Assembly (NCBI GenBank): GCA_004764695.1
Contig: SMSO01000014.1
Coordinates: 7,346,125 to 7,410,124 of the forward strand
Length of the DNA: 64,000 nt
Origin: Schizochytrium sp. TIO01
Taxonomy: Eukaryota; Protista; Bigyra: Labyrinthulomycetes
Direction of reading: 5' to 3'
Below, piece by piece: positions 1-64,000 of this stretch (the stretch's first letter is position 1; each line of letters begins with the position of its first letter). A model generated the notes under the pieces. It was not told where the DNA came from. It saw only the letters and a list, made by a program, of their open reading frames with translations, and ran no database searches. The translations under genes and the position numbers were made by a program.

Positions 1-1767
1 GACAAGGCAAGGACAGCAACAGAAAGATTAAAAAGTGCTGAAGCAGAACTAGTGGCTGAGGACTTGGATGAGGAAGAGCGAGCTTATTTTAGAAATCGTA
101 TTAAGAATCAAGAGCTCATTCTCTCTCAAGGCAACCCTATCGAGCTTAGCAAAGCTTTTCGTCATAAGCTTGCTGAGACTCTGCAACACGCACAGGAGCA
201 CTATCCAGAGTTGCTGCAAGATAGAGCCTGGCTGGAAAGGCTTCACGTAAGTGCAGAGGGTGTTTTTGAAGTAGCATGTTCTGACCTTTGGTTGACGAAT
301 GTCACAGTCGCGGACTTCAAGCCTGTCGGCGAGCCCCTTGCTTCCAGAGGTGGCAAGAGAGTACAAAAGGTTCTTGACAACGTTGGTAAAACTATGGTTT
401 TGAAACAATTTCAACTCGGCCATTCGAGCCAACACAAAATATTTTACAGACAAGCTGCAAATATGGGAAACGTGGTGTCTCAGCACGTAATACGTATTAC
501 TGGCGCGTTTGTTGATACCTCTAATGGAGAACCACGTGGTTGTATTGTCATGCCTTTCTATGAGCAAGGTGACCTTGCCAAGTGGATTGAAAGTCATCCT
601 AACGAAGGCAAAGCAGCGCGCGACCGACTTGCTATGGGCCTGCTTATCGGTGTGGCGGATTTACATACCCACGGCATTGTGCATTGTGACATCAAACCAG
701 AAAACATTTTCCTCACAAGCAACGGGACACCATTGATCGGCGACTTTGACGGCATCAAGGTTGCGGACTACACTGCAACTTACACATCACTTCAGGCAAC
801 GCCACGGTACGTTGCCCCCGAGTTGCAGAATGGGCCTGTAGATAGGTTTGAAACAGCGATGGATATGTACTCTGTGGGCATAAGCTTAAAGGAGCTGTAT
901 CCTACTGAGCGAACCGCTGCAATGCAGAAACTTATCGATGCTCTTACAGCAACAGACCCTGTGCAGCGTCCAACCGCTCGCCAAGCACTCCAACATGAAG
1001 CTTTTGGAGCTCCAAAGATCCCTGTCAAGATATGTCTAGTATGCATGGAGGAGCATCTTCTTCCCGAGGGCACCAGCTGCGAGGAGGGAGACTTTCTTTG
1101 CAGAGACTGTGTCGAATCTGCAGTAGAAGCAGCGGCCCAACCACTTGCTAACATAAGAGTGGATGCCGATGGAACGATGGCATGCATGAGACCTGAATGT
1201 TGTGGAAGGATATCAGGTCAAGAAATCACCCGTCTTGCACCAACTGCTTTGAATCACCTATTGCTGATTGCGAAAATGAAGGCAGAAAATGAAGCTGCAG
1301 TTTGGGCGGAGAAAGAGATCCAAAGGCGCATAGCACAAGTTCTACATGCAGGTGAACAGAACAGTGACGCACAGCGACATTTACTTCATATTCAAGAGAA
1401 TATTATGAGCACATGTTGTCCGAACTGCAATGCTTATGTATATGAGTTTGATGGTTGCTGTGCTGTAGAGTGTGGTAATCGTGCTTGTGGGCATCATTTC
1501 TGCGCTTGGTGTCTCGAGTACAGTTCTCAGGATGAAGATGATTGTCATGATCATGTGAGAATCTGCTTGAAAAGACTTGGGCAAGATCCATTTTTTGCTG
1601 ATTCATTCGAGCAGGTTCGTGAGGCGTGGCAGTTGCTCCGCGCAGAACGTTTGCGTGAGTACTGGAGTAGAAAAAGCCTAGATAAAAATCTTCGACTCGT
1701 TCTAAAAGAGTTATTGTCACCTTTGCTAACACCAGATATTGTTGGCGCAAATTTTAGATTGGAATAA
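1..1767 (+). CDS. Ser/Thr protein kinase fused to C-terminal RING and Rcat(RING2)-type zinc fingers (RBR-like E3); 5' end lies outside the window
   Basis: Frame is open from base 1 (DKARTATERLKSAEAELVAED...). Kinase motifs VLKQF, IVHCDIKPENIFL, IGDFDG, ATPRYVAPE, DMYSVG, PVQRPTARQAL. These are followed by CLVC..C..LCRDC..C..C and CPNC..DGCCAVEC..CGHHFCAWC. Confidence 0.85.
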   Translation, partial: DKARTATERLKSAEAELVAEDLDEEERAYFRNRIKNQELILSQGNPIELSKAFRHKLAETLQHAQEHYPELLQDRAWLERLHVSAEGVFEVACSDLWLTNVTVADFKPVGEPLASRGGKRVQKVLDNVGKTMVLKQFQLGHSSQHKIFYRQAANMGNVVSQHVIRITGAFVDTSNGEPRGCIVMPFYEQGDLAKWIESHPNEGKAARDRLAMGLLIGVADLHTHGIVHCDIKPENIFLTSNGTPLIGDFDGIKVADYTATYTSLQATPRYVAPELQNGPVDRFETAMDMYSVGISLKELYPTERTAAMQKLIDALTATDPVQRPTARQALQHEAFGAPKIPVKICLVCMEEHLLPEGTSCEEGDFLCRDCVESAVEAAAQPLANIRVDADGTMACMRPECCGRISGQEITRLAPTALNHLLLIAKMKAENEAAVWAEKEIQRRIAQVLHAGEQNSDAQRHLLHIQENIMSTCCPNCNAYVYEFDGCCAVECGNRACGHHFCAWCLEYSSQDEDDCHDHVRICLKRLGQDPFFADSFEQVREAWQLLRAERLREYWSRKSLDKNLRLVLKELLSPLLTPDIVGANFRLE

Positions 1768-2657
1768 ACTATTCGAATTTTTGATAATTATCTTTTGCTT
1801 AAGCGCCCTTGACTAGAAGGCAAGAAAGTTAGTTGCTCTCCATCAGATAATGCCAATGTCTGCCAACAGGATCAAAATTGATAATGTGTTTTCCTGCAAG
1901 GTTCTTGGTGAGGGGGAGAACTAAAACTTAGACTAAATTATAACAGAGTAACGATTCGTTAACATTTGACTGATGATATATATGCTTTCTTAACTTTATT
2001 TTTCCAGGTTGAGGAACAAATATACTTTATTATGGGATACAAAGTCTTTCCTAGTTTTCCTCTCTCCGGTCCTTTGATAGTTCATTCACCAACACCGCAA
2101 GGTATCAGAAACTCTATGTTATAAACTCAAAAATACTTTGTATACAACTCTCTTTGGCAGTTCTCTCAATAGCTCTCATTTCGGAAAGCAACTTTTTCTT
2201 TATGTTTTCATCAAAGCCAAAATGCAGTTCTTCTAACGGCACTGAAACACTTAATCTGATGACTTCCCCCACATCCTTGCAATTAAATTCTGCACACCAA
2301 TCGTTACTCCACCCTAGCATCAGAGGACCTGTAATACGCAACTTCTTATTGTACACTCCTATCAATCATAGGATACTATGATACTATGATTGCGAGGTTT
2401 CATGCTTTTTAATTTTTCATAAGGACTCAATTAAAGGCAAGAGTAAGAGTAGTATTATAGACACAACCCTTTCTCCAAACCTATGACGACCTGGGTCATA
2501 GAATATTAGCTCTGTCTTGGACACTATCTACGATTATAGATCAACCGTAAAAACCAGACTCTGAATTTAAACCTTTGCACTCCTCAAAGTTTTTGAAAGC
2601 TAGAACAAACCCATCAGTTTCTTTTGCTTATTTAATCCTCCAAACTCTTTAATCTTG

Positions 2658-2884
2658 TATTGCAGAGTAGCTTGTGCTGTGAAGCATGCAGAGGTAGTCT
2701 GACAAGGATGGCGAACTCAGGAGGAAGAGAAAGAGGATGATATATGAGTTATTGGGGTTTCGGGTCTGGATACAGGCAGGGATGAATGTATGATGTCAGT
2801 CCAATACACAGGATTTGTCGGACATGAGAGCTTGGTTAGGTTAGGTGAGGTGAGGTTAGGCAGTAGCTGTATATTACTTCAATA
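2658..2884 (+). mobile_element. Solo-LTR-like dispersed repeat (family A), copy 1
   Basis: Starts TATTGCAGAGTAGC, ends TTACTTCAATA, with internal GGTTAGGTTAGG. Clearly similar to copies at 6885, 15274 and 33669. Flanks tcttg/tttcg may be a decayed 5-bp TSD. Confidence 0.8.
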
Positions 2885-3008
2885 TTTCGATATGCCATGT
2901 ATTTAGATTTACTACTCGAATCATGGACTCTTCTCAAGAAAACTATCCCACTTCCACATCTTAAACTCTCAGAACAAAGTTGACTCAACGAACCTCCAAA
3001 GGCAAAAC

Positions 3009-3089
3009 GTCCTCCAAGTTGCTCTTCAAAACTCTGTCCTCCAAGTTGCTCTTCAAAACTCTGTGCTCCAAGTTCCTCTTCAAAACTCT
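3009..3089. repeat. 27-bp tandem repeat x3
   Basis: GTCCTCCAAGTTGCTCTTCAAAACTCT repeated three times; the third copy has 2 substitutions. Confidence 0.9.
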
Positions 3090-6000
3090 TATAGAATAAA
3101 GAATTGCAAGGACACACAGAGTGGTGAAAGAATCAGTTTGCTCCATCAAATCTGAGATTGTAAGACAGTGGCAGAATTGCGGATACCAGAGAAGCTACAA
3201 AGCAAATGCACAATCGTGTTAGGAGAAGGCTGTTTAAAGATGATCTCTAGGCAGCCAGAAGTTGTATGGGAAGATGAAGGAAAGGCGCTTGGAAAGCATG
3301 GTAAGACTTGAGACATCTTCTTATACTTCGGCGTACATAGTTGACGATTGTAGACATTGGAGATGAACATCCAGGGCCAAAACGCTAAGAGCCTTGTGCA
3401 TACAAGGATTTACTATCTAATAAATTATCAGTTGCTACCGCATAAAGATATTTTCCACGTGGAACAGTTCATAGCCCAATTAGGGAACTAAGACTGATTA
3501 AACTCAGAGCTCAAGGGCTAAGCTAGTTCGTTTCTTCAACATGATTCCTTGGTTGTGTATTACACTCTCACTCATAAGTTTCCTTGGTCTTAGCCCTGTC
3601 CTGGCCCTCTAGGCTATTTCCATACAAGTTGTCCAATGAATGCATTCGCCTCATATTCCATATCAAGAAAAACCAGAGAAAACTTTCAATCCCTTCAACT
3701 TCAAGCTTACTTTTCACTTAAAAGAAAAGTTAAAAGAAATTTTCTTTTTATCGAAAATCTTTTACAGATAAAATATTTCCTCACAAGTTATCGTGCACGG
3801 CTACCAAGGAAATCACACACCTACCCAAGAAGAAGCCTCACAGGCAAGCATACCCAAAACCTCCGGCTACTCACAGCCACCAGAGTCTCGCCGAGCTCAC
3901 ACATAGCAAGGCTCCTTTAGTCTCCGCTTTAGCTTAACTAACTCACTCATCAGGTTAGTTTTCTCTAAGAGTTGCGACTGCGCTCCGTGCACGCATCCTC
4001 TTCGTTCACCTTTCCGCAGGCTAGCCTATCCGCGTTCCCGCGATTGCCTCTCAATCGCCCAGGGGACTAGACAGCCCTTTGCATCTGATAGTGAAATTCT
4101 TGTCATATACAAGTCCTAGAAGTCTAGGACTTAATATAAAATATAATGTGACAATGACTCTACTCCACAGGACTCTTTGATTGGTAATTTCAGCGCACAT
4201 GATATAAAATGATATAAAATTGCAGCGCCCCATGAACTGCATATTTTAATCTGGCTACTTGACTTTATAGGATCTCACATGATAACCTTAAGGAGTTTCC
4301 AAGACATATTCTACAGTCATGATTTAAAACTGTTCCCCTACATTATGATCCACCTGTTGAATGAAACTATTGACTCTACATACTTCTACCTCCAAAAGGG
4401 GAACACGTGTACTGAAGTTACATATGCTGATAGTGTCAAGCGGTTTGCATCCCCCACGTGATGTCTGTGATGGTGCACCACTAAATATGGTGTTGTTTTT
4501 CAAACATACATTAAGGTTACTGTTCGAGTCAGTTTCAAAGCAGTTGAGCCACGTGTGAGTACACAGCCAAACAGAATGCGCACAACCGTGCTTGGCTAGT
4601 CCGTTCATTTGCTTTTATACGCACTTCTCATTATAGTCAACTTTGTAACACTAGATATTAAAACTAGGTGGCTAACTCGTTAGGAATGGTAGTACCCAGT
4701 AACTTTCTTTCTTGGCTCAAGCTTGGGGAATTAGCTCGTTGTTGGTCCCCAGGAAATACACAGCTGCTTCAATGAATCATGAACGTAGAACATCTTGCAT
4801 TTGTGAAAGGAAGAATCTTCTGAAGGAGAGAGCCAAACTATATCGGTGAGAATTGGACATGCAAAGGAACATATTGAAGTGAACAAGTGTGACTTTTTCT
4901 TCTAGCACAGAACTGCAAGTTGTACAATAAACAACAGGTACACCAGTTTCGATTTACGATTTTTTTTTCAGACTGCATAACTCAATAATGAGGAAACACC
5001 ACAAGATAAACTTCTAAAAAGCAGTGTAAATTTTCACTTTTTCTAAATGTATTTATTTTAAACTATGCAAACTAGCCTAATACAACTACTTATAACCATT
5101 AACCTTAACAAGACAGCTTTAGAATTCTCAATCATGTTGGTTAATTTCGTGCTAGGAAAAGAAATATGAGGCATTTCTTAACCATGCACAAGATTTGTAA
5201 TATTTACAGAATAAATACTCTATTGCTCGAAAGGCACATACTTCAACTCAACCAAGAGGGTAGAAGACCTACAGCTTAACTAATCTTGTCGGATTGCCTT
5301 GCAAACTCATTTTGAGGCTTGCTTCGTCCCCTTCGTTCCCTGACATAGACGCATCACTATGTTGACTGACGCTTCACCATCGTCTAGTCATGAAGGTGTT
5401 CCTTTGAACCTTGCGAAGTCATGACCTAGTACTGTGTCAGTTTCCTTCTCAGTAGTGTCAATCTAAAGCAAAAATATATCACGAAAGTTATATGTTTCTG
5501 TTTTGTCGAAAAAAAGAGCAGGCTTGCTGTTTACTGACTTTGCTGCTGCTCGAAATCAACTGGTACTTCAACAGAGTAAAACAGATTACTCCGAAGAAGA
5601 GAGCTTACGAAGAAACTTCTGTTTTTGTGATAGGCCAGAGAGGCTCGAAAAAAACTACTTTTTGTGTCGTCGTTTATTAGAAAATGAAATAGAGCCCTAA
5701 AGTATAAATGCCAGAGTTCGACTTGTTACACCACATTCGATCATACCACGCGGGTAACACCTCATCTCATTCGCACTGAGAAGTAAAGTCGCGTAGGGCC
5801 GGGTCAGTAGTATGATAGGGGACTGCATGCGAAGCCCCGGTGTTGAATGTTTTTTCCTCCGTTCATTTTTTTCTATCACAACATGAAAGCAACTCCAAGG
5901 TGATATATATATATCTTTTTTAAGGTGAATATCTGAATCTCCTGAAGCACGTCCCCTTGAGACACGATGGGAAGATTGCTCAGTCGTTGAAAATATTGTC

Positions 6001-6884
6001 TTTAGTTCAAATTGACTAAAGCTTTTGCTCGCTGCATCGCAAATTTGCATGTAAACCACCATATGTAAGAGTCAAGTGTGCAGAATCAACGAGAAGGACA
6101 ATATTTTGAATGAGGTGGTCATGGACTCTTCACCATAACTTTTGACATGTTCTAGGGCTTTGTACTCCAGGCGAACCACGCGTGTTGTACTCATTTTCAA
6201 TGCAATCTTTAATATTATATTTATCTCCTTCTACAAGTTGTTTGCCTCTTCCACAGTCCAGTGTGCCTTGAAGATATAATAATAATTGTCATGGTCGCAA
6301 AAGAAAAGGCTTTCTAACAGGTATTCTTTTAAATGCAAAAATCTTCTTTGCGTTCTAAAATTGCCAAGACAACGGAGCGCTCGCATCCCTGCTCCTGCAA
6401 CCTTATAGATTGTCAACTCATATATTTTCATTACGCGTATATGTAGTTTATACTCTGTTTTGATCGAAAAACTTCACCTGGCTCAGGCTGGTGTGGTCAA
6501 AATCATCGAAAACATCTACATAAATGGAAAATAGTTTGCTTGTGTAATTCTGAGTAGATGCTATCATGTCATGGTAGTTGCAAATGCTTTGGTTCACCAT
6601 GATTTTTTCAATGTCTGATTCGTCTTGAGCGCCTAAGCCCAAGCCAGACACCTTTCCTTGCCTATAACTTTAGGATCAAGGCTATTCATTCATATTAGTT
6701 AAAATGGAGTATCTGATTGTAATATGAAATTGATTCAAGAGTTATTTTTGGCAAACCACTGATTTCACAAATCAGGTGACTAGAGGCCACACCAGTAGTA
6801 CTATCGCATCATAAATAGTCATTCGGTCGCGCATCAGGTTGTTCGTGCTGTGGCCTTCTTTCCATCTCCCTCACCCTTGCTAGG

Positions 6885-7071
6885 TATTGAACTAATATAC
6901 GGCTACTGTCTAACCTAACCTAACTAAGCTCTCCTGTCCACACATTAACCTGCCTGTATGCAGACTTGAAACCCCGATAACTCATATATCATCCTCTGTC
7001 TCTTTCTCCTGAGTTCGTCATTCTTGTCAGACTACCTCTCCACGCTTCACAGCACAGGCTACTCTGCAATA
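6885..7071 (-). mobile_element. Solo-LTR-like repeat (family A), copy 2, with perfect 5-bp TSD
   Basis: Reverse-complement copy TATTGAAC...CTCTGCAATA flanked on both sides by CTAGG (6880-6884 and 7072-7076). Confidence 0.88.
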
Positions 7072-8034
7072 CTAGGTAGTATAGATAACGAATCAAAATC
7101 TTTTATCTTGGTTAAAACCTAAAGCAAAACAAATAATCATTATAGCTCTACTTCTTTTAAATGTCTAGTGCCTACCTAGCTTGTTATTGCAGATCTTTTA
7201 CTCCAAAAAAAGTTACATGATCATTTTTTCGCTTAGCACTTTTGGGCAACTATTACCGCGGGCTAGATTGTCATAATACTAGGTACTTGATGATCAAGCT
7301 TATCCTCGAGAAAGAAATCGATTATCCAACAACAAATGAGAGTTATTCATTACTTTTTTGAAGCTCTCATTTTATTCACATTTAATGATAGGTAAGGTAG
7401 CCTCTTGAGAGCAACTACCGTAATAGGTATCAAGGTGTGGTTGTGTATAAATTTGATAGTTATCAGATGAATATTATGAATCGATGTTCTCATTCCAACG
7501 GGTCTTCTGTTCAGCTCCTTAATTGTGATTTTCTGCCATTTATTTTTTTTTCGAACTGTATATTCTATCTTATGTTTCAAGCACGATTAAGGCGAACAAA
7601 TGAAGAAAATTTGCCATGTATGTACTCAAGCAAACCGGATTAACCTGCATCTAGGAGAAAGAGTGGGTACAGCTAGGACCGATCTAAAGGTTTCAACTGT
7701 GTTCACAGTCTCTATAAAATATCATGCTTTTCCTTTCACCTTCTTTCATAGTCATTGCTCAATCGCTCTCATCAGTTTGTTTCTTTGCAAGATTCTCTCT
7801 TTACGTTCAACACTGCGAACTGATCTGTGATACGAACTTAGGTCTCTTTCAGTACACTCTAATATCAACTAATATCTACATCAAAAACTCAGCTTCGTTC
7901 ATCTCTATCTCGTACTAACTAATACTCTAAATCAAATGAAAAATTGAGAAGGAAAATCAACTATTCAGTTCATGTTGACTCCACAGCATTTCGAGGTCGT
8001 CAGTTTCTCTGGCTAATTGCTCAAGGTCATTACA

Positions 8035-8570
8035 GACATAAGATCTGGCAAAGTCAATTTACTGCCACAGACTCGCCATTCCAAAAAAAAGTTGTGTAGA
8101 GCAACATTGACGTAGCCCTGTGCACTGCCATTAAGGCCTCACGGAGACAACGTTGTGTAGGCGCGGCAAGCTTTTGTTACTGTTGCGACATTTTGAGGAG
8201 CGTAACACTGGTGCCATACTCGTTTACTACAAGGAAGCGCTCCATCCTCGAATAAAGCATGCCAAAGATAAATTGAGGCACCATAGTGTGTTGCAGTTTC
8301 TGCAAAGGTATACAGTACATTTCTATTTCGTTCATGTATATAAATTCTATAAGCTGAGCTTCTTCTTGGTGGTCCGGAGAGGAAAGACTCTTAACTATTG
8401 CATCAAGTCCCTTGCCGTCATTGAGAGTCATTTGGGGAATGTGTGCTGAGCGAGTCATGCAAATGGATACGTATGTTGGGAGTCTTCTTAGGCAAAGTTG
8501 GATTCAACTCATAAGTATACCCGTGGTACAATTATCCTGTAAAAACTTGGACTGTATTGATAGTGGAGAA
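8035..8570 (-). pseudogene. Degraded Crinkler-type (REase-)kinase, related to the kinase at 56858-59452
   Basis: Minus strand reads AIVK...EIEMYCIPLQKLQHTMVPQF...LVVNEYGTSV..(stop)..LREALMAVHRA, then after frameshifts NVALHNF..VAV(I)DFARS. This parallels AVVK..EAEVYANLSDLQGDCIPKY..AGESL..VKDALDKIHARGVLHGDLRLPNI..FIDFSHS. Confidence 0.6.
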
Positions 8571-8910
8571 TTACTTGGTTTATTGGTATGAAAAGTACTT
8601 TTTGAACAAGCTTGACTTATTTCACGACATAACAAGTAGAAGAAGTTGATTTTGACACCATTCTGGGAAGAAGTCCTTTCATCGATAACTCACATATTTC
8701 CTCGCAATTTGCTAAAGGAGTCATAGAAGCTACCTATCATCTTTTATCGAAATAGAGGTGTTCGGGGATATGGCATATTATTATGTGAGGTTAGTATTCG
8801 CTCTGCTAGCTCACTCATGCTACTGATCCTCACTTGCCTTTTGAATGCTCACCTTCTTTGGGATTTAGAATATACAATTTATGAAGATCCTTGAGAATTT
8901 GGTAGTATCC

Positions 8911-8981
8911 GCGTCAGTGGTTTAGTGGTAAAATAGCTGTTTGCCATGCGGCTGCCCCGGGTTCGATTCCCGGCTGACGCT
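8911..8981 (+). tRNA. tRNA-Gly (anticodon GCC)
   Basis: Cloverleaf: acceptor GCGTCAG/CTGACGC, D-arm GTTT-AGTGGTA-AAAT, anticodon arm GCTGT-TTGCCAT-GCGGC, T-arm CCGGG-TTCGATT-CCCGG. A downstream T-run fits a Pol III terminator. Confidence 0.95.
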
Positions 8982-9959
8982 TTCAAGTCGAATTTTTTTA
9001 ATTAAAATTATTCTTAGGCCTATAGATAGATATAGGTATAGAAGCAGCCTGCCACTGCTTCCTAAGTTAGGTAAAGGCCTATTCTATTTCAGTTAAACAA
9101 AATCTCTCCGGACTACGACTCAAGCCTTAGAGTCTACCCTTACCTAAATTCGAGAATCGTTTTCCGGGAACGACCTACCTTACCAGATTGAATTGGCTAA
9201 AGTTTTTTCTAACATACAATCGAATAGTAATTCCAAACACGGTTACCTCATGTTTTCTAACTTTTAGTTTTTATCTAAATATGAGTGCTCTACTTTAAAT
9301 TGAGTTTTTCCCAAGTAGGAACGCCCCTGACTGCTCACTTATGTAGATACTCTACCAAATAACAGCGCTTCTGTTGCCTGTCATGAGTGCTTGAGTTATT
9401 TACCCAAGTTAAAAGGTTTTAACTCGGTACTTCTGACTAGTGAGACTGGTCACCCGCCATGAGCATGAGCATGAGCTTGTGTGTAGCACTAGTACTAGGA
9501 ATAGTATAGTACCTTTTTTCTCTTTTTTATTTTGCTAAGTCACCTCTCTCTAGATAGATCTGCTCGTTTTAGACCCATTGTATTTCTGGGAGTAGGTAAT
9601 ATTGAATGATTTTTTGTTTTGGCTTGAGTTTTTTAAAATAGTAAATTTAAGATTATGAAACTCATTACCTCTGATTAGAAGGGGGGCTACTTATTAAACT
9701 CTGATAACGAGTAAAGTGAGGCAAAAAGTGTTGTGAAAAAGAACACACGATCCTCTCCATGTCACGCGTTCCGGATCACAGTTACAAGTCATAAGCCATC
9801 ACTATGTTTGGTTAGTTCATGGGTACCAGAAGAAAAATGAGACTACATGACATGTTCTCTCCCACCAATTACACTAGCTGTCGATGATTCCTAAGATTAC
9901 TTTACTTAAAATAAATTTTTATATCCTGCTTTTCATAAACTGTGACTAGCTAGAGTAAT

Positions 9960-10069
9960 GTTTCCCGGGAAACCTTCTTTTAATTCACGATCTTTGATCG
10001 AATAAAATGGTACCTCTCGCCGGAATTGCGCTATTTCCCGGGAAACCATGCTGTTTCCCGGGAAATAGC
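9960..10069. promoter_or_regulatory. Cluster of three perfect TTTCCCGGGAAA palindromes upstream of the Mx-like gene
   Basis: Copies at 9961-9972, 10034-10045 and 10054-10065. The last two form a perfect 17-bp inverted repeat (10030-10046 / 10053-10069). The cluster is ~120-225 bp before the ATG at 10186. The regulatory role is inferred. Confidence 0.65.
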
Positions 10070-10185
10070 TCAAAAATTAAAATCGAGATCCAGATTCAAA
10101 TCAAAAACGTGCGAAGCGTCAGGCGCTTAAGCAAGTAAGAGAGAGGAGCGAGTAGACTTGGAGCTGACGCATAACCGTTTGAATT

Positions 10186-12630
10186 ATGACTGCACAAAGT
10201 CTCGACGATGAGCTTTCCAAAGAGTTCGTTAAGTACGTCAAGCCACTCTTGGCGATAAACGACAAATTGAGAAAGCTGACTAAGCTTGAAGATGACATCA
10301 ATACGTCAACAATCGTAGCTGTTGGCGACCAATCGCACGGGAAAAGCTCCGTAATCGAAGCGCTCAGTGGTGTATTGTTGCCGCGCGGGCAAGGTATGAA
10401 AACCAAGCTTCCACTCAGCCTTCATCTTCGCAGCGCAGAAGAAGAGAAGGCCATAATTCAGTTTGCAGGTCGAAAGGATCGGGAAGTCTCTCTCGCTGAT
10501 GTAGCAAAAGCTATCGATGAACTGACAGCAGAAGTTGTAGGGGAAGGCGTTGCAGATGTGAAGGATGAGGAAATTGATCTGACGGTTTTTCGCCCTGGAC
10601 AGGTTGACCTAGACCTGATTGATCTGCCTGGGATGACTCGAGCAACAGGGGAATCTGGCCCTGCTGATCTAGAAACTCGAATCAAAGATATGTACTGCCA
10701 CTACATGCGCCCACCTGAAGCAGTATTACTCAATGTAGTTGCAGCCCAAACGGACACAGGCAACAGTACTGGATTCAAGATGAGCATAGACTTTGACGCT
10801 CATCGCAAGCGTACCTTATTGTGTTACACCAAGATGGATTCATACTCGGACAACCCGAAGCATTTCGTAGAGCGTGTTAAGCGTGACCTTGAAGCCTTCA
10901 CTCTCGATCCTCACGATGTATTTTGCGTCCGAAATCGTTCACAAGCTGAATCGGAGAATGGGTTGTCGCTGGAGGATGCACGTGAAAAGGAATCGAAATG
11001 CCTTGCTGATCCAGAAGGTCCGGCGCTAGCTGCAAATGAACAATTGAAAGTAGGACTCGGGAGGGCGGGCCTTGCCCAGCGTCTCGCTTACATTCAGCGC
11101 AAGCGCATAGCAGAGGCACTTCCAGAACTAATGAAGGCACTGAATAAACGCCTACTTAACCTTCAGCAAGTGTTAGATGATCTTCCCAAGATCTATTTGA
11201 CGGAAGCGGATTGTGTTGTAGAGTTACAAAAATGTCTCTCCAACATCAGGTTGGGATTAAAATCTTCGCGTGAAGGTCGTGTGAAAGCAAACCCTAGCTT
11301 CATTGTTCTAAGCCTTGAATTAGGTGCGAGCACTCCCAAAAATGAGGAGGAGAAAGATGGCAGGTGGGTCGTTTCTGCGCACTGGGACTTTCGGAGTGCA
11401 GGTGCTAAAGAAATGCACGATCAGAAAGTCAAGCAACGAATGGAACATGCAGGCCTTGGTCGTTATTCCGAAGAGTTACTTCGGCGTGCAAACGACAATG
11501 TTACCTGTAGAACCTTGGACGAGATGGGGGTGCGAAATTACCATAAACAGCGAGAAATATTGGATATTCTGGAGGAGAATGACAACGCTGAGATCGATGA
11601 GGATCTCTTAATTGTGAGCGTTCGTGACAAGAAAGAATCCAATTTCTCCTATGAGGTACAGGTCACTCCAAAAGCTGCATCGTCATCTATAAGGTCAAGT
11701 GATGAAATCGAGCCTGGCTATTTAGCAGAATTCTCTTACCCATCGCCGTGCGCAGTCGATATAAAAACTATTATCCGTGTTGGCCAGCAAGGAGTTCCTT
11801 TCACGTCATGCTCTTCATTCGCCCGCAGCAAAGACAAATTTGTAGAAGCAGTACGAACTAACAAACCCCGTACATTCTTCTTCTCAAAGACCTTTTTCAA
11901 TACAATGAAAGACTGTTACGAGCAGTACCGTGGTTGCGAGGGGCTCCCAGGTACCTTACCCAGTCATGTTGCTGTCGATGTAGCTCGGGAACTCCAGAAA
12001 GATATCTATCCGTTTGCAGATGAATTTGCAGACCACGTTCAAAGAGATGTTGTTAAGTGGACAGAGGAAGAAGCGTTAGCTCATCTAGGCTCTTTTCCAT
12101 TACTTTACGAAAAGGCATCAGAAGCAATTCGCCGAGTCTTAACATCAGCCCGCCTTCATTTGGGAGAAGATCTTATGACAACACGGAGATGTTTTGATCA
12201 AGTGATGCTGGAAGATCACTACTTTAGCTTTGTTCTCAAAGATATTCGTGACAAAGTCACAGAGGTGCGCAGAGGAGAGAGAGAACTCGGATTTCTAACG
12301 CAAGAAATAGTGGAAAGAATGGATAATCATGATTCTGGAATTGTAGACGACATTTCGCGACTCGCTGCCTATTGGAAAGTAATGTGCAAAGAGTATTCCG
12401 GTTATGTAACCAAACTCGTCAAGGTACACTTGTTATCCCAAAAAACCGACGATGATGTCATGGCTGCGATTTCGGGAGATTGCTTTAGCGGCAACACGCT
12501 GGTGCAGCAAATGGCTCCAAGCCAGAAACAAAGACAAGCTAGAGTTGCACTGGAGCAACGCATCAATAATCTTAGAGATGCTAAAAATGAATACGAACAT
12601 GCTAAAAATTCCCAGCTCCTTTTTGAGTGA
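10186..12630 (+). CDS. Mx-like / dynamin-superfamily large GTPase with a central insertion containing a SAM-like segment
   Basis: G1 GDQSHGKSS, G2 region LPRGQGMKT, G3 LIDLPG, G4 TKMD, VRNRSQ. Helical stalk and C-terminal GED-like segment (LAAYWKV...RVALEQRINNLRDAK). No PH or proline-rich domain. Confidence 0.92.
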   Translation: MTAQSLDDELSKEFVKYVKPLLAINDKLRKLTKLEDDINTSTIVAVGDQSHGKSSVIEALSGVLLPRGQGMKTKLPLSLHLRSAEEEKAIIQFAGRKDREVSLADVAKAIDELTAEVVGEGVADVKDEEIDLTVFRPGQVDLDLIDLPGMTRATGESGPADLETRIKDMYCHYMRPPEAVLLNVVAAQTDTGNSTGFKMSIDFDAHRKRTLLCYTKMDSYSDNPKHFVERVKRDLEAFTLDPHDVFCVRNRSQAESENGLSLEDAREKESKCLADPEGPALAANEQLKVGLGRAGLAQRLAYIQRKRIAEALPELMKALNKRLLNLQQVLDDLPKIYLTEADCVVELQKCLSNIRLGLKSSREGRVKANPSFIVLSLELGASTPKNEEEKDGRWVVSAHWDFRSAGAKEMHDQKVKQRMEHAGLGRYSEELLRRANDNVTCRTLDEMGVRNYHKQREILDILEENDNAEIDEDLLIVSVRDKKESNFSYEVQVTPKAASSSIRSSDEIEPGYLAEFSYPSPCAVDIKTIIRVGQQGVPFTSCSSFARSKDKFVEAVRTNKPRTFFFSKTFFNTMKDCYEQYRGCEGLPGTLPSHVAVDVARELQKDIYPFADEFADHVQRDVVKWTEEEALAHLGSFPLLYEKASEAIRRVLTSARLHLGEDLMTTRRCFDQVMLEDHYFSFVLKDIRDKVTEVRRGERELGFLTQEIVERMDNHDSGIVDDISRLAAYWKVMCKEYSGYVTKLVKVHLLSQKTDDDVMAAISGDCFSGNTLVQQMAPSQKQRQARVALEQRINNLRDAKNEYEHAKNSQLLFE

Positions 12631-13401
12631 AAAAGGTTCTGCCATAGTATTGAGCTGTCTCCTGCGCAACTCGACAAGGGGGAAGACAACAACGAGATAT
12701 TCTTCTCAAGTAAAACAAATATCATTAACAGCCACTTTACTGAGGAATTGAAAGAGTAGGCTAGCAAATACCAATTCACAACCAAAGCAAAACTTATTTC
12801 TCTCCTTCTCTTTCTTTTAAATAAAATTTTATGCAAGAAAAAGTCATTCAGGCTAGACCTGACTATTTCCCAAGCATAGCAAGGCCTCCACAAACTAGAG
12901 GAATAAGAAAGCGTGTGAAGCGTCACCGGAGATATAACTTTATCATGCATTCCAAGCGTCTCGATTCCTCTCCCTTGTCAACTTCTAGTTAGGGATTAGT
13001 CTTCAATATGGAATTACAGAGGGGGCGAGAATTTATATATTATTTCATTTATAGAAAACATGATCTTGTATCATAGTTTTATTATTGCATTCGCGAAACA
13101 CACAATTCAAGGACTCTTCAGTAAATCTAGAATTGCACGCAGTAGTAATCGATGAAAATAAATTTCCATGAAATTCTCTTCCTGCGTCAATCGAGAAACT
13201 TATCTCCAATTAAAAGAGGGTTTGACTCTTATTCCAAAACCAAATATGTTGAAGAAGTTCTCAGCCAGTCTGAAAAGAATGAATCTTTATTTGCTTTGAA
13301 GGGCTTCTGGGGGTATAACAAGCTACCCTTTGAGAAATGCATGAGTCCTCGTATAGCCTTCAAACAGCAAGACAGTTAAGCGAACGAATTTTTATGTCTT
13401 C

Positions 13402-13790
13402 TGAGATCTTCAATTGAAGGAACATGCAGACGATACACTGCTCGAGTTCTTGCATACAATTGTAAGTCGCCCAGGATCCAGTAACTGCGTAGACTTAGAA
13501 CTAGACAACCAAAAGGGTAATTTTTAGTTCCAAAGATAACAACTAAAAGTTGAGTTCTACATTCCGCAGAACAGGTATGGTGAAGTCTGAATTAATGGTT
13601 GAAGAGAAAAGTCAACCTAGTTTGAATACAGATCGACTCCATATTTGGCTCTGTAATCACAACATGAACCCCTCTGCCTTGTGAACCCAATCCAAAGGTA
13701 GATGATCCCAAACTCAAAAAGCCAAAGTGTAGGAAGCCTTCTTCGATCCTCCCCCAGGCCACCTCTAGCCAACCAGATTCATCTCTCAGC
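13402..13790 (-). pseudogene. Degenerate coding repeat family B, copy a
   Basis: Similar to 14385-14810, 35035-35450 and 35761-36160. Translates LLRDESGWLEVA..IEEGF..VHVVITEP. Confidence 0.5.
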
Positions 13791-14384
13791 AATATAACTA
13801 CTAATCATAACAAAGGTATTCTTAAATAGGTTACTAAGAATAACTCCATTCAATATTGTTCCCATATCGACATGATTTCACATGTTCTTTTTCTTTTGAC
13901 TTTTTGATAAAGGCAGTATTTTGATTCAACGATTTCGGAAAACGATAAATAAATCGTCGCAAAATTGACCCTTAATTCAATTACATTGAATGAAACCTCG
14001 CCTTTCAGGCCGCGGTTACTTTATCAAGTGAACTTTTTTGAAATCAAGTTACCTGAATTTGGGTGGCCAAGAAGAGTTTCTTCAAAGAGGAATACTGGAT
14101 ACAATAAAATGTCCATAGACTTTTCCTATGAACCGCAAAATACTAGGATTCAGCATGATGGTTTCTTCAAAACCGCTATTTTTATTTTTATTGTTTTACT
14201 GCTAGTTTTAAAAGTTTTGAACCTAGGAGCTCCTGACTCAGCCGCACATGAGCATGCAAAATGACCAGTCCCGTTTCATGTATCCCCCACATTTTCCCCA
14301 AAGACTTCTGGGAGCATGTTGGAACCTCTATATCGTATCTCAGTATGCTCCAGTTTCAAGCGACGATTCACTTTTGAGGTCTGT

Positions 14385-14810
14385 GCTGAGATCTCCAATC
14401 GAAGGAATCAGTGGACAAGATATTGCTAGAATTCTAGACATCTTTTTGTAAAGACCTCATGGATATATGGCATATACTAAAGCATAATTATACAATCGAA
14501 CTTACGTGGTCAAGAAGCCAAAAACCAAAAGTGCGACTACACATTTTCTAGAACTAAGAATGGTGCAACTTGACCTGCTGGTTGAAAAGGTTGAAATAAT
14601 CTAACCCTATCAATTCTATCTAACACAGTTCACAAATGTTTTAGCCTCCTAACTACTACATGAATCAGTCTGCCCTGGAATTCATTTCCCAGGACAGCAG
14701 TTCGCTAACTCTTAAAATGAACCTTTTAAAGGCCTTCATCAAGTCTCTATCCTTCATCTTCATATCCGACCTCCAGCTCACGAGATTAATCTTCGAGCAA
14801 TCATTGTCCC
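14385..14810 (-). pseudogene. Degenerate coding repeat family B, copy b
   Basis: Shares blocks with the reverse complement of 35035-35450, e.g. GAGATCTCCAATCGAAGG..GTGGACAAGA and CCAGGACAGCAG.TCGCTAACTCTT. Residual frame EFQGRLIHVVVR. Confidence 0.6.
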
Positions 14811-15273
14811 TAACCTTCCAATGGCGGAGACTATATTAACAGGTTGTTTGTGATTGAGTAAATTTTCAAGTCAGCAGTCAGTTCAAGAGAATGCAAAAGA
14901 GTGATACTTGTGTGACGTAATTTCAGATGATTCTGCGAATTTGTTTCCCCATTTATTTTTTGATTTCCACCCCGTCGTCTCCTCAAGAAAAAAAACAAAA
15001 AAAATACGGAGACTCTGTCTAGTGCTAGCAAAGTTGCATCCTCTTCAGGCCTCGTAAGCGTATCAGAAACAGAACTAATCTCTCTTTAGAGGCCAAAATC
15101 AATGCATTCTGCCGTTTCTCAAACGAATTAGCAAGGTTGTTGCTCTCCACTATTATTATAAAGAGGCGTTGCCAGAGGAGAAAAGCAGGTACTCTAGGGT
15201 CTTGTCTAGCAAAGAAGAGCAGAACCCCAAATTCGTATTGGTTTTGCCCTTAGATCTCCGAACAAACTTTTTT

Positions 15274-15469
15274 TATTGCAGAGTAGCTTGTACTGTGAAG
15301 CGTGCAGAGGTAGTCTAAGAATGATGTTGAACTCAGGAGAAAGAGAAATAGGATGATATTTGAGTTATAGAGGTTTCGGGTCCGGATACAGGCAGTCATG
15401 AATGTATAACGTCGGGAGAGCTTGGTTACGTTAGGTTAGGTTAGGCAGTAGCTGTATCTTACTTCAATG
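15274..15469 (+). mobile_element. Solo-LTR-like repeat (family A), copy 3
   Basis: TATTGCAGAGTAGC...GTTAGGTTAGGTTAGG...TTACTTCAATG, bracketed by an imperfect ~33-bp direct repeat. Confidence 0.8.
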
Positions 15470-16027
15470 GTTTTGTCCTTAGATCTCTGAATGAACTTTT
15501 TGGAAGATGTATGTGCTCTCCTTTGTTTCTTGACGCTTTCAACAGTTCGATCTAAATCCGACACCCCATGTGACTTCTCGGACCCTTTCTCAAAACTAAA
15601 TTCGCCTACTTGTGCTTTGAGGACCAGTCCAACTTAATCTGGCCCTAAGCAGCGCGTACGGGTGCAACTAGAAGGAGTTTGTGAGTCTTGGAGTACCTAG
15701 ATTTTGCCGTTCACTGAGCTTTTCTGTGATCCTATTCCCCACAGCTTTGCTTGTCCACTCCGCTTCACATGTCGTGAAGTAGGTCTCTTTGTCGCTATGG
15801 TACCTATGCTGTACACCCACTTCACATGCGACCAGAGAGATATGAACTCGCTGGTCTAGTGTGTATAGCGAAAGCAACCTAGGCGTCGTGGTTAACCAGG
15901 CAAATAAGGTCAAATGTTCTGATTCTCGCAACTATGCTTGGACCATCACTTCAAGAAAAGATAGGTTGTGAGAAATTCTAGTAATTTTAATAAAATGCAT
16001 GACGCCGAAGCTTCACGAATATGAAAT

Positions 16028-16098
16028 GCGTCAGTGGTTTAGTGGTAAAATAGCTGTTTGCCATGCGGCTGCCCCGGGTTCGATTCCCGGCTGACGCT
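16028..16098 (+). tRNA. tRNA-Gly (anticodon GCC), identical to the 8911-8981 copy
   Basis: Same 71-nt sequence and cloverleaf, followed by TATTTTT. Confidence 0.95.
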
Positions 16099-17608
16099 TA
16101 TTTTTACCCCTTCTCAGTGCTGCTTTTTTATTACTTTATTTAAATGTTATTTATATATGTAAAAGGTACTAAGTTGATGGTGATTATATAATTTATCACC
16201 TCATTGGTCAAAAGGTACATCTATCAGCAGCGTGACTTGAATAACATAGCTAACTACTTGACATCGTAGTATGGGTATCTTTTGGCTCTCATTTTAAGAA
16301 ATTACTTGAATAAGTTTTTTAAACAAATTCGTTCCTTTTTTTCTAGCCATGCGATGTGGTGGAGATGCTATAGTTTTTAAAAAGAAGAAAAAAAAGCTTC
16401 GACACTCCCAGGGGATATTCTTGAAAACCCGTTAGTTGTTTCCTTGTAAACTCAAAAATTAGACCTTACTACTCATAACATTTAGCTTAGTAAAGTATCT
16501 TACCTTAGCATTGCATATGGGGCCGAATGACAAGGGCTATATATCATATTTGTCACATTAAGCTATATCAAGTAGAGTTAACTCGTCATTTTTGCACCAG
16601 AAACTATTTAATTTTATTTGGCAATTTTGTGACAAAGTAAACTTGATGCTGCTATATTTGAATCAAATCAGTAAAACTTAAAGTTGAGTAAATTTCTTGA
16701 CTTACTGTTTTATGGCACATATGTGCTTTTATTTTCAATAGCAATGAACAAATATGAAAATAGAATCCATGTTGTAGTCACCTATTTTCTTGTTCTTTTC
16801 GTTCCACCTTCCAGGCAATAAGTGGATAATAGTTAGCGAAAGAGAGAGTCTTCTGTTACCGAGATCGAATCAAGTGCTTTGACAAGCACCGACGAAAGAC
16901 CTGAAAAAATTCGAAACAGAATATACTTGTGTATCTAGAAGCAGCATTATGTATTAGTAAATTTTGCGAGCATCACTCTAATTATAGCTCACTCAAGGCG
17001 CTTGAAGCTAAACCCTGAGCAGCAAGAGGTTGACTGAGAATAGGAAAGCAAGGGAGTTTGAAAAACGCGTCAAGACGTAAGGAGGCGTTGTGTATTTAGG
17101 CTTATAAAATTAGCGATCTGGTGACCTTAGAGATGAACACCAAGGTGGGTTGATTCGTATTCTAATGAGGAGACTAAAACAGACTTCATCTACCATTACG
17201 CAGAACTCAAGATTTTAACTGGTTTATTCAACCATCTATTTTCGCTGTCCTTACATAATCCCTTCATCTTGTATCACACTTTCATATTTTATAGTCACTC
17301 CCCCCATTATATACAAGTTCTACCAGTTTAAGACTTCTGATAGTGTACCAAGGACTTCAGTGATATCTTGCCCACATGATCTCTTGATTTGTAATCTCAG
17401 CACGAGGGTATTCTGCTCTTTGACTGTTGCATTGTTCTTTTTAAATCAAGGAAAAAGACTTGAAATATGACTGCTCAGGAATTAAACAGCCGCCTGTAAA
17501 AGGTAATATTTTGGATACCAGGGGTATTAAAATTGCTATGCATGAGAATAGTCACCTAGGACAGGATGATATGCGCTACTGCTTTTGTTTAGTGATCGTA
17601 TATCGAAC

Positions 17609-17715
17609 ATGCTACACATAATTCGTCGCAAAGTAGCACAATAAAATATGCTACATCATAAAATGCTACAATGAAATACGTAGCATCGTATTTTGTAGCA
17701 TGGTTATGTGTAGCA
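17609..17715. repeat. Fold-back element built from ATGCTACA / TGTAGCA motifs
   Basis: TGCTACACATAA (17610-17621) is the exact reverse complement of TTATGTGTAGCA (17704-17715). Several ATGCTACA motifs lie on the left and GTAGCA motifs on the right. Confidence 0.6.
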
Positions 17716-18765
17716 CGTCGTGTTCTTGTGAATTAAGGTAGACATACTTCTTTGATACGGCTGTACAACATTTAGAAAAGGAATGTTGCATGGTTGTAAA
17801 ATAGAAAGTGCATAAATGTCAATTTAAAGTCTAAACCTCTGTTTTGAACAAAGATACGCAGCTCGTTATATTCGAGCTGTCTCAGCTTGCTTAAAGTTAT
17901 AAAAATGAATGATTTGATAGGATCAGGCTGCTTTTAGTATTAAGCCAACTTGTGAAACTACTTTACTTTGCTTCGATTTTTTCTCCTTTCCAAAAAATCA
18001 AAAAGCAAAATGAGAGATGAAAACAACAAACCCAAAAAACAGAGTGTAGTCAAGTTAATTAAAAATACTCTTTCCATTTCAATGCCCTTTTCACGGCAGA
18101 ATGACTTGCTTGATCTTTGCAAAGGCAAATGTAGTAGCCGTAAGATTCTGAATGATAATGATAAATACGTAGGTCTTGATAATTCTTAAGTTAATAGCCT
18201 ACGATATTCGAGGTTTGCTGACAAGTCAGCACTCCACTCGTTCCTTAGATGTGTCAACAAAATTTGCCCTCACCTTTGTCAGCTGCACTGTGAAAGCTCC
18301 AAGTTGGGCATGAGATATATAATTCTCATTCAGGTCACCGTGAATGTGTAGCAGGTGTGGTCGCAAACTTTCTTTTCACATCTGACGAACTTCTTGGGTC
18401 ACGTCAAGCAACAAGCAATACTATTGAATATAAGAAGAGAGAAGAAAAGACAATCAACAAGAACAAAAATATGATTGAAGTAGTTAAAGACGCTGTGTCT
18501 TCTTTTTGGCTGATAAAAATTTGAGCACTCTATACATTACACCAGGCAGCATGGAATCTGCACCCTTCCCTTAAAAGAGTCCATCTCTGGGCATTGTCAT
18601 GATGCACAGGGGACAAAGGCTTGGTAAACACACACACAGAGGCAAAGCCTTCCATCATGATAGAACAGGAATACCACAGATTCATATTACATCAGGATGA
18701 GCTATATTGGCTTGACCATGTTTACGCACGGGGCGCACGAGACGTTCCATTTGGATGCTTTCTGC

Positions 18766-19956
18766 TTAGATGGAGGGCTCCCGGGAGCGAACCTCGTTGG
18801 CATCAGCGGCGCGGGAAAAGCGAACGAGGAAGGAGGGAGGAGGTACGGGCTGCTTGTTAGCAGACTCAATTACAAGAAGAATCGAGCCAATCAAGAAAGC
18901 CCAAGAGCCCCAGTAGGTAGAGAGGTAAGTTCCGTAGTATTGGCAGCAAATCTCACGTCCCTTCCAGTCATCGAGGAGACCAAAGAAACCGCAAAGCCAG
19001 AAACCACATCCTCCGAGGAAGTTAAAGAAGTTAACCCACCAGCCAATAGCACCAAAGTTGGGTACATACCAGACGTACTGAGTCTCAAGCATCAGAACCC
19101 AACCAGCATAGATGAAACCACACGATCCAACCACCTGAAAACCCCAAATGAAGATATCAGCGACAATCCAGTTCTCAACAAGGATTCCGGCGGCGCCAGC
19201 CTTGGGAAGGTTCAGAGTCACAGAGCACGTAAACAGGCAGGCACCCATGAACTGAGCAGAGGCAGCAGCGGCTCCGGGGTTACTGAATTCAAGTGCGAAC
19301 CATCTCCACTTAGAATCACGGTCCGAGTTTTGACCAGGGTTCTCAGCGTCATATGAGACAAGGTGTGCAAGGTTGCTGTCACCCGTCTTGTTCTTGTTAA
19401 GACCAAGTTTAGAGGCAATGCGGTAACCAAATTCAACAGTGCGGCGAGGGTTAATGGCCTCGAGAACAGCAAAGTACGCACCAAACTGGAAAGAAAGACC
19501 ACCAAAAAATCCACTGATAGCAGGGCCAAGCAACGATGCACGTTCATCATCAGGTGCAGGCGGCCACATAATGAGCCAACCTTGCACCACCCAGAGAATG
19601 GATCCCCAAGTAAACACATGGGCGACCCACCAAGAGATGTTGCCAGGCTCAAATGTCAGCAAGTTGATGTTGATGGGGTGGATTTCGTCAGAGTTGCGGT
19701 CCTCCACAACGGGGTAGCGGTTCTTGCGGTGGTTACGGGTGTGCCAAATGATCTCACCATCAAACTCGCCGGGATAGAAGACCACTTCGTTGGGAGTGGT
19801 CTGTTCCATGCTTGTAATCTTGCCATTGAGTCCGTTCAGGTTAACACCCTTGAGGGACTCTGGACGGTGCTCTTCATCGGAGAGAGGAATACGAACGCCA
19901 GCAGAGCTGCCTTGGCGCCAGACGACTTCGCCTTCAACATCAACTTGACGGCCCAT
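18766..19956 (-). CDS. Multi-pass integral membrane protein with YrhK-like repeats
   Basis: 396 aa with ~6-7 hydrophobic Gly/Trp/Phe-rich helices (WWVAHVFTWGSILWVV, FQVVGSCGFIYAG, IGWWVNFFNFLGGCGF, YWGSWAFLIGS), a pattern typical of YrhK-type membrane proteins. Confidence 0.75.
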   Translation of the reverse strand: MGRQVDVEGEVVWRQGSSAGVRIPLSDEEHRPESLKGVNLNGLNGKITSMEQTTPNEVVFYPGEFDGEIIWHTRNHRKNRYPVVEDRNSDEIHPININLLTFEPGNISWWVAHVFTWGSILWVVQGWLIMWPPAPDDERASLLGPAISGFFGGLSFQFGAYFAVLEAINPRRTVEFGYRIASKLGLNKNKTGDSNLAHLVSYDAENPGQNSDRDSKWRWFALEFSNPGAAAASAQFMGACLFTCSVTLNLPKAGAAGILVENWIVADIFIWGFQVVGSCGFIYAGWVLMLETQYVWYVPNFGAIGWWVNFFNFLGGCGFWLCGFFGLLDDWKGREICCQYYGTYLSTYWGSWAFLIGSILLVIESANKQPVPPPSFLVRFSRAADANEVRSREPSI

Positions 19957-22560
19957 CTTGCTGACTGTCTTGTCTGTTTACCTTGTGCAAAGGCTAGCTT
20001 TCAAGTTCAAGCGGCTTACGACTTGGGGTTTTCTGTGTGACTTTGCCGGAATGAGAGAGTATGCAGTGCGAGCAGCACTTGGTTTCTCTTGTGGCTTTGT
20101 TGGTTTGGCTTTGCCTCGAGGGAGAGGCGTTTGGGGTTTGCTGATGTTGGAGCGTTGCCACTTGCCACGGGTTGGTGCTTTCCCCTTGCAACTTGATGAG
20201 CCTGCTACTATTGAGTTTCAAGGTCATTTATGGCACGAGAAGGGAGACAGTGGTTATTACTCGTGCTTTGCACGCTCCGACACATACTTTTTCTAAAGAA
20301 AAAAGAGAGAAACAATAAAAGAGGACATAGAGAGCGATAGAGAGAGAGAGACAGACAGACATACAGAGAGACATAGAGAGACAGGGAGGAAATTGGATTT
20401 CTAATTTAGGCCTAGAAAGAGGATTTTAATTTTGTTTTTAGTTTAAATATTATAAACAAAAAAGAAAACAAAATGAAAAATGAAGGGAAAAAGGGGGAAA
20501 AAAAGGAAGGGAATAAAACACTATGATGGTGGAACCATGCTGCTAGGGCAGAAAAGGGGTGGAATATAATTTGTAGATTTAAAAAAGAAGGGGAAAAAAA
20601 GGGTTTTAAGAGCAGTTTCCGAGAGAGGGGGAGCAACACAACTTGAGTCGCATCAAGGAGAAGTAAGTTTGGGCAAAGGAAGCGTGTTGTTTTAGCTGGC
20701 CTTGAGTACGCTTCTGGCGCAGAAGAGTGCAGCATGACATTCCTCGTTCCTTATTTTCCAAATGCGAGTTGTAAATCATTTGTTAACAACTTTTCAAAAC
20801 ATTTTATTCATTTAAAAACAAAGTTTAGTCGAGAACTAACAAGAGGAAAACAAAAAAGAGAAACAAGAAAACAATCACTGTCGTCAATTGATGCGACTAG
20901 CATTGCCTGAGAAAAACTAGCACCATTGCGCAAATGCGCAGACTGACTTGGGCACCATTTGCATCCTTACTCTTTACATCAGCCAAGAGAGTGACACCCC
21001 CCCCCCCACCCCGCCTTGGCACAGGGACACCCTGAAGTCGAGCCTCAAGGCAATTTGCATTAAGTAGCATCAAGCCAGATAGACTTGTTTAATTACCAGT
21101 ACAGGTTATGGACGCGCTGCTGCTTGAACTCGCTCCTCCGCACCCGGCGCCTCCTTTGAAGCCGTCGCACATAACAACTAGCATTACATGGTATACTAGC
21201 AGGTTGCTAATGGTAGCAGAAAATGGAATGAGAAAATACTCAGCACACAGCACGTCATTTTATTTCTCCTTTTTTTGCAATCAAAAGTGGTTTCCTACTT
21301 TGTTCCATATTTGGTGATTATAGATTATGATGAACACAAAGAATATTTTTAGATTAAGTTATCTGCACTGGTAAGGCAGCAGTAATAGAAGCACCTGCAT
21401 ACGAATGCAAAGTGTTATATCCATCTCATGGCTGCAGAAATTGAACATTTCCTTCAGTTCGTGTGCGTTGGCTATGCCACCAAAGGTAGCAGCCAGACGT
21501 GGATCTGACGAGCGAGCCAGTTGCATAATGTTCTTTATCTTTTGGGTCTCAAGTTGGTAGCATTCTTGGTTATCGAGGTGATCGGTAGCAGAGTAAGTAT
21601 CTCCTGTCACTGCTAGTAAGAAGTTCATGTCAAGACCCTCCCACTTCTGCTCTATAAAAAGTATTGCCAACTCGGACTCTGATTTTTGAAGAAGCCGAGA
21701 AAAAAAGTTGATTGGAGGCAGTGCGTAGACAGGTGCAGGTCCAACCTAAAGCAAACTGGCCGTGCCATCTGACGTCAGGACCGTGTCTCACACTTGTCTT
21801 CCGTCCCAAAATTTAAAGGCTCTGAGAATGGGCTACTAGCATTTGCTTTCTTTCTTCTCTACTTCGCGGCATGCAACATGCGGCATGCGCTTTTGCCCAA
21901 TCCAAAGCACTTTGCTACCTGTGCTGTGCTACAACTTTGCAGCACCCTTGCCCTTTCCTTTAAAGGAAAAACAATAGATGAGAGCGACTAAATAGGAAAT
22001 CTGCAGATTTCCCAAAACTGCAGAAACCCCGGAACGACACCCTGTAATGTCACCCATCGATTACCCAAAATGTTGCACGTTGCAGCTCCTGTGAAAACTC
22101 TGAAGCCTGGGCGTGTTTGATTTCTGAAAAGTGTTTTCCTAATTGTTCAGATGTAGCTCAGAAGACAATATTGAAGGTTTTGCTGGGTTTGCTGGCGTGA
22201 TGCCAACTGAGGAAACCCAGTTGGCCGGGGATGAAGGGATGACGACAGAGCTGCAAAATTTTGGTCTGCGATTCTTAGACCTCCTTTTCCATGTTGGTAT
22301 AATATGATGCTCAACACTTTATAAAAGTTTCTTGCCCCTTTTCTCATCATCAGTATTAGGATAAACCGAAGTCACGGCGCATTCTTGAGATTGTGCTACA
22401 TACCCAATTTACCCGAAGAATTGACAGCGGAATTGCGGCATGGCGGCAAGATGACATTTTATATAGCGCAGGCACCAACGTGTCTGTTGTGTTCTAAGAT
22501 TGCTTATTGCTGCATTTTTTTTCCTTCTAGCATTTATAACCATCTCCTATTCATTTTTAG

Positions 22561-22600
<40 letters not shown>
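22561..22600 (+). repeat. Poly-A tract (40 nt)
   Basis: Read directly from the sequence. Confidence 0.95.
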
Positions 22601-22601
<1 letters not shown>

Positions 22602-22862
22602 ATAGGAAATTATCTTCAAATTCTTAAGGCATCACAAAGTACTGTCACCAATCAAAGGCTATTCCTGTTATTCGTTTGATTTGGGTGAAACTAAAGTCCG
22701 CAAATATAGCTAGCTATCATGAAAAGCATAGGCTAGCTTAGACTCTACAAAGGCATCTTGTGGTTCTTACTTATCAGCTGTTTATTCCCAATATGAAGAA
22801 TAGCCTGAAGTTTTTTTTAAATTAAAATAGAGAAAGTGCTCATGATTTTTGTCCAGGGTGAA

Positions 22863-23005
22863 CCGCGAGCGAACAGCCGACGAGCAGGGAGGGACAGGCG
22901 AGCAGACGACGAGCAGCGAGGAAGCGAGCGAGCAGACGAGCAAGAAAGCAAGCGAGCAGAGAGCAAGAGAGCATGCGAGCAGACGAACGTGTGAACTGGC
23001 GAGCG
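22863..23005. repeat. Purine-rich degenerate (GC)GAGCAG(AC) repeat tract
   Basis: Repeated gcgagcagac / cgagca motifs, almost no T on the + strand. Confidence 0.6.
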
Positions 23006-25851
23006 ATCTGAAGTGATTAAGCGTCTGGGCTAGTAGAGATTTGGTTTCTCAGCGAACGGGCTCGCGGGTGATTTCGTGGGCGGGCCCTCGTGGACGAACG
23101 ACAACTTTATTTAATTAGAAAAAAAGAGTAGGTACTAATATCTAGTAATACACAATTGGAAGACAAAGAATTATAGAAAGCAAAAAAAAAAATTCTTGTC
23201 AAAACAATATGATACTTAGACTAGATAGATTGGTGCTACTTCTACAGTATATGATAAAACAATTGTAGGTTTAACAAAATATCAAACAAAGCTCGAGAGA
23301 GGGAAAAGGGTGAGAAATCTGGAGCAGAGCTTTGACGGCAAGCCAAGCAAGTTTGCCTTGAAGTGTCTATGGATCGGCTATGATAATTGTAGCAGACGAT
23401 GCCTACCCGGAGTGCGAATGGACGCAACTACTTTTGTTCTTTTGTTAAAGACTGTTTATTGCTCCTCCCTGAAACTCAAGCAATTGGCGCGCTGTGCTAC
23501 TTTCGAATCACGTTCATCACTTTGAATTGAAATGGAAAAGGTCCTCCACTGGCTAACTGCTCTGCTACCATAGGCACCATAGGTAGATAGGTAATTTGTC
23601 ATAGTACACACCAACTTTTCAAGTACTAAAAACCACTAATTAGTGCTACTAGGGAAACCATTCAAACTCATTTTCTGATTTGGTTTCAGATCTGTTCGCG
23701 CTGCTAACACCTTTGTGGCAATGAGGGTAACGCGGTAGTACCTTCAAGCCTCCAAGCCGCAAGCACGTTCACGCTGAAGCAAACAATTTCAGTAAACTCC
23801 TCTCCCTATATTGTGATGCAAATACAACCTGTAGGCCGGCCACCTTGCTTATAAATACGCTCTCTGTTTCGTTTATTATTATTATTATTATTATTATACA
23901 CTACATCCATGACAGTATGAACAGAACAGCATTGTCAGCACGCTTTAAGAGACTAAAAAGGAAAGTTAAAAGGTAGAGAACAAAGTCATCCAGGAGCAGG
24001 AGTGCTACCAACCAGCAGAATATGTCCGAGAAACCAGGAGCTCTGCCTATGCTGCCGTTCACACGTGCGTAGCAGATCTCCAGCAGTCACGCGCGTGCAA
24101 AAGTATTATTAGTTAGTTTTTGAAAACAATTTCTTTTAAAATGCTAATTTTAATTTAATGATATCAACACTAAGAATAGGGATAATTAAAAAAGTAATTT
24201 ACAAAATAAAAATAAAATAAAATAAACAGATAAACCAGACATTTAAGTTGATAGAAGTTGAGTGTGCGCGCCTCATATTTGAAAGTAGAATGAATACTAG
24301 TAAAAATTGGGTTGTGGAGAGTGCGCATTTCTCTATACCCAGCCCCAATTTATTGTATGCACAGAACTTCGTAGTTACAGCATAACTTTAGTGCTACTCA
24401 TCGTTGCATTAACAATGTGCTACTCCAGTATTAGGTAGATATTAAAAGCAGGCACCCACCATCTCGAAGAACCTGTGTCACAAGACCCATCCCTCTCCAG
24501 TCATTCTTTTCCTTTTTTCTTCTTCTTCTTTGTACAATCCCATTTTATTTTTAACTTTTAATTAAATTAATTTAAAAGTAAAACAAGCTTTCTTTCTTTT
24601 CAACTTTGGTATAAATGTGTGGGACTGTAGATTAATTATGTTCCCATCTAAAACCTTCATTTAATTTAGCAAGACCACCTACAAAGTCTGTACAATTCCC
24701 TCCAAGGGACACAATTTTGAGGCAAACATATAGGGTCAGACCTTGATGCTTCCCAAGGTAGCGGTAGCCCTGTTATCATTCGTTCGTCCAAAATGCGAAA
24801 ACTAAGGGAAAAAATGGCATTTTTTGGGGGGGGGGAGGGCGTTATTCGAAGATTCTATTGACACTACGATAACACAAAATAGGCGGGTAACCTGTAGCAC
24901 ATCAATCTTATACATTCTTGAAAAAATCATGCGTAAGGAAGAAGGAGAGAAAGGAGGACCATTTAGACAAACAATAGTTCTGTCTTGGTGAATGAATCTT
25001 AAAAAGTATTGTCTTGATTGAATTTCACATTCAGGATCTAGAAAAGTTTACGCTCTATTTTGTTGTCGTCAAAAAGCGAATAGACTCTGATCTCTTCTGA
25101 GTATGTATAACTTATATATCTGTATTGTCATAGCTTAACTATACAGTTGGCTTGAAGAGAATATCAATACGCTTCATTTTAATAGTGGAAGAGAAGAATG
25201 CATTTCGTGCTACATTTTTAATATGAACAAAAACACAACGTCGTTATTGTAATACTGCTTTATTTACTCCACTAGTACCTAGTACTTTCCTGCGTAAATA
25301 TCGCAACAAAGTGGAGGTTTTTGCCTGCACGTGCTAGATAAAAAGAAGGAAACAAGCTATATAAACACTTTAAATGTCATATTATATATGTAAAAAAATA
25401 TTTACGCGACCTGGCACATCAAAAAATCAAAATTGATAAGAAGTGTACTAGTTGACTCGATAATGGCTCTTCGCCTTGCATGAGTAACTACGTACTCTCC
25501 TGCTGGCACTTATGGCATTTACTCTCAATATCTCTTGACCAATTAGTTGAAAAAGATGACTCCTAAAAAGACTTTCAAGCCGTTCAGCTAGAATCAACCT
25601 ACTCTTGCAATCCACATGTGACTGCTACAAATCATCGTCCCATGGTTGTATGATCGTATTTTTAAAAGGTTTCGAGTGCATACCTACCCTCTTTCTTCCT
25701 TGACTTACCATCTCCCTGGTGTCTTCCGGCAACACCTACATTCTCGTCCGGGCTCCTCCCAGAATCATTTTCCTCGGATGATCTCCTCATCCACAAAATT
25801 ACTTCCTAATAGTCAGTCTTTTAAACGTGCCACACTAGTTATTTGCTTTGC

Positions 25852-25933
25852 TTTGTTTTGTTGTTTTGTTTTGTTTTGTTTTGTTTTGTTTTGTTTTGTT
25901 TTATTTTGTTTTGTTTTGTTTTGTTTTGTTTTT
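25852..25933. repeat. (GTTTT)n microsatellite
   Basis: Read directly from the sequence. Confidence 0.95.
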
Positions 25934-26021
25934 CAAATTAAGCATTTTACTACTACTATTACTACTATTACTACTATCGCCACTACTAGTAGTAATGGTA
26001 GTAATAATAGTACTATTAACT

Positions 26022-26427
26022 CTAATACTAATACTAATACTAATACTAATACTAATACTAATACTAATACTAATACTAATACTAATACTAATACTAATAC
26101 TAATACTAATACTAATACTAATACTAATACTAATACTAATACTAATACTAATACTAATACTAATACTAATACTAATACTAATACTAATACTAATACTAAT
26201 ACTAATACTAATACTAATACTAATACTAATACTAATACTAATACTAATACTAATACTAATACTAATACTAATACTAATACTAATACTAATACTAATACTA
26301 ATACTAATACTAATACTAATACTAATACTAATACTAATACTAATACTAATACTAATACTAATACTAATACTAATACTAATACTAATACTAATACTAATAC
26401 TAATACTAATACTAATACTAATACTAA
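26022..26427. repeat. (TAATAC)n perfect microsatellite, ~400 bp
   Basis: Read directly from the sequence; it explains the NT/IL/IS ORFs in the track. Confidence 0.98.
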
Positions 26428-29400
26428 CCGTGATAGGTACTAATAAATCTTTTACCAATACGTAGTCTTTACTAAGTTAAAGAATCGCCTTTGTCTAGTG
26501 AGAGTGATAATAATACCTTTCTAAATCCTATGTAGAATATGATGAGCACAACTAGGTTTGTACTAGAAATTAGTTGCACGCAAAGAGCAATGTTATTACC
26601 ACGGTGATAATAAATTCAAATGAAAGTTCACAATAGCTGATGTGTACTTCAAATAAACTCGAAACCTAGCAAGCAAAAGTAACGAAGCTCAACAGCACAA
26701 CAGTTTAAAGGAATTATCGAAAAGAAAAAGCAACAAAACCCTCATTTAGTATCTAGATTAGGATTGTGCATGGCAAATATAATTGCATCAGGCTATCAAT
26801 CTCTCTCTCTCTATATATATATATATACATGGATTAGAGAAATAAATTCCAGCATTAAAATTGAATAAATTCCATTTTATTTTTACGATTTGTTGGATGG
26901 AATGTGAAATGTACTCTTGTAGCACCCTGCGCCAGCTCGTCCTGGTACTAGTTACTTAGGTTGCTTTTTTGCAAATGTTAACTGTATTAATATGCTAAAA
27001 CGAGATATAGAAGCTATATATCCCAGCGCATCGTTTCTCAGCCAGTTTATTCATGAAACATTGCTGACAATCTCAAGCAAGAAAAGTACTATAAATGTTC
27101 ATATTATGATCTCCCGCAAATTTCATATTATGTACCAGCGAATGATGTTGCACTCATCAAAATAGTACTACTGCAAATATTTGATTTCCAACATGCTAAT
27201 CAATAGTTTTTCTACCCAGGTAGTAGCTCCCTTTTGTTGTTGCTGAAAAGCGTGCTTACAAATCAAGGATCTGATATATTTTGGGGGATGTATCTTGAAA
27301 ATCATGTATGCCCAATTAAAACCCCGCCTACGGAGAAAATCAAGAAGTAAGTCTTGACACGTAGGGACAAAGACAAGTTAGCAAGAAAGTGAGGACTTGT
27401 CTTCCCTCTCAAGTATTGACTCGAAAATACAGCATTATGAAATTCAAGCATTTCACCAAGTACAGCTACTCCTTTCCTTCCTTAGTGTCCCCTCGATTTA
27501 GTCCATGCACGTGAGTAACATAATCGCCCAAAATATACTACTAATATTCTTCTAATAACTGACCTGGCTTCTCGCTGTTTTTATTCTGGTAGTGTTCCTG
27601 CCTACACCAACTACTTTCAAGATGATGTTAGTACACCTCTCTCTGGAATCAGCCTCCTTGCCGGTCCGCGCTAATCAAGACCTAGTACTGTACCTACACT
27701 TACAGTTGCATGCTGGCCACACTCTGCTACCAGAGGGTGATAACTAAGGAGATCTTTTCCGAGCGGTGCGAGCGGTGCGAGCGGGACACGGACGGATACG
27801 AGCAAGCCGAATATGCAAACAATTGTTGAGGTTGCGACAATGGTGTGGACATAAATACAGCCCAAGCCTGCAAGGAGCCTTTTCTGCTCGCGAGGCTGGC
27901 AATTAGCCGCGGAGCTGATCTCTAAATGTGCTACTAATATCGCTCTTAGCGCCTGCAGTAGAATTACTAGTGACGCCCATCCAGCATTAAGTTCAGTAAA
28001 CGAAAAGCCACGAGCAGGTGTAGATCTTTTTCCTTTTTCTTTCTTAAACTTTATTCCCTTTTGTTTCCTTCTCTTTTTTACCATTCCAGAAAACATCTAA
28101 CTTGTAGCAGCTTCCACGGCAACTTGGAAGAAAAATAACTCTAATAGGATTAGTCAGATACCTTTTAACAAACTAAATTGCCAGGGAGACTCACTAAGTG
28201 TGCGAAACAACTACCAAGATTTTAAAACTTTCTTCCTGTTTACGGGACTGCCATTTTTATCCCTACAAGTTCTATGTAGAGTGTAGAAAGCAATCTTTTT
28301 AGGAAGGAGTAAAAGCGCTCGCGACTAACGCAGCAGCACAACTATCACCAGGGATTTTACTAGTGTTGCTTTCACTTCCCTTACTGTCGCTACTGATCAT
28401 TTTCTTAAACTTTTATGTCCGAGAAAATCGTGCTCTTCACTTGGCTAGCTAGAATTGCGAGACATTGAAGTTCTTACCAACACATAACCGGTGTTTGGTA
28501 TAAGTGCTACGCTATAGTAATTAGAAAGTAGAAAACCTACTTTTTTTAATAGTTCTATTTACCATGGTACTAGTACCAGTACCCACTTTTTTGTCTGATG
28601 ATAATTTTTCAAAATGATTTTTCTAAAATATATAATTAAACTTTAAAAAATTGATTTTATAAATAAAAATCGAAGTTCTTCCATGTACTTTACGGCATAG
28701 TAGGTAGGTAGGTACGCTACCCTATCCTACCTAATGCTCACTATTAGGTACTAGTAGCAGAATTTACTAATAACGTCAACAGTAGTACCAGGTAGAGCAG
28801 TTAGTAGCAGCTTCTATAAAGCTGGGCGCACGCAGAACCCAGCCCAGCTCTATTAATTTAATCCGATTCCATCTCCTTTATTCCCTTGGCCTAGTACGAC
28901 TCTTGAGACCCCATCCAAGCTGGTGACTTACGGTTGTTGAGACATTCAAACTGCACAGAATATTCCGTACGTTGCAACCTCTTAGGTAGTTCTACTTCTC
29001 TTTGCTCTTGACGACCTACCGTGCTATTAGGAGGACACTAGACAAGTGCTGCAAACATGCATTTTTCTGAGTCTTTGCCAACTTGGACGCATAGTTAATT
29101 TGAAAATACCTTGTGATTTATATAGTTTACACATACTACCAATCATAACATTTTGGATCTGCGGTGCTACAGCCGCAAATAAAGGGGCAAAGCCGCAAAG
29201 AAGAATATGTGTATTGTACAAATTTTAGGAATTTGAACAAGACGAGTGGAGAGTATATCATTTCCAAGTAACAAATTCCCCCAAAACCTTCTTTGTTCAA
29301 GTCCTGACTTCCGGGCTTCAAACATCATCAAGCACTACTTATCCGGGTGATATTGCCCTGGATCGCTGTCACCCCTTTGCATTAGCTATAAAAATGGTGA

Positions 29401-32400
29401 AATGATCCCTTGTTTTGTGCACGAGTTGCCGAAACCATCATGTGTAAAAGGTACCGTGCGTTATGCATGTAATTACCCACATGATACTAAAATTTTACAG
29501 CCAAAGCTGCTTTGCTTCAATCACAAGAGAAGTGCTAGTTACTAATACTTACTCTGAGTCGTTTCATTTTAACACAGCAAAGAAATTGTTCTTACACCAT
29601 CTACCTAGGGAGCGATAAGAAGTAGGAGCATTAAAACCTTACGACTCCATTCCTTGAGAGTTTGGAATTGGGAGTTGTAGGTAGGAGTTGGGAATAGTAC
29701 GCTGATTTCCGGAAGATTTACATACTGTGGTCTCTACTATGAAAGGTTGAGGGGCGTTCTTCTGCTCTAGTAAAAGCACCATCCCAAGTGGCTATGGCTA
29801 GTTAGAGTATTTATATACGGTATCTAAGATTACTCACGGTCTAAATAGTACTTCTTAACTTGGTTCATTAAATATCAATCCAGCTGTTTGTCTTAACCAC
29901 TTTTTCGATAGTGAAAGTGCCCTTAATTTCACTTCCTTTTCTGATCAGCTTATCTTTGTCGATCCTGACAATAATTTCCAGGACCCCGTTTCGTTTTCCC
30001 TTTTACTCTCGTTTCGCAGTCCATTAGTTTTACTCTTGCTCATATTGGCTTGGTTATAGTAGGGGGCTACACAAGTGACATCAATAGGAGTAGCAATAAA
30101 TTTCTTCACTCAAACACCTACATATTCAGAAACTCTGCTCTAAAAATTGCTAGGACCAAGCATTGGTCAAATCGTGCGCCGTGTTTTGTCCTTTCTGTTG
30201 CACGTGCGAAGTCAGCTTTATATCTCAACTGAATTACTAACTCTCTAGCCTCTTCTCTGCAATTCGTCCCTTGCCGCCTTTTAATCCTGCCCTTTTTCTT
30301 ACACATTGCACGTTTGCTAATTTCAGTATGAAAGTCATTTAGGATTTCAATTCTACCAAGGTGATTTTTTTGTTCTTCGACGTATCTATCTACCTACCTC
30401 TGTAGGATGTATGGGGCAGTTTTTTCTTTTCTTTTTTTCTTTTTTCCAAATTATTGAAATTGTTAGTGGTATTTATTTACAAAGGAATAGTTGCACCCCT
30501 GGCCCTATATACGAATAATAATACATTTAACTTCAGCATTGTCCACATATTTGCTTTGCTTTACCTCACCCTCGTTGAATACTTCTTGCTCAATAGTCTC
30601 GATATTTCGTCCAGTCTAAGTTTACATTTCTTTGTGAAGGAGACTCTCATGAGCTGATTTCAAGGCTACTACTTACCGATAATCAATTCCACTTGCAACT
30701 TTACATAGCACTAAAATAAATGCTCACTATAGATCGCCCGATGAATTAAGCCACATTCATGGCGGTCCCAGCACATTCAATTAGGCGTGGTCGTAGAACT
30801 ATGCAGCTAATTGAGTCCATGTACCATAATCAAACTAATTACCTCTACTAGGCGATCGATATCGTTCAAGCTTCTATCCGCCAGAATACTAATAGATAAT
30901 CTCTCATGTTCTTACGAACTGCTCCTAAAACAAAACTCCTAGCTGGAAGACTAACAGGTAATTCACGACAGCCAACTTAGGCTTTCTGATTCGCAACAAC
31001 ACCGATCCTCAAAACGCCAACAATTCTAGTGGCCACTGGCCGCGGACCATCCGTCTGGGTGCTCTTTCAAAAGGTTGTGTGTCTAGTTGACACTTTCTCA
31101 AGACGCTTACTACTAGATAGCTTACCTACCTACATACTACTTATAGTCAATTTTTATTTATTTTTTTGTTTTTTTAATAATTTACCGAAAATGCAGGCAA
31201 AAAGAGTAGAAAGGTAGATGGAAAGAGCCCAATGCTTCTGCATAGTCAGAGGCTACTCCTTTTAGTCAATCCTTTTTCCTTGGATAAAAACAAAAGCCAA
31301 AGTATATCACTTAGTACATCTTAAACAGTACCCAGAATCCTCTTGGTCAATAGGAATAGCCCTAAGTGAGAGTGGTATTTTAATGTCAATATATATACAT
31401 TTATTTATTTGTTAATTGCTTTTCAAGGAATATATATATCAAGATGTGGACGCTAATCAATACCAGGTAACACAACACTAAAGCAGCCCATAATTTCAAA
31501 TGTAGACCAAGAGCAGAAGAACTCGAATTGTTTATTTTTATCCACAGCGTAACCCATTTTACTTTTCTATAAGTTTCGGGACGTTCCTATAAAATTTCGA
31601 CAAACGAGTTTTTCAAAACATCTCAGGAAGAAAGAAAGCATTAACGGGGCTTCAATCTACATGGTCTCTTTTTAAGCTAGCTGCATTTATAAAGTTGACC
31701 TGTCAAATTTTATAATCGAAATTGTACGTATGTGTTGTACCATCAATACCATTGATTTATATCCACACTCTCACTAGTTAGAGTTGATAAGTCCAAATCT
31801 TTCAGCTTGGGTAAGACCCCAAGCCAAGACAGTCGTTCAATACTGTTAAATCTCATAATGTATGTACAAGAAAAGACTTAAAAGCCGCCGTTGTTATTAT
31901 ATTATTTGATAACTCTACTTTTCTTTTTATTGAATACACAGTTGTTTAACCCAGATGTAATTCAAGATTCACGTGCGAAGAATAACATCGGTCCAGCAAC
32001 GAGCTGGTTAAAAATGGAGAAAAATGGAGAAATACACACAAACGTTTGGGATAAGAAGATTCTGCTGTATAAAATACACTAAAGGCTTTTGCTTTCATAC
32101 CGTCTCAGCCTGTTATATTATTGCGTTAAGTCTTCAAGCATGACCTAGACCTTGATTGAATAAGAACAATAAACAATCACACTCAAGTTTCAAAACACCA
32201 TAGCATCTGGCTGCTCTCTCTTTTGAAATGAACAGCCCTGTCTCCTCAACTTTGAATGTTTTGATTATTCGTTTCACTACTAGGTTACCTCTTCAAGCAA
32301 CTGTTACTCATAGAAGTGGTGAACAGTAATTTTACAAAGAGTAGATAGCACTCTCGCTAGTCAGAAGTAATAATTTAAAATCTTTCAGCTTGCAAAGCTC

Positions 32401-33668
32401 AGAACATTACGAGTAGGAGGCAGCATCAGTATCCACTAAGCGGGTGCCATGGAAGGGGAAATTATACCTAAAAAGATAACTTTTAAATTATAAAAAATAA
32501 TAACTCACTCTCGCAGAGTGATGCCTAATTAGCTCTTTCCCTTCCTTATTGTTATTTAAAATATAATGATATGAAAGACTTTCAGGTAGTGCTATAGACG
32601 ATGATATTATAGACAACCTTCTTCTTTCCTCACAAACACTCTCTGCTCTGTATTTATTTCTCTCTTCCAAATTCCTCAAGTTCTTTGTTTGTTTCTTCTT
32701 TTAAGTGCTAAGCCTATTACCCTCTTAGTGTGTACCTAGTGATCCCTAAAGAACCTCTTACACAACCAATCGTACTGGTCACTATCAAAGGAAAACACTC
32801 CATGGGACGGTGTGTGAAGTGATGATAGTTATTATCCAAGAAAAGAATCGAAGTTGCCTGTTCATGAAAGTTGTCCATTGTAGTTACCTAGGAGCTAAAT
32901 TTATTGAGCGAGCAATTGGCTGAGAAAACTAAAAGAAGAATCCCTTGCACGGTGCGAGCAGCCAAGGCAAGCACATACGAGCGAGGGTGAGCCCGAGACC
33001 CTGTCTCATACGTCGCTTGGTCTAATACTTTCTTTACCACGGCGCATTAGTATTAGTGCATAATATAGGCCTAATTTGACTTGACTTCTCATCCTAGTTA
33101 ATGAGTAGCTACAGCACACTATACGCTATGATTGATATGATTTGACTTTCCCCCCAAGTTAAAGGATTGAGAGTAGCTTCAGTCTGCCAAAGGGCTCGTA
33201 ATACTGAGAAACGGATCCCTGAAAGGAACGTCCAATCCTGGAATTCAAATCATGGAATGATTTACGGATTGATTGTCTCGATGAAAGCTCTAAGATTCTT
33301 TTTTTGAGGTGATGTAATAACCTTGCTATTTTTCTTTTGAGAGTGTCCAATTCGATGTAACCTAGGGACCTTGTCCCTGTACACTATAAGATTTTGCTTT
33401 TGCTTGTACTTGATTCTTTCCTCCAGTGCTTTCTTTCTACTTTAGTTCTGAGGCCAGATGCTCTCACTGTTATGAGTTCTAACAATTCCTATACTTGGTC
33501 AAAAACTCAAAGCATTCTTCATATGTTTATGACCCAATGAGGATTGTATATCCTGGTAAAATAATACTGGAGGAGTTAGAAAATTAGAGTTCAAGACTTC
33601 ACTGCAAGGCTAATACTACAAACCAGAGTCCCACCTATCGTCTCTTTTTCAAGATATTTGTTTGTTTG

Positions 33669-33875
33669 TATTGCAGAGTAGCCTGAGCTGTGAAGCGTGG
33701 AGAGGTAGTCTGATAAGGATGACGAACTCAGGAGAAAGAGAAAGAGGATGATATATGAGTTATCGGGGTTTCAGGTCTGCATACAGGTAGAGATGAATGC
33801 ATGATGTCAGTCCAACGGACAGGAGATTAGGTTAGGTTAGGTTAGGTTAGACAGTAGCTGTATATTACTTCAATA
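33669..33875 (+). mobile_element. Solo-LTR-like repeat (family A), copy 4, inserted in a (GTTT)n tract
   Basis: TATTGCAGAGTAGC...(TTAGG)n...TTACTTCAATA flanked by GTTTG on both sides. Confidence 0.85.
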
Positions 33876-34015
33876 GTTTGTTTGTTTGTTTGTTTGTTTG
33901 TTTGTTTGTTTGTTTGTTTGTTTGTTTGTTTGTTTGTTTGTTTGTTTGTTTGTTTGTTTGTTTGTTTGTTTGTTTGTTTGTTTGTTTGTTTGTTTGTTTG
34001 TTTGTTTGTTTGTTT
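33876..34015. repeat. (GTTT)n microsatellite
   Basis: Read directly from the sequence. Confidence 0.98.
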
Positions 34016-35034
34016 ATATCTAGTATTAATATTTTGCAATTAACTTTTCATTCTAAAATGTGCGTCGTTATTTTGGTAACTTTGAAGTATTCCTGTATTT
34101 TGGAGTGACAAACAAGAGGACTGATTCGACTCTTGAGAGTGCCTACAATTCCTTTCTCTGATCTCAGGATATCACGACACAGAAGTAAAACTTCCATTCC
34201 CAACGACTCATCTATGCACTTCCTTTCATGTTGGGAGGGGGGAAATGGAGTATTCATTATGATTGAAAAAAAAAAACTGAAGTCTAGCCTTGAGCATTAA
34301 ATAGAACAAGACCAAAACTATCTGATAGGGCATGACGAATTGTTAGGCGCCTGTTAGCACACCCAAAGAAGGAGGGATCTATTTCCCCTTCAGATTCTAA
34401 TTAAGGCTCAGGTTCAACAAAGGGCACTGGTTGGCTTTAATGCTGGTAATGAACTTATTGCATGGTAAGTATGCTCGCAGAAACACAACTCTTATAACTT
34501 GCCAGAGAAAAACCTATTTTATGTACGATCGTCAGCACGGACTCTTAATTATTGCTAAGCAGAGAATTATTTTGCATTCTTGACAAAGTTTAATATATTC
34601 ATGCACTTCTGCCTGAATTTCCACTATTAAAAAGAGTCAGAAAAATCTACCTCCTCCAGAGATTTGGTACATAAATGAATTTCTCCCGCTTGAATGATTT
34701 GTAAATCGCATATCATGTAGGGCTTCCTTTAAGCTCTTGTTGTATGTGATGAAGGTGTCTTCTGTAAAAAATATCTTCGTCATCCTTGTTCATTGCTTGA
34801 ATTTTTCTCACAGTGATCCGAGACCCAAACAAGGCGAGAATTGCATCGATAAAGTATACGGTCATGTATTGGCGCTAAAGAGCCGAATAGCCGTCCATTT
34901 CTAGTACATTGCATTGGCTCAGCCCCTGTGTACTGAAAACCTATCCCTGGTCAGCCAAACATTGACTAGAAAGATGAATGCAAGACACCTGGAATACATG
35001 ATGAGACTAAGAACGCATTGTATACTTAGGCCAA

Positions 35035-35450
35035 TTGCTGAAAGATTATTCTGGGCAGCTTGAGGTTGACTGTAGAGATGAAATCAAGGGTCTTGATGAA
35101 GGCTTTAAGAAGGTTGACTCAAGAGTTAGCGAGCTGCTGTCCTGGAGAATGAATTTCAGGACCGATGTATTCATGTAGTAATTAAGGAGGATAGGACATT
35201 CTTGAAAGGTGTTAGAGATAATCGATGGGTTAGATTAATTCAACCTCTACAACCATCGATTCATGTTACACCATGCTTGGACGTGGGAAATGTGTATTCA
35301 CACTTCTGGTTCTTGACTCCGGCAGTCACATGAATCTGACGACCTACTCTTGCTCTATTATAAGCCCTATGTCTACAAGGGTTTCATAAAGGGACGCCAA
35401 GAACTCTAGCAATGTCTTGTCCACTAGTCCCTTCGATTGGAGACCTCAGC
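35035..35450 (+). pseudogene. Degenerate coding repeat family B, copy c
   Basis: LLKDYSGQLEVDCRDEIKGLDEGF..VSELLS(frameshift)ENEFQDRCIHVVIK; homologous to copies a, b and d. Confidence 0.6.
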
Positions 35451-35588
35451 TCTAATAGAGGTAGTGTGGAGGTAGTTCTATCCTGACCTTGAAGATAAAC
35501 ATAAACACCGGCGTGGTCTGACATATTCTGATTCGGAGACTAATGCAAACTCAACCTGTTTTACACAGAACTTAAATGGTTAGGTTAA

Positions 35589-35726
35589 TATTGAAGTATT
35601 GAAGTAATATACGGTTTTGCCTAAGCTCACCTCACCTCACCTAGCTCTCCTATCCGACACCTCCTGTGTATTGGACTGACGTAATACATTCATCCCTGCC
35701 TGTATCCAGACCCGAAACCCCAATAA
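35589..35726 (-). mobile_element. Partial family-A LTR-like copy
   Basis: TATTGAAGTAATATAC...TACATTCATCCCTGCCTGTATCCAGACCCGAAACCCCAATAAC matches the reverse complement of copy 1. Confidence 0.8.
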
Positions 35727-35760
35727 CATGATACAGGCATAATGAATGTATCATGTCGGA

Positions 35761-36160
35761 CTGCTGAAGGATGAATCTGATCAGCTAGAGGTTGACTATG
35801 AAGATGAAGGCAAAAGACTAGATAAGGGCTTTACAGATACTTTAGAAGCCATGACATTCTGGGGATTATGAGTTAGAGATCTTCTGTCCTTGGACAGACT
35901 GATTTTTGTTATAGTTAGGAGACTCAAACATACTTGAACTGTGTTAGACATAATTGACGAGGTTAGGTTTACTTGTCTCTTTAACAATTAATTGAAGTTC
36001 CACCATTGGTTCTAGGAAAAGTGCATCCACATTTCTGGTTCTTGACTTCTTAGTCTGGTTGTTTAGTTCTATTCTATTGTAAAATGTTCATGGGTTCATG
36101 CCTAGAACTCCAGCAATGTCTTATCATCAACTGCTTCCTTCGATTAGAGATCTGAGCACG
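35761..36160 (+). pseudogene. Degenerate coding repeat family B, copy d, lying between two fragments of a family-A LTR
   Basis: LLKDESDQLEVDYEDEGKRLDKGF..VRDLLS..RLIFVIVRR. LTR-like fragments at ~35731-35761 and ~36171-36195, each containing TGTCGGAC. Confidence 0.55.
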
Positions 36161-36439
36161 GATTAAAGAGTGTCGGACAGGAGCTGGGTTAGGTGATGTG
36201 ACGTGACGTGACGTGCGGTAATACCCTATCTATTTCCTCAATAGTACACTAAGATAATACACTGTAACTCCTGAGTTCCCTTGGGCTCACCTTTTGTATC
36301 TGATAAACAAAGTCTGATCGTGTATCACTCCTAATTAATAGTTTAGATCACAATATTATACCAAGGTACTGCAAAGGGATACAGATGCATCTTTACGACA
36401 GGACTTTGCAAGGTTAAAAGGCGTACCTATTTGACACCA

Positions 36440-36528
36440 CCTAACCTAACCTAACCAAACTCTCCTGTCCGACACATTGTATCGGACTGACATGATACAT
36501 TCATCCCTGCCTGTATCCAGACCCGAAA
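36440..36528 (-). mobile_element. Partial family-A LTR-like copy
   Basis: CCTAACCTAACCTAACCAAACTCTCCTGTCCGACA...CATTCATCCCTGCCTGTATCCAGACCCGAAA. Confidence 0.8.
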
Positions 36529-37799
36529 TACCAAAACGACCAAAAGCACTTGAATCTATCAAGTACATTCAACAAGACAACCCTAGTCATAATACTAACT
36601 AACTACTATCATCTAAGACATTTCCCCCAATACCTCTAAGTAATCATAACCAGTCTCATTACAAGGGTTCTGGTTATATCATGGCCCAGGACCCTCCGAT
36701 TGGTAATCTTAGCATTGTGTAAACAAGTAACCCGTTGTTTTTAACGGTTCGGCTAGTAGGAACTTCTTTTTTAGACTTTTCAATGTCACCCAAGAACTCG
36801 TCAACGTTTTTATATCCTTCATATTTGAAGTTTGCCCCAAATATGCTATTTGTTTTAACTTAAAAAACAAAAAAACAAAAAAGCAAAAAAACTATATTCA
36901 TAATACTTGGGAAAGAAGTCTGAAGTCTCCAGCAACAAAAGAAAAAATCCAGCTAGCGTGAGGGATCCATAGATGCTCGACTTGCCGCTCTTGTGAGCAA
37001 TGAGACACCCATGCAAAATAAGTTCACAGTAAACGTCTTCCTCGTTTAGCAATGAAGATTGCTCAAGAAAAAGAATTATAAGCTTTCTTTGCTGTTTGAT
37101 CTTCGTGTTGTCCTGCCGCTTCGATTATGGCGATAATTGAAACTTCGAACCATCCTTTTCTGTTTAAATTCAATTTGTATCTGACTTTATAGACTATCAT
37201 TACTCTCTAAAATGTAAGTTTTGTTAGTCTGTAGGACACAGTGGCGCTCCAAACATGCGTGTTTGTCCAAGGATACGACGCGACCGGATTTGATTTTATG
37301 TCTTACTGTATTCAATTAAACAAACAAACAAACAAACAGAGTATTTTTTCACTCTCAAGTTTTTGGAGGAGATTAAAAAGTGTCTCAAAAACGATGGTTG
37401 AATCTCCTCACACACACTCAATTCTCTTGCGATCAGCTTCTCTAGTGTGACTTTTTCTTTGGAGGGGGGGGACTATGCGTGTAGGTCTTCTGACAACGAA
37501 GTCTAGTAGAGTTTGCTTATATGTTGGTGTGGATTATTCTGGCAACGTTCAACAACAATCACTGATCACACTCTAGACGGGACCAAGTTGGTCTTGAGGT
37601 GACCGTTTCAAGTAGAATTAAAAGCTGACGGTCATTCTGTACTATGCTTCGCAAGCTCGAAAGTCGTCACAAAGGAGGTCCTCGAGAGCCGCAGTAGTCT
37701 CACTTTCCCCCGTTTGCTCTGTACCCTTGACGACAGACAATCCAAATTGCGCAAGAAAGATCAACAACAACAATAATAATAATGACAATAATTAACTTT

Positions 37800-39800
37800 T
37801 TCAGGGCTCTAAATGCTCGCAAAATGAGTTTGCCGCCAGCGCGTCTTTAGCGAGAGTCCCACGATCAAAACGAACTATGTATCTCTCTTGAGCACTCGAT
37901 GAATCGCTTCTCAAGGTATATGGTCACATTCATTTAGGTTTTCGCTTCTCACTATGACTCTAAAATCAGCAAACAACCTCTGTTTACTTTTCTCGACATG
38001 TGAACATGGGTGGACTGCGTGTAATAACAGTAGAAACATAACCTTTCACTATTTTTAGAGACGAGCTCGAGTCACACTTTGATCAAATAAACTGCTACAC
38101 GCCAGCAAACCTTTCTTCATTGCCTTTGGTCATTCTTGAGTGAACCTAAACAGCTGCATAGAACTTACTGAATAGGAAAATAGAGAAGAATTAGGACATG
38201 TTTTGTAAGTCTAGAAAAAGTATCTTTATGACCAAAGCATTGGCAACCATTGTTATGTATATGCAACATCACAAGGTCAAGATCGCACCGACATGAAAAC
38301 GCGCCCGGGAATGAAGGAAGCACAGGAAACTCTTAGAGGTTATTCTTTATGTTTCTAATCGAAAGATCTTGTTCAAAAGAGGCTGTCAGAGTCTTTGTTA
38401 CGCTAACGTATTAGAGATTGTATATGATTAAAACCTTGACTATCAGATACAAAGGTGCGAGGTTAAGGGGATTCAAGAGTTGAAAGTGCCTTAAAGAACC
38501 AAGTAAACATGTAAGGGCAAAACCTGAGTTGGTGGTTGGGAAAACAAGTTACCCTAGCCCCCTTCTAATATAAAGAAATTCTGCCTTAGTCTCTGAACTA
38601 GATCACGAATCAGTATACCAAAAAAAATAATAAGAAAAGGTATTGCGTTAGGGTCAACAGATCGCTGACTTTACTGTGATATATCATAAAAAGGCGTGAA
38701 TAATGCTCCCTCGTCAAACTCAGTCCCCTATATTGATTATCTTCCAAAATTCTTTGATTGATGGGGTATCATTGTCCTGGGCCCCCTAGGTTATTTCCAC
38801 AAGTTGCTCAATATAGATCCTCCTCCTTTATCTGCGCTTGATTCTCAATCAACCAGGGTTCACGACAGGATAATCGAATTAGCAAAGTCCATTCATGTCC
38901 TTGCCCTCTAGGATATTCTATACAAATTACCTTGTAAATTTATTCACGCTACATTTCGTTGTTTTTTTTAACAAACAGGAGAAAGACATTATTACAATTC
39001 TTTTACTTTTTTATGAGAAGAAAACTTTAAAGAAAACCTTTTTTAGCGAAACTCCATCTTGGCAAAAAGGTTTTCTCTTATCGTGGACTCTATTGTCTCA
39101 ATAAGAGAGTAACACACCTCAAATAAAAAAGGGAAACGCTTCACAAGGTCCACAAGGTCCACAAGGTCCACAAGCACAGTACACCTAAATCACTCAATTC
39201 ATCCCTATTACCCTAAACAGTCACATGAACTTAGTTTACTCCAAGAGCTGCGACTACCATTCCCCACGCACGCATTATCTCTGTTTACTTCTGGACAAAA
39301 CTCCCCTCAAGGGCTCCTTCATACCTGTACCTGATCCTTCAATCAACCACGACTCGCAACATTCCTGGAATTTTAATTTGGGGAGTCGGCACTTGTTCAA
39401 GCAGGAGCTATTGTAAATATTGGTTTACAAAAAGGACGAAACTCATGATCATTAATCTATATCTAGAACAACCTTGACCTTATACATGCGTTATTTCACA
39501 GCATTCTTTTCGAAACTCTTTCCGTTGACTTCAAAATAAAATCGAGCAGATTATTTTTTACAGCAACTCAAAGCGAAATGAAGCCTATGCAGACCCGTGT
39601 TGTGACGAATATTGAGCTAAATCAACCTATTCATCCCCTAGCTTTTAAATAAAAGTATGTTTACTGGCTTACTCCAAACAGGGCTCTCACTTAGCATTTT
39701 GGGATGAAATTTATATAGAAACCAGGACTACAAATATGGGTGAGTGGCCATACTTCACACATTTTAACTATACTTTATACAGTTAAGGTCGCACCCAGTC
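37800..39800 (-). pseudogene. Highly decayed Ty1/Copia-like pol remnant (boundaries approximate)
   Basis: Frameshifted residual motifs in Copia order on the minus strand: a PQN..ER-like segment (~39700), KEEIYIEQ (~38810), VDP..Y (~38655), P.DVAY (~38270) and an AV.W.K-like segment (~38090). Confidence 0.4.
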
Positions 39801-40688
39801 TTTTCACTGAGATAACAGTTTTCACTCAACGCCAGGTCTTTACAAAATTAGCAAGGGGAATGAATGCATGGGCTAGCTTTCGCAGCACGAAAAGTGAGTC
39901 TCTTGTGGTGTTGGTTGTGGAAGATTATCAAAAAGCGTATCGTATGACCATTCGTTGATGTCTATTACAATCTCCCTCCTTTATATGGATTCTCTCCCGA
40001 ACGAACACCCATAGTGTATCTCAAATATTAGCAGCCTCAGTGTTACTTATCTTTCATTGAAATTCAATTCTACAACGCCTCAAATTTGTCTTTCAGACCT
40101 GCATTCAATCAGTAACCTCCCAACTTTGGCCATAATCAAACCTGTATTGATATTTTCATCACCCTTACTCTTAACAATTCTTGTTCATGAATTTTCTTCC
40201 TCTGGACGATTCGTACGTCGGTTGTGTCGAAAACGAAGCAGGATTAGTCAGTGAAACGGAAAGAGACGATGCGTGTAATCGCACCTCTTTGAGAAAACTA
40301 AGCTCAGCTAAGTAAATCAAGAAAATTATACGCAGGCAAAGAAGTTAGCGCCTGACCTCGCGGTAGTATCGCTGATGATTTTAGGTATCATACGAATTGG
40401 TCTTATTGATATGAGGCCAATAGCAGAGCACTTCTATGTACAGATCTGCGATTCTCTTGTTGGTGCACTAACATGAAGTCTTTTTCTTTTAACTTGGAGA
40501 GATTTTCTTCTTTCAAGAAACTAGTCAAGAGGGATTTCTTAAACTCGAAAGGCGCGAAAAAAATTCCCAAAGTTTTTTTTAGTATGAGAGGGAAAGCCAG
40601 ATACGATCATCAGGCAATTTTAAATATTGCAATAGCCTAATAATATAATCCAGATCAGTGACGGCTGCATCCGGCTCATTGTCTTCTA

Positions 40689-41633
40689 CTAAAGAAGGCA
40701 AGAAGGCAGTGTATGCGCAGTAAAGGCCCTGCTTGCCGTGGTCGAGTCGGGCAGGTCTGCTTCATAGACGTACTTATGCTGGTCAGTGTCGAGGTAATAG
40801 TCCTTATTAAGGATAGCTTTGGTCGTAGGGTCCGACTTGACCTGGACATAAGTCAGCGCAGGGCTGTCCTTATTCTGCGGGATGCACGAAATATTCCCCT
40901 TCTTTGGATCGTAGGTATTGAGCCACACGTAATTCGAAGTGTTGTCCACTGTGCGGTAGACATTAATGTATGTTCGCAGCGGCACATTTGAGGGCCCATT
41001 ATCCACTGTGGTGTACATGACCATTTCCTGGTAAGCTACATTACCCAGCAGCGGCTCTCTTGCGAGTTCTCCGAGCTGTGCACACCGAGAAACCGCAACG
41101 GCGTTGCGAAAGCCTGTGAAGAGGCAAGTACTGCCTCGCTGGCTGTGCCTCTTGAAGTTAATGCTCCTTCGGCGACTGCGAATGCGTACCTTGCCATTGG
41201 CCACGGGAGGAATTCCACCAATGAATCGCCAATCTACGCATGTTCGAAAACCTCCAGGTAGTTCTCCACGCCGAATGATCGTCTCAGGCCTCCAGGCAGC
41301 AGCATCCTGGTTGAAAGCGGCCAGCGTGAGTAAGTCCTTGCCGTCTGTAAGCGGGTAGTGGTAGTGTGTTCCATGCAAGTTGAGATTGTCCCAGTTCAAC
41401 TGCGCCTTCGCTGCTTCCGGTCTACGATCAGGGGAGTAGCCCAGGCGATACTTTATAGCATTACTGGTAGCCTTAGGGTCTGAAGGAATGGTAAAGTAGC
41501 CCGTGGTGGCGGAACAGAACATGGGCATGCTCCAGGTGCCATTAATAAGCGATTTCTCGCCGCCTAGGACATGTTTTACTTTGCTAAGTCGGTCCACTGC
41601 ATTCTTCAGCGTTGTCGCAGTATCACACGTCAT
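40689..41633 (-). CDS. Hypothetical protein (possibly frameshifted at the 3' end)
   Basis: 314-aa ATG-initiated ORF with an A-rich leader. No recognisable motif. An alternative frame continues past the stop to ~40580. Confidence 0.6.
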   Translation of the reverse strand: MTCDTATTLKNAVDRLSKVKHVLGGEKSLINGTWSMPMFCSATTGYFTIPSDPKATSNAIKYRLGYSPDRRPEAAKAQLNWDNLNLHGTHYHYPLTDGKDLLTLAAFNQDAAAWRPETIIRRGELPGGFRTCVDWRFIGGIPPVANGKVRIRSRRRSINFKRHSQRGSTCLFTGFRNAVAVSRCAQLGELAREPLLGNVAYQEMVMYTTVDNGPSNVPLRTYINVYRTVDNTSNYVWLNTYDPKKGNISCIPQNKDSPALTYVQVKSDPTTKAILNKDYYLDTDQHKYVYEADLPDSTTASRAFTAHTLPSCLL

Positions 41634-41958
41634 CTTGCCGTGTGCTTTTTTGTACTTGTTTTTGTTGGTTTATTACTATTCTTTTCTTATTCTTTCTCAC
41701 ACCAGAGATAAAAAAGATAGTTTACGAAGGAGATTTCGTTTTTTGCACCTTTACAGTTTTGTATATTTTTGTTTGTCTTTGTTTTTTGTTTTTACAATTC
41801 TACCTTTCACCCCTTTTCTTATAAAGGGTTCGTTCTTATCTATGGATGGTATATTATTTTATTTTGCAAGTGTAAGTTTTCTTCTTTTTGTTTTACTTTG
41901 TTTTGATTGTTTTGAAATCGCTAGTCTAAACCCCAACCCTCCCAAAAAACAGCAAAAA

Positions 41959-43569
41959 CTAATGAACTCCTGTGTACTGCTTTGCAGCTGCGTCAGCCAC
42001 AACGTGAACATCGCCAAGGATCAAGGTAGTGGATAGTGCAATGCCGATGATTCCCAGGCAACCAATGAGGGTACCAATAAGGATGCAAGCAAGCAAGAGG
42101 TGGCGCGGATCTTGGAGCTTCTTGGGAACCACCTTGATAAGCACCACAATAAGAGGCACGACAAGGAAGATCGTCACAATGAGAGGAACGAAGCTAAGTG
42201 CATTCAATCTCTCTGTATAGCTGCGGTTATCAGTTCCGCTATCATCAATTGAGGTCGAGGTGTCTCCCGTTTCAGGGATGGATGCAGTCGGCGTGGTGAA
42301 GTCCGTGCGCACTAGAACCTCCAGATCGTCGTTGTCTGTAGGGTAATACTCAGGGCAAACATCAAGCAGAGCACAGAGCCCCGACTCATCGAGCTGCGCA
42401 AAGTTACAGAGGGTGTTCTCCAGGCAAGCATTTGCGCAGGCCTGCATTGTTTTCGCTCCTGAAACCACAACGATGCTGTTTGTGTAACCCCTGTTCTCAC
42501 AGAAGTGGCCAATGACTGCATTGAAACCTTTATAATCGCTTGCAGAAACGTTAGGCGCCGCGCCACGAGGAACGGGGCGCACGGTAATGAGATCGCAGGG
42601 CCCGCGCTGCGTCGGAGAGTAGGTCCCTGTGCAAACGCGGCACTCTTCTGTCTGTGCATTCCACGTTGCGTGCGAGCAATCGCCTGTGCACTTCTTCGCG
42701 CAATTGATAAGACTGTTTTGCTTGCTTGTAGTACCTCCCGAGGTGCACCCTGGCCCATTGACGAGTCTGTAGCCAGAAGGAACCTTGATAAGGTTGCTGA
42801 AATCATTGATTCCCTTCATGGCTTTGGTCATGCAGACATCCTGGTAGTCCCCGTAGTACTTCTCGATGAGCTGCATGCTCGTAGACTGGGTTGCAATGGT
42901 GCTCTTACGTTGCAGCAAGGTGCTACCTGTATCGTCATTCTCTATATCGCAACTTGCATAGAAGTAGCCCTCAGTATCCTTGATATTCACGAAGTTGCAC
43001 TCACCCGTGCACTTGCTCACTGCATCCACTTGATTGGTGACGGCCTCTTTCTTCAGAAGCTTGCCTGAGGCAGACCCACAGGTAGTATAACTGTAACTCA
43101 CAAAGTCTGCTTCAGGATCTGCATTTGTTCTGGTCAAGGCGCGCGCGGCTGTATAGTTCGGCAGTAGTGGGGGCACCACAGAGGAGTCAATCGGATCACA
43201 AGGAGACCCCGCATTGCAGTGCTGGTCCTTTCCATTGCCTACGAATCCCGCTGTTTTACCTGAAGGATCGTAGTCCACCGTCTCGATGAGCCTATACTTG
43301 CTAGCACCACGCACCTCGTTTGTGTCTCCCATGAATTCGCCGCCATCTCGGGTAGCGTGATCACCTGGAAGCTGGCAAGTACCATCATAAAAGTACTTTA
43401 CTGCCATTCCACCGCCTCCCTTGCCGGTCTTGATGTTGTGATTCCAGCCCCCGAAGTCTCTTTCGAAGTTGTGCAGGCCGTGCCAGGCATGCAGCCACGG
43501 GATGCGGTACAGGAAGAAGCCTCTGTAAGTGTCTCCAGTTTGAAAGTGGAGACTCGCTACAAACACCAA
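41959..43569 (-). CDS. Membrane-anchored PAN/apple-repeat surface protein; 5' part apparently disrupted
   Basis: Three PAN-like Cys motifs (SKCTGECNFV, NCAKKCTGDCSHATW..C, ACANACLENTLCNFA..C), a S/T linker and two C-terminal TM helices. The ORF starts at TTG after a stop, and Cys-rich frameshifted sequence lies upstream. Confidence 0.7.
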   Translation of the reverse strand: MVFVASLHFQTGDTYRGFFLYRIPWLHAWHGLHNFERDFGGWNHNIKTGKGGGGMAVKYFYDGTCQLPGDHATRDGGEFMGDTNEVRGASKYRLIETVDYDPSGKTAGFVGNGKDQHCNAGSPCDPIDSSVVPPLLPNYTAARALTRTNADPEADFVSYSYTTCGSASGKLLKKEAVTNQVDAVSKCTGECNFVNIKDTEGYFYASCDIENDDTGSTLLQRKSTIATQSTSMQLIEKYYGDYQDVCMTKAMKGINDFSNLIKVPSGYRLVNGPGCTSGGTTSKQNSLINCAKKCTGDCSHATWNAQTEECRVCTGTYSPTQRGPCDLITVRPVPRGAAPNVSASDYKGFNAVIGHFCENRGYTNSIVVVSGAKTMQACANACLENTLCNFAQLDESGLCALLDVCPEYYPTDNDDLEVLVRTDFTTPTASIPETGDTSTSIDDSGTDNRSYTERLNALSFVPLIVTIFLVVPLIVVLIKVVPKKLQDPRHLLLACILIGTLIGCLGIIGIALSTTLILGDVHVVADAAAKQYTGVH

Positions 43570-44216
43570 GCCATGCGGAGGAGAGGCGGCCCGTGCTTAT
43601 ATTCAGAGAAGTCTTGAGAATTCCCGCGCATCGGGCTCTTCTGCGCCCCGCATTGCCTCAGGCGTGACTTACACTGAGCGCGTGGCCACCGCTCGAGCCG
43701 CTGCAGACGCCGCAATCACCCCTCGCACAGTGGATGCTTCTTCAATGGCTCCTCAGTCTCTATCCTTTAACCCTACAGGAGCCGTGATTCTCGCAGATGC
43801 AGTCGCACCAGCTGTAGCCGCAGAGAGGTCCCGTAATCCTGATGAACGCACTTGTAAGGTAAACAAGTCTCTCAATGCTTTGTTTCTTGCTCTGGGTATA
43901 TGTACAGTGCTAGCCGCAAGCATTGCAGGGCGTTACCTTTTCCCTAGGGATTACAACTGATCATAGTATTGTTGGTGTTGTTGTTGTTATTGATGGATAA
44001 GAAAAGGGGAAATAAATGTACAGCAAGAAGAAGGAAAAAAATAAAAACCAAAAGGTCAAAACAAAAACAAAAACACATAAATGAAAATATAAATTGCGTT
44101 TATTACTTTTAGAATAAACAACACACGCAACAGTAAAAGGGATACATACATACAGTTTTTTTCGCAACTGTGCTGCATCCTTCAAAAGTAGTAATTTACA
44201 AAAACTTCAACCCAGC

Positions 44217-45272
44217 ATGGCTGTAGGCGAAGGCTTCTTCGTAAGCGGATTCATATTTTTGGTCGCTGGAATTTCCTTATGCGGGGCTAGTGCCTCTGCA
44301 GGTTTCACAAAAACTGTCATTAATACTGCGGGAAGCAATGGTAGTTCCACTGCGACGACTGTAGCAGCAACACAGTCGGGCGGAAGTGATACGAATACTA
44401 CTGTAACTTCGAGCGGCACCAATAGCACAGTCTCTGCAACGGCAACAGCAACAGCAACAGCAACGGCAACAGCAAGCTCCTCTGCTACGAGCACCGCTGC
44501 TCCTACCGCAGCTGCTTCGCCTGATTGTGTTGCTCAGTCAAGCTCGGTTTCCATTTGTACAACTGCATGGTATCGATTGATTGACAAGACTTACTACGAT
44601 AATGGTAAGACTAACTACTATCTCGGTACCGACTCCCTCCTTAATAACAGTTATTATCCCGTGGGAACATTTCCTGCTGACCCTGATAATCCTCGAGATG
44701 ATATGCAATGGAGCTTCAAGAAAAACTCATTGAATAGCACCAACATCTTTACAATTATGAACAAAGCCAATGCAGCGATGATATATGTAACGGAAGCCTA
44801 TGAATCTGTAGAAGCGATGACCACTGCATCAACTCCCATCGAGATCAAACTGGTGAAAGCTGGACCAGGAAACGGCAGTTCAATCATAGGCACGTTTGAG
44901 CTCTATAACACTAACACAAATCACCTCATTTACCGGATCCCTGCTGCCAACAATGGTCTAGTTTCGTGCTACAACGGCAACACTCCCAAGTACTCATCGG
45001 TGAATTCACAGTACTACATCGAGCACATTTCAGGTCCTTCGAGAGCATCTGGTACTGGAACATCTGGAACATCGAAAGAGATCAACGCGCATGCAATCAC
45101 CCTTCTCGTCGTAGGTCTGCTGTTTCTGATTTCGGGCGCGAGTCTCTTTGGCGTGGGAATTAAGCACAGGCGCGCGGCGAAGCGGGAGCGCGCAGGCGGG
45201 TTACTTGCCCCTCAGGAGGGGCCGGAGCAGATCGCACAGGTGCCAACACCCGTTGGTGGGGAGGAGAATTGA
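44217..45272 (+). CDS. Membrane protein with S/T-rich stalk and probable beta-trefoil (ricin-B-like) domain
   Basis: N- and C-terminal TM helices, (AT)n/Ser-Thr linker, three beta-repeats (WYRLIDK, FTIMNK, FELYNT) with QW/QY motifs (DMQWSF, NSQYYI). Confidence 0.7.
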   Translation: MAVGEGFFVSGFIFLVAGISLCGASASAGFTKTVINTAGSNGSSTATTVAATQSGGSDTNTTVTSSGTNSTVSATATATATATATASSSATSTAAPTAAASPDCVAQSSSVSICTTAWYRLIDKTYYDNGKTNYYLGTDSLLNNSYYPVGTFPADPDNPRDDMQWSFKKNSLNSTNIFTIMNKANAAMIYVTEAYESVEAMTTASTPIEIKLVKAGPGNGSSIIGTFELYNTNTNHLIYRIPAANNGLVSCYNGNTPKYSSVNSQYYIEHISGPSRASGTGTSGTSKEINAHAITLLVVGLLFLISGASLFGVGIKHRRAAKRERAGGLLAPQEGPEQIAQVPTPVGGEEN

Positions 45273-45304
45273 TTGATTGACAATCCAGCATCCAAGGAAG
45301 GAGG

Positions 45305-46900
45305 ATGGCCAGCACCGCTGCCACTTCGACTTACGAGTCTCTGCACCAGAGGTTGCTCGAAATCGGGATGTGGCGCTCTTTGCCACCCTCCGTCGCGGCA
45401 CCCGGGACGCGCGAAAGCAGCGCACGGAAGCGAAAGCGGGCGCCCAGCCCAGCCGGAACCATCGTCTCACAGACAGTCAGTAGAGCTATTTCTTCTTCTT
45501 CTTCTTCTTCTTCTTGTTCCTCTTCCTCTCTTAAAACGAGAGACGAGGGAGAAGAACGGGAGAGTGGAACAGGTTCAACGAGAGAAAGGGAACATTCAGA
45601 ACGTGAAGAACTCCTTTCAGGGCCTGAGAATTCAGAAGATGAACTTTCGGAACATGAGGAACTCCATTCCGGGCCTGAGAATTCAGAAGATGAACATTCA
45701 GAACATTCAGAACATTCGGAATCCCTTTCTAGAGAGAATAGAGCAGACCTAACGACCGCGCAGGTAGGCAATTCGGTAGATAGTCCTATAACACAGAGGG
45801 GCGTGGAAAAAAATCAACGAAGCCGGAGGCGTCGTAGAGTGGTAGATTTAAATGCAGTATTGGCAAAAGCCATTGCGCTGCCGGCAGAAGCAGATCGTGC
45901 GTGCGCAGAGGCACAGCCGCCGCTGGTGAGGCGCTTGCACGTCGAGGTTCTTAGTGTGATATGGAGATGCCCTGATTTATGGGATCCTCTCTACGGGCTT
46001 CCCCTCCTGCGCGCTTTTGCAAAGTATGAAGGTTTCACAGAGGAAGAATTAGCCACGCTGCGCGATGAGGAGCTGAAGGCGGCGCTGGCGTGCTACGGAG
46101 ACGGCGCCACGTTTCATTGTTCGTATTCCGAGCTCGAAAAGTTTCTTCCTAAGGACCGCCACTCTCCTGAAGAGTACAGGGATTGCACTGACGCGAGGGT
46201 GTGCAAGGCGTGGATGCAAGAAGTCGATCCCGAATTGGACAATTTTGGCGCTTATCGCATTTACGCCTTTGGATACTTTTGGGAGGTGGACAGGCAGAAG
46301 AAGTTCGAGTGGCTGCGACGCCACTTCGATCCTACTCGTGCTGCATCAGGCGGTAGACGCACGAATTCGTTCGCCAGTGGATTTTGCTCTGATTTCCGCG
46401 AGACCTTTGTTAAAGTGGAGGAAACCGACCTGTGCCCACTCTGCCCCGGCGCCATCCTCTCGACTCTTTTCCGCCTCAGGCTCCTTCCGTTCGAGTTACC
46501 CCTGGGGATTATCAAATCTAAACGGAACCCAATGATAGCTTTCAAGGACAGATTTACTCCTGATGAGTCGCACGACTTGATTGAGTTGCACGGCGTCGAT
46601 TTTGTGCTCGATCGCTACGCTCAAGTTCTTGGCAATATAGCAAATTTCGATGAGAATTTGAAGAACCTCGACCTTCAACTGCTAGGAGTCTACGCTATGA
46701 TAAAAGAAAGTATTGAGCCGCACGCTTACACCCCAGAGGAAAAGAGGGGGATGCTCACTGCCCGGCTCTCTCAGCCAGACTATTTTAACTCGGTTGGTTC
46801 ACCCTTCCATGGTGTGTTCTATCATGCGTTTCTAGGTGCTCTGAAGGGCTGGTTGTTTTATAAAACAAACAAACAAACCACACAACAAAATGAAAGGTAA
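45305..46900 (+). CDS. Hypothetical protein with disordered S/E-rich N-terminus, basic NLS-like stretches, and a C-terminal domain shared with 54417-55730
   Basis: 531-aa ORF; RKRKR and RSRRRRR stretches; C-terminal similarity detailed in findings. Confidence 0.75.
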   Translation: MASTAATSTYESLHQRLLEIGMWRSLPPSVAAPGTRESSARKRKRAPSPAGTIVSQTVSRAISSSSSSSSCSSSSLKTRDEGEERESGTGSTREREHSEREELLSGPENSEDELSEHEELHSGPENSEDEHSEHSEHSESLSRENRADLTTAQVGNSVDSPITQRGVEKNQRSRRRRRVVDLNAVLAKAIALPAEADRACAEAQPPLVRRLHVEVLSVIWRCPDLWDPLYGLPLLRAFAKYEGFTEEELATLRDEELKAALACYGDGATFHCSYSELEKFLPKDRHSPEEYRDCTDARVCKAWMQEVDPELDNFGAYRIYAFGYFWEVDRQKKFEWLRRHFDPTRAASGGRRTNSFASGFCSDFRETFVKVEETDLCPLCPGAILSTLFRLRLLPFELPLGIIKSKRNPMIAFKDRFTPDESHDLIELHGVDFVLDRYAQVLGNIANFDENLKNLDLQLLGVYAMIKESIEPHAYTPEEKRGMLTARLSQPDYFNSVGSPFHGVFYHAFLGALKGWLFYKTNKQTTQQNER

Positions 46901-46981
46901 ATTGGAAAAAAAGGATATACACAGAACAGACAAAAACACACATTGCTCGCTGTTATGATTCTTTTTAAGATTCTAGTTAGA

Positions 46982-49769
46982 TCAAATGAATTCGACTTTA
47001 ACTCCTGGCGCCCTTGCTACTGCTGTTACTTCTTCTTCTTCTTCTAATTCTTCTTGCTCGTTTGCGGTGCTGCTGGGATCTGGCAGTCCCTCCGGTAGGG
47101 TTCCAGTGCCGAGATCCGTCACTGTGTGGATACCTCTAGCACGCAGCCATTGCGCGGCTCTTTTCGCATCGCCCTGGAAGGCGCTTAGTACTTTGTAAGT
47201 TTTACTGCGACGATCGTGGGTCTGCATAAGAGTCTTGTGTTGCGAAGTAAAGGCACTGTAATAACCTTCTTTGCCCTTTGCGCTGGTGGCGCTGGCGCTG
47301 CTACGCGTCTTGTTCTTTGCGATGCGAGTTTCTGTAATCACAGAGGAATCGTGCGTTTGCCACTCACACATCGGAGGGACTCCTTCCACAAGTCTTTCAG
47401 TCCAATGCCTCTGCGCCTCCGTAAGTTTCAAGTGAAAGGGACCAGATCGAGAGAACTGTGCGAGACGCAATAGCTTTTTGATAATCTTTGCTTCTTCTTC
47501 TCCATTAAAGGAAGACGGTAAACCAAAGAGATCAGACCAGCACGTGCGCTGTGCTTGAAGAGGTGCGGCTTGAGGACTGCGACTAACTCTATTTCTCCTT
47601 GCAGAAGAAGACGGTCGTCTTTTTTGCTGTTGTTGCTTTTGTCTGTGCCGCACGGACCGAGGGGTCTGCAAAGAGTTTTCCTTGTCTGGTGCTTTCTCAA
47701 AGACTTCCGCATAAGAGTTACTGCGGCGTCTTGGTTCTTCCTCCTCCTGCTTCCATTGATTCTTCTTCTCGATGGGTATTCGGAACTCTTCTTCTTCTTC
47801 TTCTTCTTCTTCTTCGCTCCATACAGTCCATTTAGTTCCTTTAGGCGTTTCAACCGAGTGGTGGTCCAGGTGATCTTCTTCTTCTTCTTCTTCTTCTTCT
47901 TCTAATCCTCCTCCTAATTCTTCTTCTTCGTCACTGGACCATGTGGCTGGAGGGTAGACCGTGATTTCCTGGAACTGCCTTGTGAGTTGCACGATTTCCC
48001 TCTTTTCATACACGTAGCGAAGCGGGACTACTTTGCCCGACATGAGAGATCTGGTAAAGTCGAGGCGGAACTCAGGAAAGGGCTGAGCAGGCAAATGGAA
48101 GAGCGAAGGGTAATTGTCCTGAACGTAGCTATGTCTCCCTGCCAAACAAACATAAGCTGTGTGAGGCAGCAAGTTCTCTGGTCCTTGCATAGCACGAATG
48201 ACATTTCTAGGGAAGATCTCCTTAGCGATCTCCAGTAGCTTAGGTTTAAGATTGTGGACCAAAAACTCGACCATTGGATCTCCCAGGAAGCCTCCGCGAT
48301 GGCGATTAGCCGCCACGAGTCCTGCTATGCGGTGGCCTTCGTCATTCAGAAAGTAGTAGTGGCCTCGCGAGTCTCCCTCGCGCGACATTCTCTCTACTGA
48401 AGCATGCTCGAGTCTCGCAAGAAGACGGATCTCCGCGTCACCGAACAAAGTGCGGGAGTTCATTTCTACTGCAAAGGTTTTGCGCAGTGAGTAGAGAGAA
48501 GTGCGTGCTTTTGCCAGTTTGTCCCAATGCGGGACCAGGCAGAGCAGTTTGTGCCAGGCTCCTTCTAATCGCTTTGTACGCTCTTCCTCGTAAAGTGTGA
48601 CCTCCTTACCTTTGAAAGACGCGAAGAGCAGAGAAAGGAGGTCATTCTGTTCTGTAATTTCAATTCTTTCATCAATCATGGTTAACGCCACACTCATAGC
48701 CATGACAGGGCAGCGAGCACGATTCTGCAGGTCGGGAAATACCACAGCTCGCCGGGTGCCAACGCGCTGCGCCCACTTTCTGCCCTTACTGTAGAACAAC
48801 TCGATGGGCATAAAAACAGAGGTATCAGTGCTATCACTACGATCAATGACGATTTTCGTAAGACTACTGAACTTGGTCCCAATGAAATCAGAGGGCCTAC
48901 AGCCAATTGCACCTAGCAACGTAACGAGGGTGTGATAGAAAGCTCTCTCGCGCTCACTGAAGTGGGAGGCTTTATCGTGCATAAGCATCTCACAAAGCTC
49001 GGTGTACTCTGTCCTGTAATGTAGAGGTGGAGCGAGGTTCTTTGGAATCCCTGCAATCTCCGTGTCTGTGTCTTCTTCTTCTTCTTCTTCTTCCGCTTCT
49101 TCGCCCAATCGGCCCTTTTCTTTACTCTCAGGCTGTCTGCTGGAATGTTTAATCGTCCTGGCTTCAGACAATGCCTTTTCATAACCTCTAGCCACGGCTT
49201 GTGTGATAGACTTAGATGCAGAGATCTCCTCCCATCTCTTCTTTGGCGTGAGAATGCCAAGGTCCAGCGAATCTTCCAAGATATCACGCACGCACGAACG
49301 AAGACGGGAAACGCGGGTGGTTCCGTCCCGACTGGTGATGGTCTTAATCCATTCTAAGAGAATCATTCGAAGATTGGCATCTTTGCCTTGGCCAAGCTGG
49401 GTGATTACCAACAGACTCGTGATTGCCAAGAAAGCCTCTGCACTACTATTATTGCCAGCGCCCGGCTCTACCGTTCCCACCACCTCTAGCCACGCTGCAA
49501 TCTCCCCAAACCAACGCTCCGTGAACTTTGGTTCCTCGCCCAATTGATTCACAAAGAAGCTACAGCCGTTGCACATGAACCATTGTCCAAAGGCCTTCAA
49601 AGGAGTCACGTTCGCTCCCCAAGTTCGCTTTTTGGTGCGTTCGCGCAAGGCCTTAGACTGTCGCCAAAGCCTGTCCAAGGTGTTCGCAGTCACTCACAGA
49701 GGTGGAGCGTGCTTCTTCTTCTTCTTCTCTTTCACAAGCGGGGGGTGGTTGAGGAGAATCGTCCATCAT
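46982..49769 (-). CDS. CryptonS-like tyrosine recombinase with a GCR1_C-like C-terminal region; a 4-bp duplication separates the ATG (49769) from the main 903-aa frame (49693)
   Basis: Catalytic-order motifs GCRPSD (R), YSKGRK (K), ARCPVMAM, YSLRKTFA (H/Y-x-x-R), LEH, GHYY (Y). Crypton-like VCLAG..Y...PSLFHLP. C-terminal W....GLPSSF, HWTERLVEGVPP and HDRRSK. Confidence 0.75.
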
Positions 49770-49839
49770 TTTCTGCCTCGTTCATTCATTGAGGTTTTGT
49801 TTTACCTTTCTCTTCTTGTGGTATTGTGAATTATTAGGA

Positions 49840-49871
<32 letters not shown>

Positions 49872-49877
49872 AACTTA

Positions 49878-50468
49878 TTAAAGATGGAAGTGCTTAGGTT
49901 TGTTACTATGTAGATGCTTAGCACGACTTCTCATGTAAGTAGTTCTAGTCGACTGGGAGCCCCCGAGGTTCTTCTTCGCTCTGTAAATCATAACTCCCGA
50001 GCCAGCGACTGCTCCGCCCCCAAGCAAGACGCCAGTTGTTACAAGTGCTATTCCTGCGCCCTCGCCTCCCTTGCTGCCTACCTGATTGTTGGCTGCTCTT
50101 GAAATAGAGGCGGCTCTGCCTGGAGAAAGGGCATTTGGGTCATCCAGGATCCTTTCTAAGCCAGTCACTCCTTCACCTTCTGCTACCAGATCTATGTAAC
50201 TCTGCACAGTCGTGTCGTTCGAGGTATCCTGCAATGCATTGTAAATAAAAGTAGCGTTCTGGATTGCAAGAGGTCTTGTGGAGTTAGCAATGAGCGTCTG
50301 GAGCTTGGTGATTGTGTAAATATAATCGGTCTGATCAGCCCAGAAGATTGGTTGATCATCTCCGTAATCAGTATTAGCAGGCCAAGGCCACGCTGTTGTT
50401 GAAGTCGCCGCCGCCCCGGTTGTAGTTTGTGTTGCTTCAGCTGTTGTAGCCGCTGTAGTGCTGGACAT
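49878..50468 (-). CDS. Small membrane protein (Thr-rich N-terminus, Gly-rich C-terminal TM, basic tail)
   Basis: ATG at 50468 (MSSTTAATT...); TM GIALVTTGVLLGGGAVAGSGVMIY. Confidence 0.7.
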   Translation of the reverse strand: MSSTTAATTAEATQTTTGAAATSTTAWPWPANTDYGDDQPIFWADQTDYIYTITKLQTLIANSTRPLAIQNATFIYNALQDTSNDTTVQSYIDLVAEGEGVTGLERILDDPNALSPGRAASISRAANNQVGSKGGEGAGIALVTTGVLLGGGAVAGSGVMIYRAKKNLGGSQSTRTTYMRSRAKHLHSNKPKHFHL

Positions 50469-50647
50469 TATAATGTTCCTTCTTTTTTTCTTGTTCTCTC
50501 TAGAAAGGATACGAAAAAAAGTTACCAACAGATCAATCAATATATATTATCTCCCCTTTAAAGTTAAGGATCCTGGAAAGAAAGGAAGACATTGATTACT
50601 GCAGTCAGCCGCATAAACCCACAAAAGGAAAAACTAACCCAATTGTA

Positions 50648-52597
50648 ATGATGATTAGCCCCGAGCAGAAATTAAGGTTTGCTATTGTGATTTTGGTCAT
50701 TGGTATCTTGGTGGTTATCTCGCTGACTTCTTCCGGGGCCTCAATGATTGCTCGTGCTAATTCTTACCTCGATGCGAACGACATTGGTTACCAGACAGAA
50801 AATGATGACAATCCTGATGCAGAAAATGATGATGACGCGGATACAAGTACCTCCACGACTTCTGTGGAAGGTGGTGATACTGGAAGCACAACGGCTTCTT
50901 CCAGTGGGACCGGTTCTTCGGAGACAACCTATGATCCTAATCTAAGGGCGCGCCCCACGACAGAAAATGTGGTGCGCCCGACGGATGATAACATTTGGGG
51001 AGGTATGAAATTAGATAGCATGCCACAGGATAAAGACATTTCCGGGGGTCCTACAGTGAACGGCGCTCTTACTGCAAATGTGGGAGAGTTCATGGGTGTG
51101 CGCAGCAAGGGAGCAGAACCCTTTTTTCCTGATTGGGAGTTTGGATGGTACCTAAACGAAGGCCAAGTTTCCATTGATCGCGCAAACGCCAAGACCTTTC
51201 GTATCAACATCTTCTGCGCCAGTTATAATGACGACAAGTTCCCTATCCCCACTGACGAATTCAAAGCGGCTTATTTGAACTTCTGGAAAGTCGCAGGTGC
51301 TGGTTTTATCACCCCTGAATGGGGCAAGCTAGATGTTTTTGATTTTGATTCCAGCCACCCTGCTGATCACCACGATTCTGCTTCGAAGATCATCAGTGCG
51401 GTAGCGAAAAAGTATCCTGACTGGTGGCCGCAGGTCAAGGCAAAGACGCTTCCCGAGGAGGCCTGCTTGATCATGATGGGCTACCGTAAGTACGGCTCTG
51501 GAGGGCAGTACCTTGGCGTTTATTCAAGAGTGAAGGGACCCATCGATTCCACTTCTCTGCACGAACTGGGCCACCGCTCAGGCGGTCACTCTTACATGCT
51601 TGGATGGGACACCAAGAAGAAGATCTATACAATGCCTGGTACTCTTTCGAATGACGGCATGTGCATGATGAGCTACACGACGCGCTACATGGACCTCTAC
51701 GCTCCTCCCTGGTACCACCGCAACGGCTGGTTCAGAGCAGAGCCCGGGTCTTATCGTTACATTCAGAACGGTGCGACGTACAAGATGAATATGTTTCACC
51801 AGTGGAAGGCCGATGGGCGCGTGCACTGCTTGGTGGCTCTAAGCCCGTTCACTGGGGAGTATGTGTTTTACAAGATTAGTATGATTGGCTGGTCCAAGCC
51901 GGGCATTGAGACAACTTTATGGCTGACTGGCCGGACCAAGAATGGCAAAACTCGCATTCCAACTGCGGATATTCCTGACATTGAGACGAATAATCTTATG
52001 AAAGGTTCTAACAACGATGGTTTCATTCGCTGGGTGGCCTACCCGGCCGCTTGGGTCTCGACGGGTGGCAATGATATGGAGCTCCGTGCCTGCCGCGACC
52101 CAATTACAGGCGGAGGAGAGGACTGGATAGATCCTAACACTGGCCTGCGCTTTGTGGTGAGCAATGTCGTGAAGGACTGGGAGAATTACCAGTGTGACGT
52201 GACAGTAACCTACGATGCTTCTTACTTGAAGCGTACCCTACCTCCTCAGATTACCAAGATTGCGACTGGAGTTTACAAGCACCAGAAGGGCAGTGATTTG
52301 TATGACGACAGCAAGGGTTCCGTAACGGATAACAGTTCCACTTTGCTCATTGTTACCTTCAAAAATCCCAATCCAGGCAGCACGCGCCCATTCATTTGCA
52401 ATGCCAAGAGCTGCTTTACACAAGGAGGAATGGGCTTAGGAGGGCCAAACAACCAGAAATGCATCTTGCTTGGAGGGACTTCACAGGATTTCTACTTCCA
52501 GGCAAAGAAAGGAACCTTGGCAGGCAAAGAAGACGTTGCTGTTATTTGTCTAGGCGAGACCTATACTCGCAAAATCAAGTTCACGCACCACAAGTAA
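50648..52597 (+). CDS. Type II membrane-anchored metzincin metallopeptidase (M11/gametolysin-like)
   Basis: N-terminal TM, D/S/T-rich stalk, zinc motif LHELGHRSGGHS, Met-turn-like MCMMSY, then YAPPWYHRNGW (compare M11 FNAP...LGW). Confidence 0.75.
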   Translation: MMISPEQKLRFAIVILVIGILVVISLTSSGASMIARANSYLDANDIGYQTENDDNPDAENDDDADTSTSTTSVEGGDTGSTTASSSGTGSSETTYDPNLRARPTTENVVRPTDDNIWGGMKLDSMPQDKDISGGPTVNGALTANVGEFMGVRSKGAEPFFPDWEFGWYLNEGQVSIDRANAKTFRINIFCASYNDDKFPIPTDEFKAAYLNFWKVAGAGFITPEWGKLDVFDFDSSHPADHHDSASKIISAVAKKYPDWWPQVKAKTLPEEACLIMMGYRKYGSGGQYLGVYSRVKGPIDSTSLHELGHRSGGHSYMLGWDTKKKIYTMPGTLSNDGMCMMSYTTRYMDLYAPPWYHRNGWFRAEPGSYRYIQNGATYKMNMFHQWKADGRVHCLVALSPFTGEYVFYKISMIGWSKPGIETTLWLTGRTKNGKTRIPTADIPDIETNNLMKGSNNDGFIRWVAYPAAWVSTGGNDMELRACRDPITGGGEDWIDPNTGLRFVVSNVVKDWENYQCDVTVTYDASYLKRTLPPQITKIATGVYKHQKGSDLYDDSKGSVTDNSSTLLIVTFKNPNPGSTRPFICNAKSCFTQGGMGLGGPNNQKCILLGGTSQDFYFQAKKGTLAGKEDVAVICLGETYTRKIKFTHHK

Positions 52598-52723
52598 TCA
52601 AAGTGAGTCGAAGAAAAAGAAAAAGGGAAACATGATTTAGACATAAGCAATAAAACCAAAAAAAACCATTCATTCATTCATTCATTCTCCTTAACCACTG
52701 GATGGCCCTCTTGAACTGATTAT

Positions 52724-54064
52724 TTATCCTCTTCTGCTTCGCGCATCTTTCCAGTGGGATTCTGTTTCGGTTGCTTTCCATTGGAGGTTCTCGTAGAACA
52801 GGTCTTGATCCTTCACAAACACGAAGGTGAAGAAATCGGTGAAACCATCAACCCTTTTCTCGATTTTGGTACCCTCTTTCATGTAAAAGGCAACCGTTTC
52901 GCAATCAATGGGTTCAAACCCAGTGATTTTGACCCAAGTTCTCACTCGACTTTCCCCAGTACGGTCAGTAGCAGTAACGTTCTCATTGGGACTGTAGTCG
53001 TGCGCAGGCTCGATCATGATCTGAGGAAACCTATCTTTGCCATACCCGTACTGGTTACGTCGACCGTCGAACATGCGATGTATCGCCGCCGACAAGGCTA
53101 AGCGATTATTGTCGTCGTCCTGGACGCCCGCAGCATCCACAGCCGTCTTGTGAACTAGGTGTGCACAATCCGCCACCCCCTTTCGAAGAAAGAATGGGGC
53201 CTCAATCGACTGGAACATGGCTAAGTCCGAATCAGGTTCCACAGTGGTGTACACTGTGCTATCGCTGTCACCACAACGCGCAGAGCCTGGCTCATCATCC
53301 GAACGATAGTCCGTGCTGTAAATGTTCTGGGTATTGTTGACATAAACGACTTCAGGGTAAGAGAGATCAATGTTGTCATTATTGTATCCGAGATTATTCG
53401 ACAAGATCTCGTTGCAAAACATAGCAGCATCTCGAGAGCTAGAGAAGATAATCTCGAAGGTCAAGTCCATGGGTGGGTTGTCTCCTTCGTAACGAATAGC
53501 TCTTCTATGCGATGGAACGTCCGTATCTTCGATTACCTCCGCAGACCCAGCGTTGTTGGCTGCCGTAAAGTACACGAAGCGACGCAGGCCTTTGGCATTC
53601 TTACTATCTTTGAGGGTACCACAAACCTTATAACACTTGTTTTCGATCTTTCTCGACCTTACCTCGGACACGACACCCCGCTGCGCCCCCCTTTCACTTA
53701 CACTGCTACCTTTTTCGTAGCGCAGTGCGTCCATGTTCCGACTAAGCCTATCGCGCTTCTGTTCAAGGGAATCGTAATACGCCGTTGCCGACCCATATTT
53801 TTTCTTTAGGAAAGCACTGAGGTCGTCGAAGGAAGCCCCGTCCGTTTCTTCCAAACGCTCTATCTTGGCCTCTACGTCAGCGATACGTGCCTCGATGCTC
53901 TCGATCTTTTCTTCAAGCCGATGTACATCTTGATCCAATGCCTCTAGTTTAGCCAACTCGAGGGCTTCGTCCCCTTCCTCAACTGTTGACAATCGTTTGC
54001 GGTCATCGCCGCCCCCGCCACCGCCGCGGGTTTGGTTTCCTTTACGACGGATGAAGGAAGCCAT
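52724..54064 (-). CDS. Crinkler-type HNH nuclease effector with a coiled-coil N-terminal header
   Basis: Motif series as I recall it from oomycete CRN C-termini: KGLRRFVY..A, FQSIE, ADCAHL, DDNNRLALSAAIHRMFDG, MKEGT, FVFVKD..F..NLQWK...W. Likely ATG at 54064 (MASFIRR). Confidence 0.78.
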   Translation of the reverse strand: MASFIRRKGNQTRGGGGGGDDRKRLSTVEEGDEALELAKLEALDQDVHRLEEKIESIEARIADVEAKIERLEETDGASFDDLSAFLKKKYGSATAYYDSLEQKRDRLSRNMDALRYEKGSSVSERGAQRGVVSEVRSRKIENKCYKVCGTLKDSKNAKGLRRFVYFTAANNAGSAEVIEDTDVPSHRRAIRYEGDNPPMDLTFEIIFSSSRDAAMFCNEILSNNLGYNNDNIDLSYPEVVYVNNTQNIYSTDYRSDDEPGSARCGDSDSTVYTTVEPDSDLAMFQSIEAPFFLRKGVADCAHLVHKTAVDAAGVQDDDNNRLALSAAIHRMFDGRRNQYGYGKDRFPQIMIEPAHDYSPNENVTATDRTGESRVRTWVKITGFEPIDCETVAFYMKEGTKIEKRVDGFTDFFTFVFVKDQDLFYENLQWKATETESHWKDARSRRG

Positions 54065-54181
54065 TTTCTTTCGCTCGGATGGACTGTTGCTCTGCTGCAC
54101 CTGCTGCACTTGCTTCAAGTCACGCCGGCCTGGTGATACGGAACTGCCTGAGTCGGGTGCACGGCAGCGATTCTACATTCA

Positions 54182-54239
54182 TTAGGTTAGATAGAAGGGT
54201 AGAGCTTAGGTTAGATTAGGTGAAGTGTAGAGCTTAGGT
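54182..54239 (+). repeat. Degenerate TTAGG/TTAGA cluster in the divergent intergenic region between the HNH and Myb genes
   Basis: attaggttagatagaagggtagagcttaggttagattaggtgaagtgtagagcttagg: four TTAGG, two TTAGA, and TAGAGCTTAGG twice. Confidence 0.6.
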
Positions 54240-54416
54240 AAAACAGACTTAAAACTGAGTGCAGCCCTGGCGTAGAAATAGCGGCGGCACAAGACGCACG
54301 GTACTGCACAGGCGCAAAGCTGGTTCTGCCCGCCCGGTCCCTCGCCCTTGCATCCGCCCGTCGGTTGTCTCTCCATCTCTGTGTTACGAAGAGAAGAGAG
54401 GAAAAGAGAGGGGAAG

Positions 54417-54502
54417 ATGGAGGATCAATCATTCACAGCCCAGAATCACGCAGTCGGTCCTAGCTTTTCTCCGCAGCCGCTCTCACCTCGACAAAGAAGA
54501 AG

Positions 54503-54537
<35 letters not shown>

Positions 54538-55730
54538 GCGCAGACTCAGCGGCGGCGGTCCCACTTTGGGAGCTAAGGCAGAGATATCACGACGATGACA
54601 GGGAGATACTCAAAGAGTTGTTAGAGAAGTTCAATCGAAAAACCACCCCCAAAGGAACCTCGCCTTCAAAGAAAACACCCTGGGAGCGCGTGGAATATTT
54701 CGTCATCCTGTTAGGCGACCCGCGCTTCATTGATCTTTTCAAACGCCTTAAGCGAGAGGAGTTGAAGAACTCAACGGGAGGCCGTAATCGGTGCTATGAT
54801 AGCTTTTCAAAGTTGTTGAACCGAAGCAGCTTTTCTAAATCGCAGAAAGCTCGCAGCGAGCAGCGCGCTTCAGCGCTTTCGTACAAACCGAAGCCCTTTA
54901 CCAAGGAAGAAGAGAGTGCTCTGTTGTCGATTATGCGAGAAGAGGTGCCGCGTAATGCAGAGCGGTATTATATACAAAGAAGCCAAGATCGCTGTATTGC
55001 TTGGACAGAGGTTTCAAAGCGCTTCGATGAGATCACAGGCAGCTGCGATCGACCCGAGAGTTCACTCCAAACCAAGTGGAATACTGCACTGCGATGGAAA
55101 TTTAGCGAAGACCTGAAATTGGGGGAGCTTGTACGCAAGCACACCAAAGCAAGCGAAGGCCAGGCCTACAGAAATTACATAATTCTTTCTGAAGTGGATT
55201 GGGGCAAAGTTCTTAGAGATTTTAAGGATGATTCATTGAATCCTACAATTGTCAAAAGGCGCGCTGTTCGCCTTGGTTTGGTGCGTAAGAAGGAGGCAAG
55301 TAAAAGTCTGGGCAGGCCCCGCGTGCGACCGAAGCCTGTTGCGATTTATTCTGATCGCCTGAGTGCCTCGGGATTGAGCGACATTCGCCTGAAGAATCGT
55401 TATTCGAAGGTGGAGTACGCAAGGATCTTTGAGGGCAATGCATACAGTTTCATTTTCGACTTGCATTCCCGTCAGGATTCAACGAACCCTTGTTACGACA
55501 TGCTAGCGCCTGTGTTCACGCTTTTCAAGACTGAATTAGAGCCTAAGAGGGAACCGATAGATCCGCAAGACACTGCATTTCTTGTCACTCTTCATTTAAG
55601 TGAATGGAAGGCTGTAAAAGTTTGCCTGGAGAACTATGTTTTCAAAGCGGAGCGCTATAGAAAGCTCTTTAAACGATGCCTCATTAATTGGCTCTTTCCT
55701 GGTTCAAGGCCGCCTTTGCAAATGGATTAA
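54417..55730 (+). CDS. Two-repeat Myb/SANT DNA-binding protein with an uncharacterised C-terminal domain
   Basis: FTKEEESALL..IAWTEVSKRF..RPESSLQTKW and WKFSEDLKLGELVRKH..VDWGKV..IVKRRA. Likely ATG at 54417. Confidence 0.75.
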
Positions 55731-55815
55731 TTGTATAATCGATTGATAGTTTTTTTTGTTTTTCTTGCTGTTCTTGATTAAAACAAATGAACTTTATATA
55801 CAAACAAAGGGTTTT

Positions 55816-56175
55816 TTAATAGACCCCTTTCATTCTGAACGAAAGAAAGAAAGAACTAAGAGAATGTGAATGAAAGAAAGAACTAAAAGAATGTGAATGA
55901 AAGATCTTAAGAGGTCTATTATTTTTTTGCAACCGCCGTTTTGGGATTCTCGCACGAAGCGAACGCGACAAAGCAAAACCGCAATCAACCAAGGAAAGAT
56001 CTGGAGCAGCACTTCGGTTCGCAAGCGCGCGCAAGAGCAGGGTAAGAGGAACGTCTTCGGTGCAGCAGCAGCAGTGAGCGTTAAGCATGACTGGGTTGGA
56101 CTCAACTAAGCGCGGCGGCCAAGCCAGTGCGGAGTACGAGGAAGCGAAGGAGGAGGAGGAGGAGGAAGAGGCCAT
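55816..56175 (-). CDS. Possible small hypothetical protein
   Basis: ATG plus poly-Ser start like neighbouring genes, but its 3' end runs into a 27-bp intergenic-style repeat. Confidence 0.25.
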   Translation of the reverse strand: MASSSSSSSFASSYSALAWPPRLVESNPVMLNAHCCCCTEDVPLTLLLRALANRSAAPDLSLVDCGFALSRSLRARIPKRRLQKNNRPLKIFHSHSFSSFFHSHSLSSFFLSFRMKGVY

Positions 56176-56420
56176 GTCTCATCACTCGTTCACTTCAACA
56201 GACGAAGAAGACTCTGCAAATCTCCACCATTGACGTCTTATCAGTGATCAGGATCAGAGGGAAACAAGAACTGGGAATGGTAGGGAAAGGGGGATTCAAG
56301 GAAAGGGACAATTCTCGTTTCGAAAAAGAAAGTGCCCTCGAAAACAATAAAGTTGAGAGAAAGAAAATTTGCGGTCGGCCATCTTAGATGTCACGTCTGA
56401 AAAGTTTTACTTTTGTCATT

Positions 56421-56628
56421 TCATTTCTTTCGAGGTAAAAGATTTTGATCTCTCTTCCTTAAAAGGTTTTGAGGTGTGCAAATGAAAAGATCACTTTCTG
56501 ATTTTTGTAAAAGCTGAAAGGGGAAAGTTCATTTCTTTCAAGGTAAAAAAATTACACTTAAAAGATTTTTGAGGTACGCAAAACGGAAAGATCGCTTTCA
56601 GGTTCTGGTAAAGCTGAAAGGGGGAAAG
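56421..56628. repeat. Imperfect ~105-bp tandem duplication upstream of the REase-kinase gene
   Basis: TCATTTCTTTC.AGGTAAAA...TTTTGAGGT..GCAAA..AAGATC.CTTTC...AAAGCTGAAAGGGG occurs twice. Confidence 0.8.
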
Positions 56629-56857
56629 GACAATCACGTTTGCTCAACCAAAACGAGTGTCCCTCTCAAATTGAAGCACGCGTAATCGACATGTTTGGAT
56701 TTCTATCGATCGAGCGCGTTGCGTTTTATTCCTGAGATCTGTCGGTCTGGCTAGATCTAGGATGTGTAATCCCCTGGTTGAGTGAAAAGTGGGTGTTTCG
56801 TTGCAGGCAAATCCGGAATTCTGTCAGCACGTGCAGAGTTTAAGAAGATAAACAAGG

Positions 56858-59452
56858 ATGGCTCTGCACCCCGAGAAGCCGTCGAATCTCGTACGGAGAC
56901 CTTCAACGAGGTCTATTGTTGGTGTTTTTGAGAGAGTGTTGACTGTTTCTCGGAATTTGCAAGAGAAAACTGGTGAATTGGCTTCGAAATTGAAGGTTCT
57001 TGAGGCCCGTGTGCACGAAATTCGACCTTCCATTAATCCTTCCTTGGCCCTGGCCATTGATGCTGCAGTGAGAGGAGACGAAAAAGCACAGAAAATTGTA
57101 CGAGAGAGTGAATCCAAAGTTCCTCTGTGTCAGAAAAGGGCGGTCGCGGCGTATACAGCGGCAAGCCACTCTCTCTTTCGTGTCCTTGCAGACACTGCAG
57201 CACTGGAGGAAACAAAGACAGAGTGTGCACTCTTAGTCTCTCAGGCACTCTCCCTTTTTCAAGTTGTTGAAGGTAAGCAAAACCCGAACACGATTGATAG
57301 GCCGTCCATTAGTGAAATCGTTAAGAGTGTGAAAGGGCTTGAAACGAGGCAAGAAGAAGAAGAAGAAGAAGAAGAAGAAGAAGAAGAAAAGGAGAAAGCA
57401 ATGCCCTTTCCTCGTCTCTCAAGAAAGAAAGCCAAGCACGGCTTGTCTGCGCCCCTTCACGCGAAAGGGGACGGGACCACTCGGGATCAACGTGTTGGAA
57501 AGGCGGGAGGCGGAGACGGAATGGCGAGCAACCGACTTAGCATGAACAGTCGCTCGTCGCAGCGAACTGACAACGCGGGGATGCTTAACCGACTTGCCCT
57601 CTATCATGACCGTCTAAAAACTGAACAAGCTAGACTTGAGAAACTTGAAGATGAATTCCGAGAGCTGAAAAGGGAGCTACCTGACGGTGCTGCTCTTCTC
57701 CTTGATGATGTTTTAAATGGGGACGTTACGTTTACGAATGCAAGAAAAGACGTGAAGGAAAATACGAATTTAGAGGATCAAGAAAAGGCTTCTTTTCTTG
57801 GAGCTCTGCGCATAGCTTCTGATATGAAGGAAGCCCGGCTAGAAATCAAGGAGACAAAAGGAAAGATTAGAGAATTTGAGTCTGGAGGCGGTGAAGAAGG
57901 AGACAGCAATTGGCACTTCTCCGGATCAGTTTGGGAAGCCCTTGGGTGCGCTTTACCTGAAATTACTCACGATCCTTCTTTACCCGTATCAAACACGAAT
58001 ATCTCAAATACGGATAACTATCCTTTTGCCCCGAAGACTGTCCAGGGGATTGACTGGGATAATTTCATGGCATACTGCGCAGATAAAGGACATTTGGAAA
58101 AACTTCAGCAAGAATCAACTAATGAAAGTGTTGGTGATTTACTTGAGAGGTCAATGCGCTCTCTTTATATAAAGTCTGAGAGTTCCGTTGGACTTTGTTT
58201 TTCACAAGTTTTCCAAGCAGTCATCTCTACTCTAGACTTCATTCCAAAAAACCTCCGCTACACGTCTGACAAGTCCTCGACGGGTGGTCTTCGACCAGAT
58301 TTTATTATTGGTACCGTCAGAGATGGGGTTACAGTACCTATAAATCCCTTGCTTGTGGGTGAACTGAAGAGTTACAGTTCAGATTCTGAACCATTTTATT
58401 TCCGTTGGTGTGAAAGGGATGGACATGACCCTGAACGATGCCCTAATCGTGCTCATTCTGAGAGGCACACGAATGTGTCCCCAATTAGACAGTTGTATAA
58501 CTACATGGTCGACTCTGGCAAGTTTGTTGGTGTTTACTCCCACTATGGCTGTACTGCGGCATTCTTCCGTGACTGTAAAGGCACTCTTGTTACAACACCG
58601 ATGCTCCCTGACGACTCTGCTCCAATGAGCGTGCCACAGTTGCTCGCCTTGGTTATCATGATTGCCATGTCTGAGGAGGTGCCGGAATTTTACGACGGTA
58701 AAAGGCCCATTTTGGTGCCATGCGAAGGTACAAGAAGTTGCAAAGGTGTCAATCATCACCATACCAGTCTACCTGATGACTGTAAGTGGGCAGAGGACGA
58801 TCTCAAGCGTAGCGCTAAACCTAGAACAGGAGCCACTGCAACGAGAAGGGCGGCGAACAAGTCCCTTTACAAAAAGCATGACACTCCCATCACCTGGGGT
58901 GATCTCTACAACTGCAAGTACATTTCTGACTGCTACACAGGTAACGCAGTTGAGTGTGAGATCATGGGCGAGCGAGCAGTGGTTAAATACAACGATTTCG
59001 GCGATCACGAAGATGCTGATGAGCGTCTTGACCAGATTGATTTTGAAGCTGAAGTCTACGCAAACTTGTCTGACTTGCAGGGGGATTGTATTCCCAAATA
59101 CCTGGGCCATGGCTCCATTACCGATACTGATGGATCCCAGTATGGTTTTGCTACCTCTTATGCAGGCGAGTCACTCTCGTATGAATCTCTTGATTCTCTC
59201 ACTGAAGAGTTCAAGACAAGCGTCAAGGATGCCCTAGACAAGATACACGCGCGTGGTGTTTTACATGGCGACCTGAGACTTCCGAACATCCTGAAGTCGA
59301 AGGACGATCCCGAGAAGGCAGTTTTTATCGACTTCAGTCATTCAGGGATCTATGACGACCCTGATGATCAGTTCTTTCAAGACCACGCAAGGCTTGAGAA
59401 GGAGAACCTCGTCAAGCTCTTGAAAGGCGAAAAAATCAAACAAGTTTTTTGA
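56858..59452 (+). CDS. Crinkler-type PD-(D/E)xK restriction-endonuclease-fold + atypical protein kinase fusion
   Basis: LRPDFIIG..LVGELKS..IRQLYNYM..GVYSHY (REase). AVVK, EAEVYANLSDLQGDCIP, IHARGVLHGDLRLPNIL, FIDFSHS (kinase). Coiled-coil N-terminal part. Confidence 0.82.
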   Translation: MALHPEKPSNLVRRPSTRSIVGVFERVLTVSRNLQEKTGELASKLKVLEARVHEIRPSINPSLALAIDAAVRGDEKAQKIVRESESKVPLCQKRAVAAYTAASHSLFRVLADTAALEETKTECALLVSQALSLFQVVEGKQNPNTIDRPSISEIVKSVKGLETRQEEEEEEEEEEEEKEKAMPFPRLSRKKAKHGLSAPLHAKGDGTTRDQRVGKAGGGDGMASNRLSMNSRSSQRTDNAGMLNRLALYHDRLKTEQARLEKLEDEFRELKRELPDGAALLLDDVLNGDVTFTNARKDVKENTNLEDQEKASFLGALRIASDMKEARLEIKETKGKIREFESGGGEEGDSNWHFSGSVWEALGCALPEITHDPSLPVSNTNISNTDNYPFAPKTVQGIDWDNFMAYCADKGHLEKLQQESTNESVGDLLERSMRSLYIKSESSVGLCFSQVFQAVISTLDFIPKNLRYTSDKSSTGGLRPDFIIGTVRDGVTVPINPLLVGELKSYSSDSEPFYFRWCERDGHDPERCPNRAHSERHTNVSPIRQLYNYMVDSGKFVGVYSHYGCTAAFFRDCKGTLVTTPMLPDDSAPMSVPQLLALVIMIAMSEEVPEFYDGKRPILVPCEGTRSCKGVNHHHTSLPDDCKWAEDDLKRSAKPRTGATATRRAANKSLYKKHDTPITWGDLYNCKYISDCYTGNAVECEIMGERAVVKYNDFGDHEDADERLDQIDFEAEVYANLSDLQGDCIPKYLGHGSITDTDGSQYGFATSYAGESLSYESLDSLTEEFKTSVKDALDKIHARGVLHGDLRLPNILKSKDDPEKAVFIDFSHSGIYDDPDDQFFQDHARLEKENLVKLLKGEKIKQVF

Positions 59453-59558
59453 ACACTCACAAGTTAATAACCCCTAACTCATGAAAAGAAGAAGAAGAAG
59501 AAGAAATAATCAATGTTTGTTTTGTTTCCAATCCATTTTATAATAAAATGCTACTTAG

Positions 59559-60308
59559 TTAGGTTACGGAGAGGATCTCTCGCAAGTGATTTTCCACTGC
59601 AGAACTTGTGTACTCACTGAACCGCCGCTTGTCTTTGGATTGATGGCAAGTTTCGAACAATGCCAACGGATCCACTGTTGTTGCTGCTGATGCTGCTGCT
59701 GCTGTTACTTTAGTCGCTTCGGCGTAGTCTTGGGAGGGTCCAAGCAATGGAATTGGGCCCGGGACAAAGGAGTTAAGTAGCCACGAAAAGAGCACACGAG
59801 CGGTCCTTCCATTGCCAAATGCAAAGGGTTTGAGAAACAGGAACTTTGCTATAAATTCTGTCGCAACGTGCAAAGCATCTTGCAATGCGGCGGCTTCTAT
59901 ATCTTTTACATCTTGCTTTCCTGTGATCGAGAAAGGTGTGGTTTGGTATTTTATAATGTGATTCCTCAGTGCACGATCAAGAAGCCCAGGGGTTGGATGA
60001 ACAAGAGGAATTCTCGTCAAATCACAGGTAATTTGGTGACGCCTGAATGAGAATGCGGATGCACTTCGCAATTTGCTGCTGCTGTGGGGCTGGCCGAGGA
60101 TGATTGCGTTAAGTTTGCAGAGAAACGAAAAGGAAAGGCCGCCATCATAATGCATTGCGAACTTGTAAGCTTCAACGAGGTTGGTTCTGTTTTTTTCTTC
60201 GGTTTCCAGGGCTACTCGCTGTAAAAACCAAGTTATCAAGGGGCCGTTTTGCAGTTCGCAGCGACTCCTTGCTTCTCGCGCTAGTTCACTCAAGTCAAGG
60301 CCGGTCAT
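59559..60308 (-). CDS. Fic/Doc-family protein with non-canonical active site
   Basis: FLFLKPFAFGNGRTARVL versus canonical HPFx(D/E)GNGRxxR; upstream LCKLNAIILG is typical of the Fic helix. Confidence 0.8.
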   Translation of the reverse strand: MTGLDLSELAREARSRCELQNGPLITWFLQRVALETEEKNRTNLVEAYKFAMHYDGGLSFSFLCKLNAIILGQPHSSSKLRSASAFSFRRHQITCDLTRIPLVHPTPGLLDRALRNHIIKYQTTPFSITGKQDVKDIEAAALQDALHVATEFIAKFLFLKPFAFGNGRTARVLFSWLLNSFVPGPIPLLGPSQDYAEATKVTAAAASAATTVDPLALFETCHQSKDKRRFSEYTSSAVENHLREILSVT

Positions 60309-60480
60309 TTTTCTGTTGTTGTTTTGTTTTGTTTTTGTCGATTTTGCTTGGTTGACGAAAGAAGTGCAGAGATATTTAAATTTATTCGTTATTCTTCTTG
60401 ATTTGACTATTTTTTAATGAATAAAAGCGCGTTGGTTTTTTTTTATTTTTATTTCTTTTGCTTCCTTGTTATATATTAAA

Positions 60481-60921
60481 TTAAACCCAAGGTTCCATTC
60501 GTTCTCTGGAGAGCCGCACGTCAAAAATGACACCATCGTTCGCACCGGTAATCAAGGTGCTAGAGAGTGTGACATCAAAGAGATAATTGCCGTAAGAAAT
60601 GTCCTGCTTTTGGATGTCTCCTAGACAGTCAATGTCTAACTCAGGGAGGCAAATTTCGCCTAGAAAGCCGCGCAGCCGGGCTGGTGCAATGTAAACCCTA
60701 TCCCCGTCTTCTTCAATTAAGGCAAGATCAGACTCTTCGAGAGGGAGCACCTCGTGCGCAGCAGGGGAAACGCACATGGCCACTTTGGCATTATCATACT
60801 TGTACGCAAATAGAACGACCGTCTCACTAAGCAACTCAAGAGAGTATTCAATGTTGTCCTGATGAAATCCAACATCTTCTTCCTTTTCGTAATCCACGTA
60901 GAAATTCGGTAGCCAAGCCAT
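60481..60921 (-). CDS. Small acidic hypothetical protein (146 aa)
   Basis: ATG at 60921 (MAWLPNFY...) after an A-rich leader; globular-looking, D/E-rich. Confidence 0.65.
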   Translation of the reverse strand: MAWLPNFYVDYEKEEDVGFHQDNIEYSLELLSETVVLFAYKYDNAKVAMCVSPAAHEVLPLEESDLALIEEDGDRVYIAPARLRGFLGEICLPELDIDCLGDIQKQDISYGNYLFDVTLSSTLITGANDGVIFDVRLSRERMEPWV

Positions 60922-61326
60922 TTGTTTTCTGGGTCTGGTACGTTTGTTTTCTTCTTCTTGTTTTGGTTCTACGTTTCTCTTGGGTTTGGGCCGGTTCTGC
61001 AGTGGATTGCTTGGAAACATGGCAACAATAAACGCGCACGCCCAACGCAAAAGGAATAAATCAGAACAAATTTGGGTTTTGCCTGATCATTTTACAATTT
61101 TGTCCTATGGCTTACTACAATCAAAATTATCCTAGTGTAAACCCTATCAACCTCATTAGTAAGAATATGTACTTCCAGGAGTCCCACCTGCTTGAACCAT
61201 TCTCGACGCCACAACTATATAATGCTACTGGACTGTTACCTTTGATTCATCGACTAAGTTGTCTCCTACTATAAACTCTAGTATGAAAAATAACTCGAGT
61301 GGTGTGTTCAGAACAGTTAGGGAACA

Positions 61327-61392
61327 GTCGAATCGACAGGTCGAATCGGTCGATTGAGTCGATTCGACTCAATCGACTGGTCGAATCGGTCG
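61327..61392. promoter_or_regulatory. Palindrome flanked by iteron-like repeats (candidate origin or recombination site)
   Basis: Perfect 14-bp arms GTCGATTGAGTCGA-T-TCGACTCAATCGAC (61349-61377). GGTCGAATCGGTCG direct repeats at 61339 and 61379; GTCGAATCG also at 61327. Confidence 0.55.
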
Positions 61393-61639
61393 TTCTCTAT
61401 AATGGAACGATATAGAACACATCAGAATTCAATCCAAAGGGTCAAAAAGTCGAGTCAAACAGACCAAAAAAACCATGGCAACGCCATTTAGGGAACGACA
61501 GACCAATGCGAATGTGGGTACTCGCCTTTTAAAAATGTATCACTTTTAAAAATAACAGAAAGTAAGAACAAGTCTATTCATTCATTCATTCATTCATTCA
61601 TTCTTTCTTTTCTTTCTTTCTTTCTTTCTTTCTTTCATC

Positions 61640-62125
61640 ATGACTAGCACCCAGGTAGCTACTACAACTACATCCAGCATCCAAGACAGAACGAGCACAA
61701 TTACCGAGCTCCAGCGCCTCGGCGCGCTCGCGCGCTCAATTGAAGGGACAGAAGGAGCCTCGGACGGCACTTTGCAAAGCAACACAGACCGCCTCGGCAC
61801 GCTCTGGCTGGGCGCAGCGGACTTACTTTTTCGTTACCCAGTCAGTCTCTCTTCAATCCAGTCATCTAGCATGCTTAGTGCACACCTTGGAAGTGACCGA
61901 GATAGCTTGGTTGTGTGGGCAAGTGCGCCTGACGCTTCCGTGACTGTGGATGAATACGAAGCAGAACTTCGTGCGATACAGAAAACTGTGGGCGAGACCA
62001 GGCGGGACCGCGTGCCCTCCATTGTATCAATCGTCTCTCTGGTTGCTGTGGTCGCAGGTTTACTTGCTGCTTTCCTGATGCTTCAAAGGGAGTTACCTCG
62101 TTTGCGCTGGACTGCTTTCTTTTAG
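61640..62125 (+). CDS. Small protein with a C-terminal transmembrane helix
   Basis: 161 aa, Thr-rich start, TM IVSIVSLVAVVAGLLAAFLML; ATG follows a (CATT)/(CTTT) microsatellite. Confidence 0.65.
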   Translation: MTSTQVATTTTSSIQDRTSTITELQRLGALARSIEGTEGASDGTLQSNTDRLGTLWLGAADLLFRYPVSLSSIQSSSMLSAHLGSDRDSLVVWASAPDASVTVDEYEAELRAIQKTVGETRRDRVPSIVSIVSLVAVVAGLLAAFLMLQRELPRLRWTAFF

Positions 62126-62328
62126 GCATAATTCTTTCTGGAAACAAAAACAAAAACAAAAACAAAACAAAAACAATTTAGTTATTGTCGTAGGTTTGAA
62201 TCGTCACCCTTTCAGGGGAGAAAGGCGAGTTTAGGTTGAATCTTTTTTTCTTCCTTCTTCTTTCATTAAGTAACCTAGCTAAGTCGCATTGGAAATGAAT
62301 GAATGAGTGGGGTGGGTGGGAGATTCAC

Positions 62329-62787
62329 TTAAGCGGCGGTCGCGTCTTCGATGATCACCCTTTCCTGCGAGAAAGGCGAGTTTGGGTCACTATCCAGCAT
62401 CTCACGAATGGCCTTTTCGTCGAGAAGACCCGGGTAAGTTGCAATCGTGACCTGCAAATCATCGGAATAGTCAATCATTCTCAGATCCCAAAGGAGTTGT
62501 CGCACAAACCTCTCGTTATCCAGTCTTATCATAATCTTTTTGAGATCAGGGGCTTCGTAGACCTCACGGAAAAATTCATGGATAGCTGCATCGTAATAAA
62601 GTTCACCTGAGAAAAGCTCATGCTTAGAGATAGTCATTGTTTCACATCCCCTCATTCTCGTCACGTTCTCCTTGAACATTTCTTCCGTATACTCATCGTC
62701 CTCGTTGGGCTCAAACCCGTCGTCACCAATTTCGAATGAAAGGTGCGGGTGGCAAAAGTTCCCACCTCCAAGAAAATGACAAACCAT
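62329..62787 (-). CDS. Tandem-array acidic protein, paralogue 1 (152 aa)
   Basis: Colinear with 63109-63567 (GGNF..P..SF.IGD.GFE, SGEL.YDA, LKKI.IRL, MI.YSDD.QVTIA.YP.LLDEK.IR.ML, SPFSQ.RVIIE). Confidence 0.8.
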   Translation of the reverse strand: MVCHFLGGGNFCHPHLSFEIGDDGFEPNEDDEYTEEMFKENVTRMRGCETMTISKHELFSGELYYDAAIHEFFREVYEAPDLKKIMIRLDNERFVRQLLWDLRMIDYSDDLQVTIATYPGLLDEKAIREMLDSDPNSPFSQERVIIEDATAA

Positions 62788-62821
62788 TGCGTTTTTGTTT
62801 GTTTTGTTTGATTGCTTGGTT

Positions 62822-63005
62822 TTTTTCCTGCAAACTTTCTTCCTTTTCTTCTCGGGCTAGATAATTTGGCAAGGTAATTATTCTTTTCTGCAAACTTTCT
62901 TCCTTTTCTTCTCGGGCTGGATAATTTGGCAAGGTAATTATTTTTTCTTTCTGCAAACTTTCTTCCTTTTCTTCTCAGGATAGATAATTTGGCAAGGTAA
63001 TTATT
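62822..63005. repeat. 60-bp tandem repeat x3 upstream of paralogue 1
   Basis: CTGCAAACTTTCTTCCTTTTCTTCTCGGGCTAGATAATTTGGCAAGGTAATTATT x3; a single copy at ~63615-63672 upstream of paralogue 2. Confidence 0.9.
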
Positions 63006-63108
63006 TATTCTTTCTGTTCTTCCTTAATTTCTTCTTTGTTAAGTAACCTAGCTAAGTCGCATCGGAAATGAAATGAGCGGTGAGAAGGGCCGGGAGGATC
63101 TTAGGAGA

Positions 63109-63567
63109 TCACTTAAGTGGTCTTGTTTCAATGATCACCCTTCCCTGAGAGAAAGGCGAGTTGCTGCCTGTGTACAGCATCTTGCGAATGGTCTTTTCAT
63201 CGAGAAGACTCGGGTAAGCCGCAATCGTGACCTGCACATCATCGGAATATTCAATCATTTTCAGATCCCCAATGAGTTCTTCTAAAAAACTCTCGTCATT
63301 CAGTCTTATATAGATCTTTTTGAGTTCAGGGAGTTCGTAGACCTCCTGGAAAAATCCTTTGATACCTGCATCATACCAAAGTTCACCTGAGTAAAGGTTG
63401 TTCCTGCAGATCAGCATTTCTTTACATTCCCTCATTCTCATCACGTTCCGCTGGAAAAGTTCTTCGGGATAATCACCGTACTTGTCGAGCTCAAACCCTT
63501 CGTCGCCAATTTGGAATGAAAAGAGTGGGAATCCAAAGTTTCCGCCTTGAAGAACATGGTAAACCAT
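63109..63567 (-). CDS. Tandem-array acidic protein, paralogue 2 (152 aa)
   Basis: See paralogue 1; flanking sequence is also duplicated (TAACCTAGCTAAGT.GCAT..AAATGAA). Confidence 0.8.
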   Translation of the reverse strand: MVYHVLQGGNFGFPLFSFQIGDEGFELDKYGDYPEELFQRNVMRMRECKEMLICRNNLYSGELWYDAGIKGFFQEVYELPELKKIYIRLNDESFLEELIGDLKMIEYSDDVQVTIAAYPSLLDEKTIRKMLYTGSNSPFSQGRVIIETRPLK

Positions 63568-63763
63568 CGTGTTTGTTTGTTTGTTTGTTTGTTTGTTTGT
63601 TTTTCCTAGTTTTTCTACAAACTCCTTCTCCTTTTCTTCTTAGGGTAGATAATTTGGCAAGGTGATTATTCTTTCTATAAAGTTTTTTTTCTTACTTCTT
63701 TTCTTTGTTATGTAACCTAGCTAAGTTGCATTGAAATGAATGAATGAGTGGTGAGGAGATCAC

Positions 63764-64000
63764 TTAAGCGGTCTTGTTTTCAATGATCACTCTTTCCTGG
63801 GAGAAAGGCGAGTCGTTGCCTCTATACAGCATCTTGCGAATGGTCTTTTCATCGAGAAGACCAGGGTAAGCTGCAATTGTGACCTGCAAATCATCGGAGT
63901 ATTCAATCATTTTCAGATCATCAAGGAGTTCTTGTACAAAACTCTCGTCATCCAGGCCTATCCAGATCTTTTTGAGTCTAGGGAGTTCGTAGACCCCCTC
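63764..64000 (-). CDS. Tandem-array acidic protein, paralogue 3 (5' part outside the window)
   Basis: Minus strand reads EGVYELPRLKKIWIGLDDESFVQELLDDLKMIEYSDDLQVTIAAYPGLLDEKTIRKMLYRGNDSPFSQERVIIENKTA*. Confidence 0.8.
   Translation of the reverse strand, partial: EGVYELPRLKKIWIGLDDESFVQELLDDLKMIEYSDDLQVTIAAYPGLLDEKTIRKMLYRGNDSPFSQERVIIENKTA

Follow-up and report, generated by a model that had tools for sequence, protein, structure and literature searches.

What is the gene-dense block that fills the right-hand part of a 64,000-nucleotide window of the Schizochytrium sp. TIO01 genome, and how did it come to lie there? The initial annotation reported about 20 kb without a credible gene followed by more than 23 kb of packed ORFs, and read the latter as a Starship-analogous giant element or, alternatively, as a virus-like integrant in a protist. 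The layout holds. The 15 main ORFs cover 77% of the region 40.6-64 kb, compared with 13% coding share in 1-40.6 kb, and nine ORFs of at least 300 aa are present in the block versus none in 30 shuffles. The gene desert at 20.0-40.6 kb contains just two ATG-initiated ORFs of at least 150 aa, both within a microsatellite at 25.8-26.5 kb. Within the block, spacers are as short as 32 bp and no introns are evident over 23 kb. Dispersed host repeats are confined to 2.6-36.5 kb, with none in the block. GC3 is alike in block genes (0.45-0.58) and in three flank genes (0.41-0.56), so that the GC step at the block reflects coding density and not foreign composition. The host is an oil-producing marine protist, and Soporavirales (Mirusviricota), with genomes of about 270-300 kb, are herpesvirus relatives in protists. 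We consider it fairly probable that the block belongs to a third mirusvirus integrant of Soporavirales type, as its left part or as a fragment of it, and is not a Starship-like cargo transposon. The features are as follows.

1..1767, plus strand: kinase and RING/IBR-like gene, host context; by eye near-identical to ORF13, listed at 25.8-27.9 kb at the head of the AurliV-2 table
5733..5851, plus strand: 5S rRNA gene, host context; in A. limacinum such genes mostly mark subtelomeres
40689..64000: gene-dense block, likely mirusvirus-derived; its right side leaves the window and its left edge lies at 38.9-40.7 kb or at about 43.55 kb
40689..41633, minus strand: ORFan, 314 aa, no family match (Pfam, PHROGs, NCBIfam)
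41959..43407, minus strand: Cys-rich PAN/apple protein, 482 aa (PF00024, E 7.7e-4), two C-terminal membrane segments by hydropathy
43544..43960, plus strand: 138-codon open frame that faces the PAN gene head-to-head; its first ATG lies well inside the frame, and it has a C-terminal membrane segment
44217..45272, plus strand: membrane protein, 351 aa; N-terminal hydrophobic segment, Ser/Thr stalk, C-terminal anchor
45305..46900, plus strand: ORFan, 531 aa, acidic low-complexity N-terminus; no usable ESM Atlas match
46982..49576, minus strand: Crypton/NDC10-like tyrosine recombinase, 864 aa (R227, K264, Y362xxR365, H391, Y407); acidic linker, C-terminal domain shared with homologues
49878..50468, minus strand: Thr/Ala-rich small protein, 196 aa; Gly-rich hydrophobic stretch near the C-terminus, below the hydropathy threshold
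50648..52597, plus strand: N-terminally anchored stalk protein, 649 aa (hydropathy), zincin-like HELGH motif (aa 305)
52724..54064, minus strand: coiled-coil and likely HNH nuclease, Crinkler/RHS-effector-like, 446 aa; coiled-coil matches, HNH_2 E 0.086, below cut-off
54417..55730, plus strand: Myb/SANT protein, 437 aa (PF13873, E 2.1e-4; 21.6 bits, cut-off 21.7)
56858..59452, plus strand: coiled-coil, PD-(D/E)xK-type nuclease and kinase, 864 aa; the kinase matches in Pfam (E 1.6e-4 to 0.012) do not reach the cut-offs
59559..60308, minus strand: Fic-domain protein, 249 aa (PF02661, E 1.7e-5, above cut-off)
60481..61020, minus strand: ORFan, 179 aa, acidic (ORF listing)
61327..61392: array of GTCGA(A/T)TCG units with a central 29-bp palindrome at 61349-61377
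61640..62125, plus strand: small protein, 161 aa, C-terminal membrane anchor by hydropathy
62190..64000, minus strand: tandem paralogue array; remnant tail at about 62.2 kb, copies at 62329-62787 and 63109-63567 (61% identical), third copy cut at 64000

The putative tyrosine recombinase is the sixth frame of the block and points outward, toward the left edge, with neighbours 81 bp and 301 bp away. The tyrosine recombinase superfamily has the catalytic pentad R-K-HxxR-H/W-Y. R227, K264, R365, H391 and Y407 are kept in all three aligned sequences (the window protein and its two homologues), while the first His of the pattern is Tyr, Asn and Tyr, respectively, giving R-K-(H>Y)xxR-H-Y for the window enzyme. 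Its nearest ESM Atlas clusters are oomycete hypotheticals (0.96), NDC10_II (0.94) and Phage_integrase (0.93). The earlier naming of the gene as a tyrosine recombinase is thereby supported. Scans of Pfam, PHROGs and NCBIfam returned no match for it and word-based homologue searches nothing, and PDB sequence searches yielded no significant match; AlphaFold models of the recombinase fold were poor (pLDDT 33 and 38) and gave no Foldseek match. A HMMER search over 1.84 billion representatives returned only two homologues, P0006 (E 1.4e-33) and P0007 (E 1.4e-9). A Crypton is a small element with the recombinase as main gene and short bounding repeats. The window enzyme resembles Crypton recombinases (CryptonS/F, NDC10_II, DUF3504) at the level of Atlas features (0.92-0.96) and of the catalytic residue pattern. 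It differs in that it has no Pfam match and sits among packed genes, no repeat bounding the recombinase or the block was found within the window, and neither HMMER homologue is a Crypton.

The named homologue leads toward mirusviruses. P0006 is the Hondaea protein GBG32787.1, which is given as top match (E 3e-90) of ORF726 of AurliV-1 in the relevant row of the PMC12606086 supplement; NDC10_II and Flp are the Foldseek matches given there. GBG32786.1 (Pif1), the adjacent accession, is the top match of AurliV-2 ORF1014, and GBG32790.1 (RNA polymerase large subunit), three accession numbers away, is that of AurliV-1 ORF33 and AurliV-2 ORF794 in the same set of rows. Taking Hondaea gene order from accession order, the recombinase family appears to occur both in AurliV-1 and, through these accession neighbours, in a Hondaea mirusviral region. 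In its table, the first ORF of AurliV-2 is also recombinase-like and unannotated. The ORF726-type recombinase is noted just as a Foldseek cell among the supplementary tables; neither PMC12606086 nor PMC12768974 uses the word "recombinase" in its main text.

AurliV relatives were recognised for four of the 16 block ORFs: the recombinase by search and published top match, the Myb, Fic and REase-kinase proteins by eye, without scores. The comparisons by eye used the first 400 residues of table translations, in five of 31 portions of the AurliV-1 table, in one of the 30 portions for AurliV-2 and in individual rows. Within these, the Myb protein is related to AurliV-1 ORF241 over the repeats and the C-terminal domain (common motifs FxxEExxLxSI and KxRYSxxExxxxxExN), and the Fic protein over its full length to AurliV-1 ORF523 (PFxxGNGRTARVLF). 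The REase-kinase is related to AurliV-2 ORF95 and to AurliV-1 ORF729, ORF460 and ORF459, sharing SPIxQxYxYM with AurliV-1 and PDFxI, PLLxGELK and SxIRQL with ORF95. In the AurliV-1 rows at 208-226 kb, three REase-kinase genes are found together with the recombinase and the Myb gene, the last two diverging (minus and plus strand) as in the window. The PAN protein is of the same type as AurliV-1 ORF319 and AurliV-2 ORF853/854, and the zincin-like protein shares its architecture with AurliV-1 ORF149; both viral tables, as far as compared, contain PAN-membrane proteins and anchored zincins. By family resemblance, then, the supposed cargo (Myb, Fic, REase-kinase, PAN, zincin) would consist of mirusvirus accessory gene families or types. 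Motif searches of the AurliV tables (first 400 residues of each translation) for the HNH gene, the two ORFans and the paralogues gave chance matches only, and two further stretches of the AurliV-1 table held no additional homologue by eye. Identity of the block with AurliV-1 was rejected, as the proteins differ throughout the rows compared, and identity with AurliV-2 was rejected, as the rows of that table contain no Fic entry and show a different left context.

Most of the gene assignments of the initial annotation stand. The Fic protein passes its Pfam cut-off, with Lys in place of the catalytic His, and the Myb regulator falls just below its threshold. For the HNH toxin and the REase-kinase the picture is mixed: the HNH domain has a weak match, the kinase stays below the Pfam cut-offs, and the REase part rests on the motifs PDF..GELK..QLYNY. 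"Toxin" is best taken as a label by family resemblance. REase-kinase and HNH genes are also common as Crinkler/RHS-type host effectors (PMC5289972), and thraustochytrid hosts and viruses are reported to exchange kinases. The several membrane proteins were borne out by hydrophobic anchors in five of the 16 block ORFs. The HELGH protein is likely a surface metallopeptidase, as judged from its motif; a word-based search found no homologue of it. The paralogue array is as described, with two whole copies, a remnant and a truncated one. The putatively ori-like palindrome is also present, with 14-bp arms versus at most 11 bp in 20 shuffles; a palindrome of the host flank (10030-10069) has longer arms, of 17 bp. 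Most block ORFs are without family match (Pfam, PHROGs, NCBIfam), giving an ORFan-rich dense layout as in the AurliV-1 rows, where GC is also host-like.

No capsid, packaging ATPase or DNA polymerase had been recognised in the window, and scans of 15-16 ORFs with the general profiles of Pfam, PHROGs and NCBIfam, which do not include mirusvirus ones, agree. None of the mirusvirus hallmarks (HK97-type capsid, portal, terminase, triplex, PolB, RNA polymerase) was seen in the 23 kb in view. The AurliV-1 rows at 199.0-229.5 kb, around its own recombinase, contain 30 kb without a marker gene and then TBP; 23 kb without a marker is thus to be expected.

To the left, a dynamin gene, two tRNA-Gly genes and the gene desert lie between the kinase-RING gene and the block. 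The surrounding DNA is likely the chromosome of a thraustochytrid, with Aurantiochytrium limacinum or close kin of it as the most likely host, and the block probably sits near a chromosome end. The gene desert was also considered as a centromere, which the portion of PMC12227449 consulted does not support. A single contig of DNA run X14, which may be a source of the same DNA, spans 37830-41630 unbroken and without differences; a collinear X14 contig would end near 43536. At 43.54-43.60 kb two genes with incomplete-looking 5' ends stand head-to-head. One encodes the PAN protein, which has no N-terminal signal stretch and an open frame upstream without ATG. A junction, or the scar of a rearrangement, may lie at about 43.55 kb. 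No att-like inverted repeats were found at 36.6-41.7 kb (shuffle mean 2.3), and a comparison of the edge with the remainder of the window for short exact repeats, made with no control, revealed no pattern. Neither a joint or empty site nor a second copy was found over 37830-41630 in four runs.

Contigs of runs X1 (39252-41630) and X21 (40590-41550) cover the first ORF and little or none of the flank. No RNA run was found among the listed runs carrying the block, and the RNA nature of X1 and X21 is a guess; we regard them as a weak hint at most and do not use them as evidence. An exact protein look-up matched three of 20 window proteins or start variants, the PAN protein (Logan) being the only one from the block; the absences may be due to gene models and contig breaks and are not taken as a strain test. 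Scans of viral and metagenome contigs did not find a related locus.

Starships begin with a DUF3435 captain gene, are flanked by direct repeats of the target site and are present in some strains but absent from others. The block could be a non-viral giant element of this kind, moved by a Crypton-like recombinase and carrying Myb, Fic, nuclease/kinase and surface genes, some exchanged with mirusviruses in the same nucleus. Like fungal Starships, it combines a tyrosine recombinase with accessory genes in one large block; it begins sharply after a gene desert, lacks host repeats, shows no virion or replication gene in 23 kb, and its recombinase has oomycete and fungal Crypton-like clusters as Atlas neighbours. 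Nonetheless, the host is not fungal and no DUF3435 match was obtained in the block. The recombinase is internal, as the initial annotation had remarked, and faces outward, unlike a captain, and the four runs revealed no second copy or empty site. Both named recombinase relatives lie in a mirusvirus context, and the accessory genes are of virus families. In the AurliV-1 table some 150 kb separate the recombinase from the Fic, PAN and zincin types, which speaks against their insertion together as a single module. We therefore no longer follow the proposal of a Starship-analogous element, which we regard as improbable, and retain the alternative of a virus-like integrant, now named as a Soporavirales-type mirusvirus in a stramenopile from the recombinase family and the accessory genes. 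Gradual gathering of virus-derived and effector genes, one by one, in a fast-evolving subtelomeric host region would account for host-like GC3, for near-identity among runs, and for the Soporavirales "footprint" reported in a thraustochytrid nuclear genome (10.64898/2026.07.28.741200). It accords poorly with 23 kb that are mostly coding, tightly spaced, without evident introns and free of host repeats, and with a recombinase-Myb-kinase neighbourhood common to the AurliV-1 rows; such an origin without a single insertion seems decidedly improbable.

The block might also belong to a skiavirus (a thraustochytrid nucleocytovirus) or to a Polinton-like virus with acquired Soporavirales genes. Skiaviruses co-occur in thraustochytrids, have many genes of apparent Soporavirales origin (10.64898/2026.07.28.741200) and lack many hallmark genes. 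Their long-read genomes are however circular-mapping, and the text of the same paper is without "integrase" or "integrat" and names YqaJ recombinases only. No double jelly-roll capsid or A32-like ATPase matched in the block, where remote homologues could escape, and we hold this origin to be very improbable. There is a similarly slim chance that the assembly has linked the chromosome to a free mirusvirus episome, which would make up the DNA to the right of about 43.55 kb. Circular mirusviruses are common in thraustochytrid data, and the incomplete-looking 5' ends meet where the collinear X14 contig would end. But contig ends have many ordinary causes, and a PAN-membrane gene of AurliV type lies left of this point, on a contig with the non-coding flank.

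For the integrated mirusvirus, two relatives can be compared. AurliV-1 (CE1; PMC12606086; 10.1101/2023.06.15.545109; PMC12768974) has the recombinase family, the three families recognised by eye and the PAN-membrane and anchored zincin types, in the rows compared. It differs as a 298-kb circle, an episome of Aurantiochytrium limacinum, whereas the block is joined to host-type DNA as assembled and shows no hallmark genes in view; proteins match in motifs and core domains only, intervening genes differ in those rows, and the Fic His is replaced in the block. AurliV-1 carries a recombinase and is nevertheless an episome; it is also reported at host GC, as is the GC3 of the block. AurliV-2 (LE-Chr15) is chromosomal, follows a near-identical kinase-RING gene and encodes the close relative ORF95 together with PAN and zincin proteins. 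It lies between rDNA arrays with its next ORF about 5 kb after the kinase, whereas the block starts 39 kb after it, and the ARCP motif of the recombinase occurs in none of its translations (first 400 residues).

If the block is viral, integration by its own tyrosine recombinase is possible, with chances slightly short of even. A circular nuclear episome would recombine into the chromosome at a short site, as in phaeoviruses. Endogenous phaeovirus elements of Ectocarpus are likewise giant viruses lodged in the chromosome of a stramenopile, and their tyrosine recombinase generally lies close to one of the ends, but they are Nucleocytoviricota, of another realm, and have a CC core and att inverted repeats (PMC13236599), none of which were found at the left edge of the block. 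Such integration would leave the enzyme near one end; here it lies 6-9 kb inward from the first gene. Alternatively, the recombinase may resolve or amplify the episome, entry taking place by subtelomeric recombination. The membrane proteins would be accessories of the viral surface or ones that act on the cell wall, and the host would be the target of the nuclease/kinase, Fic and Myb products. That a complete provirus continues to the right, again if the block is viral, is somewhat doubtful. In the reference strain, the capsid genes that Collier et al. found were confined to CE1 and LE-Chr15, so if the window represents that strain the block is a fragment. It is unlikely that we see the left end of a complete third Aurantiochytrium mirusvirus provirus that its own Crypton-type tyrosine recombinase placed in the chromosome.

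PMC12768974 lists a single mirusvirus integrated in a chromosome, AurliV-2, for which recombination at the subtelomere is the proposed route of entry (10.1101/2023.06.15.545109). If the same culturable and transformable host has another, distinct integrant, or a large piece of one, with a recombinase that looks intact close to the edge, mirusvirus entry into and exit from chromosomes would become directly testable, with the recombinase as candidate enzyme for entry. Were the provirus complete, the recombinases of the block, AurliV-1, Hondaea and AurliV-2 would point to Soporavirales that have an integrase of their own and alternate, as phages do, between the episomal and the proviral state; they would also link Crypton-type recombinases with giant viruses. 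A fragment would document one more case of gene flow from virus to host among thraustochytrids. The block is carried near-identical by 22 of the 24 listed runs, from nine studies, and may therefore sit unnoticed in many laboratory or production strains.

The block, a gene-dense run from 40689 to the window end at 64000, is real. A gene desert followed by densely packed ORFs had been described in the initial annotation, and both descriptions hold. The interval 20.0-40.6 kb contains just two ATG frames of at least 150 aa, both within a microsatellite, and 15 main ORFs occupy 77% of the DNA from 40689 to the window end versus 13% leftward. Nine frames reach 300 aa, versus none in 30 shuffles. With GC3 of 0.45-0.58, block genes resemble the three genes of the flank (0.41-0.56); the GC step therefore reflects coding density. 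The block genes discussed here are:

41959-43407 (-), PAN-membrane protein
46982-49576 (-), tyrosine recombinase
50648-52597 (+), anchored zincin-like protein
52724-54064 (-), HNH-like protein
54417-55730 (+), Myb protein
56858-59452 (+), coiled-coil/nuclease/kinase protein
59559-60308 (-), Fic protein

Of the domains, Fic lies above the Pfam cut-off; the kinase, Myb (E 2.1e-4) and PAN (E 7.7e-4) fall just or well under it. For HNH there is a weak match (E 0.086), and motifs are what supports the nuclease portion of the kinase gene. The Fic protein carries Lys in place of the catalytic His.

The recombinase has no match in Pfam, PHROGs or NCBIfam, and word-based homologue searches were empty. 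Its neighbours in the ESM Atlas are Crypton-like (0.92-0.96). HMMER found two homologues among 1.84 billion representatives. The stronger match is Hondaea GBG32787.1 (E 1.4e-33), the other a nameless protein of the Logan collection (E 1.4e-9). R, K, the Arg of HxxR, H and Y are kept in all three recombinases, the first His of HxxR being replaced by Tyr or Asn, and a C-terminal domain beyond the acidic linker also aligns. GBG32787.1 bears the name "subtilisin-like protease 10"; its first ~750 residues are recombinase, and the model is probably a merger of two genes.

GBG32787.1 is the best match (E 3e-90) of ORF726 of AurliV-1, the episomal mirusvirus (CE1) of Aurantiochytrium limacinum. Foldseek matches of ORF726 are NDC10_II and Flp (PMC12606086). 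ORF726 is absent from the HMMER matches; the library may lack it or have clustered it away. Accession neighbours of GBG32787.1 are best matches of further AurliV genes. GBG32786.1 (Pif1) is that of ORF1014 of AurliV-2, the chromosomal mirusvirus (LE-Chr15); the RNAPL genes of AurliV-1 and AurliV-2 both have GBG32790.1, an RNA polymerase large subunit, as theirs. Thus, the Hondaea gene probably also lies within mirusviral DNA.

Window proteins were compared by eye with AurliV table rows (five of 31 parts for AurliV-1, one of 30 for AurliV-2, plus rows returned by searches), translations being compared over their first 400 letters. Within these rows, the Myb protein of the block agrees with AurliV-1 ORF241 over its two repeats and its C-terminal domain. 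ORF241 and ORF726 are 2.4 kb apart and diverge, as do the block Myb and recombinase genes. The coiled-coil/nuclease/kinase protein matches AurliV-2 ORF95 and three AurliV-1 genes located 6-12 kb from ORF726. AurliV-1 ORF523 is matched by the Fic protein from end to end, the Lys at the catalytic position aside. Both AurliVs, like the block, include PAN-membrane and N-anchored zincin proteins among their gene types. Thus 4 of 16 block ORFs have AurliV relatives in the rows covered, and 2 more by type alone; AurliV-1 and AurliV-2 themselves have only 48/152 in common. The lack of hallmarks over 23 kb of block is not telling, because AurliV-1 rows 199.0-229.5 kb also hold no marker gene. Identity of the block with AurliV-2 was ruled out, the AurliV-2 table having no Fic entry and no translation bearing the recombinase motif.

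The block is likely a chromosomally fixed portion of a mirusvirus of Soporavirales type. A Starship-analogous or virus-like origin had been proposed initially; the AurliV relatives favour the viral side, and a Starship-like non-viral element, which the Crypton-like Atlas neighbours would fit, is unlikely. Piecemeal accumulation by the host is less probable still. A skiavirus or PLV is very improbable. Equally improbable is an episome mis-joined at 43.55 kb. At 43540-43600, two genes stand head-to-head with 5' ends that both look incomplete, and a contig of X14, a DNA run carrying matching sequence, ends near 43536 if collinear. The meeting point could mark a mis-join, a scar or a genuine boundary. 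Over 37830-41630 this X14 contig is identical to the window and unbroken, showing neither joints nor loose ends of relevance; run X21 differs at one base in 961.

If the block is viral, entry into the chromosome by the virus's own recombinase is plausible, if a little short of probable. This is suggested by Ectocarpus phaeovirus elements, which integrate via a tyrosine recombinase generally near one end (PMC13236599), by the block enzyme lying near the edge, 6-9 kb inside the first block gene, and by AurliV-2 ORF16 (32803-35220, PMC12606086 supplement 4). ORF16, which comes first after the kinase gene of the subtelomere, has no domain annotation; by eye it has a TG-L-R box resembling that of tyrosine recombinases and, further downstream, a Pro-Asp-Pro stretch as in Crypton enzymes. 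If ORF16 is a recombinase, AurliV-2, a known integrant, would have a terminal one. Alternatively, the enzyme would serve multimer resolution or Flp-like copy control of an episome; AurliV-1 has a recombinase gene yet remains circular. The main value of the mirusviral reading is an integrase hypothesis that can be tested.

Window DNA occurs in 22 of the 24 runs listed (9 studies, 9 organism labels), with 44-53 kb at 0.66-0.98 of words; one run may be the source of the window DNA, and the strains may trace back to few isolates. No empty site was seen in four runs, and the window has no att-like inverted repeat at 36.6-41.7 kb. The block likely belongs to an already known class, mirusvirus-derived DNA in a thraustochytrid chromosome. 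We provisionally regard the region itself as undescribed; preprint supplements and the journal version of Collier et al. may list it. On a different contig, Collier et al. mention a virus-like polymerase that has become a pseudogene. Among the papers listed, those treating both thraustochytrids and tyrosine recombinases concern PLVs, and the passages covered of one paper naming both mirusviruses and tyrosine recombinases make no connection between the two.

The flank, left of the block, contains:

1-1767 (+), kinase-RING ORF
5733-5851 (+), 5S rRNA gene
8911-8982 and 16028-16099, two identical tRNA-Gly(GCC) genes on either side of the dynamin gene
2655-2893, 6885-7075, 15270-15473, 33665-33879, 35588-35727 and 36438-36534, TTAGG-containing dispersed family
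14.4-14.8, 35.0-35.5 and 35.8-36.2 kb, second dispersed family, about 420 bp

By eye, the kinase-RING ORF is near-identical to ORF13, which opens the AurliV-2 table at 25.8-27.9 kb (PMC12606086). Most 5S genes of A. limacinum are subtelomeric and oriented away from the telomere. The host would be A. limacinum or a close relative, with a chromosome end probably about 25 kb beyond the left end of the window; the existence of a few internal 5S genes leaves doubt. The membrane protein at 18766-19956 has an exact sequence match in JGI/IMG, eukprot and Logan.

Dispersed repeat families are confined to 2.6-36.5 kb. Copies of the short family with internal telomere-like TTAGG runs are 77-89% alike. 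Block repeats are local duplications only, among them:

56420-56626, non-coding tandem duplication, about 108 bp, 74%, upstream of the kinase gene
62820-63035, non-coding tandem duplication, three units of 60-63 bp, between paralogues

Two 28-bp units rich in TTAGG/TTAGA at 54182-54239, between the HNH-like and Myb genes, form the sole telomere-like cluster noted within the block. The block palindrome at 61349-61377 beats 20 shuffles, and a longer one is present in the flank at 10030-10069. The latter has 17-bp arms built from two TTTCCCGGGAAA units and sits 117 bp upstream of the intronless Mx/dynamin-like gene (10186-12630); we take it to resemble a putative STAT-type site.
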